A DNA stretch of 64,000 nt from assembly GCA_965202585.1 (NCBI GenBank), contig OZ241826.1, positions 17,918,001 through 17,982,000 on the forward strand, read 5' to 3'. The notes under the pieces are model-generated. The model did no database searches and had not been told where the DNA came from. It was given only the letters and a program-made list of their open reading frames with translations. Made by a program: the position numbers and the translations under genes. The stretch is from Thalia democratica. Its lineage: Eukaryota. Shown one piece after another: positions 1 through 64,000 of the stretch (the first letter of the stretch is position 1; the number at the start of each line of letters is the position of its first letter).

Positions 1-345
1 AAAGCCTTGTAAAAATTTTTGCTCAATATAAACTTTTTCTTTTGTTTTCGTGTTTTTTGGTCGAAGCTGTGTATACAAATTTTGATGCTATAGCGTACTG
101 TGTAACTTTTTACAAATAACTAGAAAACGCCACCAGTACAAAGTTTAAGTATCGACTTATGAACAACTAAATAGACCGAACTGTTTTAAATATAAATTTT
201 AAAAACAAAAAATAAAATAAATTGCTCAAAAGAGTTTTTAAATTTTATAAGAAGTGTATCGACTTGTTTTGAATTTTTCATAAAATAAATTTTTAGCTTT
301 TTTCTTGCAAAGAAAAAAGTAAGCCTTATATTTAAAAACTGCGCA
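1..345 (+). repeat. Dispersed repeat copy 1 (related to ~7932-8280)
   Basis: Shared collinear blocks, e.g. aagccttg, aataactagaaaac..caccagtacaaa, ttatgaacaa..aaatagacc, actgttttaaat, aaaaaagtaa.cctt..attta.aaactgc. Confidence 0.7.
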
Positions 346-2757
346 TCGAATTTTCATTTGAAAAAACTTTAGTGGATGATGATGATTTACTCATTTGTAA
401 TATTAACAAGTAATTTAAACTAAACTGTATTCAAAATTTAAGTAAGTATAATTTCAAATAAATTAAGCACTTTTATAACTTTTTTTTCTTATTTATAACG
501 ATAGTAGTAAATCAAAAGTTTTTAAAGCTTCTAGTTCATTACTTTGTACTTATTTTAATGTAATGTTGGTAATAAACTACCTAATCTAGTATGAAAAATC
601 AGTGGTTCTCAATACTACCTTAGCGTATCTTTATGTTTATGCTTTCTTTGATATTTCAACAAGTTCACAAGCTCCAAACTAATTGATATGCATAAACTTT
701 AAAAAACAAAACAAAGTTAGTACAAAAACGATTCAAAAAACAAATATATCCACTTTAACTTCTAATAATTAAAATGCAAAGTATTAGTTTAAAGTAGTTT
801 TTTAAGTATTATTTTATATAACGAATTATAAGTAACTAATTTCAGTAAGTATATATTAAACGAAAAAAAAACTAAGTTTGCTTGAATGTTAGAATTTTTA
901 TTTCATTTGTAGAATTTTTTTTATAATACTTTTGTTTTATAGTTTTTTGTAACTAATTGGTTTTAATATAACAAACAAAATTGTTTTAAATGTTTCAATA
1001 TTACTTTTAACATAATGTTGATAAATTTATAATAAAACATCTACGGAACATGGTTTTCTGTTTATTTATAAAATAATTGTATATTCAATCAAATCAATAT
1101 AATAAGTTAAATTCAATCATGAACTAAGTTTTAGATTTTCTTCAATTTTATACATAGATTTTTTTTTGTAAGCTAAGACGTAAAAAAATTATGAACAATT
1201 TTTTGCAAACATTGTACATAAAAAAATATAAGTTTAATATTAAATTAAAATAGAACAAGTTTTATATAAAATACAGTTTACATTTTTATTTATTAAACTT
1301 TTGAATAATTGTTGTTTAGTAGATATTTAATAAGTAAACACGGTCTGAAAATCATTATCAAAAAAAATCTATGGTGCCAACGTATGTTTTATTATTAGCA
1401 CGTTTCATGCCAAAAAAACCTAATGTGGTTTGTAAAATATAAACGTCGAGAGCTATATACACCTTAACAAAATCAACTTCATAACTGGAACAGTTTTGTT
1501 CTAACCCTTTTAGCTTAATCTTTAAACTGACAAGGACAGTTTTAAATCAAATTCTAAAGCTTAATTGCAAAGTGCGAAGACTCGAGATATAAAAAAAATA
1601 AAAGAAAATTTATTAAGGTTTAAAGTGTGTAATTGGGTCAGAATTATTGATCGAGCCAAACTCTATGACACTGTGACATTGTCTTAAATAAGAATAACTG
1701 TTTGAATGAAAACTACTAAGTGTTTTGTAACCTTCTTTGAAGTTTCATTCTAGTGTCCTACTTTAGTAAGTTCTTTATTTTATGTAAATAAAAAGATTTT
1801 TTTAAAGTACAATATAGTGGATAATACTTTAAGCAATATAAAGTCTTATCTTCTGTTTATATATGATTTGTAAAAATTAAATGCTAGTTTCAATTTCTGT
1901 CAAAAAGTATATAAGTAAAGTTCAAATTAATATTGAACCAATTGTCAGTTTATTTTCTAATGGAGAGTTATTCTAACATCTTTTATACGTTTTTATATTT
2001 TTTTTTTTAATTTCTCAATAATAAGCTTTTTGAATATATTCAGTAATAACTATTTTTCAACTTGATTTTATTACCAATAAAGTTTAACGTAGTATTTATA
2101 TCAACCTAATAACATTGTTATGATGGACACTAATGATTCTATTATATGTAGCGTAGGTTGTTCAAAATATTTAATTAAAACTTGAAACTTATTTTAAATC
2201 AAATTACTAAACTAATAAAGTATTATTTTGGACAAGACGCTAAAAGGTAGCCAAGTGGTGTGCGACTCGATAACCGAAAGGTTTTTTCGCGCACCAGGTC
2301 CCAGTAGCGAATATTTTGAGCGAAATTATTTTTGTCGTTCAATAAACAATAGTATTGTTATAGATTTAGAGTTTCGAAGTTTAAAAAATATCACAAAAGT
2401 CACAAAACTAAAAATACAAACATGGTTATGCATATCTATTTATTTATCATATATTTCAAGTACACTAGTATTTACGTAATGCCTAAGTTAAAAATTAGTT
2501 AAGAAAATTTAACGTACAAACGTTTTTATATGACAAATTTAAGCATAAAATAAAAGTGCATTTTAATAAAGTTTGGTTGTTATGTAAAGTTCCAAATGGA
2601 ATATTAGACAAAGTGTGATTGAAATAAAAGTTCAAATTGAATTTAAATTAAACAAATCAAATTTTAGCGAGTTGTTATCAGTTAAGAAAAACATACTTAT
2701 TTTAGCAATAGTTTTAGACATCTTATAAGATTGTACTTTTACCATAAACAGGTGTAT

Positions 2758-2880
2758 TATGACGTAACATGATAGTAAACTTAAAGCATCTTAGCAACAG
2801 AAAGTCTTAGCAACCGTTGCAAAACGTAAATGACGTAACTAGTGACGTAATTGTTAAGGAGACGTCACTCAGCGTAATAC
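2758..2880. promoter_or_regulatory. Candidate promoter/enhancer with TGACGTAA x3, GACGTCA and TTAGCAAC x2 (RFX half-site-like)
   Basis: Dense motif cluster in a locally GC-raised patch; target gene unknown. Confidence 0.35.
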
Positions 2881-4710
2881 TGCTCAAAGTTGTTATTTAC
2901 TTTATATCATCAAAAATAATCCCCCTAAACCTAGGTTTTTATAAAAATTATTAAAAAGAGTAGGCTTTTAAGTTTAATTTAAAATTAGCTTTATAGACTA
3001 CGTAAATAACACTTCGTTTACGTATACTTTTAGTTGATCTATCCGTAGATAAAAATCATAAAGCTAATAGAGAATTTAAAACGATTGATTTATCTTCAGG
3101 TCGAAATCTGGATTGAACTTTAAAGAACTATAATTGAAAAGTTCGTTATCAAAATCACGTTCAAGTTAAACTTAATTTCAAACTTAAAGTTATCTGCTTT
3201 GTTATATGCTTTGTCTTTAGTTTTGAATAACTAGTTTATTGTCGCAAGGGTTAAAATAATAACTCTAGTTCTACTTTCTTCATAAGTACATTTTTATAAT
3301 ATAACACAAAATTAAATATATAGTATTACAGCAACTAAAAAAAATTTGAAAAGGGGAAGAGGGAGTTGTAAAAATATTAATTCGTTATGATTATGACTTA
3401 CTTTTCTAGAACTTGATTTATAAACATCTTTTCGTAACGATTCAATTAGAAATTTGAAACGATGTAGGTATTTATATTAGTCCATAAAACAAATTAGTTG
3501 GAAATGTTTTATTACGTCTTAAAAAAAAAATTTCTTTTAAAAAATTATTATGAGAATCTCTTTTTGTAGGTGGTTTTTAAGTTTAGTTCAAAATCAGTTG
3601 TAGCGACTACTAGCGGGAAGACGTAGTTTTCAGTTTTAAATTGGTTTATTTGCAATGTTAGAGCAATGAAACAATGTATGTTAACTTTTACCATACTTAA
3701 ACGTTATCTTTACAACTTATTATAAGCCTTAAAAAATAAAAGTAAATAAATATTATCAGAGTTTTAAACTGTCTAACTTGTAACGTTTTCTACTTCATTT
3801 TAATTATATTACTTTAAAAATAAAACATATTTTTTGTAAGACTTATTGAAAACATCTTGTCTTTATTTTACTTCTTAATATAATTAATAATTCTGCATAT
3901 GACTATTTTTCTTTTTATCTTTAGCAAACTATTAGTGTTGTAGTATAATGTTATTTAACTCAATAGAACCACTAGAAATATTTGCATTATTTTTATAACA
4001 AATAGCCAGAAACATTTGCTTTTTACGATATTTTACAAAGAAACTTGCATAAACTTAACTTTGTACCATTTAAAAATGTATAAGGCTTGAAGTTTCCAAC
4101 TCTTACCTTATCAAACACTTTAAACAAGTTTTAACATGGTATAAACTATTAAGGAAATAATCAAAAAAATTTTTTTTCAAATTTTATTAAAAATTATATG
4201 TAACCAATAAATAAATTAATAAATATTACTACAATTTTGATTCTCTAATTTAATTTTTAGTTACCAAACCAAAAAAACACAAAAACCAATGATTAAACAT
4301 TTATTCTACATAAGACTGGTTTTAATATCAAGTTTCTCTCATTTCTTTACAATTGCTTAAAGAATTTACGAAAACATATAAAAATTTGTATTTAAGTAAA
4401 TACGTATATTAAACAAAAAAACTATTATAAAACTTTGCACACATAACACAACAGCATGATAAAGTTGATAAATTAAGTTTTCAAGAACACTAAATTTTTG
4501 TAGAATCAGTGTATCACAGTATTCATTGCGTAGGTTAACTATAGTTATAGAGGACTTTAATTAAACCCTAAGATGATTGTTAGAATATATATACAAACAA
4601 AAAACAATTAAACAATTGATTGAGAGATTGTTAAAAGTAGTAACAGTAAATCACTACTGTTCCAGTCACGTGGCTAAGAACGTCTACGTGATAAATGACG
4701 AAAACAACGT

Positions 4711-4998
4711 CTAATCCGTTTCATCTGAGATGCTTGAATCAGCAGAGGACTTGAGCTTGGAAGAAGACTGATTGTCTCTTATCTGATGTAAAGTGTCTCT
4801 TATATCTTCTTGAATTTCTTTCGTCGTCCTATAAGTGATTTCTTTGTAGTAAAGGCCGCCAGGCGTTTTCATATACCCGTGTTGAGCTTCATGTACGTCT
4901 TTCAAAGTAGAAGATATTTTAGGTAGATTATCTGTGTCACAACTAATACCTTCTAAAACTGAACAAACATCATCCTGCTTTTCACTTAGTTCAGACAT
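4711..4998 (-). CDS. Uncharacterised 95-aa ORF (single exon)
   Basis: Supplied ORF with clearly higher GC than flanks, protein-like composition and ataaaATG context. No family recognised. Confidence 0.5.
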   Translation of the reverse strand: MSELSEKQDDVCSVLEGISCDTDNLPKISSTLKDVHEAQHGYMKTPGGLYYKEITYRTTKEIQEDIRDTLHQIRDNQSSSKLKSSADSSISDETD

Positions 4999-5150
4999 TT
5001 TATTTTAATCTCACTCAACTCAGATTTCACTTCTCTCAAATTGTCTCTCCTTTCAATCTGCACCTCCTTCAGTTCCCTTAAATCTTTGCTCATTGAGTTA
5101 ATCCCTTTGAGAATTTCTCTTAAGACATGTTCAGAGACGTTCAGACTCAT
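4986..5150 (-). CDS. Uncharacterised 54-aa coiled-coil-like ORF overlapping the 95-aa ORF by 13 nt
   Basis: Manual translation MSLNVSEHVLREILKGINSMSKDLRELKEVQIERRDNLREVKSELSEIKIKCLN*; gcaaaATG context; heptad-like L/I/V spacing. Confidence 0.45.
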   Translation of the reverse strand: MSLNVSEHVLREILKGINSMSKDLRELKEVQIERRDNLREVKSELSEIKIKCLN

Positions 5151-7931
5151 TTTGCTCAGAAACAATTTAGTCCCAATTTCAGAAATGTATGTTCAAACTA
5201 AATTAGGTTTTCTGGAATAAAGTTTGTAAAATTGTTTAAAAAGTTACAAAGTTTCAAGCAACTGTACCTTTTACCTATAACTATTTTTCAATATCAGCAG
5301 CAACTTAATTACTTTTAATTGCATTACTATTATTTATAAACAAGTTCTCTTAAACTTAATTTTTTAGGTTTTTCTGGTTTTTAAGTTTTCAACATTCCTT
5401 AAAAATTATCAGTGACTATATACAACTTCAGATTGCTCAGAATTATTTTGTTGCTCTAAATGGAAAACAAGTGTCTTTTAAATTATCAAAATTAAAATAT
5501 TTAGTAATTTAAACACATACATCAGTTTGTTTAAATTAAAAAAAAAAGTTCAACAAACTTGTTTTTTTATTAATAAACAACACTAAAAAAATAAATTTAA
5601 AAAGTAGATATTTATCACTTTGTTACCACTATTAATTGCGCATAACACTCACTAAACAAAATAAATTATATAGCTTTAAATATTTTAGTTTACTAATTGA
5701 AGTTAGTTTTTAAAAAAGTAAGAAAAATTTTTATAAGATTGTAAGGTCTCCATTAAAACATCTACTTAAGTTAAGCAACTACAAACTGATATTTAGTGTT
5801 ACTATTTGTAATAGATTTAAGTATTTTGTGCTTATGCTAAATTCGTAAAATATAATTAATAGTCATTTTAAATAATCATAGAAAAACTTGAACATTTCAA
5901 TTAAATCTATTTTTTTTATTATTTGCTTTGTTTAGTTCACTATATAAAACTATTCATTTAAAGTCGATAAAAAATACCACAAACTTCAAAAAAATACTTC
6001 AACTAAATAGAATTTCGACCACTGAATAAATGTAAAAACGTTTTAAGATTTTTACTCATTTAAAAAAAAAAGGAGTTACAAACAGTACTTTTTTATATAT
6101 CAAGCTTAAAAAATATTTAATAAATAAAACAAACTGACTTTGCTGTAGAGCTTAATTTTAAAGTGTTTTATTTTCGCTTACAATTGAAACTTATCTATTT
6201 TTTTTTTTGACTATTTTTAAAACATGTACAGTACATATAAAATCACAATATTTAACAACAATAACCAGATAACTATTTTATCTTTAAATAATAATCAATT
6301 TTTTAGGCGTTATGTTATTTAATAGTTTTACAGTATTACAAAACAATCTTTTAAAAATACCAGTTTAACTTTTAAGTGTAGTTGAAATACATTATATAAG
6401 GAAATAAGTTAAAAAGTTGGTGAGTAATTAAAAATAAAACTTTGAATAATATATTTTCAACTATTAAATATTGAAAAGAATAGTTTTATATGTATTTTAA
6501 GTTAATTGTCTTACTTAAAACATTAATCTATGTGATTAGTTGTCGAATTCGAAAAAGAATACACCGATTGTTCGGAAGAACTATAAAAAAAATACCAACA
6601 ATTTATTTAATGAAACTAGTATAAAACTACTGTAATTTCAACCAAACATGAAAATCTAGATTTTTCTATACTCAAATTTAACATTTTAGAAGCTTTATAA
6701 AAAGTCTAACTTACTAAAAACATAAACAACAAAAGTAAAAAAAAAACAAAAAGGTATGTAAAACTTACTGTTTTCAACGTAAATTAGGAATGTAAAATGA
6801 TTCAACGTTATTGAAATTAGTTAATAAAAACTTGTTGTAACTAAAAAATCTCCCTAAAAACTGATTTGTAACACTGATATACTACAACAACTGTTGAAAA
6901 TTTGTTATTACAAAGTATTTACAAAACTATTGTTTGTGTTCTTCGTTTTTCATTTACTGCTTATCAATAATTAATTTACGGCTATTATGTTTATTCAGTT
7001 CGTAGCAATTAGTCATACAGATTTTTGTAACTATTTGTTTTTTATGTGTTATCACTTAAGCATTTTTAATTTGTAATGTTTAATACTTACTTAATCTTTT
7101 TACTTTCGTATAGTTTAATCCATTATATTATTTAAATTTTTAATATTATTGTGACTATTAATGTGGATACTTATCAATTATATAACTAATAAGTCATAAA
7201 TAAGCGACTTGTACAAAACTAAAATAAGAATTTATCAATGACTCAAAACAGCAATATTTTTTTTTCAAATACAAATAAAGTTAAGACAAAAAACCAAAAA
7301 GTTGCTTAAGAAATTTTCCGACTTTTTTATGCCAATGATAAGCAAAGGTAATTGTTTGTCAACAAAAACTCAAAACTTTACTTTATTAGCTTTGGCTATT
7401 TGGCTTAAAACTTTTGCTAAAACATAAAGTCACTTAACTTTTAATCACTTTACTAGTTTTTATAATCTGTTTTTGTTTGTTCCTATTCGATGCCACAAAC
7501 TAGTGTTTCAGCCAGCGTGACGAAATAGATAGAAAATTAAATTAAAAGTTTTATAAAAATAAAAGATGAGTAAAGATATTATTTTGCAATTTTCACTTTC
7601 GTTTGTTATTATACCGTCCTGATCAATTAACCATGCTAGTTGAACTTAATTGAAAACATTTTTTCTAAATAATGTTCAAACTATTGTAAATCAAAAAAAA
7701 AGTTCGTTGTCAAAAAAACTATTTTTTTGGTAAAATAAAAGAAGTTAATTCTTACATAGTAAATTTCTTAATGGTTAAATCAAAATCTAAATTTTGTATT
7801 TATGTTCTTCATATTTTTATTACTTTTAATCAGTCATTAATTTACCTAAGTTCATGTTTATTGAGCTCGTTCTAATCAAACATACGTATTTACTGTAACT
7901 ATTTGTTTTTCGTTCCAAGGTGTTATATTTG

Positions 7932-8280
7932 TAAGCCTTGAAAAAGTTTATTACTTGATATAACTTTTTACTTTTGTTTTCGTACACTTTATTAACGTAT
8001 GTATATAAACATTAATGCTATTGTATTAAATTTTTACAAAAGTTGTAGTTAATAACTAGAAAACAGCACCAGTACAAAATAAAGTAACAAGTTATGAACA
8101 AATAAATAGACCTTACTGTTTTAAATGTATATTTAAAAAGTAGAAAATCAAGAAAATCTGCTAAAAATAATTTTTAAGTTGTTTAAAAAATGTGTCGACT
8201 TGTTTTAAATTTCTCATTTAAGTCATTTTTAGTTAGTTTTTATTGGAAAAAAAAAAGTAAACCTTGTATTTATAAACTGC
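7932..8280 (+). repeat. Dispersed repeat copy 2 (related to 1-345)
   Basis: Same collinear blocks as 1-345; diverged; probably a non-autonomous element. Confidence 0.7.
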
Positions 8281-9094
8281 TGGTACTAGAATAAAATATT
8301 TCTCTGAATAAACAATGCACCACTCAAACTTTCTTTTAAAATTTTTACTTTTCCCTTTAATCTAAAAGCTTAATTTCGGGGCAAACGTGAAATATTAATG
8401 ACCAAAAATACTAAAAAGTCTTATAAGCATAACAAAATAAAAAGTTTAAAATATTGAATGTGCATTTTCGGTTTGTATTTTAGTGACGTCAAAATGCTAG
8501 TCAAAGTTCTGAATGTTTTTCAAATTCGTGCCTAATTTAGTATGAACCATAAGAGATAACTGCAGAATTTTGATTATAAGATAAAATTTACTTGGTAAAA
8601 ATCTGACAGTGACGGTCTGAAATTAAAACTATAATGAATAAATCAAAAATAGCTTTAAAAAAATTTTTATAGTCTCTTCTGCATTGTTCAGTACGTTGCA
8701 TAATGTAAATAATAACAATTAACTTTGCTTTAAACTTTTTTAGAATTTAAAAAGCAAAAAAAATGTTCTATATATTTTCATTAAAAAAAGTAAATTTATT
8801 TATTGTAGATAAATTTAGCTGATGTAAATATAAAGCTGAAATCGTTAGCTCAAACATAAAAACTTTTTTTAATTACACTGCACATCGCGATAGTTTGATT
8901 GCGTCTTTACGTTTTAATATTTAATAACAGGAAAAACTAAAAATTTTAGATTGAAGTTTAAAACATTTTTGTTTGCTAATGATTATATCTTTAGCTCAGT
9001 TCATTGTTGCAAAAAAAAAATACTATTTATCTACACTTTTATTTATGAAAAGTTTGCATAAAAAAAAACTAGACAAAAAGCGGTTAGAATAGAA

Positions 9095-9360
9095 GTGGGC
9101 AACGTTTGAAGTCGGCGGGCCAGATGTACCAAAATTTAGTACTTGATCTGCTAAATTTCGTTTATTTCACAAAGACTAATCAAGTTTTTAGATCTTCTCA
9201 GTTAAGTTATAATGTCAACATGTTTTACTATACATAGTGTAGTAAATGTTGGATTCTTTAAAAATTTTTAGGTAACATTTTTTTTTTCTTACTCTTTATT
9301 TAAAATCTAAGAACATTTAGTTTAGGTTTAAAATATGGTTAAACGGGCCAGATTTGCTTG
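9095..9360 (+). mobile_element. Possible decayed hAT-type MITE fragment
   Basis: gtgggcaacgtttgaagtcggcgggccaga and a second cgggccaga resemble subterminal motifs of hAT-derived MITEs; no matching right end found. Confidence 0.25.
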
Positions 9361-10484
9361 TTCGCTTGCTAGAGTTTTACCTTTTGCGTACCTAATTCTT
9401 TTAAGTTTTAAAATTGTTTTTACAAAAACTTTTCTACCTTTTTGTAATTTTATTATTTTGCAAAAAAAAACATTTTCTTAAAAGAATAGTATATGTTTTA
9501 AGTAAATTAATAAATATATTATATCTATAAAAAGAAAATTTGAAAGTTAGTTGTTGCTTGTAAGCCTTTGATCAACCCGTCACAGTAATCCTTATTTAGA
9601 TAATAAATTTTGAACCACGTTCTTTTAGTTTAAGAAGACTTTTATAGTACGTTTCTTATCATTAAAAATTCTTTTTGGTTAAAAAGAGTCAACGTGTATA
9701 CAAGTCGAAAAACTGTGGTCAGCTAAGCTAATCAGTGGTCTGTGACGTATTTTTAACTGAAAGTAATATTCAGAATATATATATACTTTGATTTTTGTTT
9801 TCTTGAATAAGTTAGAATTGCAAGTAATGTGAAAATACAGAGCTTAAAACTATAGATTTTTGTCTTTATGTTTGACTCTGTAAATGAGTGTCAACACTTA
9901 AATAAGATTATATACCTAGAGTACTTAAAAATTAATTGTATCAAAATCTAGATTCTGAGATTACTTAGCAGGTATTAAAGTAAAAGTAAAATCAAATTTG
10001 GTTAGTGTTATTTAAACGATATAATTTAAGAACTAAAAAACTGCTAAATAGTAACATTTACTAGTACTTAAAAAAAATATTTAAGACTAAACTAAGAACA
10101 ATAAAAAGAAGCCTATATCAGCTTTGTGTATAACTCACAATAATCCTTTTTAAGACAAATTTAAACCGTTTGTAGTTAAGTTTCATTTTATCAAATATAT
10201 ACGGACATAAACACTAGCTTACATTTTCAAAGATCTTATAATTAGTAAATGTCAGTAAAACAAAATTAAATTGTAATTATTACAATAAACATTTTTTCTT
10301 TGAAAAAAGTTGAAAGCTCTTACTATTAAAATTAGAATTAAACGTATATGAAATAAATGTACAAATTTTAGCGTGTTACAAAAGTTTATTATCAATAAAA
10401 AGAAAACAAACTCATAATTACACAACAAACTTGTAGTAACTTGACACATTTCAGCGTACCTACATAGTGACATCACAATAAAGA

Positions 10485-10545
10485 ATGCATTATGACATCA
10501 CAATGGCAAAAGAAAGTGAATTTGTCACAAACAAAAGCTACAGGG
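10485..10545 (+). CDS. ANO: Candidate alternative first coding exon A0 of the anoctamin gene ((MHYDIT)MAKESEFVTNKSYR)
   Basis: In-frame ATGs at 10485 and 10503 (cacaATGg). Donor AGGG|gtatgt is phase 1, matching the acceptor at 17206. Two TGACATCA motifs lie at or just upstream. Confidence 0.55.
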
Positions 10546-13408
10546 GTATGTGTAAAACTTTTGTGGGTTTATAATATACCTATTTTCACATGCAACATTT
10601 ATACTATGTAATCTGGGTTGCTTTAATTTTAAAAATGTTCATAATTTGTTTTTTGAATTAGTAGAATTTATATAACTTCTAGAAGTAGTTAGGTTGTTTT
10701 TAGTCTAATCTTAAAGTTATTTTTAGCTTTTTGTTACCTTTTGATGTATTCATTTTTTTAACTGTAGATAAGTATACAGAACTTTTAATGAGTTTGAAAC
10801 CATTTACTGATAGAATGATAGTTAATTTTTACTATGACTTCAGAATCGTTATTAAAAGGGTATTTATTAGTTAGACAAAAGAGATTAAAATTATTTAGAC
10901 ACAAATAGGTTTAAAAACTATGTTTTAGATTTGTTACATAAATGATTTTAGATTTATATAATCTTAAGTTAAATTATATTACCTTATAAAAATTAAAATT
11001 GATTGTGCTAAACATGTATTTTAAAAACTTAATGTTTCAAATGTTTGTTTTTTTATTTTACACGGTATTTAAAAAATATTTTTTTATTAAAATTTTGTAT
11101 GTGTATTTAATTCAGACTAAAAGAGCAACTATTCAAAGTAGCTAAATTGTTTTATTTAAATAACGTACTATATATATTCAAAACTCAAAACTTTTAAACT
11201 TGTACCATAATAAACAAATTAGTTTCAACTTTGTTTATACAATATCATGGCTTTTAAACTTTAAAAGAATTTTATCAAAAACATACAAAACTTATCAAGA
11301 AAATTGAAAACAACTTTTATTCGTTTTTATCAAGGTTTAACCGTCAACTAAAATAAGTAAAAAAATATTTTAAGTATTTTAAAATATGATAAAGATTCGT
11401 CTTCAATAAGTTGCTGTTTTATTAGTTGTCAAACTTTGAAATTTTTTAAATTTAGCTATAATTTAGTTTAAAAATATTCAGATCACGTAGCACACAAAAA
11501 CGTTCAAAAATTTAAATAGCTTGAATAGTGACCTTTTCAAAGTCAATTGGTATTTATTCTAAGCTTATTCACAATTTATCTTAATCCAACCATATCAAAT
11601 GACAAAAGTTGTTCGAGTATATACAAATTTACTAGGAACCGGCCTAAAAATAAAGTTTTGAACATATTTATTTCTCTGAAATTAGCATTACCAGATTTAG
11701 AAAAGTTTTTAAATAAAATACACTAACACTAACTTTTCTCTTTATAATGATGTAGTTGTTTTGATTAAAATAGTTTTTTTAATGTATCAATGTTGTCAGT
11801 GAGTCAGTTTAATATATTGCATGTTTTAATTTTAAAATTAATTTAAAAAAGTATTTTGTTTTAAATATTCAGCCCATTAATTTTAATCATCGTTTGTTGT
11901 TATTTTTATCCGCAGCATACTAGTTTGAGCAATACTTACAAACTTTTGTTTCATTAAAGAATAAAGTTTTAATCTAAACAACAAATAATACTTTCTTTAG
12001 CCATACAAAACTTAGTTAGCACTGTATAAAAGTAATTACATTACAATGCATAATTGAAAATTCGTTATTTGAAACAAAAGGTTTAAGTTCGTAACTAGCT
12101 TAATTGAGAGTAGTAAAAGTTTGAGATTTGTTTATACAAAAATAAGGAGCAGTCGTTTATGCTTAGGAAAGTTTGTTTCTTAAATACTTTCAGTTCATAA
12201 TTACTAATGACTAAGTGGTTTTTATAAAGCTCGCTATGTACAATAGAAGCAGTTTTTATTATGAAAAGTTTTCTTCTAATGAAAGTATAATGTAGATACT
12301 TTAAAACTGTCTAAAGTTTTAGGTTTATAGTACATTGTATTATTTTCATTTACTATAAAAAAATTTTGAACTTTTGCTTACATAACTTTTTTTTACATAA
12401 ATTTCTTCGTAATTTCGATAAGCTCAGTTGGATTAGTTCTCCAAAACTATAGTATTTTACACTAAGAAAATTTCAGAAAAGCTTTTAGTTGTATTTTTCA
12501 GTTTGTCCGTTAGTTTTTAAAAACAACTAGTTTTAAAATTCAAATTTAAATATACGACATTAAAATAATTTCTTACTTAGTGTAAAACTAGCTAATAACA
12601 CTTTAGTACAAAACGACATAAGTAAAAAGGTTAACAGTCAATTTAGTTCTATGAAGCTGTTCAACAAACTTTTATTTTAACTTAAATTATTTTAAACTGA
12701 AAAGCTGTACATGCTGTTTAACGAGACAAAACAAAATAACTTTAAATAGTTTAATTTAAATCGTTTAAATTAACAAAAAGTATCAACAAACAATTAGAAA
12801 TTTTTTATAAGTTTTGTTTAAAATAAATTTCAAGTTTATTTTTGTCAAAAATACATTTTGTGCTTCTTAGCTTACAGGAGAAAGGTTTTTAAAGGCTCAT
12901 TAGTTCTTAATAATGTATAGTAAGTAAAATTTATGCTTTAAGCAGTTCTTTAGAAGTTATTATGTTAATTCTTAAAACTTTACTTTAGCTGTACGTTGTT
13001 GACCATCAATCAAAAATTAAATTTCACACTTGTTCAAAAAAAAAAAAAGATTACATGCTTTTTGTTAAAACGTTAATAGTTAAATGAACATCTACTGTAA
13101 AGAATTCCAGTAAATAAACAACAACTTAATTCTAAAAGTAATTGTTTTTAATAAACTAATACTTGATAGATATGAAACCAGTTTTCTTTAATTTAGTCTT
13201 CAGTTTGCTTTTAATACCAAACAGTTTAGCTATGGTAGTCCTAATTTTTGAAAATATCTCAAACAACATTAAATTTCTTACTCATATTTAGGAAGCTTTA
13301 TAATTAATGTCAACTGAACAACCCAAAAACTACTTCCTTGATGTTTTATGCTTTTATGATCATATAAAATAAATAACAACTTTTAAAAAGTAGCTTAATA
13401 ATGAAATA

Positions 13409-13649
13409 ATGTCAAATGAGCAACCGAACAAACTGCGCGGCACAAACGATGACGTCACTAACAACAATGACATCACTGGTGACGTAGTAACAGACGGTGT
13501 GACGTCACAAAACACCCGCAACGTCGTCCTCCCTCCCATAACGTTTCAATCTACGTTTACAAGGAAAAAATCCCCTAAAAGAAGAGCGCTGAGAAGGAAA
13601 AAATCGAAAGGAGGTGTTTTGGAGTTGGATGATGCAGCGACGAATAAAG
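13409..13649 (+). CDS. ANO: Alternative first coding exon A1 of the anoctamin gene (80 aa, polybasic RKKSPKRRALRRKKSK)
   Basis: ORF 13409-13654 is much more GC-rich than its flanks. Donor AAAG|gttaga is phase 1, matching the acceptor at 17206. Confidence 0.75.
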
Positions 13650-16600
13650 GTTAGAATAACAATATTTTTGTTTATTGTTTTACCATACTATGTTTAGACC
13701 GTATAAATAATTGTTATAGGATGCAGCGTCTACTAGCGGTTGGATTTATTTATTATTTTTAATTTTTTCACTGCTATTTTTTCGATCATGTTTAAATAGA
13801 GCATTTTAAAATTGAAATTATGTAAATGTCTTACTCTGTAACATTTTTTAGCTTAAAGTGTCGTAAGAGGGGTTTTGGGTTTAGATAATGTAGCAGTTAC
13901 AAAAATTTTATTGGTATCTTTAGTTTTTTAAAAGAGTTTTTACCTTATTAAAAAAGTAAAAAAATCAAGTGCTTGTTATCAAAACAAAAAACTCAAAGCA
14001 GTGATTACTAAAACTGTTTTGTGTTTTAGAACGTATTCTAACACTTTAATGTACTATTTGTATGAAATAAACAGAATTTTAGCTAAACCAGCAATTTGAA
14101 AAATGTTAAATATATAAGTTAATATTGTACGTAATTCCATAAACTAAATTTTTAAAAAAAACTGCACGTTTAGCTTATCAGTTGATTTAAATCAAATGCT
14201 AATTTTAAAGTTGACTTATATACTATGCAATGACTATTTGATAAATCAAAGTATAAGTACAGTAAAAAATCACTTAAAAAAATACTTATAACGTATGTTC
14301 AGCAATTTGTAATGATTGATTTATTTATTGCTTGTATTATTTATTTTAAATTTCTAACACTATTTTATTTTAAGCTTAAACTACTTATAAAAAAAACTTG
14401 TTTTTGTTCTATTTTGATAAATTTATCTAGTTATTTATACAAGCAGTTAAAAAAAAAAGAATAAAAAATGCTAACATCGAAAAATTTATTAATAATAAGA
14501 TCAATTACTAATGAGAGTAATAAAGTTTATTGGATAGCTAGCTTTTTATTAACCCACAAAACACTTTTATTTATGATAACGACTTTAAAAATTGCTATAG
14601 AAGATAATAATAAACCGACCTATATACTTGATCAGTTGTTATTAATACCTCAATACTTTAGTTTCGTGCAAAACTACTAACATAACTACTTGAAATTTAA
14701 ATTTAACAAAAAATGACCTATTAAAAGAATTTTATTTTGCAAAGTAATTTCAACTGGTAATTAAACGTTAATTACATCTTAATTATATAAAGTAATAAAA
14801 CTATCTATTGCTTAGTACAGTAATTAGTTTCGGATCATTAATCACTATTTTTAAAATCAAACTAAAATAGGTCATATAGTATAGTAGTTGTGTTTAAATA
14901 GATGATACACAAGTTTTCTTTTGTTTGTCTTTTTTTTTTTTGAAATTTGTTTTTGCAAGTTCTATTGACAGTAAGTATCAAATCATTTTAGCATTTAGCA
15001 GATTTTAATTTTTTTGTAAAGTTTATATAGGTAATGTAAACTTGAATAAATTATTTTTAAGTTTTGTTTTTACTTAGGAAAAATTATAAACTCACTAATA
15101 TCACCACTACAAATCTCAGCACTTGTAAACTTGCGAGTTTCATAATGTTTTGAATATTTTTCTCATTACAGTATTTAATAGTTAAAGTATGCCCTTCCTT
15201 GAAATTTTTAAACTTAATTAATTTGAGTTTATTAATATCTAAATCAGTGTTTAATATTTTATCTGCAATAACAATATAATATAAATTAAACTATGTATAT
15301 TAATTTACTTTAAGTAACTTATATTTTTAAACAGTTCATTACACAGTTATCGATATATTTTTGCACACAATAGCCTATTTAAGGTTTTTTATAATAAAGT
15401 CTGTTTTTATAAAATTTTCGGACTACTTTTTTAAACTAAATTAAATTAGTTTATATTTGATTTAAAAACATAATCCTAATTTTTCTCACAGGCTTCAGAA
15501 ATTAAGCAAGTTAATACTTTTCAGTTTAATATATATTTACTTATAAAAGTTGTATCAAAAGTTTGAAAAAGTAATCACTAGGCTAAATTATTTTATTGAA
15601 AGTGTTTAAAACTTAACAAAGTTTATTTTCTTAAGAATTATAATGCATAATCACCAGGTAAACATATTAACACCTTAAAGCAAGCATTGAAAACAAACTC
15701 AGTTTGTTGTTAAAAGTTTAAGTTTATTTAGTAACAAAAGCTTCAAATGTCAGGTTTATTTAAGAAATGTAATTGTTTAAAATCCTTTACTTTATAAATA
15801 AGAATCCTTTATGTATTATATTTAAACAGTGTAAATATAAAAAAAACATATTTGTATATATATGAACTCACGATGAAAAGAAAAAAACTTTATTTATAAC
15901 ACTACAGTTTTGAGTATCTATACTGAAAAAACAAAATTAACACAAAATAAAACATAATAATTACGAAATCCAGTAATAACTAAAAACAAAAAATATGGTT
16001 TTAAACTATTCAAAAATCATACTATATAACAACTTAATTTTTAATCTTCTAGAATGTTTAAATTTGTTATTTATGATATAATACACTTAAATAATTGTAA
16101 CTGTTGTCGTTAAGTTTTTATCATTTTATCGTGTTTTGTTTGTTTAATGTTAATCTTGTAAAACACTTAACTATATTTGTTTACAACATAATTACATTTT
16201 GGTTTTTTAACTTCTGGTAACTATCTACAAGTAGGTTTATTAGAAGTAAACTATTATTTACCGTAGTAACTTCAAACAGTTTTAATGTAAAGTTGTATAT
16301 TTATTAAAAATTTGTTAAATTCTAAGTAGTTGCCACAATTTTTACCAATTGAAAAAGGTTGCTTTTAACAAATATGAATAAATATTTAAATGAATACGTT
16401 TGTGAAGTATAAGAGTTTATAAAATTACTTATTGATTAAAAAGCAATTGAGTTTGTTAAGTTTAAGTTGAATCGGTTTTAGTAATACTGTCTCAATAAAA
16501 GCAAACTTATTAGTCGTAAAAACTTACGAAACCACTAAAGTCATACCCACTTTAAAAAGTTATTTTCTCTTAACAAACAAGTCTTTTCAGCTTTTGCAGA

Positions 16601-17205
16601 TTAAAACCGAAGATAATGAATATTTTTCGAGTGTGATTTTTGCAAGCTTTATAAAGTTTGTGTTTGAGGCGTTTTGTGTTTTATTTGCTTGACAATTCTT
16701 TTGTTCTTCAAGTTTGTTTTTTACGTGATGTTTCTGTGGTTTTAGTTCGAAATTTTAAGATTTTCACACTCAAAACTACAATATTATGTAAATTTTGACG
16801 TTACTATGAAAAGTTTAAATTAAGAAAGTTTTATAAGTTGTATAAGTGCTTTTTTTTCAAAACAAAGTTAGTTATCAGCAACTTAAAACTATCATTTAGA
16901 TTATTTCAAAATAAAAACACTTGAATTCTTGTATTTAGCAATTATACTTTTAATTCTTTACTTTGTAAATTTTTAAGTCTTAACTTACACACTAAAAGAC
17001 GCTCATCAGATAAAATTTGATTTTTTATTTTTACCTCATAGAAATTTTAAATGATCAAGAATTTTTAATCTAGTAAAGATATTAGGTTTAAAATAAGCGT
17101 TAATTTTTGTTTAGCTTGGTAGTTTTGAATGTAAATTAATTTCTTCAGATATTATTTATTATATAGTTTTTATACTCGGTTTGCTTAATAATGCTTTTTT
17201 TACAG

Positions 17206-17253
17206 ATAATAATAAAAAAGTACCAAAAGAAGCTTCTGAGTCTCCTTATTCAG
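17206..17253 (+). CDS. ANO: Shared N-terminal exon (DNNKKVPKEASESPYS), 48 nt, phase 1-1
   Basis: ttttttacag| acceptor and CAG|gtaaaa donor; open in the required frame. Confidence 0.7.
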
Positions 17254-18083
17254 GTAAAAAAATATAATTTAATTTGTAATTATAAGCTAAATGATTTTTT
17301 TAATTTTTCAAATTAATGTTAATATTTTTCAGTAATCATTTAAGGCAGTTTGTTTTCAATCTTTTAGATTCTTTCAAATCGAAGTAAGAATAAATAGCTT
17401 TTAGAGTTAAAAAAAGTTATTTAAGTATGTTAATTTAAACTTAATAGCTGAAAGCCAAAAGCGTAATTTTAGACTAGGTATAGTTTTGTATTAAGTTTAT
17501 ACTAGTTACTTGTTCAATTATAAACAAATTCTTATCTATAATACTTTTTATTCACTTTAAATTTGAATTTAAAGTTTATTTTTACTCTAAAATAAAAATG
17601 ATAGCTAGTTGGCACTTATTTTAAACAAAAGGTTGTATACTTGTAAAAATAATATAAAACTTAAAAATATTTCATGACTTAAAATATTGCAAAAAGTAAA
17701 AATTTGCAAAAATAAAAACTTTTGTAAATTAAGTTAGAGTTTTTATAGTAATTCCTATAGACTAGACTAAACAATATAAAATAGTTGTAGTTAAATTACA
17801 AATCGCATGTTATGATTTTACTTACTGAAATGTAACGATTTTACCGGTACGTCATTAATACTTTTTTAAAGCTTTATTGCAGTATTTTGTAATTTCCATG
17901 TTTTTAGTCGAGATTAATGAGCTTGTAAATCGACTTAAAACTCTTTTAACCTTTTTCAGTTTACTTTTTGAATTTATAGTCTTTTATTCAACGCATACAA
18001 ATACTTTTTTTTTTGTTTGTTGTATTCTGTAAAATTTATTTAGAATAGTTATCGGTCTTTATTTACCTTGAAATTTTTTTTAG

Positions 18084-18128
18084 ACAAGAGAAGTCAAAAC
18101 AAAAAGGAAGATAAAAAACGTCTTGTAG
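18084..18128 (+). CDS. ANO: Shared N-terminal exon (DKRSQNKKEDKKRLV), 45 nt, phase 1-1
   Basis: ttttttttag| acceptor and TAG|gtaaat donor; open frame. Confidence 0.7.
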   Translation, partial: TREVKTKRKIKNVL

Positions 18129-18419
18129 GTAAATAAGCAGGATTTAATTTAAGCGAAAAATATTTGTACTCTTTATTAACTAGCATAGAAATAAATATGA
18201 TGATAAACACTCAATTGAAATTAATTTTTTAAGTTAGTAGGTTCTAAATTTTATAAATCATTTTAGAAAGGCAGCTTACAACTGTAAATAAAGTAATTCG
18301 AGTTATACCTTAGAAATCACTTTAAATAAAACCAAGAGCTAAAACCATTTAAGCTTAAATAAAAATAAACAACACTAGTAACAGACCAAAATCGACATGC
18401 GTTTTTATTTTACTTACAG

Positions 18420-18513
18420 AAAAAGACGAGCCCCAGGAAAATTACGGGTCAACAGAAATACCTGACGACCTAAACAACCTCCGTAGTAACGGATTAGCCC
18501 CTCCTAGTGTTAG
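18420..18513 (+). CDS. ANO: Shared N-terminal exon (EKDEPQENYGSTEIPDDLNNLRSNGLAPPSVR), phase 1-2
   Basis: tacttacag| acceptor and AG|gtttgt donor; GC-rich, open frame. Confidence 0.8.
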
Positions 18514-18894
18514 GTTTGTGTGAAGTAATGGTTTTATATATGTTTTTTTTAACCAATCAGATATGTTTAAAGTATGCACAGTAGAAAATAAAATACACTT
18601 AACATTTTTTCCATCCAACTATTAACTTGTTCTTCTTTGAATTAAAATTTTAAGTATGTTGATATTAACTGTAATTGAATTTTACAATCACTACAACCAC
18701 AAGTAACAAAAAACATTGAAAAAAAAACTTTTTTTTTTAAATTTGTTGTACAGATACGCGCAACCACATACTGTAAATCAAATAATTTTAGTTTAATAAC
18801 CAACACAAACACAACTGTAATTAAGGCTTCATAAAACTCTTAATTTAATTTAAAGTAACCTCGTATAAGTGTTATATAAATTTAATAATCACAG

Positions 18895-19063
18895 GTACGC
18901 GGAACCACAGCGGGAATCGATTCCCGTCGAAGCTGTCAGGACGACGGCGTTGGGGGAAGCCGCTAACGTAATCGTCGCGTCATCCATACCTAATATGACG
19001 TCACTGTACAACAACGGCGGCGTCACGGAAGAACTGCCGAACCATGTCGTCGAAGAAGACTCG
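18895..19063 (+). CDS. ANO: Shared N-terminal exon (YAEPQRES...HVVEEDS), phase 2-0
   Basis: cacag| acceptor and TCG|gttagt donor; lies within the supplied ORF 18869-19084; GC-rich. Confidence 0.85.
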
Positions 19064-19351
19064 GTTAGTATTCATAATTTTTGATGTGTTTGAATTTTTC
19101 ATAGTCTATTGTTTTAAGCAGTATTCGTTTCGGTTACCATGAAACAAACGCGCCATCAATGATAGATAAAGAGTTTCACCTAAATTGTCTCGAATGCTTT
19201 TGTTAATGGTCGTGTGGTGGATTTCTTTATTTAATAATCTAATTAAATGAGAGTGATTATTGAAATGTCAGTATTTTAGTACTGATCCTACATGTTATAA
19301 ACATAAAGCAAATAAAATATTTTGAACATTAATCTGTTATTGTACTTGATT

Positions 19352-19531
19352 AAAAACAAACAAGGTCTTTTACTAAACACAAATATATTTCAACAAACTT
19401 TCATCAGTGTAGTATAATTATTAAAAAATAAATAAAGTTTTAAACTTATGTAGCTAATATATATATTGTATCATACTGATGAAAACTTGTTAATTTATGT
19501 TTGTGTTTAGTAAAAGACCTTGTTTGTTTTT
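19352..19531. repeat. Long inverted repeat / foldback element
   Basis: aaaaacaaacaaggtcttttactaaacacaaa (19352-19383) is the perfect reverse complement of 19500-19531; imperfect pairing continues inward (ttcatcagt / actgatgaa). Confidence 0.85.
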
Positions 19532-21720
19532 TACGCAAATATTGTTTAAATAATTTAGTTATGGTACAATTAATAATTAAAACAACTTTAAGAATTCTTT
19601 TATTAAATTTTTCTAAGTAAGTTTTGAAAACATAGCTTGAGATTTTCAGTGATTACTTTTTCAAACAAAATGTTGAAATATTGATGAGTAAGACAAACGG
19701 TTGTTTCTAAAATATGCAGTTTGCATTTAAAAGATTTAAATGTTTTGTTGTACAGTATATTTTTTAATGATTATGTTTTAATTCTAAGGTGGTTTGTTTA
19801 TAATTTATATTTAACTGATGTTTTTATTTTAAACATAAATTTTGATAACTAAAAGTTTTAAGAAATTATATACAATATTTAAAAAAGTGGTCTTGTTTGT
19901 TATTTACAAAGATAAAAACAAATAAGCTTAAACAATAATTTGTAAGAAATACAAACCTAATTCTGTTAAAATAAAGGTAGTAAATATTTGTACACGTTAA
20001 TTATTGATTGATTAGCAAAAATTGAAAAGCAAACTTAATATTAACAACTTTCATAACACAATTTTTTAGCAAACAAAAATTTTTCAACAAAGGTTTTATT
20101 TTATTTTTTAAGTCAAACAAAATAGAAGTACTTCATGGTAAAAAAAAGTTTTAAAGTGTCGACTAAAAGCACGGTGAGTTATTTTTGTTCGCATAATTAA
20201 ACACATTGTGTAGTGAGTCATATGCCGTTAGTACATTTTGTATTAGCTCTTAGTAGGTTATAGCTGAAGTTTTTGGTTTAGTTGTGAGTTTTTTTTGTTT
20301 TCTATTACACTCTATATAATGTGTAGATACATTTTAATTACTATATTTCTAATTATCATCACAACTTGTGCACATTTCATTAAAACATTATGTGTTGACA
20401 ATGAGTGTATTTTTGCTTTAAATGTGATTTTTTTAAATATTCTCTTGTGTGTGTATTTGCAAATTTAGTTTTTAAAGTAATGTTTTCAATAAATATTTAT
20501 CTATGTACTTCATTATTCAAATAGGTCTTACTTTACCTTTATTTAGACTTTTTTGCAACAGTTTAAAGAATTATTATGAGTTTTTGTTCAAACTTTAGTT
20601 TTAAAAGCTTTAAGTTTTGACATTTACACAAACTTTTAAATAGCAAAGTATTTTTCTATAAATAAATAGTTTCAATGCTATAAATACTGAAATCAGAGTA
20701 CATTAGTTAACAAATAACTTTTATGTACATTATAAAGTTTTCAATAAAAACCAAAGTAAGGTTATATCATAATAAAAATTATATATTAAAGCTTTAATAT
20801 GATTGTTTATATAACTTATAGCTAACACACTTAAAAAAGTGTAGTCTTTGATTTATTTATACAACCTATTTTTTTAGGTTTTTTTTTAAACAATCTTTTT
20901 TTAAGACAATTTAGAATTTATAATTTTTTTAATTTAGAATTTTTCATATTTGTGCAGTCCTAAAGTTCCTTTACCACATTTTCGAAACGTATGTGAAATT
21001 TAATACCATAAAACTAGTAATGAGTGGTTAAAGAATTTACAAACCTACAGACCTTAATATTTAGTTACATTTTATATTATTACTAGCTCACACTTAAAAA
21101 AATTACCTTAGTTTAAAAATATTACGAGCTTAGTTTTGTTGCTAAGTACTTTTTACTTTGTTTTAAACTTAGTAAAATGCTAACATTTGTAACTAAACTA
21201 ATTAAGTCGGAATTATATTTAGCTCTTTTTTCTAGATGTGTTATATAAACATGTTCAAGTAAAGCAATTAAAACGAAAAAAAATCACTTAAACTTGAAGT
21301 ATTTTTTATAATCAACCAACACAATATACCATGATTAATTTTCTATTTATTTAACAATAATCAGTTTTAAAGTTCATACAATAGTTAGACTTTATTCAAA
21401 AAAAAATAATAAAGACTTTAGAATTCAAAAAGCTTATAAAGTAAACACAATTCTTAGTTTATTTACTTTATTGTGTTTATTAAACAAAGTATCATTTTAC
21501 TGCTATTTATGTTTAAAAAGGTACGACAACTTAGTTTTATAGTAAATTAATAAACAACACAAGAACTTAAAGTATTGTTATTTAGATTTTATCTTTAATT
21601 CACTAATATGCTAACAAATATAAAATAACTCAAGCTATATACAAATACAAATAGTTTGCTTAATGTTTTGTAACCAACTTAAAAATTTCAAGTCCTAATT
21701 AATTGTTTAATCTTTTTTAG

Positions 21721-21801
21721 GGTGGTAAAGTCAATGAGGCGTACATAACGGAGAAAAATATGAAAGAAGAAAATATTGACATGGCCAAACTGGAAAAAGA
21801 G
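21721..21801 (+). CDS. ANO: Shared N-terminal exon (GGKVNEAYITEKNMKEENIDMAKLEKE), 81 nt, phase 0-0
   Basis: tcttttttag| acceptor and GAG|gtatgt donor; open frame; links 19063 (phase 0) to 46714 (phase 0). Confidence 0.8.
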
Positions 21802-23564
21802 GTATGTGTTTAAATAATAAAAACTTGTGTATATTACATAAAGTTTTTTTGTACTTGTGATTAGATTATTTAACAAGATGAAAACTCAATCGTTGGAGAC
21901 TACTCTTTAGGAATAAACATTTATTACTGAGTATCGAAACCGACAGTGGTATAATTTAGTAATAAAAATTAAAGAGATTTGACACGATTATTTTGTTATG
22001 TTTTCCAAAAATCGTATTCTGTGGTTTTTAATGTCTACATGTTTGCTTTTTGTGACTGATTTATCAAAACTGATAAATGCTTTACAAAAACTGCAGTATA
22101 AAATAGTTTTAACTTATTTGATGAAGCTTTTAAGCAAAAGCTTTGAAAATTTTTTTTATTTATTGTTTTTCGTATAATTATTAGTATAATAAAGTATAAT
22201 AAAGTTTAAATAAGTTGAGTATTTCTACTCAACGTTTCTTATCCTTTAACTTAGATTGCTAGTTTTAAGCTTATGTTTTTCTGCATGTTCTCTGCAACAC
22301 CAAAACCAATAATAATTACTTTCTTTTTAATAGGCATTTTTAGAGTACATTATATAACAAGTTCGCTTTAAAAATGCATTCTCAAGTCGGCAGATTCAAC
22401 CACTAGTAACACTTCAAATTGTTTTATAGTGCCGTATATAAACTTAAATTTTCCTTTGTATAACAACTTAGATAAATTTAAATTTGGCGCGAAATAAAGT
22501 CTACTGTTACGTAGCTTCCGACTTTGAAAGGTCGCGAACTTGAAATAAAACGTCACTGTTGACTTGTCGTGGATTTAAATACTGTTGTGACGTCACAATG
22601 CGATAGCTTAGTCTTGAACCTGAGCCAAAATAAATTACTGCGTTACAGATTAAAAAGTTTATATACTGTAAACATAAAATTTATACTGTAGTTTGTTTTT
22701 ATTGTTATAAATTAAAAACGCTTTGTTTATGTTTAAAATAAAATAGAGCTGAAAGAATTTGTGTACTACTCTATAAAAATAGAATTAATAATAAGTTTAA
22801 CAGATATAAGTTCCAGTACTTTGGTTGCGATATACACTTGAAGCTAAGTGATAAATACGTTATGAAAACTTTGAATGAGCGCCAAAATAAGTAGTCAAAC
22901 TCGTACTACCAGTTTGTTATACTTAATAGGCTTTCAAAATACTGTAAACATTATGCTTTATCTAGTACTTTATAAGTGATAATCAATCATCGTTTTTTGT
23001 AATAAAAACAGTTTAGATTTTTTTGTTGAATACTAGCTAAGTGTATTGAACATAAGCTAAAATAAATAGAAACTAAACATTTGTGAAAAGTTTACAACGT
23101 TTTTTAGTTTATAACATGTATCTATATCAAGTTAATTTGTTTATATTGTTAAAAATAGTTGATCAAAAGAATTGCTGTGAAAGAAATTACTGCTACACAT
23201 TTTACAATTTTACTTTGCATACTAGTTAAGAGTTTTGTAACAACGCCAAAAAAAATAAAACATTAGTTTAAAATGAATACTACAAAAAAAAAGATTTAAT
23301 CCCTAAGAATGTGTAGCGTAGTTTTTTAGTTTCTCCTTTGAACATTTGTGAACTAAGACACATATAGATTATAGCATTTACATGTAAAAAAAAAACTACT
23401 ACACGCAGATTTCAATCAAAAAACAACAAAAAAAGGCTTTTTCTTTCATGTATTGTCTACCACTACTTGCAACTATCTTATATCGGTTAAAAGTTAATTC
23501 TTTAAGCTGAGCGCAGTGCAAAAGTTAATCCAACAAAAACTGATAATAATGTTAAGAGATTATT

Positions 23565-24165
23565 GAACTTGACATTTCAATTTGCTCAATACAATCAATT
23601 TGCCAAGTTACTATAGAGCGTAAGCAGTTGAGGAAACGTATTTTAGTACTATTTCATTCTGAATGAGTTTAGTCTAGCTGAGGGGTTTGCAGTATTTTTA
23701 ATAAATAAGTAACATACTTTTGTTTAAAGTGTAGCAAATTTCAGAAAAATATAAGTTAGTATATTTCAATCTGCTTGATATAGGCAATTTTTAAGTTACT
23801 ATAGCACGCAATCTGCTGAAAATTATTTAAGAGTGTTTTTGTTAGTTTTTGTTTAAACTGTGTTAAGGCTGGATGATTTTTAGTTGTATTTATAAACTGT
23901 ATTAATAAAATTTTCTAATGCGAACTAGCGTCGTAAAATTTTAAGAACAAAATGCATATTAGTATATTTCAATCTGAGCTATAATCAATTTGTTAAATTA
24001 CTATAGCGCGTTTGCTGGCTTGACGTTGATTTGCTTTATTGTTTGTTTTTGTTTCAAAGTGTCTAGCCTGGATGAATGTGTCATACTGTTTACAATTAAA
24101 TACTGTTTTTATAAAATTTTCTTATGCAAACTAGCATCGTTGAATTTTAAGAAAATGGTGCAAGT
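23565..24165 (+). repeat. Degenerate ~200-bp tandem repeat, about 3 copies
   Basis: Recurring tagtatatttcaatctg...caattt..aa.ttactatagc at ~23757 and ~23960, with a weaker copy at ~23570; tails (ctggatga, actagc.tcgt..aattttaagaa) also repeat. Confidence 0.7.
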
Positions 24166-27059
24166 TGTTATTGTTGCCAGTTTATTGTCCACATGATGGT
24201 CCTAGGCATCAAAACCTAGGCCACTTAAACAAAAAAAATAACGAAATAAATCAAAAATAACACAAAAAGTTCATGTTTTTTAAAACAAAGAAGTTAGAAT
24301 GTTGTTATGTGCTGTACAGTCAATTTGTTTAGCTACTATACGCGAAGATAGATGGCAGTAAAGTGGATAAATTTTGTTGTTTGGTTCGCCTACGCAATGT
24401 TCAGTTTAAAACTGTTTATTTTTTTACACTTTTAGATTAATATACGAAACAAGTTATTGTAGTGTAGTAAAAACTTGTCCGTTATAACATAAAAATTTTG
24501 TAGGACTTTATACGTGCATGTTTTGAAAAGTTTTTTTTTACTTTGAAAGTGTTTGTTTAGTTTGTAAACAAAAAGAAAGTTTGAAAGCAAGTTGATTTTA
24601 ATTTTTAATTTTATAATCTAGTCGTGTTTTTAGGCTTAGAAGCTGTATAGTAAATAGTTAAATCTGTGTAATAAGGTCAAATATATAATATTTAAATTTG
24701 TTAATAACTTTGCAATAATAATTTGCAAGTGTTAGTACGTTCGAACTGGTTTTAATGAGCTTGGTTATTGTTAAGAGCTTTTTGTCAAAACACTAATTAG
24801 ATAAACACTTTAATTAATATTACTTGTAGTCTGGCTTAGTTCTACGAGTTTTAAATTGTAAGCCGAGTTAAAAGCAGTCGTTTAAGCTTAATACTTTTAC
24901 ACTTTGTTTTGTTTAATATTTTTAAACTTACAGTTAAAAATTGTTAACTATATATTTCTTTGTCAAAACATATGCGATCATTTATTTGGGAAACTATCCT
25001 GAAGAAACATTTAAAGTATTTACTTTATAACTCTTTTTTATACAACTTAAATTGTTAAACTGTGTATATAAAAGTCTAATTTGAGAAAAATTGCATTTTT
25101 TATATAACTTATTATTTTTTTTTGAAAATAAATTGCTCACAAGTAGAAGCAAAAAACGTTTAATTTAGTTGCTTCAACTCGAAAACAAACTGCCAATTTA
25201 TTGTCAGAAGCAGCAAAATATAACAGCACGCTTCAAACGCAGACAAATAGAATATCAAACTTGCCAAAAGAAAAAGTTTAAATTTGTATTTTGTACATTG
25301 TAAGCTCAGTCAATATCGCACCTGGCAAATTAAATAAATCATTACGAGTCTATGTGATATTTTCAGTCTGTCTTAAACATCACTTTTATTTTACGTGAAA
25401 AATACTTTTTTTTTTTAAATTATATAAGCAAGTCATGTGCAAACGAAGCTTGTCAAGCTGCAAACTCAATTACAAAAACTCATCGCAACGCACACACAAT
25501 GCAATTCATAAACTTCTTTCTTTCGCGCAGCCCTTATCTTTTGCGCAGTTGATAAATTTCCCTTTGCATTATTAATGCTCGCCACAGCATCTCTGGCGCC
25601 ACCACTAAAACACGCGGTCAAAATTTCATTCTTTGCACAGAATTTTTGTGAAAAAGCCAATCTCGGACGCGGTCGTAATTTTTATGTGCATTATTGCGTC
25701 ACAGAGTGTTTAATCAGCGCGAAAATGTTAATGTCAGCAATCATTAGTTGCTTCTACTTCAAGTCTTGAGGGAGTTTTAAAAAGCTTTTTAGTGCGTTTT
25801 TAAAGGATTTTTTTTGTTAGAAGGGTTTTTGAGTTTTAATGTTTATTAGTTTTTCATTTGCAACTAAAAATATCAAGACAATTAGTTAATGCTTTTAACC
25901 TTAAATTTATCAAAGACTGATTTAAAATGTAGAAAGTAAAACCTTTTTAATTGATAGTTTTTTTTAAGAAAGTTATGTTTTGCTAAAAATAAAAGTATTT
26001 AGATTTTTTCAGAATTTTTGTATAAAACCAAATGTTATGTCAAAAAGTAATGTAATTTCCTGACTTTATTTAGTTAAAAAAAAGAACAACAAATTTCGTA
26101 CATAGATAAAAGCATTTTGATCAATAAGTATTATTTTTTTGAAAGTCCTTACTAGTTTTTAAGTTTCTTAAGTATACTTAACAACAAATACTGAACATTG
26201 CTATTTACAGGAAATGTTATTTGTTTTTAAATCGATAGAAAATTTCTGTTTTAAATTGTCGAGTACCAAGCTATTAGACGAAGCTTTTAGGATATTTTTT
26301 TTTACTTTTTACGAAAGCTAAAAGCATTTAAGTGGTTTTCTGTTAAAAAAACCTTATCTGACTCTAAAGTGAAACCTACTAAGTGCTAAAAACGCAAAAA
26401 CATTTTAACTGTGACAAATTTTTAAGAGTAATATAACGAGTATTTTTAAAGCACTTTTATCTTTATTATGCAGTTCAAAGAGAAACATTGTTTTAAAATT
26501 AACTTACATAGTTTTTATGATGATTAGTTACTAACACGTTTTATTTTTGTTAAAATCTACTGTTTTTTGTTATTTAAATAGCTTTCTTTTATATAAGTGA
26601 TTTAACAAAACTTATACAATTTTTATATGAGAATTTAAACTGAAATAATTTTACTTCTAGCTCAGAAAGGTCAAAATTACGGTTTAGGAAAGCGAAGTTT
26701 CAAGTTTGTGCCATTGCATCATTGAATTAGATTTAAAAAGTTCAGTATAGAGTTTTGTAAAACTTTCATAAGCCAGTAGTTGAAACTATAACGTAAGCTA
26801 AAAAGTTAAGATAAAAATTTAGTTTATACACATGTAATTATAGGGTTTTTTCGCAGCTTAAGCTAATAAACACACCAAATAAAATTCATCCTTTGAAATT
26901 ATCTCACACTTTTAAAACAAAAGTTTAAAGTTTCACTTGAGTTTGTCACACTTACTTCAAGGGTCGCATCTACAAATAGCAAACCACATAAGTTTAAGCT
27001 GGTTCGCTTTTAAGTTCATTTTAAATTTGCACTTCAATTTAACTTTGTTGTATATTAAA

Positions 27060-27470
27060 AGGCAAGGCGTGCAGTTTTGTGTTAAAGTTTTTGAAAGTTG
27101 TGAATAGTATCAAATAGCTACTTGTATAAGCTTAAGCTGCTTCACTTAAAAGTGCACTTTTAATAAACTTATCATATTAGTAGGCAATGTGTTGAGGTTT
27201 ATTTGCTGTCTTGAAGTTTGTATTGAAGTTTACGTGAGTCTTGCAATTTGTGCTTGCAAGTTTTTCACGCCTGTCATATTATAATGAAATTTCAACACTA
27301 TTTTTCAACAATTTATACAAGGTGTGCAGTCTTGTATTAAAGTTCTTGCAAGTTGTAAAACATGCTTGCAAATTTTTTTAAGTGCCTTCAAGTTGCTATC
27401 TTCATTGAAGTGTTAGTTGTGAGAGTCACGCCAGTTATAATGCAATTTCAATACTCTCTTTCAACAACAC
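27060..27470 (+). repeat. Degenerate local duplication
   Basis: caagg.gtgcagt.ttgt.ttaaagtt.ttg.aagttgt at ~27062 and ~27319; cacgcc...ttataatg.aatttcaa.act at ~27266 and ~27427. Confidence 0.65.
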
Positions 27471-28902
27471 ACTATATTGTTTATTAATAATTTATGAAGG
27501 TTCCATAAAACACTTGTATGGCGTAGTACCTGCTCATTTGTAGTTTGATAGCTCTTAAGCTCTTAGGTAGGTTGTTTCCAGTTGTGCTGGTTTAATTATT
27601 TTTTTGAAGTTAGGTCAAGTTATAAAAGATATGTTACTTTTCCTCTTTTTAAAGTAAAGAATAATTAAAAAATTAAAAGTAAAGAATTTTTTATTTGTTA
27701 TTTTGATTTTAGCAGCCGTTTGTTATTATTGTTTTAATTAAATATTTTACAGACTTTAGTCACATACTAGTATTAGACTAAACTAAAAATCATTTTAGAA
27801 ATTATTATATAGTGTAAAATATATCAATAAAATCAGAGTCAATCTTAGTCATTATATTTAGATAAAATTAATGTACATTGATTATGCTTCTTAATAAAAG
27901 AGCTCTCTAAAACCTAATATTTAAAAAACTTGTAAAACATTTAAACTATATATACAATATTTTTATTGGTCTCTCACATTAATACCAAAATAAAACTGAT
28001 TAAAAAATTGTTTTTAAAAACGTATTGAAACTTTAAAGGAAATATGGACACAAATAAGTTTAAAAAACAATTATGGTGATGCTAATGTACACTTTAAAAC
28101 TGTTTTTGTTCATTTCCAAAGTTCAGCTAAACTCAAAAGTATAAACTGAAAACACTTTGTTTTACTACAGTCACTTCACAAAACACTAAAACATTTACAA
28201 AGCTAGCCTTTGTGCGAAAACACTGAAAAGTACATTCGCAAGTTGCTAGTATCGATTTTTTCGTATATATTTATATATATATTTGAAAACACTGCCGAAT
28301 CCACTAACATTAGCTCTGCGTTACTATACGGGCAAGCTCTGTTTAAACAAGAAAGTATTTTAAGAAGTTGTACTATAATCCTGTTATATAAACACTTTTT
28401 TTGGGATTTTGGTAGCCTTAGAGATAGTTCTTATCAGATTTTGTTTTCGTAAAAATTCAGTAGTTTCACAAAAAGCTCAATATATAGCACAGAAAGAACT
28501 TAAAAAGCGTAAAAGAGATTATTTAGATTTTCTTTTAAACTTCAGACTTAAAGCAAAAAGAAAAATTCAGAGTGTAAAGGACTATAGTTACTGGTCAATC
28601 CTTATTTACTCTAGCTGCAAGTAATTCTTAAGGTTAAAAAAAGTATGTAAATTAGGTATGTAAAAAGTATGTACATATGTAAATTTTTCAAGTATAACAT
28701 AAATTAAAATAGCTTTAATTGTTATTTTAGAATTTTATTGTAAAACTAGCTTTATTCCAAGCTAAAACATAAATTTCGAACCATCATTGTCAAAAAGGTT
28801 CCATTGTCTAGTACAAAGAATCATAAAAGACTTCTAAAGGGAATCACACTCACTAAAAGTTTAAACTAACGAGACACATAAAGCACAAGTTAAAACACTC
28901 TA

Positions 28903-29001
28903 TCTGACGTCATCAAATAGTCTTTCTGACGTCACACGTTATATCTGACGTCATAACACGTTACCTCTGAGTCCTACGTTCACACTTTCCTTCTGACGTC
29001 A
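28903..29001. promoter_or_regulatory. Cluster of four perfect CRE palindromes (TGACGTCA) plus one AP-1-like site
   Basis: TGACGTCA at 28905, 28927, 28946 and 28994, and TGAGTCC at 28968; ends 5 nt before ATG 29007. Confidence 0.6.
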
Positions 29002-29006
29002 CAAAG

Positions 29007-29277
29007 ATGCTTCAGTTGCTAGGCAGCGGCACGGGCATGACCACCCACAACACGATCGAGAGGTCACGGTCGGGAGGGGGGTGGCACCAGAACGAGGGGA
29101 ATTCCCACAACCACAGCCACGAACACCACTGTCACCATGGAAACAACAACAAGAGGAGGAAGATGTCTTCTGGGGGTCAGGGGAGGAGAAACTCTCAGGT
29201 GTCGAGCAGAAGGAATTCTAGGGGAAGTCATTCTAGTAGTAGGAACAGTAGTGGGAAGGAGAAACTGCTGGAGGAGG
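29007..29277 (+). CDS. Candidate alternative first exon B (His/Ser/Arg low-complexity ORF from 29007; second frame from ATG 29137)
   Basis: GC-rich island directly after four TGACGTCA sites, with strong donor GG|gtaaga at 29278. That donor is phase 1 for the 29007 frame and phase 0 for the 29137 frame, so the link to the anoctamin body is unresolved. Confidence 0.55.
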
Positions 29278-29543
29278 GTAAGAGGAGAAGAAGGCGCAGT
29301 AAGAGTAAAAAAGTTTGTTCAAATTGTTAATAAAAGTATGTGTAAATCTGTTTATTGTTTTATAAGTATGTTTGATTTTTTAATGCTTAAAGTTAAAATT
29401 ATTTTGTTTCACGACCGTTTCGGCTTTGATTTTAAAGCTTAGTAGTCAGTTGTACTAATACAATGCAAATAATTATTTTTTTTAGACAGTTTTTATATAA
29501 GACGTAATACTAGTATTCTTAATTGCAAGTAGCTAATATAATG

Positions 29544-29596
29544 GTCTACTAGTTCTACTAGTTCTACTAGTCTACTAGGTCTACTGCTACTAGTTT
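29544..29596 (+). repeat. Imperfect (CTACTAGTT)n minisatellite
   Basis: ctactagttctactagttctactagtctactaggtctactgctactagtt. Confidence 0.8.
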
Positions 29597-32500
29597 CTGT
29601 TGTAAATTTTAGTAAAAAGTGTTTACATTAAAAACTTTTAGTTTTTATTTGACCTGACCAAGGTAAAGAAATGAATGGTTTCATTAAATTCTATTTAAGT
29701 TTAAGTAATTCAAAGTTTATTTTAGTAAAAGCTTGCTTGTGGTTATGCTTATGTTGAATTTTTATAAGCATACCAAGTATACTGTTTCGTACACAAAAAA
29801 CTATTGGTTAGTATTAAGTATTAAAAACAAAACTTTTATTGTTTAGAAGAAGCATATTTTAAATTGTTTTTGTTCTGCTAGAAAACCTGAAAACATTTTA
29901 GTTAAAAAGTATTCAACTTTAAAATCTTGATAACATTATATGAAAAAGACAAATTCAAACATTCGTCATTAGTTAACGAAAAGACTTGTAGGAACATGAA
30001 GTCCCATAGTGCAACGGTAAAAAGTCAGTTTTACATTGACACAACATGCTTTTACCTAGTTTCATGATCAATCATTTGCATAAACAACAAGATTTTAGGT
30101 AAAATAATTTGAGTTAAGTCGCATCAGATCATAGTTAACAAGCTTTTATGCAAATCTTCAACAAAACATTGCAAAATTGTCAGTTTTTCAAAAGAAACCA
30201 AATCAATAAACTTATATAAAGCTTATCGACTCACTTTTTATATAAGCAAATTTTTAAATAGGATTTAATGCTGACCTCACATTTTGCATGCTGGGTTTGT
30301 AGTAACAGCATAAACTTGTTTTATTGATTCATGTGTTCTGCACGTTAGATAAGAAATTCTTATCTGGCAGGTATTTAGACTTGTTGGTTTCTCGCTTTTG
30401 TGTTCTGAATTTGAGTTTACAGCTAATTTTGTGCAAAATTTTCTGAAACCAACCGAAATTTAGTTGAGTTTTAAAAGATACGTTTCTTTTATAAAACCGT
30501 TTCAAAGTTTTGGTCAATCTGCAATGTCGATTTAAAACATGCATGGCTCGACGTATATAATTTATCATATTGTTATTATTTTTTTACTTTTCGTTCAAAA
30601 TTTATTCTTACAATAAACAGTTATACCAAAAACCAGCTCAACTTGCGCATAAATGAACAATATTTGATTATTTTAGATAACTTTAACAGTGTAAACGAAG
30701 TTTATTCAATGTGTTAAATGTGGAAATGTATTGATTGTTTCAAATTAAGTTATTCATACAAGTAAGTGGAATATGAGCTGTAGTTTGTTTTCAAAACAAT
30801 TTTCAATTTGTTAAGTTAATGTTGCGTTCATTTATATATACATTACTTTTAATAACAGTTTTTGCCAGATTGTTGCTTAAAAACAACATAATTTTTCTCT
30901 AAAAAAACAGTTTAGGAGTATTACAGTATAATAGTATATTACAGTAGTATACTTATAAGCGTTTTGTTTGAATCAAGTTAACATAAGTAAAGAAAATGCT
31001 TAGAATAATAGCTTTTACTTAAGCTAATATTGTTCTAAACAATCATTTTAAAAATATATATTCAACTATGTAAAAATCATTGCATGTAAGAAAAATCTAA
31101 TTTTATTTATGTTTTTTGATGTTGTTGGTAGATTTTGTTACCCTCTGTGGAATTTTAAATGAGTGTAAGACGTTCGCTGTTGGAAAATTTTATATAAAAA
31201 CTGAATAACATCAGATTTCTTGTTACGGTAGATTGATATAAACGTAAAATTTCAACATAACTGACGTAGATAAGAAATTTTAAATGTTAAAATAAAAACA
31301 ATTAGTTTTCGATTTTTACTATCATAGCTTGTAAAAAACGTATAAAATTTAATAAAAAGTATCATCCATCACACTTAAGCGAGCAATAAAACTACAAAGA
31401 GTGAATTTAAAATGCATGGAGGTAGCCAGTTTTTCATTAAATATTCACCACCCCGTCTTTGCTAGTTGCTTGAAACTGTGAGTCTTTATGAAGGGTCTTA
31501 AATTACTTTAACTGGCTTTTGTTATTATCCGAATTTTACACTCTAACAAGCAATAACCTGGCTTTTCCATGTTGTCTCAAGTTTCATTATACACATGCAA
31601 CAACCCAGCTTTTTAGATTATCCAATTTTTTACTCGCTAGTAATTTATCTGTTGTCATGCTTGTCTTGTGATACTCTTTCTGATGTTGCCTATAGTTTTT
31701 TCTTTTAAGCAAAGTTATTTATGACCATTCTAACTTTTTGTAAGAATTAATATTGGGAATTTGTAAACTTAAACACACCTTTTTTAGCTTGAAACTAGTG
31801 CAGGTTTTGATTTTACAACGTTTGTCTTTTATTCAGTTATCGTAGCTATGATATCTTCAATCTATTTTTATTAAAAGTTAATTGTATGAAGTTTTGCAAA
31901 ACTAAAAAAGTATTTTCTATATTTTGTTAAAAATGGTTAAGTTTTATTTTGCCAACGTTAGTTGTTTAGTTATTGTTTTGTATAGATATTTTTATGGTAA
32001 AACATAGTACGTAATGTATTTCTGTTTACTACTCAAAAAATCTTTTTTCTGCAACTATTGAAGTGTAACTAACAACTTTAAATAAACGTTGCTACGTAAA
32101 TATATACGTTTATATAAATATAACTGTATGCCAAGCCCTACAGTTTTTAATTATGCAAATTTTGTTTTTTTAATTGTTGTTCACAACTATAGTACCTACA
32201 ATAAACCTTCTTTTAATGATGATTGTATAGAATTTTACGAAACTTAAAAAGCATCTATTCTTAAAAAGTTTTATTTTGACAACATCAGTTGCATGTCAAA
32301 AAAAAATTATTTATGAATTTAACTTTTGTTATGGCGCAACACTTAAAGTATATCTTTTTATCACTCAAAAAAAAAATTTTTGTAATTATTGAATTGAAAC
32401 TAACAACTTTATTTGTAGTTTATTCGAAAACCGTCGTATACACGTTCTAACAGAAACCAAGACAAGCCTGTTTTAGTAAATTTGTCATAAAAGTTTATCG

Positions 32501-35212
32501 AAAAGTCTTTTGTTCTTTTGACAAATCATAGTTCATTTACACCCAATAAACAAACTAAAATGTATGAATGCAATTATTAAGTAATTTTATATTTTATAAG
32601 TAAACATTTTTGTTTAAAGTAATTTTGAAAAATATTGAAAAGAAAATTATTGAACGTTTATATTTAATTTAAAGTATTAACTTGGATATTGTTTATGAAA
32701 TTGAGCATTTATTTTCTTTTCTAAAAGTTTTCTGAAATTTTTAAACTTAAAATAATGAAAGCTATTAACGCTAGATAAAAAAAAGTTGTTATGCTAAAAA
32801 ATTTAACATTGAGGTCGTGATTTTAGTATTAATCAACCATAATTATCATACTTACAAAAGTTCATTAAAGTTCTTTAAAGCTGTTAGAAAATTTCTTACT
32901 TAATCGTAATTAGTTTTATTTGAAGCTTTTCGACGAATGTTTTCTTTGTAGAGTTTCAACATTATTTAAGAAAAAAAAAATATTTCAGTGATAAAATATT
33001 CAAAAAAACGAACGTTGAAATCAAAGTAAAAAAGATAAAAAGTTTAACTGTTAATCATCTGAATCTTTTTTACACTGTAGTGTTACTTACTAGGTGAGCT
33101 ACAAAGTAAAAAACGTTAAGTGTTCAATACAGAAATTGTATTCTAATGTTTAATTATTTACATATTAAATTAATTCTATCTACTCCAAACTGAAAATGCT
33201 TTACACGTAGATTTTCCAACAGTTATTTTAATAATGTTTTTAATATGCAACAAAAAAAAACATATAATTTAAATTTAAAAAACAGTATCTATCATTATAC
33301 TTTAAAGGTTTCAAAACATTTCATTATGTACACAACTGTGCATAGTTTTTTTTTTCATTTAAGCCCTTGTTTTAACTAATTGAAATACTTAATACTTTTT
33401 GAGATATGGCCTTTTAAATATTTTTTAAAGAATTTTATTTGAACGAATTTGAACCGTACACAACTGCGCATAAAAATATTGGCTATTTTCTTACCGCCAA
33501 CTTTAAAATAACTTTTAAAATCTTTACTAATTTTTCTAATCACTACCGAGCGCTAATGAGTAATTGCAGCAGATGAGTTATAAATAATACAAACTTTTCT
33601 TATGTCATAACCATGTATTAACGCATCTTAGAAATGTAATTATTCCAGTCGCATATGAATGTATTTATCATTTTGTTAATTTCATTTTGCTCTTAGTTTT
33701 TTATTACTAGCAGTTAGGGTATACATAGCTTCTCTGATTTTGTACTTGAAATTTTTTAGAACTATTTTTTTTATTGTTGTCTTTAATAATTAAACTGTTT
33801 TTTTATAATAACAAAATAGTATAATTTTTTTTTTAATACCAAAGTTTTTTCAGGACAGCTTAATACTTTATTTAGTTTTGTTATTTTAAATTTCAGCTGT
33901 TAAAAACTTTAATTAAAGAAACACTTTATGACGAGTAAACGATTACAATTTTGGTTAAAAAGACTTAATCTAACTTCATAAATAATAGTTTAAAAGATAA
34001 AGTTTCTTATCAAAATAAACTATATACTAAACTTTAAATTTACTTACATACTCTTTAAAAACAAACCAAAATAAATTTAAACTTTGTTCAAGTATTGATA
34101 AATGTTTCTTTGTTCATGTTCTAACAAATGTTTTTGTTTATGCTATCGTTTCAGGATGTTTTTAAACTGTTTACAAACTTTATAACAAACAAATGCTTTT
34201 TGTAATAAAATGCTTTTTAAAGTCATGATGTGATTAATATTGTGTATTTTTAGTGAAAACATAAAACAGTTTAAATAAAGTTTATAGACAACATACCATT
34301 TTACTAACTGCATAAAGCTTAGTAAAAATTAATAGTTTAAATTCATTAGAAAATATAAAATAATACTTATTTGTTGTAAATATTATTTTTATTTAAAAAA
34401 TAATTATCAAAGCTTTTAGTTGTTATTTAAACTAAACCAAGAATCTTAACTAGGCATTAGTTAAACTAGTTTTGCATTTCTTTTTTTAAATCAAATAAAA
34501 TATTTTAAACATTTTTTAGTAACTTTTGTAAGGTATTTAGTTTATGAAGATGTTTTTAGGTAATTTTTGCATTATAACTAATAATACAAATGTTAGTCAT
34601 AAACATTAGCTTAAACTTGTATTGTTTTCAAACTATTAGTCATCATAAGTTAGTTTTATTGTTAGGATAATATAAAGTACTTTGTTTAATTTGTGTTGTT
34701 TAAAACTTTTTAGTTCATAAAACTTAATGTATTTTCTAAACTACAGTAAGTCTATTAAAATTTATTTAGTGCTACTTGTGAAAACTCAAATATTTCAAAC
34801 AACTTTTCATTACTTGGTAAATTTATTCGTTTGTATTTTTCGTATTCTTTTAAAACATTTTCTTTTCGTTGTCTACTTCTGCAAATATTCTGTTAGTTAA
34901 TTAACTCTTAATTATAATGGTTTTTGTATATAAAAAAGTAAAAAAAGAATTAATTTTACAACTGGAAAATAGAAAATTAGTTTACTCGCCACTGGCGGTT
35001 TTTTGTAATAACTTCCTTTATTACCTACAAAAAATTTATTAATTACTTATATAAACTTATATTTTAAATATAATAGCATCTACTTTTTATCGAAAAAAGT
35101 AGCACAGAAAATTAGCATGAAGTACATTAACTATAATATTTTTTAAGTAGTTTCAGATGGTTTGTTTCAATAACTTACGATTTTAATTAATTAGTTATTT
35201 TTTAATTAAATA

Positions 35213-35296
35213 ATGGAAGGGGGTGGCAAATCGTTTTTTCATTGGATGTTTTGCTGTCACTGCCTGAAAAACTACGAATCCTACAGAAATAACGAG
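35213..35296 (+). CDS. ANO: Candidate alternative first exon C (MEGGGKSFFHWMFCCHCLKNYESYRNNE)
   Basis: ATG at 35213 (taatATGg-like context aataATGg), 28 open codons, GAG|gtaatg phase-0 donor. Too short for the supplied ORF track. Confidence 0.65.
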
Positions 35297-35389
35297 GTAA
35301 TGACGTCACAATAGTTACTTTATTATTCGCAAAATTACAGAAATAACGAGGTAATGACGTCACAATAGTTACTTTATTGTTAAATGCGA
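35282..35389 (+). repeat. 54-bp tandem duplication spanning the exon C donor
   Basis: tacagaaataacgaggtaatgacgtcacaatagttactttatt at 35282 and 35336. Confidence 0.9.
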
Positions 35390-38022
35390 AATTACAAGGC
35401 AGTCCTGTAATGGTAAACTTCTGATTTCGTAAATATCGGTAGTGAATTGTTTTAAACTTTTTATTTGTAATAAACAGCATTAAATTGCATGATTTTAAAG
35501 GAAAGTCGTATTATTTTAATATTGTAAATGGAAATATTAAAAGCTTTAAAATTATGAGTATAATTAATCACAAAATTTAAAACAATAGTATTGTCAGTAT
35601 CATTGTTGCAAAACTATACTACTAAACTGCACTTGAGAACATAAATTAAGGCTTTGTTATTAAAAAATAAATTTATGAAGTTAAACTAAAGTTATGAAAT
35701 ATAAACTACAAAATCGAGATTTATTCAGACTTTTATTAAAAGCTTACAAACTGATCGCATTATTAAAAGTATTGTACAATTTGATTTATTTTAATAAAGT
35801 GTGGTATTTTGTCTGTTTTTTGGTTGAAGCATTCTTGATGTAAACAGATTACAACAAACGTAATACTTTCACGTGCTTTAATGCTTTAAACTCTGGTGTT
35901 GTAAATGTTTTGAACTTTAAAGCCACTTACGTTTTAATTCGCCCAGAATCGATAAAAGTAATTTCTCAATCGAGACTTTTAGAAATGTATTGTAGAACAA
36001 GTTGGAAATCTTACTGCAATACTTGCGGTATTAATGACGTAGTATTGTTTACGTAAAATGATCGTAGACAGAGTTTAATTAAGCTCCTCTTTGTACCACA
36101 TGTGTTTTTTTCTTGTTATTGTATAAAGAATTTATTTCTATATTAAACTTTAGAATGTTAGAGTCAAAAATATGATCATGAGATACGTAGGCGACACTTT
36201 TGTTTACAAGTTTATATATTTTATATCTTTTTTATCATTCAAAGTTTTTCTTATTTTGATTTTATATTTACGAGGACTGTACGACAAAAAGTGTTTTTTT
36301 CAAATCACTAACTTAAAGTGAATAATCATTATTGTTCCAATGATCAATTTTCTAGACTGCTTGAAATTGATAAACAATAAAAATATTGTGGAAGTACGAA
36401 TAAAGGTTAAAACTTTTAGGCAGTGCTAAATAGTTGTTTTACTATAAAAACACAATACAATACTGTTTTTTGTTTTTAGTCGTTTCCTAAAGCTGTTAGT
36501 ATAATAACTAAATCAAAATTAAAGTTAAATGACTTATTGTAAAGTTTGCTTAAGGTTATTATGTAAAAAGTTTTATGCATTAAAATATATTAGCTTAAAA
36601 TTAACATGAGTAGTTCTCAATATTGTTGTAGTAAGTTAGATAAAGTTAGTTTAAAGAAATGTATATTTTTATTAGTTTAAAAAAATAATTGAGATTTTTA
36701 TAATTAATTAATAGAACTAAAAGAAGAATATTATAGTTTAAATAAAGATTTACTTTGGTTTTGTTAAAACTTAAAAAGAGAATAACTGTTGGATTGAAAT
36801 TTTATTGATAGCAAAAAAAATTAAGTTGTAGAAAAAAAAATTCCGTTGTCATAAAAGTCAGTTGCTTTCAATCAAAAATTAAAGTGTATTCTAATTACCA
36901 AATCAATTTTACCCCAAAAATTGAACATATGCAAGTCTTTAAAGTTTGTTCGTTTATAGAATTAGCAGTAGAAAACTATTCTTAACTATGGTATGTTAAT
37001 ACTTAAGCAAATAGATAATAACAAAAAAAATTAAGTTTAAATAAATGCAGTGAAGTTTTTAAATCTATTGTTGATTTCGTAATTTAAATTTGTATAAACT
37101 TTCTGATGTTTGAAAACCATTTCTGTAACAATGATTTTTTAAATCTTAGCCAACTTTTGATTAAAAAAAAACTTCACATAAAGAATTTTACACATAGGTG
37201 TCATTTACAATAAAAACACTGTATTTTGTAAAATATTTTTTTCACAAACTAGTAGTTAAACTTTATATGCTGCTAGACAAAACAAAAAATTATTACAAAA
37301 TGTTGCTCAGAGGAGTAGATTATTGTTTTTACATCTATTTTTAGAATGTCCCTTATTTTTTGTATTACTACAGTCAGTTTTTATTAAGACAGTTCCAAAA
37401 TATATAGATTTTTTTTAAATTTAGACTAAGTTTTCAAAGGTATTTTATTGTTCAGATTAACTGGGTTAAAGTTTGAGTGCATTATTATTTTTCAGCTAAT
37501 TGAGTTTTAATTCTCGGCTTAGTGTCATTAAGTGCTTTGTAAAACAATTATAACTTCAAAGTTAGAAGGTTAAAAAGTCTGGGTAGTTAAATACTTACAA
37601 GATACTTATAATGTTTTTTAAAGCAAATTGTTCATTTTTTACTCGCTTATTTATTATTAAGTTTAATAAGTTTAAGTTTTAAAGCCTTTTAAATACATTA
37701 TTTAACCAATTTTTTATCAGGCATGTTAAGTAAAAGCTTATTAGAAAAATTATAGCTCAAATTTAATCAGAGGAGTTTTAAAGTTTAAATGTTTTTAAAA
37801 CTTGCTAGTTCTAAAACCAACGATTATAAATTCATAAAATTTAGCGTTGAATTATGACGTAGTCTTAAGAACTTTTTCACAGAATTAGAAAACTGACAAA
37901 AACTATCTTTATGTATTGTGTGCTTTAAAATGCATTTTGTCTTTGTTTAAATGTCGTTTGTTAGTTTTTATGTTTAAACAATTTGTATTTTTTGTGTGAA
38001 ACCGTAGCTTTTCAAGCTAACA

Positions 38023-38445
38023 ATGGATTCTAAATTAAGCGTAAAAGACAAGAAGAATGAAAATATCGAAAACAGAGGATTACTTTTTCCAAAAACAAGT
38101 AATCAAAAATCAAAAAGCTTCAGTTTTACAGAGGATAGAAAATTGCTTTCTCCAAATGAAATTTACCAGAAATCAAGAAGCTCTAGCTTTCAAGAGGATA
38201 GAGGTCTACTTTCTCCAAATATAACTAATCAAAACAAGACAATGGATTTTAAAACTAGCGTAAAAAGTAACAAAGAAAGTATCGAAAATAGAGGATTGCA
38301 TTCACCAAATATAACCACTCAAAAAACAAGAAGTTTTAGTTTTACAATCCACATAGGTGAACATAATAAAGATAGCAAAAAATTGAAGCTAAAACAAACT
38401 GCACAAGTTAAACAAAGAACAGAGACGCCATTAGAAAGGGCTGAG
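38023..38445 (+). CDS. ANO: Candidate alternative first (or cassette) exon D, 141 aa with internal repeats
   Basis: Supplied ORF 38023-38523. GAG|gttatt phase-0 donor falls where the translation turns into intron-like F/Y-rich sequence. An in-frame AG acceptor at 38007 is also possible. Confidence 0.65.
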
Positions 38446-40430
38446 GTTATTTTTTATTGTTTTTTTAACTTAATTTACTACTTCGTTAACAACTTTTTTT
38501 ATCATTGTTTAAAAACGGTGTAAAAACACTTTTATAAACTATATTTTAGAGTGCTCTATATAACACACAAAATGTGCTACAAAATAGCGATTATTGATAA
38601 GTAGTTAGTTTAGATAAATCCTAACTAAAATAAAAGTGAACTCTAATATAACGTTCATGGAACTTCTAATAAAAAGCCGTGTATTTCAACTTTTTTAAGA
38701 AATTTACTTATCTTAGGTAGGTGTTCTTCTAGTGTATATACAAGACTTACCTAACTTTACAACTAAAGTTGTTATGTTCGTTACTAAATGAATAATTTAG
38801 AACTTTTGCATGTTTGTATCACGTCTAACGTGATTGATTATAAAATTAAAAACTTATGGAACTTCCCAAGACTGTGTTATGTTTATTGAGCCTTATAAGT
38901 GTAATTATATCATTATTAGTTTTGTCTCAGGTACTTTTGTTTTCATGACATGAAAAAAACATATGTTGTATTTGTACTGTGTTCCTTTTATTTTAAAATA
39001 GTAACGCTAAATGTGTAGTAATTGTTTTTTATAGAAAATAATTCTAACAAAACAGAGAACACACTCTTCAAGTTTGTTATTACCTTAATGTTTGTTGCTG
39101 TCAATATAAATTTTAAGTCACATAACTTTGAATATTGTAAAAGTTGATTTGTTGGATTTTTTAATCAATCTGGTTTGAATAAATTCTATCCGAATGTTTA
39201 TTTATATTTATTCAGATTTATTTTATTATTAAACAGATTCGAAAGTAGTCAGCTTTATTGAAGTTATTGAAATTGGTTTTAAAAAATGTGCAAAACTAAT
39301 TAGATCAAACATAGTTTTAAGAACATACGCTTACTCTATAAACTAAGTTAATTGATTATTGTTATATAAGTTTTCAGTTGGCTGTAATTCAAAAATTTGT
39401 GTTTTTTAGGTCATACTTGATTGACTGAAAATTTATACTAGAAAATTATATTACCAAAATTTTTATAAATTAAATTAACCAAGCTAAAAATATTTTAAAC
39501 TAAGTTGTATAAAATATACTTTGAACTATATATTTCTATGTAAATGGTTTTCACAAACCTTGATGTGTTAACATTTATTAAATTCACAATCATATAACAA
39601 TGCAAAGACTGCTAAAAATTTTAATTTCCGGAACTTTTAGAGTGTTGAAACTTTTATATATAAGTGTTGAACTTGTTTGACTATTTATCAAAAAATATAT
39701 AGTTTATCGATTGCAAAATTTTTTTCAACGCTATTTTCTTTCAACAACAATAAAAAAATACCGTTTTGTTTCATGCTTTTTTTTTCTACTTATTGTGTAA
39801 ATAAAAATTCCTCAGTGAACTTTTAGTCTTATAAAGCACTCTGATTTTGCTTTTCAAAATAATAAAAAATAGGTTGTAAAACAGTTTGCAATGACAGATA
39901 AATTTAAGTTGATTTACTTGAAGTTATTTTTATATATTTCCTGCAATATAAACTCCTTAGTGAAATATTTTTTAACCTACTCGACTTTCTTATTTTTCTA
40001 GTAATAAACTTTATTGTCATATAAGTCTAAAACTTTTTATTAGTTCTGCCCGTGAAACTTTAGCAAACGCCAATCAAATCTTATTGCTCTCTTTATATCA
40101 AATCTTTGAAATCTGTTTAAACGAAATCATATTTAGAAGTCTAGTTTTCGGATACTTACTTATTTAAATGGTTATTATTTAAAGTAAAATATAATTAAAG
40201 GTTATTTAAATATGTTAACCAAACTTATAACAAAATCCAAATCAAAGTACACTAAAGCTTTTTTTCACATTTGTAACTATGGAATATAAAATGTGACGTA
40301 ATTTTTTGGTTAAAATTTTTCATCAAAACATTTGAGTCTAAAAAAACTTTATACTGTGAGTTTGCTTTACTGAAATCTCAAGCAAAATTGCTAGTGTAGA
40401 AAAGTAAGATAACAAGCAAAAAATTAAAGT

Positions 40431-41366
40431 ATGTCGACTAACAACTCAAGTACTGATGTAAAAGAAGTAGACGAAAAGGAGTTTGAAAATGTAGTCACAG
40501 AAAACAAAAGCTTGTCAGCGGAAAATGACAATCTTTTACAAAATAATTTGAATTCTAACGGGAGTAATAAAAGTGAAACCAGCGTTTTGAATGAACAAAA
40601 GGACGGAAACAGGCTTTCAATTTTGCAAAACGAAAATTCATTGAAAGTACCAGATTTGAAATCATTCAATAACCAAGACACAGATGTTGAAAGTACTGAA
40701 AGCGGTATAACAGCAGGAAGGAGTAAGCTCTCGAATAGTTTCAATAACAGCCATGAGAGCTACATGTCTACGATTTACAGCAAGAGCAAAAGTTCCATTT
40801 TAAACTCACAAGTAGTAGAAAGTATTAAACGAAATCGACTTAATAAAGAAACTTTTGGTAAAAAATTGGCTTCTATTAAAGAATATGGGAGTAAAATTAA
40901 TCTACCGAAGAATATTTTTACGAGGAAAAATACAGTTTCTCCGTTAGGAAATGACAAACATGAAAACAATACAGATACAAAATTAAGTGTAAATAGTATA
41001 AAAACAGAAAATGTTACAAAAAGTGATTCTAAAAGCAGTCTAGTTAAAAACGATCATTTAAGCAACGAGAGTTTAGCAACCAAAGATAGTTCTATACCCC
41101 CAGAAAGTGACCGTTCAAATAATTTAGTGTCAAGACATTCTCAACACATACTAAACTGGGCTTCAAACTCAAACCACAAACTGAACGTTGCCGAAGTCTT
41201 CTCCTGGCAGAACTTCCATAAAAAACTGGAAGGGTTGAAAAATTTGAGAAAGGGTTCTACTCTTTCGTTGCCTGAGCGAGTTGTCAGGTTTTGCTCGATG
41301 CCTTTCGTTTTAATGCAAAATTCATTTAGGAGGCGTGAAAGCGAAACGTCGTCGCAGAAAGTAGAG
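40431..41366 (+). CDS. ANO: Candidate alternative first exon E, 312 aa Ser/Asn/Lys-rich, predicted disordered
   Basis: The 322-codon ORF is the longest in the window and unlikely by chance at this AT content. GAG|gtaact donor is phase 0. Confidence 0.75.
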
Positions 41367-42145
41367 GTAACTTTTGTGAAGTTATTGATTGAAAGTTGAA
41401 AAATTTTTTAGATGGTTAAAAATTTATAATATAAAAACTAATTGTTCAACTATGAGGTTTGGTTGGTGTTAAACTGCTTAAAACTTTAAATCTTAAAATC
41501 ATAAAAAACACAGGTAGCTTACCTGAAAATATTGATTAAAAGTTGAAAAGTTCAAAAAATGTTTAAAAATTTGATTACATAAAAAATTGTTTCTAAAATA
41601 TACTTCTGGAAGTTTGTGAAAATATTGGTTAAAAGTTGTATTCTCATCTGTTTAAATGTCCTTTTTACAATTTTTGTTGATAATTTTTGAGTTTACTTTT
41701 CTGAAAGTATTGATTCAAGTTGAAAACTCATTTTGTTATCTTGTCACTTAAACGAATTTGAATAACAAATATTCGCATAAAACTTCTGTGATCGCATAGA
41801 AATTATTAAGTATCTAAAAGTAGTGATATAATTTGAAAAGTTCAAAAGTTGTTTTTATATGATAAAGTAGAAAATTGTTATATATTTTAAAGTTGTGAGA
41901 TTTGCTTGTTTTTTTTTTCTTTGTTATTACTTGTATTTGAAACCTGAAAGTTAACAAAACAAAAAACAAAGGAAACTTTTCTAAAATATTGATTATAAGT
42001 TTAAATTTTGATAGGTTGTTGGAAAATTTGTTCGTTTAAAGTTTTATCGGTAAATTGACAACTAAGTTCAGTTTTTGTTCAATTTCTGTACATTGTGGTT
42101 ACGGAGATAACTTTGTTGAAAAAATTGATTAAAGTTGAAATTTAC
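41367..42145 (+). repeat. Degenerate repeats of the intron-start sequence after exon E
   Basis: About six copies of (ac)ttt..gaaa.tattgatt.aaagttgaaaa at ~41370, 41520, 41610, 41698, 41975 and 42110. Confidence 0.55.
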
Positions 42146-44044
42146 TGTTTTTGAGGACTTATTTTCACAACTTGTGTAGAAAGAACTAGATATATAAAAA
42201 AATTAAAAGAATCGTCATGGTAGAGAAAATTTATATTAAAAACCTTTTGTCATTGAAAGTTGTAAAAAGCTCAAGTAACTTAACTGGTATACTAAACTAT
42301 ATCAAAACTATGTTACTAATTTATTAATGAACATAATGCTGTGTTTGTTTATTGGCAACAACAAGTGAAATAAAACAGTGTATTTGAGATTGATTGAAAA
42401 TATTAAACCTTTTTGATGCTAGATCGAAAATACAAATATTATCTCTGAACTTGTATAAAAACTATAAGTTGGTTTGTTACATGAAAACTTCATGAGTTTG
42501 AGTTTGAACTTGTTTTTTTCAAATGACTTACAACTAATAAAAACTTATACAGGAAACAAATTTGGTTACTAATTGTTTATTAACTATATTTTTCAATAAA
42601 AAAAATCTAAAAATCGAAAGTAACTTATCAGAATTCATCGATTAAAATTGAAGTTTTATCTTTAATTTAAAACTTTATTTAAAGGCTTTGCCGAAAAATA
42701 GCAGTTATATAGTATATTGACAGATGGTGAAAAAATTCATTCAAATGTGACTTTTCTAACTAAAAGTAGATACTTTAGTTTTACGGTGAGAACCTATTAA
42801 GCTAGTTAGTTTTTATGAAACTTATTTGTTTTTTATAAAGTTGCCTTCAGCAATTTACAATAAGTAAGTTTACAAATAGTTTTTTTATCAAATTTATAAA
42901 CAGTCATATACAAAAATCAAGTTATCTATTTTAACAGCAATAACATTAGTATAATTATAATAAATTACTTATGACAATTAAATAAATAAACTAAACACAA
43001 GAGCCTAAGGTAGTTTTTCTAATTCAAACGTTAATTTTACTTATTTGTTTTAATTTACCTTTGTGTTCACAACTAATTAACTTTATGCAAAACATTGAAA
43101 AAATGTATCGTTTTGTTCATACAATGATGAACTGTTAATTAGCATTGATTTAGAATGGAAGTAAAAAAGTTATTTGTTCAAAGTTATTGTTTAAAGTTAG
43201 TATTTAAAATTTTAGTTCCCTTATCGTAATATTTCTAAATTCAAATTGTTTTTGTTCATTAAGCTAATTTATACAAAGTAATGTTAATAATTCAGAAATA
43301 ATAAAAAACTGTGGATGTATTACTGATTGCTTTTTCTTTTGGGTTATTGAAGACTCAAGTATTTCGTTTAAAATTCATCCATAAAAATCTATTCTAAATT
43401 GGATTTTTTCTATTGATATTTGAACTTGAAGTTTAAGTCCGCTTTGTAATTTGATTATAAAATGCATAGTTGTTTTACTTTGTAATGATATTATACACGG
43501 TAAACTTTTTAACTTATATTACTGTAGAAAGCAGCTTTAAAGCTTAAATTTTATTTAAACTTTTACCTACAATGGTTTATGCTAAATTAAAGGCATCAAT
43601 AAGTTTTTCTAAACGCTTAGTTTAAATAAAATTACTCACGGTAAAAATAAATTTTTCAAGCAAAACAAAACTAGAAGCTATTTCTTTTAACTTAACTAGC
43701 TTTTTATTTTGGTTAATTAATTTTTGGCTGTAAAAGTCAGCTAAATGTTAATTACGCAACCCTGAAATTTTATTTTCTTTTTCACCAAAACAAACCTTTG
43801 TTCTCTCGCTTAATCCTCCCAACAAGAACAGCAATACTCTTGCATACTTATATATGTATGTGTACGCACGGTAGGGTAAATCAATAAAAAAGAAAAACTT
43901 TACAAAAAGAAACTGTAAAGCGGAAACTTATATATCACTGCTGTTGCATTGAAAAAGTTTGCATTCGAGAAAATTACAGCTACTGTGTTATTTTGCTCGA
44001 TTTTTGAGTAAAACACAAAAGTTGTTTGTTGTGTTTTTTCTATT

Positions 44045-44101
44045 ATGTTCTGTAGATGCATCAAAGTTTTTATTGGGATATCTAGCTACTACAATGATGA
44101 G
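44045..44101 (+). CDS. ANO: Candidate alternative exon F (MFCRCIKVFIGISSYYNDE as a first exon, or internal exon 44056-44101)
   Basis: Strong GAG|gtaaga phase-0 donor, in-frame ATG at 44045, and a polypyrimidine tract with ctgtag| acceptor ending at 44055. Confidence 0.55.
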
Positions 44102-46713
44102 GTAAGAAATTTAAAATTTGTTAATTTAATAAACAATATATGATTGTTTATATATTTAATTTGTTGTTAACAAAAAAATATTGTCGAAAACTTGCTTTTT
44201 TGATCAAATGAGTTAATTAGCTTGATAAGAATACTATTAAGTAAAAATATTTGGTTTGAAACAGTTTTTTTTTTAATCAAACTTGGTTGTTTAAACTTAG
44301 CTAACTTTTTAATTACTTATTTTAATTTTTTATATTGTTAATTGAACAAAAAATTGCTAGCTTAAAAAAATTTAATAGTTGTCTAAACTTAAAAATCAAT
44401 GTTTGCAATAGTTATTTAACAGTATGTTAAAGCTGATATAAAAAGTTTATTAAAGTTTTTTTACAACAAAATCTTTTTAGCAATATTATTACAGTGAGTA
44501 ATACTTTAAAACATTTAATTTTATGTTTAGATTAAACTTAGAAACTAAAAATATTACCAAAACAGACAAACAAATATAAATAAGAACAAATGTCTCAAAT
44601 GAATTAACTACTTAATTGTTTTTACATAAAAAAGAAGAAAATCTATATTATATCAACAATCAAAATCATTACGTTTTAACTAACAAATTTAAAACTAACT
44701 CAAAACTAGTTTAGTTGTAAAAAACATTTTAAGTTTCGAAACAGAAACAAATTGTTCATTATGTGTTTCATTAAACTTTAAACATTGTACTACAACTTTA
44801 AGGATACTACTTAAAACTGTAACAATTTAATTTTAACACACTAACTAACTTTTGCAAAATGTTTTTCTTAAGTAGCTTTGCGTTCTCTAAGTTTATTTTT
44901 TATGAAAAATTAAACCGGAAATTAGCCTACTTTGATTTTTTCATTGAATTTTTAAAAGTGCTAGTTTATTTTAAAACTCATTAGTTATTAGTGCTATGTA
45001 TAAGTACATTAAACTTTTTACGAGTGATACTAAGGACTACTATAACGATGAAGTTTGTTTGTTTATTATTTAACATTTAGATGTTTAAGTACTGAAAATA
45101 TAATACCATTGTTTTAGATTTTCAGTAATGAAGTTTTATGGCATTTTTCAAATATTTGTTATCTCTTTAATAACAGTTTTTTCTTTTTAATTACTAATAA
45201 GCTGTTTAAACTGATTAAGACTTGTAGAGGTCAGGCTTTTAGATTCTTTCTAAGCAAGAAACATCTACTAAAAGATTAAAAAATGCTTTAAATGCAAAAA
45301 AGCTCGATTGCTTACAACTTTCATTCATATAAAGTTTAACTTCTTTATGCTAATTATTAGCCAAGTTTTCTGGTTTGTTTAACTTTAAACTACTTAATGG
45401 GTGAAATAAACGATTCTCCTTAGAAGCTTATTTTGTAAACTATTATTTATCTTATTGGCTTACAGTGGAATGAAATAGAATGTTTTGCAGTAAGTTGTTA
45501 CCATACAAAGTTATATTAAAAGTTAAAAACATACAAAGAAACTGTTGTAAGAAAAGTTCAATTTACATACAAACTTTGTCATCGTTAAAACACTATTTGG
45601 ACACTGTTGTTAATAATATATTTTACATTACTTGTTGAGTTACTTTAAAATCCTAATGGCTTCTTGCTATTACTATATACATAGCAATGAGTCAAAAATA
45701 TGTCGGTTGTCTAAACCTAATAATGTGCAAGTTTTTCATACTTTGCAGACAGTGAGTATTAAAGTGTGATCACTTTTCAATGAGACTAAAAAGTTTAAGT
45801 TGTATAACATAACAGCTTATTTTAATTAGCTTGGTATTTAACTTTGTTATAAATAAATTGTTTCTTGTATGTTAAGTTGTAATCACATTTTTAGTATTTG
45901 ATATATAGCACGTAGCTCAAAGTAAAATGTTTTGTATAAAACCTAGACTACTTTTAAACTTTATTTTGTTGCTATATACAACTTGTGATTATGTAATATG
46001 TTAAAGTATTTCTAAACGCTAAATTTTAAATACACATTTCCTACTAAATGTTTAATAATATGATAGTTCTTACTTCAAAGACAGAGTGGCAAGATTTTAA
46101 AACTTAGCACTTCAATAGAAAAAATGTTTATTAGTGTTGACTTAAAAACTCATACTCGAGTAATGTTGAGAAACTTGTTTCTTTTTTGAATCTTGATAAC
46201 TAGGTTTATGTTAAAGCTACTTGCTTACCCATAGTAACGCTAAGTTAAACATTACGATGTTTGAATTTTAATTGCTGCAAACTTTATGCTACATTATGTT
46301 GCATTATTACGTCACATCGCGCTGTTTACAAGTTGCAGTGACGTCACAAACAGTGGTGATGATTGCCTGTGTGCGCTTCATTTTTTTTTTGTTTTTATTA
46401 TTTTATTTATAGAAAAATTAGTTATGATCGTAACAATAAGTTAATTTTTTTAAAAAACTTACTTATTTTAACAAAAGTTCATGCGATTAGTTTGATTACG
46501 TTTCTTCAACGTTCTTTGTTTTGTGATTTGAAAATATCCTTCTGACACGCTATATAACATACGCCAAGCCAAATGGTACGCTTCTCAAAAATTTTTTTTT
46601 TAAATTTTATAAGCATACTGAATTTTCCCAAACAGAGACTGAAACCAACTCTCTACATTTTTGAAGCTGCTAGTTTTATAAACTATATGTAACAAACTTA
46701 CACTTCATAACAG

Positions 46714-49700
46714 AGGTTGAAATCAACGTTGCACTTCAACGATGGCCAGCGGAAGATCGATTTCGTCATGGCCTACATAGAAGATGAGGACGAAGAGGAG
46801 GAAGGAGGTTCTGTTAATTACCAGAGGAGGCAGGTTTATCAGGAGGCGTTGAAGAAAAAGGGACTGGAACTGGAGATCGAACCTAAAGAAGTGATTAACT
46901 GTTTTGTAATATATATACAAACCATAGCAGCAAGTTTAATGTTGACTTGAGTTGTTTATTAATTTTATGTGCTTGAAATTGAAGCTTATACTAACAAAAT
47001 TGTAATTGTTACTAACTAACTTACAGTTTCTTACAAACTTTGAGGTAAGGCTGCATTGAAAAAACAAACGTTTTTAATGTTTTGTAGGAGAACAGCAGTG
47101 CTTTTTTTCAGCTCTAAAAGTTATAAACTGTTATAGCTTATGAGTTCAGCAATGTTTTGCTGTCAACATAAATAGACTAGTTCAGCAATGTTTTGCTGTG
47201 AGGTAAGACTGCATTAAAAAAAAAACGTTTTTTAATGCTTTTTTTAGCTGTAAAAGTTATAAACTGTCATAGCTTATGAGTTCAGCAATATTCTGCTGCC
47301 AATATAAATTAAATATACTCTATAAGTTAAACAAATTTAGATGATTTTAACTATTACAGGAATCCCAAGATCAAGTAACGTGTTTTGTGAAGATTCACGT
47401 TCCAAAACCCATCTTGTACGACTATGCTGAGAAAATGAGAATGAAAATGCCTCTGAAAGAACAAAATGTATGTTAAATTTTACATTATAACTCAAAACGC
47501 GTTTATGCTATACGTAATATGTGCTATTACGTACAAATTTGACTTACTTTTAATGAGCACTTCATTACTTTAAACCAATCAAACTGAGTATCTTCTCCGA
47601 TATAATACGTTAGAACACAATAATTTTGCTAAGGATATTACTGATGCTTTTTATAAACACAAACTAGGTACAAGTAAAATCATCTTATCGCTCTTAGTAT
47701 TAAAAGTACAAAAATTATTCAACTAAATACCAAAAAAAACAAATTTATAAAAACAGGTAGACGACCATATGGAAGAAGGAATAGATCAGGAAGAAATTTG
47801 TGATCTTTTGAGTTGTAACACAGAAGTTAAATGCATGAATTGCTTCAAACTCAATAATCATGTACTACAAGAAGCCGTTAGTTAATTTAGTTGCTTTACT
47901 TTTGTATGTACAGAGAACTTTAATTTATGATGATAGTTTTCACAACAACGTAAAATTTAATATGCTTTCAGTTTATAAAATGTAGTTCTGTAATGGCTGT
48001 TTTTAAACTTAGTTTAATGGTTTTGTACTATAAAGTTATAAGGTTAAAATTTTTGAGCTACTTAAAACTAATTAAACATATGTATAGACAACTAGTTTTA
48101 TTAATTTGTATAACCTTTATTTATACCAAAAAAGAATTGTATTAGTACTTAATAAGTATTTTATTAGCCAAATATTCAACGCGAGGTCGTAAGTTTCATA
48201 GCAGTACTAGATAGTAGTTGGTAATATAACTAAACAATAGAAATCTAGGAAACTTGCTTTTAATTGTTATGCTTAGATATAACAACCTAAAACTTGATTA
48301 TCTGTCGTACGGATTATCTGTTTTATGGATACACGTAGAAGAAATAATGTAAAACTATTAATTTATTATATTTAGACTAAAATGTTTATTCAAAATTTTT
48401 GTCTTTTTTACGATTAATATTTCTCTGAGAGTTTTTGGTTTTAAAAAGAGCTCCTTGCTAAAAAGAAATACATATCAAATACTTCTTTGTTTATTAAAAT
48501 TGCTGACGTTTTAATGCTTGCTATGAAGTTTAAACAAAGTATTTAGCTCTATACAACAAAGAAACTTATTTTTTACTAGCAATTAGTTTTTTGTCAAAGT
48601 GACCAGAGTTAATGATAGATATTAGAAAACAGGTAGCTTTAATGTAATGTTTAGTATGTTAGACTTTTTAGACTCGTTTTGAATTTCAAAACAAAATGCA
48701 AAAGCAAAAGTCATGTTTTTTGCATTAGCTTAGTTTATAATATCAGAGTAGTTACCAACTTTAATACGTAATAAACAAACTTTTATTTGTTACGTAGGCA
48801 AGAATCAGAAGAGAAAAGAGAGAAGTTAGTTAGAAACCCGTTTTATTTAAAAACTTGTACTTTTATTTTCATTTGGTATACTTTTTAAAAAACTTGTTAT
48901 TTCAAGAGAGAAGAATACTACACTGCGGAATTTGTGAACGAGAAAAAACACTTCTTCGATATCAATGATAATGAAGACTTCTTTAGCGATGCACAAAGAT
49001 CTAGAATCGTAAATAAATATATATATATTTAATTTTTATAAGGATTTTCATCGATTAAGTTAAAGATTTAAAATTTACCATAAAACTATTTTTCTATCTT
49101 TAAAAAAAAATTTACAACATACAATAACAGCTTTTAGAAATTTTCAATGATTTTTTTTAACCTAATCAGCATTTTTTAAACATGTATTTAGTTTTTTGTA
49201 AGAACTTAAAAACAGACTTTTTAGTTTTAAAAATGTATTTTTTTATGTGTTGGACTCTTAATAAACAAAAATAGTTATACTTAATTTTGTTTCTACTTTA
49301 TATCAGTAGCAACATTAGTTTTGAATAGTAAAAACAATTTAGGCATACAGAGTACTGAATGAGACGAGATTCGGTCAGGAAAAGACAGCAGTTGGAATTA
49401 CAAAACTCATAAACGATGGAACATATGAAAGTGTATTTCCATTACATGATGTTAGTTTGTATTAATGCAGTAATATATATATTTATTTGTTTAAAAAACT
49501 TATAAACGATGGAACATACGAAAGTGTATTTCCGCTTCACGATGTTAGTTTTTATTTGCATTACATTAAATATTTGTTTCTAAATAGTTGCACAAAACTC
49601 GTAAATTATGGAACTTGTATATTGTATTTCCATTACATGATGTAAATTTGCATTATTATACTTAAAATCGAATGTAAAACTTATTACCCTGTCTTTAGTA

Positions 49701-52700
49701 GAAATAAAGGTTTTTTTATATGTATTTTGTCCATTTATAAACACAACCATACTATTTAACCTTTTTTCTTCTAGTGAAAAGTTTTATTTGTAAAGTAAAA
49801 CTGTTTTAGATTAGTACTAAGGAATAAAAGTGTACTACTAAAAACCTGTTTTTCAAAGCATTTTAGTTTAAAAATGTTTTATTAATTAAATTAGATTCAA
49901 AAACTATTTATTTGCTTTTATGAAAACAAGCTAATCTTTAAAGTCTTAACTTTTTTTTAAGTTTTAACCATTAGAATTAACGTACCCGATTTGAAATAGA
50001 TCAAAATAAACAAGTTTATTCGGTTCAAATCAGTTGTTACTTAAAGTAAACTTTATTGATAATGTTTTTTAACTTTACTTATTTTTCAATCATTTGCAAC
50101 TGTTTGATTTTTTAAAGCTAAAAAAATCTTAAATTCTTTTAACCTTAAAACTATTTTATTCAAACAAATAAAAATTTGAAATTGTGTACAAAACTTCAGT
50201 TAAACTTTGTAAAAGTAAAGAATTTCACATATTGATTTTAGCCACATGTAACTTGATACAACGGCACGGCTTAATTTCCTTGGGGAGATGTTATAAATAA
50301 AACCTCGCACTAACTTATACTACGGACAGTAATTAATTAATGCACTTTTGTGCGTTCTGTTTTACTAGCTTTACCTTAATTTATAAAATGCAAGATATTT
50401 TTGGTTTAACTTTTTAACTAAATACTATTTTAAACATACTGTTCTTTTAATAAACATACTTTGTTTTAGTTTTTTTTATATCATTTAAACAACTAATTTT
50501 TACGTTGGTTCTTTATGTTCAACGTGCTTAACTTTTATAAAGTTTTTTTTTTAGAAATTATTAAAAACATTGGGCTAGGAGCGATTTTAGAAAAACTGTT
50601 GTTTTGTTGTTTTACTTTTTCTTTTATTTTAAAGTTAAATAGTATTATCTCGGATGAACTCAAAACTATATTTTATATCTTATTTAGTAAGTATTAGTAA
50701 AGAAAGAAGATGTTTTGTGTGTACTTTTGTGTTTTTTAGTGCTTCTATGTTCATTAAAGTATTTTTACTGTTTCTAAAATTTTTAATGCTTATTTAAAAT
50801 GCTTTAAAACAAAATCAACTTCAAGACTTCATTAAATTCAGATACACTAGTTTAACATTTGTAAAGCTTTATTTGAAGTCTTAATGCTAGTACACAAAAG
50901 ACTTAAGATTGTTAATAATCATGAGTAGTTTGCGTTATTTAAAGTAATTAAAGTTCGCTTGTTTTGAAGTATGTTGTTATTTATTTTTGTAAACTTTGTC
51001 GTTAACACCAATGCGAAATTTACAGATATATGTTTATGTATAAGCTTAATTTACTCTTTAAAAAGTTAAAGTAAGTTTAGCCTTAGTTTTAAATTCTTTT
51101 AAGTTGAGTTTTTATTTTTATATGAGTAATTTTTTCAATGACAGCAGCTTCAGTTAAAGTAGTGGTAATGCTTAGTTTTTAATCACTAACTTACAGTAAA
51201 GTTTACCGCTGGCTATCGTTTTTACTCTTTATCAAAACAAAAAATACTGCAGTGTCTTATTCTAGGTCTTTATTCGCTAATAGCAATTATAAAAAAATCA
51301 TTTTGTTTTCTACTTATGCATTTTTATGTTAGTAGTTAGTGAGCAGTTAACGTTTTGTTTTGTTAATTAATCAAACTATTATTAGTCAAGTATTCTGTTG
51401 GGCACTCTGCCTTGGATGAGAAAAATGTCGGATGAGTGGGAACTGAGCAGATATTCGAATAAAAAGGAAGGAACCAGAGACAGCAAAAATAAAGTGGAGA
51501 CACCGGGAACAACTAGAAGTAGTGCAGAAAAAGTTAGAAAAATTAGTAATCAGTTAATAGTTTAGAAAAGAATATAAAGTTGTAAATTTTTGTTTAGTTA
51601 GAACAGTATTTAGTTAATAATTTATTCTTAATTTTTATGTTTAGTTGGTATGCAGTACTTTTTTCAAATGCAAGTTTATTTAGATGAAAGCACTTGTAAG
51701 AACCTTCACTAGTTATGAAAAAGCTAGATTGAGTAAACAGTTAGACAACAAAATGTAAAAAATATCAAAATTCAGAATGTTTTTCTAAACTGTTTGTGTT
51801 CAGTAAATTACTTTTGGCTTATTGTAAATATAATTCCGATTAAAATTAGTTGCTTTTAGACTCCTTTAATGGATGAGCACTTATAGTTACGGTTTTTAGT
51901 ATTTGTTTCAAAAGTAATTTAAAGGCATTTTTTTGAAGAAAAACAATTGTTATTATCATTCATACTGATTGAACAATAATATGATGATGTATATGTTTAT
52001 AAAATAAACTGTTTTTATTTGAATTATGAAGTAAAAGGGAACGTATAACACAATATTATATATCATAATTCTGATGTCACAGAGAAACGATGCTAAAAAC
52101 CAATCAAAATACCTAAAAACAAATTATATAGCCAGAAACTTATAACAGTATATTTTAATTTTTCATATTATGACGTCACAGGGAACGTACGAGGAAGACG
52201 GTGACGTCATGGACGAAGAAACAACTCCGGTGAGGAGGTTACTGTATAAATACTGGGCAAGATGGGGCAGATGGTACAAACAACAACCATTAGATGCTAT
52301 AAGGTGATTTTTGTGTACTAATTATTATTAACTATTGTTTATAACTATATGAGTTTTTGTCAGATGGTATAAACAACAACCACTAGATGCTATAAGGTGA
52401 TTTATGTGTACTTGTTATCATTAATATTGTTAACAACTATTTAAATTTTGGGGCAGATGGTATAAACAACAAACATTAGATGCTATAAGGTGATTTTTGT
52501 GTACTTATTATAGTTAATACTAGTTATAGACAACATGGGGTAGATGGTATAACCAGGTATTTTATAAATATGTTTCTATTTATAAGTTTAAGTATACATA
52601 TGTAAAATTTTAACCAAAATAAATACTGAAACTTATTTTTTTGAATTTTCATTATATTATACAATCAATAACATAAATCTTTCGCGAACCATACAAACCA

Positions 52701-55700
52701 AACCTGACCAATAAAAAGCAACACTATAACAGCAATATTTACAATTAACAAAAATAATTTTGAAAAATATACTTTGACATCATAGGAAGTATATGGGGGT
52801 AAAATACGCCCTCTACTTCGCCTTTCTCGAGCATTACGTCACAATGCTTTCGATTGCTGCAGTTGTTGGGATAGTGGTGATGTTGTACGGAATAGTTACA
52901 CTGTACAGCTCTGACAATATCAGGTTTTGATTGAATGACGTAATATTAAGCTCTATTCCATTAAATGTTGAGCATACTTTGCTCTAATTGGTGGATGCGA
53001 TAGTCACGTGATGCAATATGAAGCCTTGATCGTTGTCGTTGTCCTTGAGTAGAGCATATTTTAGCATGAAACGTTTTACTAAACTCCTTAGAAAACTATA
53101 AGAGTTTTAGTAACAAACATTTACCAGTAGTTTTAAAACAAATTATAACTTTGTTAATAATAAATATAATCTTTAAATACTTTGTTAAACAAAAACTAAA
53201 CAGCTAAATACGTTTAACAAACTTTTGCATGTAGTAAACGAAATTGCATGTGATTGCAGGAAGTACTTTGGGGACAAGATAGCCCTGTACTTCGCATGGT
53301 TGGGCTTCTACACGGAAATGCTGATTTGGCCCACGATAGTCGGACTCGCATGCATGACGTATTCGTTGTGCACCATGAACTCGTATGCCCCTGTGTTAGT
53401 TTTGTTTTAACTATGTATTTAAGTATTAAAACAGTTGATAAACAAAGAAACTACGAATCGGTAGTATTAGCGACCAATTTACACGACTTGAATAAGTTTA
53501 AATTTTAATATTACAATAAACTAAAAGAAAAATACTTTTTATATAACTTCAAAATTTATATCACTTATATGAGTAAGATAGCTCGTATATCACTGTATAA
53601 CTTTTTTTTTTAATTTTTATTAAAAATCTATATTTTTATATTTACTGTACGTAACATCCTACACTTACTCATGTAAAAATTTATTTGAGTCTAAGAATTC
53701 GCAAAAAATTAACCATACGTATTTAGTAACACACTTTAGTCTACAAAAGTAAATCTTAATAAGTTGCACATATCATAAAAAAACTAATCATTGCTAGTCA
53801 TTAAAATAGCAAGTTTTTACAAGCATATTTTTAAACTTGATTGCTTTTTATTTATTTCGTAATTATAGTTGAAGTCAATTTATTTTTTTACAATGATTTA
53901 TAAAACAGTTTGTCAAAAAAGTTTGCTTACAAATATTTTTTTGCAATTGAATAACAAAGTATAGTTATTCATATCCAACTACAGTTCAACAAGGTAAATA
54001 ATCTTTTTTTAGTTTAGTATATGTTGTCTGTGCAACTTCTAAAAGTCAAGTAAGAATTTTTGTTTTATTATTTAGTACAAAAATCTTTAAAAAGCAAAAA
54101 AAATATTATTTTTCTTCGAATTAAAATGTAGAAATAAGACAAAATAATTAATAAAGTATAAAACTATATTTAATTATCAAGACAAATAAAATATTCAACA
54201 GAAATTCCTCATTGTTTACTTTTATCATTAAAGTACAGCTTATTTGAATACAAAGCGCGCGAAACTAAAAATTGTTTTTTTACCGCTAAGCTGTGCTAGT
54301 TTATTACAAAACTTTTGAACATAATTAAGTTTCAAACTATTACAAACTTCTATTTTGTTAAGATTCTTTAAAACTTTACAAATAGTAGTTTATATTGTAA
54401 ATGTTTAAGATTTTTCTAGCTTGTAAATGATGTTTTGTCCTCAGTCTTTACGAGCACCTGAATGCGAATGCCATAAATATCTTATATGACAGTATTTGTA
54501 CTTATAGACAGTATTTGTACTCGTGTATGTTATATTTAAACTAAGTTTTAAAAAAAATTTCAATTCTAATGTTTTATTCTAATTTGATATTTTAATATGG
54601 AATTTTTTTGACCTCAAGACAAAATAAACAAATTGTAAAAGTTTTTGTTAACTAAAATTAAAATTAAAAACTGTTAATTAGCTGATATGAATACCTTTTT
54701 TTATTTTTAAACTTTTTTATCTGAAGGTAAATTAAACTTTTCTATTTAGTCGCGAAGTATGTGATGATACTTATCCTTCTTATGCCGGTGACCTCATCAT
54801 GTGTCCTCAGTGCGATAAGAGATGCGATTTCTGGAACCTAACTTCGTCTTGTCTCGCCACAAGGGTTGGTTGTGACGTCATTAACATCTTATTTATTGTC
54901 ATTAGGCAAAAAATGTTTTTCATAACAAGTTTGCATAGGAGTTATAGGTATCTTACCAACTTACGCTTATTTAAAATGTTATGTTTTACTTAGCTACTTT
55001 ATCTATTTAACTACTTAAAGTGTTAGTTTACTAACATCTTTAAGCTTTTTAATTTGTTTTATTGTAATATCAAAATGTTCTTTTTAAACCAGATAACGTA
55101 CGTGTTTGACAACAACTCAACAATTTTCTTTGCAATATTCATGTCCTTATGGGGTAAGTAAAGTTGCATGTTTTATTCTATTAATATAAAAACGCGTTAT
55201 GAACAAAATAGTTGATAAAAAAACTACTTTAATTTATAAACAACTTTTATAATAACTTTAAATTTCAATTACTAACACTAAATAATCAGGTAAATTTAAA
55301 TTTGATTACAATTTAATGTTAAAATTAACTTTTAAAGCAATTTTTATACCTACTGGAGTTAGACTAATTTAACAAACTTAAGGTTTAATTGCTTCAATAA
55401 AAATTCAAGTTATACTATCACCGGCACTCTCTAGCACAGCGTAGTGGATAGCAACTTTAAAAATACAGACTAAAGCATTTGCTTTTTTCTCACTAGTTCT
55501 TAATGGTTTTGGAAAAAAAAATAACAAAAAAAATAATCAGACTGCATTAGTACCCATTATCTGAGGTTTTATTCCACTATTTTTTTATTTTCTTATTTAT
55601 TTTATTTATTTAAACTATCAGCAACTTCATTCCTTGAGTCGTGGAAGAGAAAGCAGTTCAAGCTCAATTACGAGTGGGATCTTGTTGACTACGACGAAGA

Positions 55701-58700
55701 TCGGGACTTGATCCGACCCGAGTTCGAGGCTAAGGTGTCCAGGGAAAGGGTAAACCCCATCACTAAGAAGAAGGAGCCTTTTTTAAGTGCTAAAGACAAA
55801 TGCACGAGGATATGCTTCAGCGCAGTTACAGTATTTTTCTGGGTTTGTCTTATTAGTACTTTACTTCATGTATAAAAAAAACGTCTGATAAATGTATAAA
55901 CATTTTAGTGTATAAGCTGTCTTTAATAGTTTAAGAAACTCTTTGTTAAAGACAAAAACAACTCGTTTTGCTTTTTTTAGTATGTGAGTTTCAATATGTA
56001 ACGCTTAGCGCAACAGCTGTGTTTTTCTAGGTTTGTTATAGATTTTATTATTCACTATATTTGATATACAAATATACTATTTAGTTTTTATACTATTCAT
56101 AATATAATATTTCCTTTGCCTTATGTAATAAAGTAAAATTAAAATAATTAACTTTTTTTTTAACCGTATGACTTTTTTTACTTTAAAATAAATAAAACAT
56201 GCATATTTAACTGAACAAAATTAAATCAAATTATATACACTTTTACATGTTTTGTACCAAACATGTATTGATAAATAAATAATTGCTAAAAGTTATGAAT
56301 TCAGTTTTTCTAAAGGAAAATATAGTATTTTACATCAATATTTTCCCAACAGGTATTAGTAGTGTGTGCGGCAGTAGTAGCAGTCATCATATACAGGATA
56401 GTGATAACATCAGTGTTCGCATTATCACTATCAGACCAAAATACAGACGGTATCGCTTCATACGCCACACCATCTCTACTAACCACAATAACCGGATCTT
56501 GTATATCTTTGATAATTATCATGATACTCAACACGGTTTGTATTGTTTTTAAAGCTGTTTTGATTTTATGCTTTCTTTTATTTCTTGAGTATCTCTATGT
56601 ACTTTTAGTTCATAAAAATTATTGAAAACCAGCATTACTTATATTGTTTAAAGTTTTGATAACTCTGTTTGTTGTAACATAAACATTTTTACAGATTTAC
56701 GAGAAAATTGCAATATGGCTTACAGACCTTGGTAAGTAAGATTCTTATGACTAAAGTTAAATAAATACAAATAAAATATAAAATTAAGTATTTAAGTACG
56801 AAAATACGTAAATCACGTTAGACTAGTCAAGCGTAAAATGCGTAAAAGTATTAAATGCGTAAGAATATATTATGCGTAAAGTTTCAGCAATTGTTTTTAT
56901 ACCAAACACAAAGAACTACCAAATACATAACTATTATTTTTTGCTTGTATTAAATACACTCATTCTAAAATGAAATCTAATGTAACCACAGAACTACCTC
57001 GGACGCAGATAGAGTTCGAAGATTCATTCACGTTCAAGATGTTCTGCTTCCAGTTTGTCAATTACTACTCCTACTTGTTTTACGTCGCCTTCCTGAAAAA
57101 TGTCCTGGCCGGTCTGCCGCCCAACTACACCTACTTTGTTGGAAACCGGTGGGAAGAGGTAATATTTTTTACATATTTATTTTAATTATATACTATAATT
57201 TAAAATTGTATGTCATGTTGAACTTAAAGTTCTGCACTGTTTAGTAATACTAGAAAAAACAATGTTCAAGTGTTTTCAATGCTTAATCACTCTAATTTTG
57301 GTACCGTTTAAATATAAATCAGTATTTTTAAAAGTATCCTGTTGTTTGTTTGATAAAACTTAATATAAAAAATATTCCTAATGTAGACAATTTTCGTTTT
57401 TTTTAATACCTGCTGAAGAAAAAAGCACATTTTTTAAATGACGTGTTTCATATCTTCAAAATATTTATTTATTAAACATTTCTATAAAAATACAATTTTA
57501 ATTCTTTTTTAACGTAAGCATTTCAACTTTTTTTCTATTATAATTTTGACTATGAATATTAAATCCATTTTAATTAAAACAAATTTATACAGTGCGACCC
57601 TGGTGGTTGTATGTACGAGTTATCAACACAACTTGTAATCATTATGTTTGGAAAACAACTTTGGAACAATGTCATTGAAATTGTACTACCATGGGCTCAA
57701 ACTAAATACAGGTTTGTTTTAGAAATAATCTTTTTGCGTAAACTAAGATCTAAGTTAGCATATAGACTTGTGTTAAATTTGTTTCTTTTATATTGAAAAG
57801 CAATTTTTTTTTGGAACTAAATTAAATAATTAAAAATAACACAACACTTTAGTTTCAAATCACTTTTAAAATTAGAATAATATTTATTTTTTACATCTTA
57901 ATTCCTACCTGCCAATATGCTTCATACTTTAAATTGTTTTTATTTACTTTTTTCCTAAACCAACTTTAATTATTTCAGACAGTGGAAATCAGCAATGGTC
58001 ACACAAGAATCACCAGAAAACGCCTACACAAGGTAAAAATAATTTACATTAAAAAAAAGTAATTATATATACAGTTCGTTTAAGTATATTGTGCTAAATA
58101 AGTGTTTGAAGTAGAAACTTTTGATCAAACTTTTTCATCAACTTAACATAAAATGAAGTTTAAAAATTTATTTTATTTACTCAAATCTGTAACATACCTA
58201 AAACTATCAAGACTTATTTTAATGCTTTAGTTTTTGTCATAACTACTCATTATATTTAGTTAAACTAAATTAAAACTAGTTTTTTACAAAACCTTTTATT
58301 AATAGATGGGAACAAGATTATGATCTTCAACCGTTCGCACAATTATCTTTGTTCTACGAATATCTTGAAATGGGTAAGTATTGAAATATAATATAAATAG
58401 TCGGATTTAAGTTGTTTGTAATAGTTTTGATTTTGTAGTCTGTTTTCTGATGACACTAAAACTATGCAAAATATGTAAATTTTCTATAGACTTTTTTGTA
58501 TGATTTTGTGTATTACTTAAACTTTTGTTTTTTTTTGCTTTTGTTTTGTCTTATAGAGTTTTTTTTTAAATTGTAACTTAAACTTGTTTGTGACTAATCT
58601 AAGATTATAAAAAATAAAATGTTGATAAAATATTTCATATTCTAATGGTGTAAAACTGTATTAAATTTCAGTAATCTAGTTCGTATTTGCGACTTTTGTC

Positions 58701-61159
58701 GTATTAAATTGAATTAAATAAATACTTATTCATATTAATTTATGTTTTTTTTTTCAGTTATCCAGTTCGGATTTGCGACACTATTTGTATCAGCTTTCCC
58801 GTTAGCACCTGCATTAGCACTAATAAACAACATATTTGAAATCAGACTTGATGCTAATAAGCTCATCACTGGATCCAGGTTTGTAGTTATTACTATTTTT
58901 GGAAAACTAATTCTAATAAACTACTTTTATAAATATCTAACTTAATTAGCTTAAACTACTTTACTTTTTATTTAACAGTGGCTTGGTTAGCAATCTTATT
59001 TTTATTATAGACAGTTAAAAATAATTGTTGCACTGAAATAACTTTATTTTATTAAATTTTGTATCAAATAGGATGTTTTAATATAAAACTTATTTCAAAA
59101 CTTTGTAAAATATTGATATGTTAAATCTTTACAGACGGCCAATAGCTCAAAAGTGTGCAGATATTGGTGTCTGGTATTATTTGCTGGACTTCCTTGGTAC
59201 ACTTGCCGTTATTACAAATGTTAGTTTAAACTAAGAATTTTACGCTTAGTTATTATTACCCTTAATTTAAGTTGATGAAATATCTAAAAAACATTATTGG
59301 CATACATACCCATTTTAACAATATATTCTCATTTAAAAATATCTATTTCTTTGAACCGTTATAACAAATGTTTGTTTTAAAAATTAATTGCTTGACTTTA
59401 GTTGGTAACATCTTATAAAAGTTTTGTAAAATAATTGTTCAGTTTAAACAATATACAATAAGTTACTATGTATTAATAGTAAGTTTGACATAAATAAAAC
59501 AATACTTATTACAGGCATTCGTAATAGCATTCACCTCTCAAACAATTCCAAAACTAGTTTATTATTACGTATACTCGCTTGATTCATACGACTCAATGAC
59601 CATGCAGGTTTGGTATAGTGACGTCATTTATTTGTTTTTATAATACTCTAACTATTCATAATGTGTACTTATTTTGTTTACCATTTGGTTTGCTATTTAA
59701 AATAGTTTAATATATTTTATGTAGACAACAGTAAAAGTTAATTTGTCTAAAGCTTAACACTAATAATAAATAATTGAACAATAAAAAACTATATTAAACT
59801 TGTTTTAATAATCTTTTAAATATGTTGTACACTTATAGTAACTTTTTTACAGGGTTTCACAAACAACAGCTTAGCAGTATTTAAAGTCGATGACTTTCCA
59901 CCTCAAAGCAAACCAGACTCTACTACTTATGAGTTTTGCAGGTGAGTTTCTCCTAAAATTACTAATTTATTTATTCAAAGTAAAATTTAATTTTGAAGTT
60001 TAACCTTTTACAGATTTATTTTTATATATATTATGGAGTTAATTTTCTAACTTAGTACCCAACAAGCAGCTACCTTTTTACAATTTTATGATACTCTTAA
60101 AAATACAATTAATAAATGAAAGCTGTTGCTTGAATGCTTTTTTTATCAAAAAGGGTTTAAAATTAATCAAGCTATAAATACTTTTTAAAATTTCTTTATA
60201 TAATACGCAACTAGATTGCACAGACACAATTTAAAACACTTTCTACAGATACCGAGCATACAGAACAGGTCCTGACGATCCTGAACCTTATTCGAGAACG
60301 AAACAGTATTATCACGTCATAGCAGCCCAAGTTGCTTTCGTCATAGTTATGGAGGTGAGTGTATATATTTATTCATATATCTTTATTATTGTAAACAATT
60401 TTGTTTAGCATAATTCTTTAACAATATTAGTATATTATATGTGATTGTTTTATTTAAAATTCATGATTTATTTTTATTATTTCAGCACGTCGTAATATTC
60501 TGCAAGTGGCTGATAGACTATATAGTTCCCGACAGGCCGAGATCGCTTCAGAACAAGATAAGAAGGGAACATTATTTGGTTCAGGAAGTTCTGGTTAAAG
60601 CAGAGTGTGAGGAACTACTGAAACATGTTCACAGTACTGCAGGTGTGTTGAATAAGTAGCTTAATACAGAAATAAAGAAACATAAAGTTATAATTATGTT
60701 ATACTTTATTGACTTTTTGTACAATTTTATTTTCAAATTTACTACGGTAGTCTTTACTTTAGTCAGAATGTTTTATAGACTAGCTTAACTCTTTCGCAAA
60801 TGTTTTTTTTTAAATACAAGATGTTTATCAGTATGATAAAAAAAATTAAAGTTAAATTAATTTCGGATTTTTCTTATTTATTGTGTTATATTTATTTAAG
60901 TCGAGTGTATAAACCAAAATTTGAAAACTATTTACTTATCAAAGTCATTTTTTTACCTCAAAAGTTGCACTTAAGCAGTGAAACTTAGTTGTAATTGAAT
61001 AAACTAGTTATGCATCTGTGTTGTAAATGTGTTTATATTTCAGAAGGCACACCCGCCAGCGAACTGAGTCCAACGGCGCAGAACGGAAACAAGGTAATAC
61101 AAGACCAACCCACGTCGGAGGACACGGTGGAACTGGTGAAGGAGACGACAGGGTTATGA
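46714..61159 (+). CDS. ANO: Anoctamin/TMEM16 family protein (ANO5/ANO6-like Ca2+-activated scramblase/channel), shared body, 23 core exons, 887 aa
   Basis: Hand-spliced GT-AG exons with consistent phases: 46714-46890, 47360-47467, 47757-47876, 48907-49008, 49343-49450, 52182-52303, [52786-52923 or 53260-53394], 54750-54864, 55093-55153, 55622-55842, 56353-56535, 56695-56731, 56992-57158, 57593-57711, 57979-58032, 58306-58373, 58758-58878, 59135-59219, 59515-59607, 59853-59941, 60249-60354, 60486-60642, 61044-61159. Family motifs seen: [114 protein letters not shown]. The exact paralog cannot be fixed without a tree. Confidence 0.96.
47041..47310 (+). repeat. Intronic ~158-bp tandem duplication
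   Basis: tgaggtaag.ctgcatt.aaaaaa...ct.taaaagttataaactgt.atagcttatgagttcagcaat at ~47041 and ~47199. Confidence 0.85.
48798..48824 (+). CDS. ANO: Candidate 27-nt microexon (ARIRREKRE), phase 0-0
   Basis: ttttatttgttacgtag| acceptor and GAA|gttagt donor; frame-preserving; 82-nt intron to the next exon. Confidence 0.45.
49409..49645 (+). repeat. Tandem copies of the 3' end plus donor of the FPLHD exon (3 copies)
   Basis: ataaacgatggaacata.gaaagtgtatttcc...ca.gatgttagttt at 49409 and 49502, with a decayed copy at 49601. Confidence 0.9.
51386..51532 (+). CDS. ANO: Candidate 147-nt cassette exon (49 aa), phase 0-0, inserted after FPLHD
   Basis: attag| acceptor and AAA|gttaga donor; 49 open codons with raised GC/purine content inside an AT-rich intron. 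Confidence 0.6.
52264..52556 (+). repeat. 93-bp tandem copies of the 3' end plus donor of the QQPLDAIR exon (3 copies and a remnant)
   Basis: cagatggta.aaacaacaa.ca.tagatgctataaggtgattt, with the post-CAG start at 52271, 52364 and 52457 and a remnant at 52544. Confidence 0.9.
52786..52923 (+). CDS. ANO: TM1 exon variant a ([45 protein letters not shown]), mutually exclusive candidate
   Basis: catag| acceptor and AG|gttttg donor; 138 nt, phase 2-2, intact frame; homologous to 53260-53394. Confidence 0.85.
53260..53394 (+). CDS. ANO: TM1 exon variant b ([44 protein letters not shown]), canonical-type
   Basis: ttgcag| acceptor and GT|gttagt donor; 135 nt, phase 2-2; carries the family YFAWLG motif. 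Confidence 0.92.
61044..61159 (+). CDS. ANO: Terminal coding exon ending ...VKETTGL*
   Basis: atttcag| acceptor is phase 1, matching donor GCAG|gtgtgt after 60642; TGA at 61157-61159. Confidence 0.8.
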
Positions 61160-61206
61160 AGTCAGAATTGAATAATGACGTCATGATGTAGTTGTGACGT
61201 CACTGT

Positions 61207-61212
61207 AATAAA
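61207..61212 (+). terminator. Candidate polyadenylation signal AATAAA
   Basis: First AATAAA after the stop codon, followed by a T-rich tract. The hexamer is common in this AT-rich DNA, so support is weak. Confidence 0.35.
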
Positions 61213-63063
61213 AACTTTTTGTTTTTTGAAAAGCTTGAGTTGTTTTACCTGTTTTTTAAGTGTCATATAGTTAAGTTTTTTAAAAGGTCACTTTATTTTT
61301 TTGAATAAACTTCAATAAATTCAACATATTTTTTTTTAGTCGATAGATTTTCAGATAAATAATTAATTACTTATAAATTGTATTTTTTTACTAAAAACTA
61401 CAAACATTTTTTGTTTCATTGTAGATGATTTTTTAAGCTTGATTTTGCACAAGCTTTAGTTTATTGAATCCATCAACTAAACTTTTTTTTGTTGTGATCC
61501 TTTTATTGACTAATTTAGTAATCAACAGCTTTAACTGTTTCTTTTTGTGCTATTTTTAAAGTTCGTTGTTTAAAATTCCATCATTATTAAAAAAAGAATA
61601 ATTTGCAATTATAAAACTAAAAGAAAAAATCACTATAAAGTTTTACAAAAGTTTAAGACTTAAGATAACGCTCATCTTTAACTTACAAACAGTTTTTTTT
61701 TAATTTAAACTATAGTTAACTAGTCATCACACTTTATTAATACAAAGCTTTTTATTTATGCTAAAAACTAATTTTTACACCTAGGTACAATTAACTATTC
61801 CTTGTTTTTACTTTTATTACTCTCATAACATTTTTTAAAGATTAGTGGAATGACAAAAGTAGTTTTCAAAATAAAACAAACAAAATGCTAACTTAAAGTT
61901 TTCAATCAATTATTTTTCTTAGAAATTTTATGAAAAACTTTTTTATTACTTTTTTTATTTTTCTATGTTATTTTTACATCACTAATCTTCAATTTTACTA
62001 GTGCCCAAAATTTGTTTTATTAGGTACAATTATAAAAAGGTTTAAATCAATTTATTAAACGTTTTACTTACACTAAACTGAAAGTAACATTTAAGTAAAT
62101 AGAAAAATACTATTTAACTTTCAATTTTTTTTTTTCATGTTATACAAATCTAATAAATATACTTTTCTTCACTAAACAGTTAATAATTAAATAAATAAAA
62201 TCTTTGTTTGTACGGTTTATTGTGTTTTTATTTTGTACTTTATTGGTTTTTTATTGTAGTTTTTTTGAAAACTTTTAAACATTGATTCCTATCATTGCAG
62301 TTGTAATTGTTTTTTTTTGCCATTGAAGATTTTTATAGTTTTGTAAAATATTACAACAAATAATGTTTACAATAGTGGTTGGTATATTGTAAAACGGCAG
62401 TTAACTAATTTTTAACAAGTCTAAGAAAGATGAAAAATTATGATATTCTTAACAATTACTTAACATTATTTTTTCGAATAATAAGCAGCTGTTTAAATTT
62501 ATAGACTTTTTTTATTAACCAGTATAGATAATAATGTTTTGAAATTCTGCAAGCACCAATGTTCAGATTCAACAAAAAAATTTACTATCAGGCTTTTGTA
62601 GACGTAAAAGAATTTGTTTGATTCAAATAAAACCTAGCAGCATACATCTAAAACAAAAAGATTTTGACTTAAAATTTAAATGTTTCTCCTAAAGCTAATT
62701 GCTCTGCAACATATAATAATGTCTTTTGTTAATGCTTGACACTTTTCAGTATGTTGTAGCTTTTAATAAACCAACATTTATTAAACAATTTGATATCATA
62801 TTACCTTTGAATAAGTTAATATTACTTAACAATTTTGTAAAAAAGTAAATTAAGTTGCTTTGATCAAAAATTACTACAGTTAAACTATTTTAGTATTTCG
62901 TAATAGTATTTAAGTCTTTAACAGTCTTAAGGATTGTTCAATGAAATATGCAGCAAAGACGTTTTCTAAAGCAAACTTTTGCATGTAATTTTGTAGAAGA
63001 AACCGAAAACTCTTACTGTTAAAAAAATGGTTTGACAAAAACGGGTAGATATCAGAAATTCAC

Positions 63064-63315
63064 GAAGGGTCACTTTTGTACGAGTAGTCACTTTTAAAAA
63101 AACTGATATTTTGCACGTGGTCACTTTTGCACGGTTTTAAACTTAGCTTCAGCTATTGGTATGTGGTTCCTCCTGTCGGCTTGGAGAGCGGAGATTTATG
63201 GTTATTGCGGTGACTTAAACAAGTTAACTGTGCAAAATTGATACCCCTGCATGACTGTTTACCGTACAAAAGTGACACCGATGCATAAATGTCTATCGTG
63301 CAAAAGTTGCCCGTC
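63064..63315. mobile_element. MITE-like element with GTCACTTTTG(C/T)ACG subterminal repeats in inverted orientation
   Basis: Left end gggtcacttttgtacga, gtcactttt, gtcacttttgcacgg; right end ccgtacaaaagtgac, cgtgcaaaagttgcccgtc; GC-raised core without an ORF. Confidence 0.6.
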
Positions 63316-64000
63316 TCCATTAAAAAAATACAGCAAAATAAGACTTTTTAATATTAAAAACTAGTTAATACTAACTTACAATTAGTTAAAGTAATAACAT
63401 GTTCTGTAAAACTGTTGTTACAGTCACCTCTAACGAATCTGCGCACTCATGTTTAGTTACGCACTTTCGTTTAGTTACGCAGTTTTAGAATTCTTAAATA
63501 ATACGAATGAAAATGTTGTTAAATCGTTTGAATTTTTAATTTTGTGCAAAATTCCTCAAGATATATATGATCTAGAATATATTAAACACATACAAATTTT
63601 GTACTTTTTAAGGAATGTTTTAGGTTGTTTTTAAAGCTACATAGTTTATGTTTTCAATAAAAAAGGTTTTAATTAACGCATTTGTTAACTGGGTCGCTTT
63701 TAAAACTTAAGATGAATTATTTTACTTTATTAATTACAAAACTTTTTAAAATGCATTAGTAAGCATAAAATAAAAGTTCCCATTCTAATTCAAGTGCGTA
63801 AATAAAATGTTGCATTGCGCTAGTATTTTATAATAAACTCAGCAAAAATATTACAGAAGTTCTAACGAATTTTCTAATACCTTTTATTAACACACAAAAT
63901 CTTTTTAAGTATTTAAAACGAAAGCAAGTCGTGACCTCACACTTAAAACAACAAGCAAAAAATTAAAAAATAAGTCAAAGGCAATTTACAATTATACAAC

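Follow-up and report, generated by a model that had tools for sequence, protein, structure and literature searches.

Candidate alternative first coding exons upstream of a TMEM16F-like anoctamin gene in Thalia democratica

Introduction

In a 64-kb stretch of the Thalia democratica genome (hereafter the window; position 1 is its first letter), a row of open reading frames, each beginning with its own ATG and ending at a splice donor, precedes the first constant exon of a TMEM16 gene. The locus raises the question whether a single gene supplies exchangeable N-termini to one protein core, and how many. About seven alternative first exons with unrelated N-termini had been proposed, by analogy with protocadherin, UGT1 and plectin loci. 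We conclude, with modest confidence, that several alternative first coding exons would lie within the 36 kb preceding this constant exon. Four or five units are credible in this role, namely the chain starting at 13409, U35, U38, U40 and probably U44, while seven are not proven.

Alternative first exons are common among animal genes. In protocadherin alpha/gamma and UGT1A clusters, tandem exons with their own start codon and donor, and with no acceptor, stand before a shared constant acceptor, and promoter choice selects the exon. Variable exons of these clusters are paralogues that encode a diversified functional domain (the ectodomain and the substrate-binding half, respectively). Plectin carries many unrelated first exons, whose short N-terminal heads send the constant body to different places, and N-terminal variants of the channel subunit CACNB2 include a palmitoylated Cys-Cys head.

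The TMEM16 family itself offers precedents, since TMEM16A, B, C and F are reported to use alternative starting exons (PMC8835819, PMC9611045). The mammalian cases comprise segment a of TMEM16A (alternative promoter), isoforms A and B of TMEM16B, variant V2 of TMEM16F and three N-termini of human TMEM16C, in which the N-terminus reportedly alters surface expression (PMC8835819, PMC9611045).

The constant body

The acceptor at 46714 reads ...CATAACAG|AGG and opens a phase-0 frame, as had been proposed. The N-terminal cytosolic (dimerisation) domain of anoctamins begins in the first constant exon (46714..46890), matching Pfam PF16178 (Anoct_dimer) from profile position 2 (positions 2-51, E 7e-12), and exon 52146-52304 matches positions 189-221 of the same profile (E 2e-8). 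PF04547, the ten-helix membrane domain, is matched by exons at 53189, 55537 and 56931 (E 1e-13 to 1e-16). The best solved relatives are Anoctamin-6 chains (E 3e-15), and Anoctamin-1 ranks behind. In translation, 57578-57793 (...WNNVIEIV...) and 58739-58942 appear similar to the known TMEM16 motifs of acidic and Asn Ca2+-binding residues in helices 6-8.

The constant exon aligns with mouse Anoctamin-6 (TMEM16F) from residue 61, which is the start of the ordered N-terminal domain, and genomic fragments of many animals have an acceptor a few residues ahead of the motif shared with this exon. Relatives of the locus were found as marine metagenome contigs (L-numbered below). Four of them (L004, L005, L006 and L012) keep the acceptor, and dN/dS of the constant exon is 0.02. 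Upstream of this exon, the sole match to L005 and L006 is a conserved block at 46266..46356, 360-450 nt 5' of the acceptor, with TTACGTCAC and GTGACGTCAC; an open frame at 46286-46429 is broken in L005, leaving the block non-coding in that relative.

Upstream donors and reading frames

All exons, their upstream regions and the duplication described below lie on the forward strand. The donors at 21801, 35296, 38445, 41366 and 44101 all read GAG|GT in phase 0, each coordinate and phase being reproduced, and account for 5 of the 14 GAGGT sites between 8 and 46.7 kb. Glu is in all five cases the last codon before RLKS. Tandem exons with their own ATG and donor are thus placed before one shared acceptor of compatible phase. 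The N-terminal extensions of 19, 28, 141, 160, 226 and 312 aa were recovered as well, four of them from the first in-frame ATG of a single exon (44045, 19 aa; 35213, 28 aa; 38023, 141 aa; 40431, 312 aa).

In 64 kb of equal composition, an open frame of 141 codons is expected by chance 0.03-0.07 times and one of 312 codons fewer than 1e-6 times. Short open frames of 19-28 aa are expected by chance in hundreds to thousands, and 33 ATG-started units of at least 15 aa with a GTRA donor were counted. Taken alone, the 19- and 28-aa frames are therefore at chance level, and their support has to come from mutual similarity and from relatives.

All-against-all BLASTP of the units detected no relation except between U35 and U44, so the N-termini are mostly unrelated, as had been claimed, with the exception of those starting at 35213 and 44045. 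A Pfam search found no domain in any upstream unit.

Long first exons U38 and U40

U38 (38023..38445) encodes 141 aa with internal repeats and the motifs LLSPN and KS[KR]SFSFT, ends at the donor GAG|GTTATTTT, and is unique in the genome. In three species it has a common MDS start, an in-frame stop just 5' in each, and in-frame indels; dN/dS is 0.28-0.45. All seven natural alleles in a relative are open (7/7). The exon end ...TPLERAE|GTTATTTT is identical across species, and a 1-nt indel between species behind the donor indicates that the sequence there is non-coding. The upstream region 37855..38022, whose first letters 168 nt 5' of the ATG are TGACGTAG, is 80% identical with L007, compared to 55-70% in introns, and is a putative promoter or 5'UTR.

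U40 (40431..41366), also unique in the genome, encodes 312 Ser/Asn/Lys-rich aa within an open frame of 323 codons and ends at the donor GAG|GTAACT. Use of an inner candidate donor, AGT|GTAAAT at 40988 and likewise in phase 0, would shorten the product to 186 aa. The copy in a relative covers codons 1-199 with 81% identity and dN/dS of 0.31, keeping the ATG and the upstream stop. At about codon 200 it has TAA for AAA of the window; coverage of the contig is 1, and the stop may be either an error or a genuine truncation. The search for relatives yielded none for the 3' third of U40, and heterozygous sites of the window species there (5 non-synonymous and 2 synonymous) indicate weak constraint in this part. 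Upstream, 40293..40430 starts with GTGACGTAAT and is 92% identical with L001 over 138 nt, while dS of the adjoining exon is 0.27. This region, too, would be a promoter or 5'UTR.

Short cysteine-rich exons U35 and U44

U35 (35213..35296) encodes 28 aa, MEGGGKSFFHWMFCCHCLKNYESYRNNE, and ends at the donor GAG|GTAATGACGTCAC. Its copy in L007 retains ATG, frame and donor (MEDGNSFFHWMFGCHCLKNYKSYRNNE|GTAATGACGTCAC), with one in-frame indel and dN/dS of 0.10, and the exon end ...NNE|GTAATG is exactly conserved. The 32 nt past the donor are 94% identical with L007, again compared to 55-70% in introns. A 54-bp tandem duplication (35284..35391) has doubled the U35 donor together with the CRE directly behind it; L007 has a single copy.

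U44 (44045..44101), the last unit before the constant exon, encodes 19 aa, MFCRCIKVFIGISSYYNDE, ends at the donor GAG|GTAAGA and has an in-frame stop 11 codons upstream of its ATG. Its similarity to U35 and to positions 2924-2995 of L004 (MMDFLCWCLGLRCYSNLKQYRNDE|GT) exceeds that of shuffled controls (p 0.0006-0.002). L004 is a more distant relative, and its sequence is the third copy of this family, about 700 nt 5' of the constant exon. U44 is therefore probably an alternative first coding exon, judging from these similarities.

Selection, control regions and choice of the 5' end

Conservation in related species was obtained in part: dN/dS values of 0.10-0.45 indicate that U35, U38 and U40 are under purifying selection in relatives, their flanks also being conserved, while no relatives were found for the exon at 13409 or for the unit at 29 kb. 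U35, U38 and U40 keep their ATG in all relatives in which they were found, and the GAG|GT donor is conserved in both units whose 3' end is covered (U35 and U38). Upstream of U38 and U40, conservation exceeds the intron and synonymous level. Purifying selection on the three units together with conserved flanks is the pattern that would be expected of alternative first coding exons with their own control regions.

Conserved CRE-like motifs are located 137-168 nt 5' of the U38 and U40 ATGs. CRE-like motifs are also present within constant exons, at 52171, 52202, 54873, 59619, 61176 and 61195, so that they are no specific promoter mark in this genome. The window contains 18 copies of the motif TGACGTCA, where 0.23 would be expected.

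From the anatomy and conservation described above, we infer that a transcript would start from any one of several control regions. Whichever exon comes first in it would then have its donor spliced to the constant acceptor at 46714, and downstream units without usable acceptors would be removed along with the intron. The predicted products share one Anoct_dimer and ten-helix core and differ in cytosolic N-terminal tails, joined exactly at the start of the folded domain. Among the tails, the short cysteine-rich heads are palmitoylation candidates, the U38-type repeat tail is rich in RSFSF/LLSP phospho-type motifs, and further tails are long, disordered and Ser/Asn/Lys-rich. They would govern location or regulation and not the transport mechanism.

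The same units could in principle be internal cassette exons, used serially or in combination behind one first exon, which might be that at 13409 or else a non-coding leader supplied by the island at 28905-29300. Every unit starts and ends compatibly with phase 0, and good donors (AGG|GTAAGA) are present in the CRE-rich 29-kb island, in which no coding frame is convincing. In the window and in L007, an upstream phase-0 donor could also join in frame at an AG located 7 nt 5' of the U38 ATG. In L010, however, the AG preceding U38 lies out of frame, with the stop TAA behind it, and at U40 a phase-0 join at the AG before the ATG meets a stop (read directly). U35, U38 and U40 each have an in-frame stop just 5' of the ATG, and no conserved in-frame acceptor was seen at these three units with relatives. 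Cassette use would moreover leave unexplained why each frame opens with an ATG that all species conserve, and we regard it as very unlikely.

Positions of AG dinucleotides also bear on spliced-leader trans-splicing, by which the 5' end would be chosen at an AG a short distance 5' of a unit's ATG in one or a few long primary transcripts, the unit donor then joining 46714. In all three species with U38, such an AG precedes its ATG by 7-11 nt; at U40 the distance is 2 nt in both species, and at 13409 it is 15-18 nt. Against this, the AG before U40 has purine-rich surroundings and no pyrimidine tract, and L007 lacks the AG 5' of the U35 ATG. Furthermore, the 140-170 nt 5' of U38 and U40, counted from the CRE-like motif, are conserved well over the intron level, which exceeds the needs of an acceptor. 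Trans-splicing as the general explanation thus appears unlikely, and separate control regions for the first exons are preferred.

The upstream chain and the unit at 29 kb

Two candidate first exons had been proposed to end in phase 1 and to join five shared exons, and the frames are indeed open through all of them into 46714. The first exon of the longer chain (13409..13649) ends at the donor AAG|GTTAGA, phase 1. Its codon score is best in the proposed frame, an in-frame stop just upstream of its ATG was read by eye, and the exon coincides with a CpG peak and contains CRE-like motifs at 13450-13507. The other candidate (10485..10545; ATG at 10485 or 10503) ends at GGG|GTATGT, phase 1, with two TGACATCAC motifs at 10468 and 10493, and is doubtful.

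Shared exons are 17206..17253 (48 nt, phase 1 to 1, AG/GT boundaries), 18084..18128 (45 nt, phase 1 to 1), 18420..18513 (94 nt, phase 1 to 2), 18895..19063 (169 nt, phase 2 to 0) and 21721..21801 (donor GAG|GTATGT, phase 0). The codon score favours the proposed frame in the third. Among the CpG clusters of the region the strongest is exon 18895-19063, which also contains TGACGTCA at 18996. The chain adds 166 or 160 aa from 10485 or 10503, and 226 aa from 13409. Although it has no comparative support, the 226-aa chain is a credible alternative first unit.

Some of the upstream open frames might lie outside the anoctamin mRNA, either as small genes of their own or as transcripts that are orphan or non-coding, nested within a long first intron or placed 5' of it. 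The 13409-21801 chain, together with the exon at 10485, could be a separate gene ending at a stop four codons past 21801, with AATAAA nearby. The frames of the single-exon units U38 and U40, for which the same may be asked, continue 25 and 10 codons beyond their donors, and the U40 copy in the relative terminates in a stop. No relatives that would tie unit peptides to anoctamins were found in Pfam, the atlas or databases; protein matches to the units are all genomic open frames reading on into introns. Contigs placed on the window cover introns and exons alike. One run search with a 9-kb query, which could hide short-exon RNA runs, returned DNA runs only and no RNA holder of U38 or U40. On the other hand, five units end in one rare GAG|GT, in the sole phase that fits 46714, and the ends of U38 (...ERAE|GTTATTTT) and U35 are exactly conserved. 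The non-coding nature of the sequence past the U38 donor and the position of a short unit just 5' of the constant exon in the distant relative likewise argue against separate genes, which we consider quite unlikely.

The GC-rich unit at 29007..29277 is unique in the genome and ambiguous, having two competing frames which the codon score fails to separate. The long frame from the ATG at 29007 ends in phase 1 at donors 29277/29298 and therefore cannot join 46714, while the frame from the ATG at 29137 (CACCATGG, 47 aa) ends AGG|GTAAGA in phase 0. The proposed unit is thus compatible with the constant exon in its shorter version only. Directly before it, four perfect TGACGTCA sites are clustered within 97 nt (28905..29001) in a promoter-like arrangement. 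The phase of the long 29007 frame, and the exon at 10485/10503, for which no independent support was found, account for the reduction of the proposed seven first exons to four or five.

Comparison with known systems

The upstream array is, on the sequence features described, a larger instance of a known design and no new principle. Mammalian TMEM16 start exons are the closest in kind, belonging to the same family and placing a variable cytosolic tail ahead of the conserved N-terminal domain. They differ in number, with 2-3 variants per gene compared to 4-7 candidate units here, which include two paralogous cysteine-rich heads and tails of 141-312 aa.

If the proposed organization is correct, one TMEM16F-like gene would give rise to at least four or five cytosolic heads, attached where mammalian TMEM16B/C/F variants differ, and start-exon diversity in the anoctamin family could far exceed that of vertebrates. 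The heads would also offer a natural series for probing the disordered N-terminus of a scramblase or channel with respect to targeting, lipid anchoring and phosphorylation control. An extended version, which we put forward tentatively, is a conserved array of at least five promoter-specific start exons on a scramblase-type TMEM16 of pelagic tunicates. Its exchangeable heads would be two palmitoylatable Cys-rich ones, a phospho-repeat and long disordered ones. Such an array would be the largest known in the family, with the choice perhaps made partly by spliced-leader trans-splicing before each ATG.

The tandem row of exons upstream of one constant acceptor is shared with protocadherin and UGT1A clusters. 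In contrast to these, the tails are mostly unrelated and of low complexity, and one unit is a six-exon chain. According to BLASTP and Pfam, the variable exons are not paralogues of a variable functional domain, and the protocadherin/UGT1 part of the original prediction fails on this defining point; the tandem layout and the mostly unrelated cytosolic tails, as in plectin or the mammalian TMEM16B/C/F variants, stand. Di-cysteine heads of the CACNB2 type resemble U35, U44 and the L004 unit (F-C-x-C), although the protein families differ and palmitoylation and targeting are here predicted from sequence. As in loci of the plectin and TMEM16B/C/F type, individual first exons (U35, U38 and the 5' part of U40) are kept as coding by selection.

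The constant exon and the anoctamin body

The window is AT-rich (25% G+C) and carries, on the + strand, an anoctamin gene whose exons from 46714 to ~61150 match Pfam Anoct_dimer and Anoctamin. The best solved structures are Anoctamin-6/TMEM16F chains, with Anoctamin-1 ranking behind. The match of the first constant exon (46714-46890) to the Anoct_dimer profile begins at profile position 2, and its alignment with mouse TMEM16F at residue 61, where the folded cytosolic domain starts. Genomic fragments from many animals have an acceptor a few residues ahead of the constant-exon motif, and the intron position is therefore old. A representative search with the 59 aa of this exon for full-length or transcript-derived proteins returned short genomic fragments only. 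Heterozygous sites in the exon are one non-synonymous to five synonymous. In a more distant relative (L014:3626-7215) the gene is much more compact: ~2.6 kb hold the constant exon and the first membrane exons, vs 6.5 kb in the window, and the first-helix exon pair (53255-53313) gave a single match.

Donors, phases and open frames of the upstream units

On re-reading the window, all unit coordinates of the original prediction were reproduced, as were its five phase-0 GAG|GT donors (21801, 35296, 38445, 41366 and 44101). The extensions it gave from the first in-frame ATG were recovered for U44 (44045-44101, 19 aa), U35 (35213-35296, 28 aa), U38 (38023-38445, 141 aa) and U40 (40431-41366, 312 aa). 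Both phase-1 exons, 10485/10503 and 13409, are open through five small exons into 46714, as claimed, with 166/160 and 226 aa, respectively. This putative upstream chain (10-22 kb) rests on six open exons with canonical sites and on codon scores.

Frames of 141 and 312 codons are expected 0.03-0.07 and <1e-6 times in 64 kb, and are thus not due to chance. Chance alone often produces frames as short as 19-28 codons, and short units need other support. Fourteen GAGGT sites are found between 8 and 46.7 kb, five of them being unit donors. All five units share Glu as their last codon with the relatives, in keeping with a common constraint at one junction; that the units represent separate nested genes or orphan transcripts we regard as quite unlikely. 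One candidate unit of two codons (“ME”, at 31421; CRE-like site 160 nt upstream) was dropped, being not kept in the close relative (L013).

Of about seven first exons initially proposed, four to five are credible and two are doubtful. The unit at 29007/29137 (U29, 29007-29277) stands in part: the long reading frame that opens at 29007 is in phase 1 at each of the two good donors, which rules out a join to 46714, and only the 47-aa frame from 29137 fits. All three frames are open at 29 kb because the stretch is GC-rich, and codon usage does not discriminate between them.

The long units U38 and U40

No annotated relatives were found in the databases searched. Relatives come from short contigs of related planktonic species in marine metagenome assemblies, including several Tara Oceans records, and all database matches are genomic open frames running on into introns. 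JGI metagenome scans with the U38 alignment and with U40 gave no matches, and U40 found nothing above chance in ESM Atlas.

U38 was seen in three species, in each of which the reading frame opens with MDS..SV and the unit ends with ETPLERAE|GTTATTTT. Each has an in-frame stop about five codons upstream of the ATG, and indels are whole codons. Comparison with the close relative gives a dN/dS of 0.28, that with the distant one 0.45; seven natural alleles from the former species are all open. The 163 nt 5' of the ATG show 80% identity vs 55-70% in the surrounding intron. As a feature of its own, U38 (38023-38445) includes an internal duplication of a ~37-aa module (MDS.SVK...NRGLL.SPN.TNQKS[KR]SFSFT), with both copies conserved in the three species. 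Six contigs of the close relative (L007, L008, L013, L015-L017), from different samples, all end 600-670 nt past U38. Their common break point, facing window ~39000-39100, suggests a repeat there in this species, whose U40 region and donor lie beyond the reach of these contigs.

The first 199 codons of U40 are 81% identical in L001, another contig of the close relative, with a dN/dS of 0.31 and a shared ATG and upstream stop. The 138 nt 5' of the ATG are 92% identical, although synonymous divergence in the adjoining sequence is 0.27. Near codon 200, AAA of the window is replaced by TAA in this contig (L001:728-732, facing window ~41030), whose coverage is 1. A phase-0 donor candidate just upstream of the relative's TAA, AGT|GTAAAT at 40988, is conserved; by its use U40 may be 186 aa long in some species or forms. 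For the 3'-terminal third of U40 no relative was found; a profile mixing three rows (constant exon, U29 and U40 3' part) matched constant-exon fragments only, a weak blank given its reduced sensitivity for the U40 3' and U29 rows. Heterozygous sites in this third are five non-synonymous to two synonymous. DNA runs also show a heterozygous A>T at 41369, position +3 of the 41366 donor (GTAACT/GTTACT); T seems to be tolerated there, given GTTATT at the U38 donor in all species.

A family of short cysteine-rich units

In the syntenic contig L007, U35 reads MEDGNSFFHWMFGCHCLKNYKSYRNNE|GTAATGACGTCAC, with one in-frame indel and a dN/dS of 0.10, and the 32 nt 3' of its donor, including TGACGTCAC, are 94% identical. 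A 54-bp tandem duplication (35284-35391) in the window takes in the U35 donor together with the CRE that follows it; the relative has this segment once.

The contigs L004 and L014 of a more distant relative, which reach into or span the constant exon, contain MMDFLCWCLGLRCYSNLKQYRNDE|GT ~700 nt upstream of the constant acceptor. The L004 peptide, U35 and U44 are mutually similar beyond composition-preserving shuffles (p 0.0006-0.002), placing U44 in a conserved family whose short heads read F-C-x-C...Y-x-N-[ND]-E. The family has two copies in the window, U35 and U44, the latter being the last unit before the constant exon. N-termini had been proposed to be unrelated throughout; an all-against-all comparison upholds this for the remaining units, but U35 and U44 are alike. 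At the DNA level, the regions around U35 and U44 are not linked by a segmental duplication. Another candidate in L004, at 3509-3571, is unlike this family.

Putative control regions

The 5' flanks of U38 and U40 both open with a conserved CRE-like TGACGTA[AG]. Together with the start features, such conserved flanks would be the expectation for exons with their own control regions. In the window, TGACGTCA occurs 18 times vs 0.23 expected, and TGAC[GA]TCAC 22 times vs 0.19 expected. The former often appears as TGACGTCACAA[TA] and at times immediately 5' of an ATG. Four copies lie within 97 nt (28905-29001) just before 29007; others are found in or beside 13409 (13450-13507), 18895 and 35296, and one 375 nt before 46714, within a block that L005/L006 also have. 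The motif is also present beside the stop region and inside constant exons (52171, 52202, 54873, 59619, 61176, 61195; for example the stretches 52171-52209 and 61176-61202), and it is therefore a pointer to promoters rather than proof of them. No relevant literature on TGACGTCA as a promoter motif in tunicates turned up in a search.

At 46266-46356, 360-450 nt upstream of the constant exon, a CRE-type pair (TTACGTCAC, GTGACGTCAC) is conserved in L005/L006, where it is non-coding. It could act as an enhancer or as a further start site, from which a form beginning with constant-exon Met19 would arise. An open frame covering this block (46286-46429) was discounted as coding sequence, being broken in L005.

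Initial or internal position of the units

In-frame stops stand immediately 5' of the U35, U38 and U40 ATGs. U38 has an AG 7 nt before its ATG in the window and in L007, in-frame if used; in L010, from another species, the AG is 11 nt before the ATG, out of frame and followed by TAA, so internal coding use of U38 is not conserved. The AG 18 nt upstream of the U35 ATG is missing in L007. The AG of U40, 2 nt ahead of its ATG, lies among purine-rich sequence, and joining at this AG in phase 0 leads to a stop. With these stops, and with no usable AG conserved at U38 or U35, we consider it very unlikely that the units are internal cassettes behind one first exon.

A search for RNA runs with 38000-47000 returned two DNA runs only, for a 9-kb, mostly intronic query that can hide short-exon RNA runs. 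Contigs from these two runs over 40900-46899 cover introns and exons alike and are genomic only.

We hold with moderate confidence that at least four units are alternative first coding exons with their own control regions, joined to 46714. Transcription would start at a separate control region for each of several such exons, and the phase-0 GAG|GT donor of each would be joined to the acceptor at 46714. The same architecture with its 5' end picked by spliced-leader trans-splicing is, in our estimate, unlikely. Products of alternative first exons would have the whole folded protein in common and differ in the cytosolic head, predicted as short Cys-rich, as a repeat tail with KS[KR]SFSF and LLSP motifs, or as long disordered tails. 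Judging from sequence, Cys-rich heads may be palmitoylated and the repeat tail phosphorylated.

Comparison with known loci

Plectin and channel-subunit genes have many unrelated N-terminal heads. The predicted design, likened originally to protocadherin, UGT1 and plectin loci, is partly supported. Protocadherin and UGT1A clusters have the exon layout in common with it; however, their variable exons are paralogues for a diversified functional domain, which the all-against-all comparison did not find here. Plectin and channel-subunit genes would be the closer working likeness. Alternative starting exons are already known in the TMEM16 family, with reports on TMEM16C (three N-termini that differ in surface expression), TMEM16F (V2), TMEM16B (A/B) and TMEM16A (segment a, alternative promoter) (PMC8835819, PMC9611045). 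These mammalian genes share their design, and its place in the protein, with the locus studied here, which has more units, known from DNA.

Other conserved and unique segments

An Rfam search of the window gave no matches. A non-coding element at 30150-30440, with stops in six frames, has 83-91% identity to L013 vs ~60% in the background, and holds AGATAAGAAATTCTTATCT, a palindrome of two inverted GATA-type sites. The long intron has further islands (31388-31537, 33517-33680, 33905-34343 and 34591-34737) that are non-coding and 80-90% identical to L007/L013, with runs of at least 40 identical bases and homeodomain-like TAAT cores; they are probably enhancers. The long intron also contains two unique CpG-rich islands, 22300-22800 and 25300-25900, with GTGACGTCACAATG at 22587 and 38-41% G+C at 25.4-25.8 kb; neither has a convincing frame or donor. 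Minus-strand open frames of 97 and 68 aa (4714-5192) and a cluster of TGACGTAA at 2.8 kb (2760-2850) probably belong to a neighbouring gene and its control region.

Follow-up and report, generated by a model that had tools for sequence, protein, structure and literature searches.

The window considered here (the whole 64-kb stretch of Thalia democratica DNA that was analysed) is very AT-rich, at ~25% GC. On its plus strand, an anoctamin gene interrupted by long introns extends from ~46.7 to 60.7 kb. When individual open reading frames were searched against Pfam, the exon-like ones matched in profile order, first the Anoct_dimer domain (PF16178; ORFs 46711, 49343 and 52146, corresponding to profile positions 2-60, 152-189 and 189-221) and then the Anoctamin domain (PF04547; ORFs 55537, 56326, 56931 and 58739, corresponding to positions 49-134, 125-180, 188-244 and 333-373). 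The gene, with an Anoct_dimer domain followed by an Anoctamin domain, is read as an ANO1-7-type anoctamin. Two neighbouring exons, hereafter exon a and exon b, lie between the constitutive exons that encode the end of the Anoct_dimer domain and the start of the Cys-rich outer loop between TM1 and TM2 (Table 1).

Table 1. Features of the anoctamin gene around the first transmembrane helix (TM1), in window coordinates. L001 is a marine metagenome contig of a relative; a slash marks an exon-intron border.
Feature	Position	Strand	Remarks
Constitutive upstream exon	52182..52303	+	End of Anoct_dimer, PF16178 positions 189-221; ..QPLDAI; phase 2 donor AAG/gtgatt
Exon a, alternative TM1 exon	52786..52923	+	138 nt, 46 codons counting split ones; ..catag/GAAGTA..TATCAG/gttttg
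Conserved intronic element between a and b	52985..53105	+	86% identity to L001 vs 57-72% in flanking intron
UGCAUG motif 1	53226..53231	+	34 nt upstream of exon b acceptor; in L001 at 483-488, within a poorly conserved stretch
UGCAUG motif 2 (UGCAUGUG)	53245..53250	+	15 nt before exon b acceptor, overlapping the probable branch-point/acceptor region; in L001 at 499-504
Exon b, presumed default TM1 exon	53260..53394	+	135 nt; ..ttgcag/GAAGTA..CCCTGT/gttagt
Constitutive downstream exon	54750..54864	+	Start of Cys-rich TM1-TM2 outer loop; REVCDD; RNA joints 53394/54750 and 54864/55093

Each of the two exons is preceded by AG and followed by GT, and both frames are open. Both are of phase 2 at both ends, and their frame fits the upstream ..QPLDAI (AG/) as well as the downstream T/CGC GAA, which reads REVCDD. 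The GC content reaches 44% in exon a and 51% in exon b, as against 22-29% across three introns. The pair also displays the features by which clusters of mutually exclusive exons have been delimited (PMC5740500), namely a neighbouring position, similar length (138/135 nt), identical phase (2/2) and homology (46% identity, E 2e-11). This homology, which in the BLASTP alignment of exon a with exon b amounts to 19/41 identical residues at that E value, is also apparent at the level of the whole 64-kb window: either exon finds its partner by tblastn (E 1e-6 to 7e-8), and no third copy was detected in the same search. TM1 of mouse ANO1 (322-360) and of mouse ANO6 (290-326) aligns with both exons, with a match strength of 43 bits for exon b (E 2e-10) and 27 bits for exon a (E 4e-5), and each of them matches the start of PF04547 (exon a with 45.5 bits over positions 2-40, exon b with 56.6 bits over positions 2-50), both exceeding the curated cut-off of 28 bits. 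The preliminary description of this locus had given the coordinates, splice sites, 2-2 phase and coding-like GC content of the two exons, all of which proved exact, and its claim of tandem related exons for the same helix is borne out by BLASTP, by the alignment with mouse ANO1 and ANO6 and by PF04547. The divergence between a and b (dN ~0.65, with synonymous sites saturated) indicates that the duplication is old, and by these measures exons a and b are old tandem duplicates of a TM1-encoding exon.

The two helices nevertheless differ in character, and the differences are distributed unevenly along them. In the cytosolic half it is exon a that is derived, with F for a near-invariant W, Glu-His for Gly-aromatic and V for T (YFAF-LEHY-V vs YFAW-LGFY-T); in the outer half, exon a retains the usual family pattern VVG..MLYG..TLY and exon b is the derived one. 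The earlier statement that exon a departs from the family consensus is thus valid for the cytosolic half only, exon b being the odd one in the outer half; 'GVK' instead of 'G[DE]K', moreover, is common within the anoctamin family. Exon a contains neither Pro nor Cys; exon b, whose start is canonical, has two Cys and a W-P in its helix. Exon a is also the more hydrophobic of the two, the best 19-residue Kyte-Doolittle mean being 2.52, compared to 1.48 for exon b. An acidic residue at the Gly position is found as well in two unrelated fragments, P0021 (WLEFYT) and P0008 (WLDFYT). These were rejected as signs of the same exon pair, since their contigs (L002, 641 nt; L003, 8.8 kb) have one TM1 exon each. 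A protein with three TM1 matches (P0002) was rejected as an exon cluster, as it is a fusion of tandem whole genes.

An exhaustive HMMER search with exon a against 1.84 billion representative proteins yielded one a-type sequence, P0001, with 91% identity; the remaining matches are ordinary TM1 fragments (40-56% identity). The same protein was the sole match in a word-indexed protein search, and no further relatives were found in two scans of JGI metagenome contigs, which used exon a peptide patterns and a 37-nt invariant block. The a-type exon therefore seems to be confined to this lineage. P0001 originates from L001, a 749-nt contig of a relative from an ENA marine metagenome, in which both exons occur in tandem (a at 41-178, b at 514-648), with acceptor AG and donor GT kept for both. 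Exon a shares 89% nucleotide identity and 91% amino-acid identity with its L001 counterpart, without indels or stops; 11/15 changes are synonymous and the other 4 are V/I/A swaps. In this one pairwise comparison (window vs L001; Nei-Gojobori method), exon a has dS 0.50, dN 0.039 and omega 0.078 (binomial P 3.8e-5 against neutrality), and exon b, also devoid of indels and stops, has dS 0.56, dN 0.010 and omega 0.017. Intron identity to L001 is only 57-72% outside the conserved element listed in Table 1, below the 89% of exon a (Fisher P 1e-9). Exon a is also covered, at 92-94% identity, by contigs from X6, which represents a second relative, and from the marine metagenomes X4 and X5. The low omega, the bias toward synonymous changes and the lack of indels argue that exon a has been maintained as protein-coding sequence; on this comparison, it is a coding exon kept by selection and no relic.

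The RNA evidence comes from a run of the same organism (X3; 47 million letters) in the form of assembled contigs, which drop rare forms and confer low power. These contigs cover exons, not introns. They define GT..AG joints at 52303/53260 (depth 52, three contigs), 53394/54750, 54864/55093 and 55842/56353, and a loose end at 52182, equal to window positions 49421-49450, adds the joint 49450/52182. One contig that matches the window from 52924 onward begins with 255 foreign letters, and another does likewise at 51745; both foreign stretches are absent from the window. Exon b is covered at a depth of 27-52. The sole cover of exon a is an unspliced contig (52721-52870, depth 2), which accounts fully for the depth of 1.59 over 52683-52869. 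Neither of the joints by which exon a would be spliced in (52303/52786 and 52923/54750) is among the X3 joints listed, in what is a small data set of low power, and the a-b joint 52923/53260 is likewise not among them, exon a never being seen spliced in these data. Exon b is the main form in the available RNA, and exon a is skipped. As the joint 52303/53260 bypasses exon a, the latter is an alternative exon.

Considering these data together, exons a and b are probably used in a mutually exclusive manner. One of the two would be spliced between the exon ending at 52303 and the exon starting at 54750, resulting in two products that would differ only in TM1 and in the residue with which the outer loop begins (Ser or Val). 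Exon b would be the default, dominant in whole-sample RNA, and we infer that exon a would be included in a particular cell type, at a particular life stage or under a particular condition, strictly in replacement of b. Exon a is the likely minor partner in such an exchange, because it is under selection, is skipped in bulk RNA and corresponds to b in helix, phase and length. Mutually exclusive use had already been advanced in the preliminary description: the duplicate nature of the exons, the selection acting on them, the skipping of a and the lack of an a-b joint among those listed for X3 speak in its favor, and the absence from the same list of joints including exon a speaks against it. Among the observations that had been named there as damaging to this proposal, disabling changes in orthologues are contradicted by L001, where exon a is intact with its splice sites, and a common co-inclusion joint (52923/53260) does not appear among the X3 joints listed; a lack of junction reads into exon a holds so far, in one small RNA data set only.

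This last point could also be read to mean that splicing of exon a has ceased altogether, either because the duplicate has been conserved for a regulatory role as DNA or RNA or because its use was lost very recently. The lack of spliced RNA support in X3, the poor pyrimidine tract of its acceptor, its gttttg donor and the conserved non-coding element nearby would all be compatible with such a fate. We nonetheless regard it as improbable, since the changes in exon a follow the coding-type pattern described above (11/15 synonymous, 4 V/I/A swaps, omega 0.078, P 3.8e-5), L001 retains its AG and GT sites, and it is the non-coding element that carries indels, exon a having none. Were exon a never spliced, the strong coding-type selection on the exon itself would need explaining.

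Exons a and b each have a length divisible by three, so that a transcript with both of them, or with neither, stays in frame. At 336 nt, the intron separating the two exons exceeds what steric exclusion would allow. Exon b lies between the arms of the longest inverted repeat (53167-53199 / 53396-53428, 33 nt, 82%), and RNA pairing was rejected as the mechanism of exclusivity: such repeats are attributable to chance in AT-rich DNA, and the duplex energies of 100-nt flanks, calculated for a and b in the window and also for b in L001, are in no case better than those of shuffled sequences. As far as the sequence indicates, exclusivity is enforced neither by the frame, nor by intron length, nor by RNA pairing. 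This would leave room for exon a as a cassette that is sometimes included along with b, TM1 being then doubled, for instance as an extra helix or a re-entrant hairpin, a combination that the reading frame would tolerate. Pairs of helix-encoding exons are, however, unlikely to behave as cassettes, since the inclusion of both or of neither would flip the downstream topology (PMC5740500). By the same argument, an extra pass would here invert the topology of nine later helices and of the Cys-rich outer loop. With the joint 52923/53260 absent from the X3 joints listed, and with a and b equivalent in length and sharing the same ends, as expected of substitutes, we consider a cassette very improbable. 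Least probable of all is that exon a belongs to a different transcript, one that uses a different upstream exon or terminates early, and is no simple substitute for b: the X3 contigs with foreign letters at 52924 and 51745 do suggest that unannotated transcripts or repeats touch the region, but these contigs do not contain exon a, whose phase equals that of b on both sides and fits the constitutive neighbours exactly.

Returning to the mutually exclusive use of a and b, the choice between them may be governed by the intron that separates them. The conserved element in this intron includes a 37/37 invariant block with GCAUG, is present in single copy in the window and shows extra contig depth in the metagenomes X4 and X5. 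A coding function for the element was rejected on account of one-base indels relative to L001. A structured RNA or RNA gene was also rejected, given fold z-scores of -1.4 and +0.8 and the lack of compensatory pairs or covariation, and no Rfam match was found at the gathering score or at E values up to 1. We propose that the element is a splicing regulatory site. Closer to exon b, the same intron contains the two UGCAUG motifs of Table 1; TGCATG occurs at just 17 sites on the plus strand of the 64 kb. Factors of the Fox-1/Rbfox type repress an exon when (U)GCAUG is located in its upstream flank and enhance it when the motif is located in the downstream flank. A conserved (U)GCAUG in the flanking intron near the exon, the expected mark of such regulation, is found here, and this reading of the UGCAUG motifs is post hoc. 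A Fox-1/Rbfox-type factor would bind both UGCAUG motifs upstream of b and block the acceptor of b, and the GCAUG-bearing element downstream of a would aid the recognition of exon a. Because of the conserved pair of UGCAUG motifs before b and of the precedent of egl-15, we tentatively propose a Fox-1-type switch, in which such a factor would possibly repress b and favor a in the cells expressing it.

In TMEM16F, TM1 and TM6 line a groove occupied by a lipid trail or by niclosamide and 1PBC, both of them inhibitors. In the F321A mutant of TM1, Ca2+ influx and lipid exposure both have an altered onset (PMC10423226). In the alignment with mouse ANO6, the position of F321 is occupied by Met in both exons and its neighbours differ (VVMLYGIV in a vs ACMTYSLC in b). 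The swap of TM1, together with the acidic/His pair at the cytosolic start of the helix, would, as we propose, modulate gating, the handling of lipids or the lipid environment of the protein, leaving the fold unchanged. It is plausible that the swap affects gating, scrambling or lipid preference. Taken as a whole, the scenario of a thaliacean-lineage anoctamin with a cell-type-specific, Fox-1-driven TM1 switch at UGCAUG, whose versions would differ in the TM1-TM6 groove and in an inner-border Glu-His, is speculative and, with all its parts combined, rather unlikely to hold. If true, one gene would encode two proteins whose Ca2+ gating or lipid scrambling would differ measurably, and the pair would amount to a helix swap performed by nature, from which the role of TM1 in TMEM16 proteins could be studied. 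It would also be the first exon pair of this kind among anoctamins. TM1 has been tied to function only recently, through the TM1-TM6 groove of TMEM16F (PMC10423226), and a selected TM1 pair within a single gene offers a minimal, ready-made comparison for electrophysiology and scrambling assays.

Full-text searches returned no helix-swapping exon pair in an anoctamin among the papers covered, and the supplementary lists available as text from two human surveys contain no ANO genes. In vertebrate TMEM16A/ANO1, segments a-d are cassette or alternative-start pieces that concern cytosolic regions. As in that case, alternative splicing would diversify one anoctamin gene here; unlike segments a-d, exons a and b would replace one entire transmembrane helix by a homologous helix. 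Outside this family, ion channels are well known to be tuned through swaps between homologous tandem exons, and homologous exon substitution is common, indeed enriched, in ion channels and transmembrane proteins (PMC9741552). Exons 8/8a of CaV1.2 and the events reviewed for voltage-gated Na+ and Ca2+ channels and for Slo (PMC9741552), in which membrane segments are swapped, resemble the present pair in that adjacent homologous exons, equivalent in length and phase, each code for the same structural part of a membrane transport protein; the differences are that the gene family here is that of the anoctamins and that the spliced RNA here shows exon b alone. The proposed regulation finds its closest counterpart in exons 5A/5B of C. 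elegans egl-15, which are mutually exclusive and of which 5B is repressed by Fox-1/ASD-1, together with SUP-12, through an upstream UGCAUG (PMC2777236). In both genes, the intron just upstream of one exon of the pair has conserved UGCAUG near the acceptor/branch region. The suggested role of a Fox-1-type factor here derives from the motifs themselves, and the order of the exons differs, the motif-bearing exon of the Thalia gene, exon b, being the distal one of the pair.

Across the 3' edge of the constitutive anoctamin exon upstream of the two alternative TM1 exons (a and b) lies a tandem repeat, which carries the last ~40 nt of that exon, together with its donor, over into the intron that follows. 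Three identical donor-type sites are present (GATGCTATAAG/GTGATTT, the slash marking the splice site), and CAG precedes repeat copies 2 and 3; judged from sequence, these two copies would be potential pseudo-exons, 33 nt each and in-frame. The donor used in RNA, as read from assembled contigs of a run from the same organism (X3), is the first of the three.

Features around the alternative TM1 exons (window, 64,000-nt T. democratica stretch; L001, 749-nt marine metagenome contig from a relative)
Feature	Sequence	Positions	Details
Open frames	window	28971-29327; 40428-41396	plus strand
Low-depth X3 contig, matching part	window	51745-51934	AT-rich intron, no open frame
14-nt acceptor string, upstream exon	window	52168-52181	
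14-nt acceptor string, exon a	L001	27-40	
Tandem repeat	window	52263-52519	93-nt unit, 2.8 copies, 85% matches
Donor-type sites	window	52303; 52396; 52489	
X3 contig over conserved element, matching part	window	52924-53110	
Stretch of raised metagenome depth	window	52939-53089	
Inverted repeat	window	53167-53199; 53396-53428	33 nt, 82% complementary
Copy of exon b edge	L001	705-743	

Two X3 contigs match the window over part of their length. The match of one, which spans the conserved non-coding element between exons a and b, begins exactly at the first intron base past exon a and is preceded by at least 255 foreign letters; over much of the same interval, 3-5 distinct contigs were found in the marine metagenomes X4 and X5, at a depth 3-5 times that of the neighbouring sequence. 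Further genomic copies of the element may exist, or the contigs may come from more than one related species. The other contig, which bears 225 foreign letters before its match, may represent a repeat or an unannotated transcript. No place within the 64-kb window was found for the foreign letters of either contig. Further 5' of the recognisable anoctamin exons lie two long open frames, one of 119 aa, His/Ser/Arg-rich and 52% GC, the other of 323 aa and Ser/Asn-rich; these could be exons that extend the anoctamin gene at its N-terminal end, or could belong to a different gene.

Exon b is bracketed by an inverted repeat, which is no better than that obtained with shuffled sequence and, by alignment, is not conserved in L001. 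Two acceptors, that of the upstream exon in the window (ttatgacgtcacag/G) and the one that L001 has for exon a (ttatgacgtcatag/G), have a 14-nt string in common; the string includes TGACGTCA, and exon a of the window has tttgacatcatag. By its sequence, this string may be a branch-point-like motif near the AG, or one more copied exon edge. L001 also holds a second copy of the final 13 codons of exon b with the donor, ~57 nt 3' of the exon, and none is found at the corresponding place in the window; like the tandem repeat of the window, it duplicates an exon edge, here in a different species.
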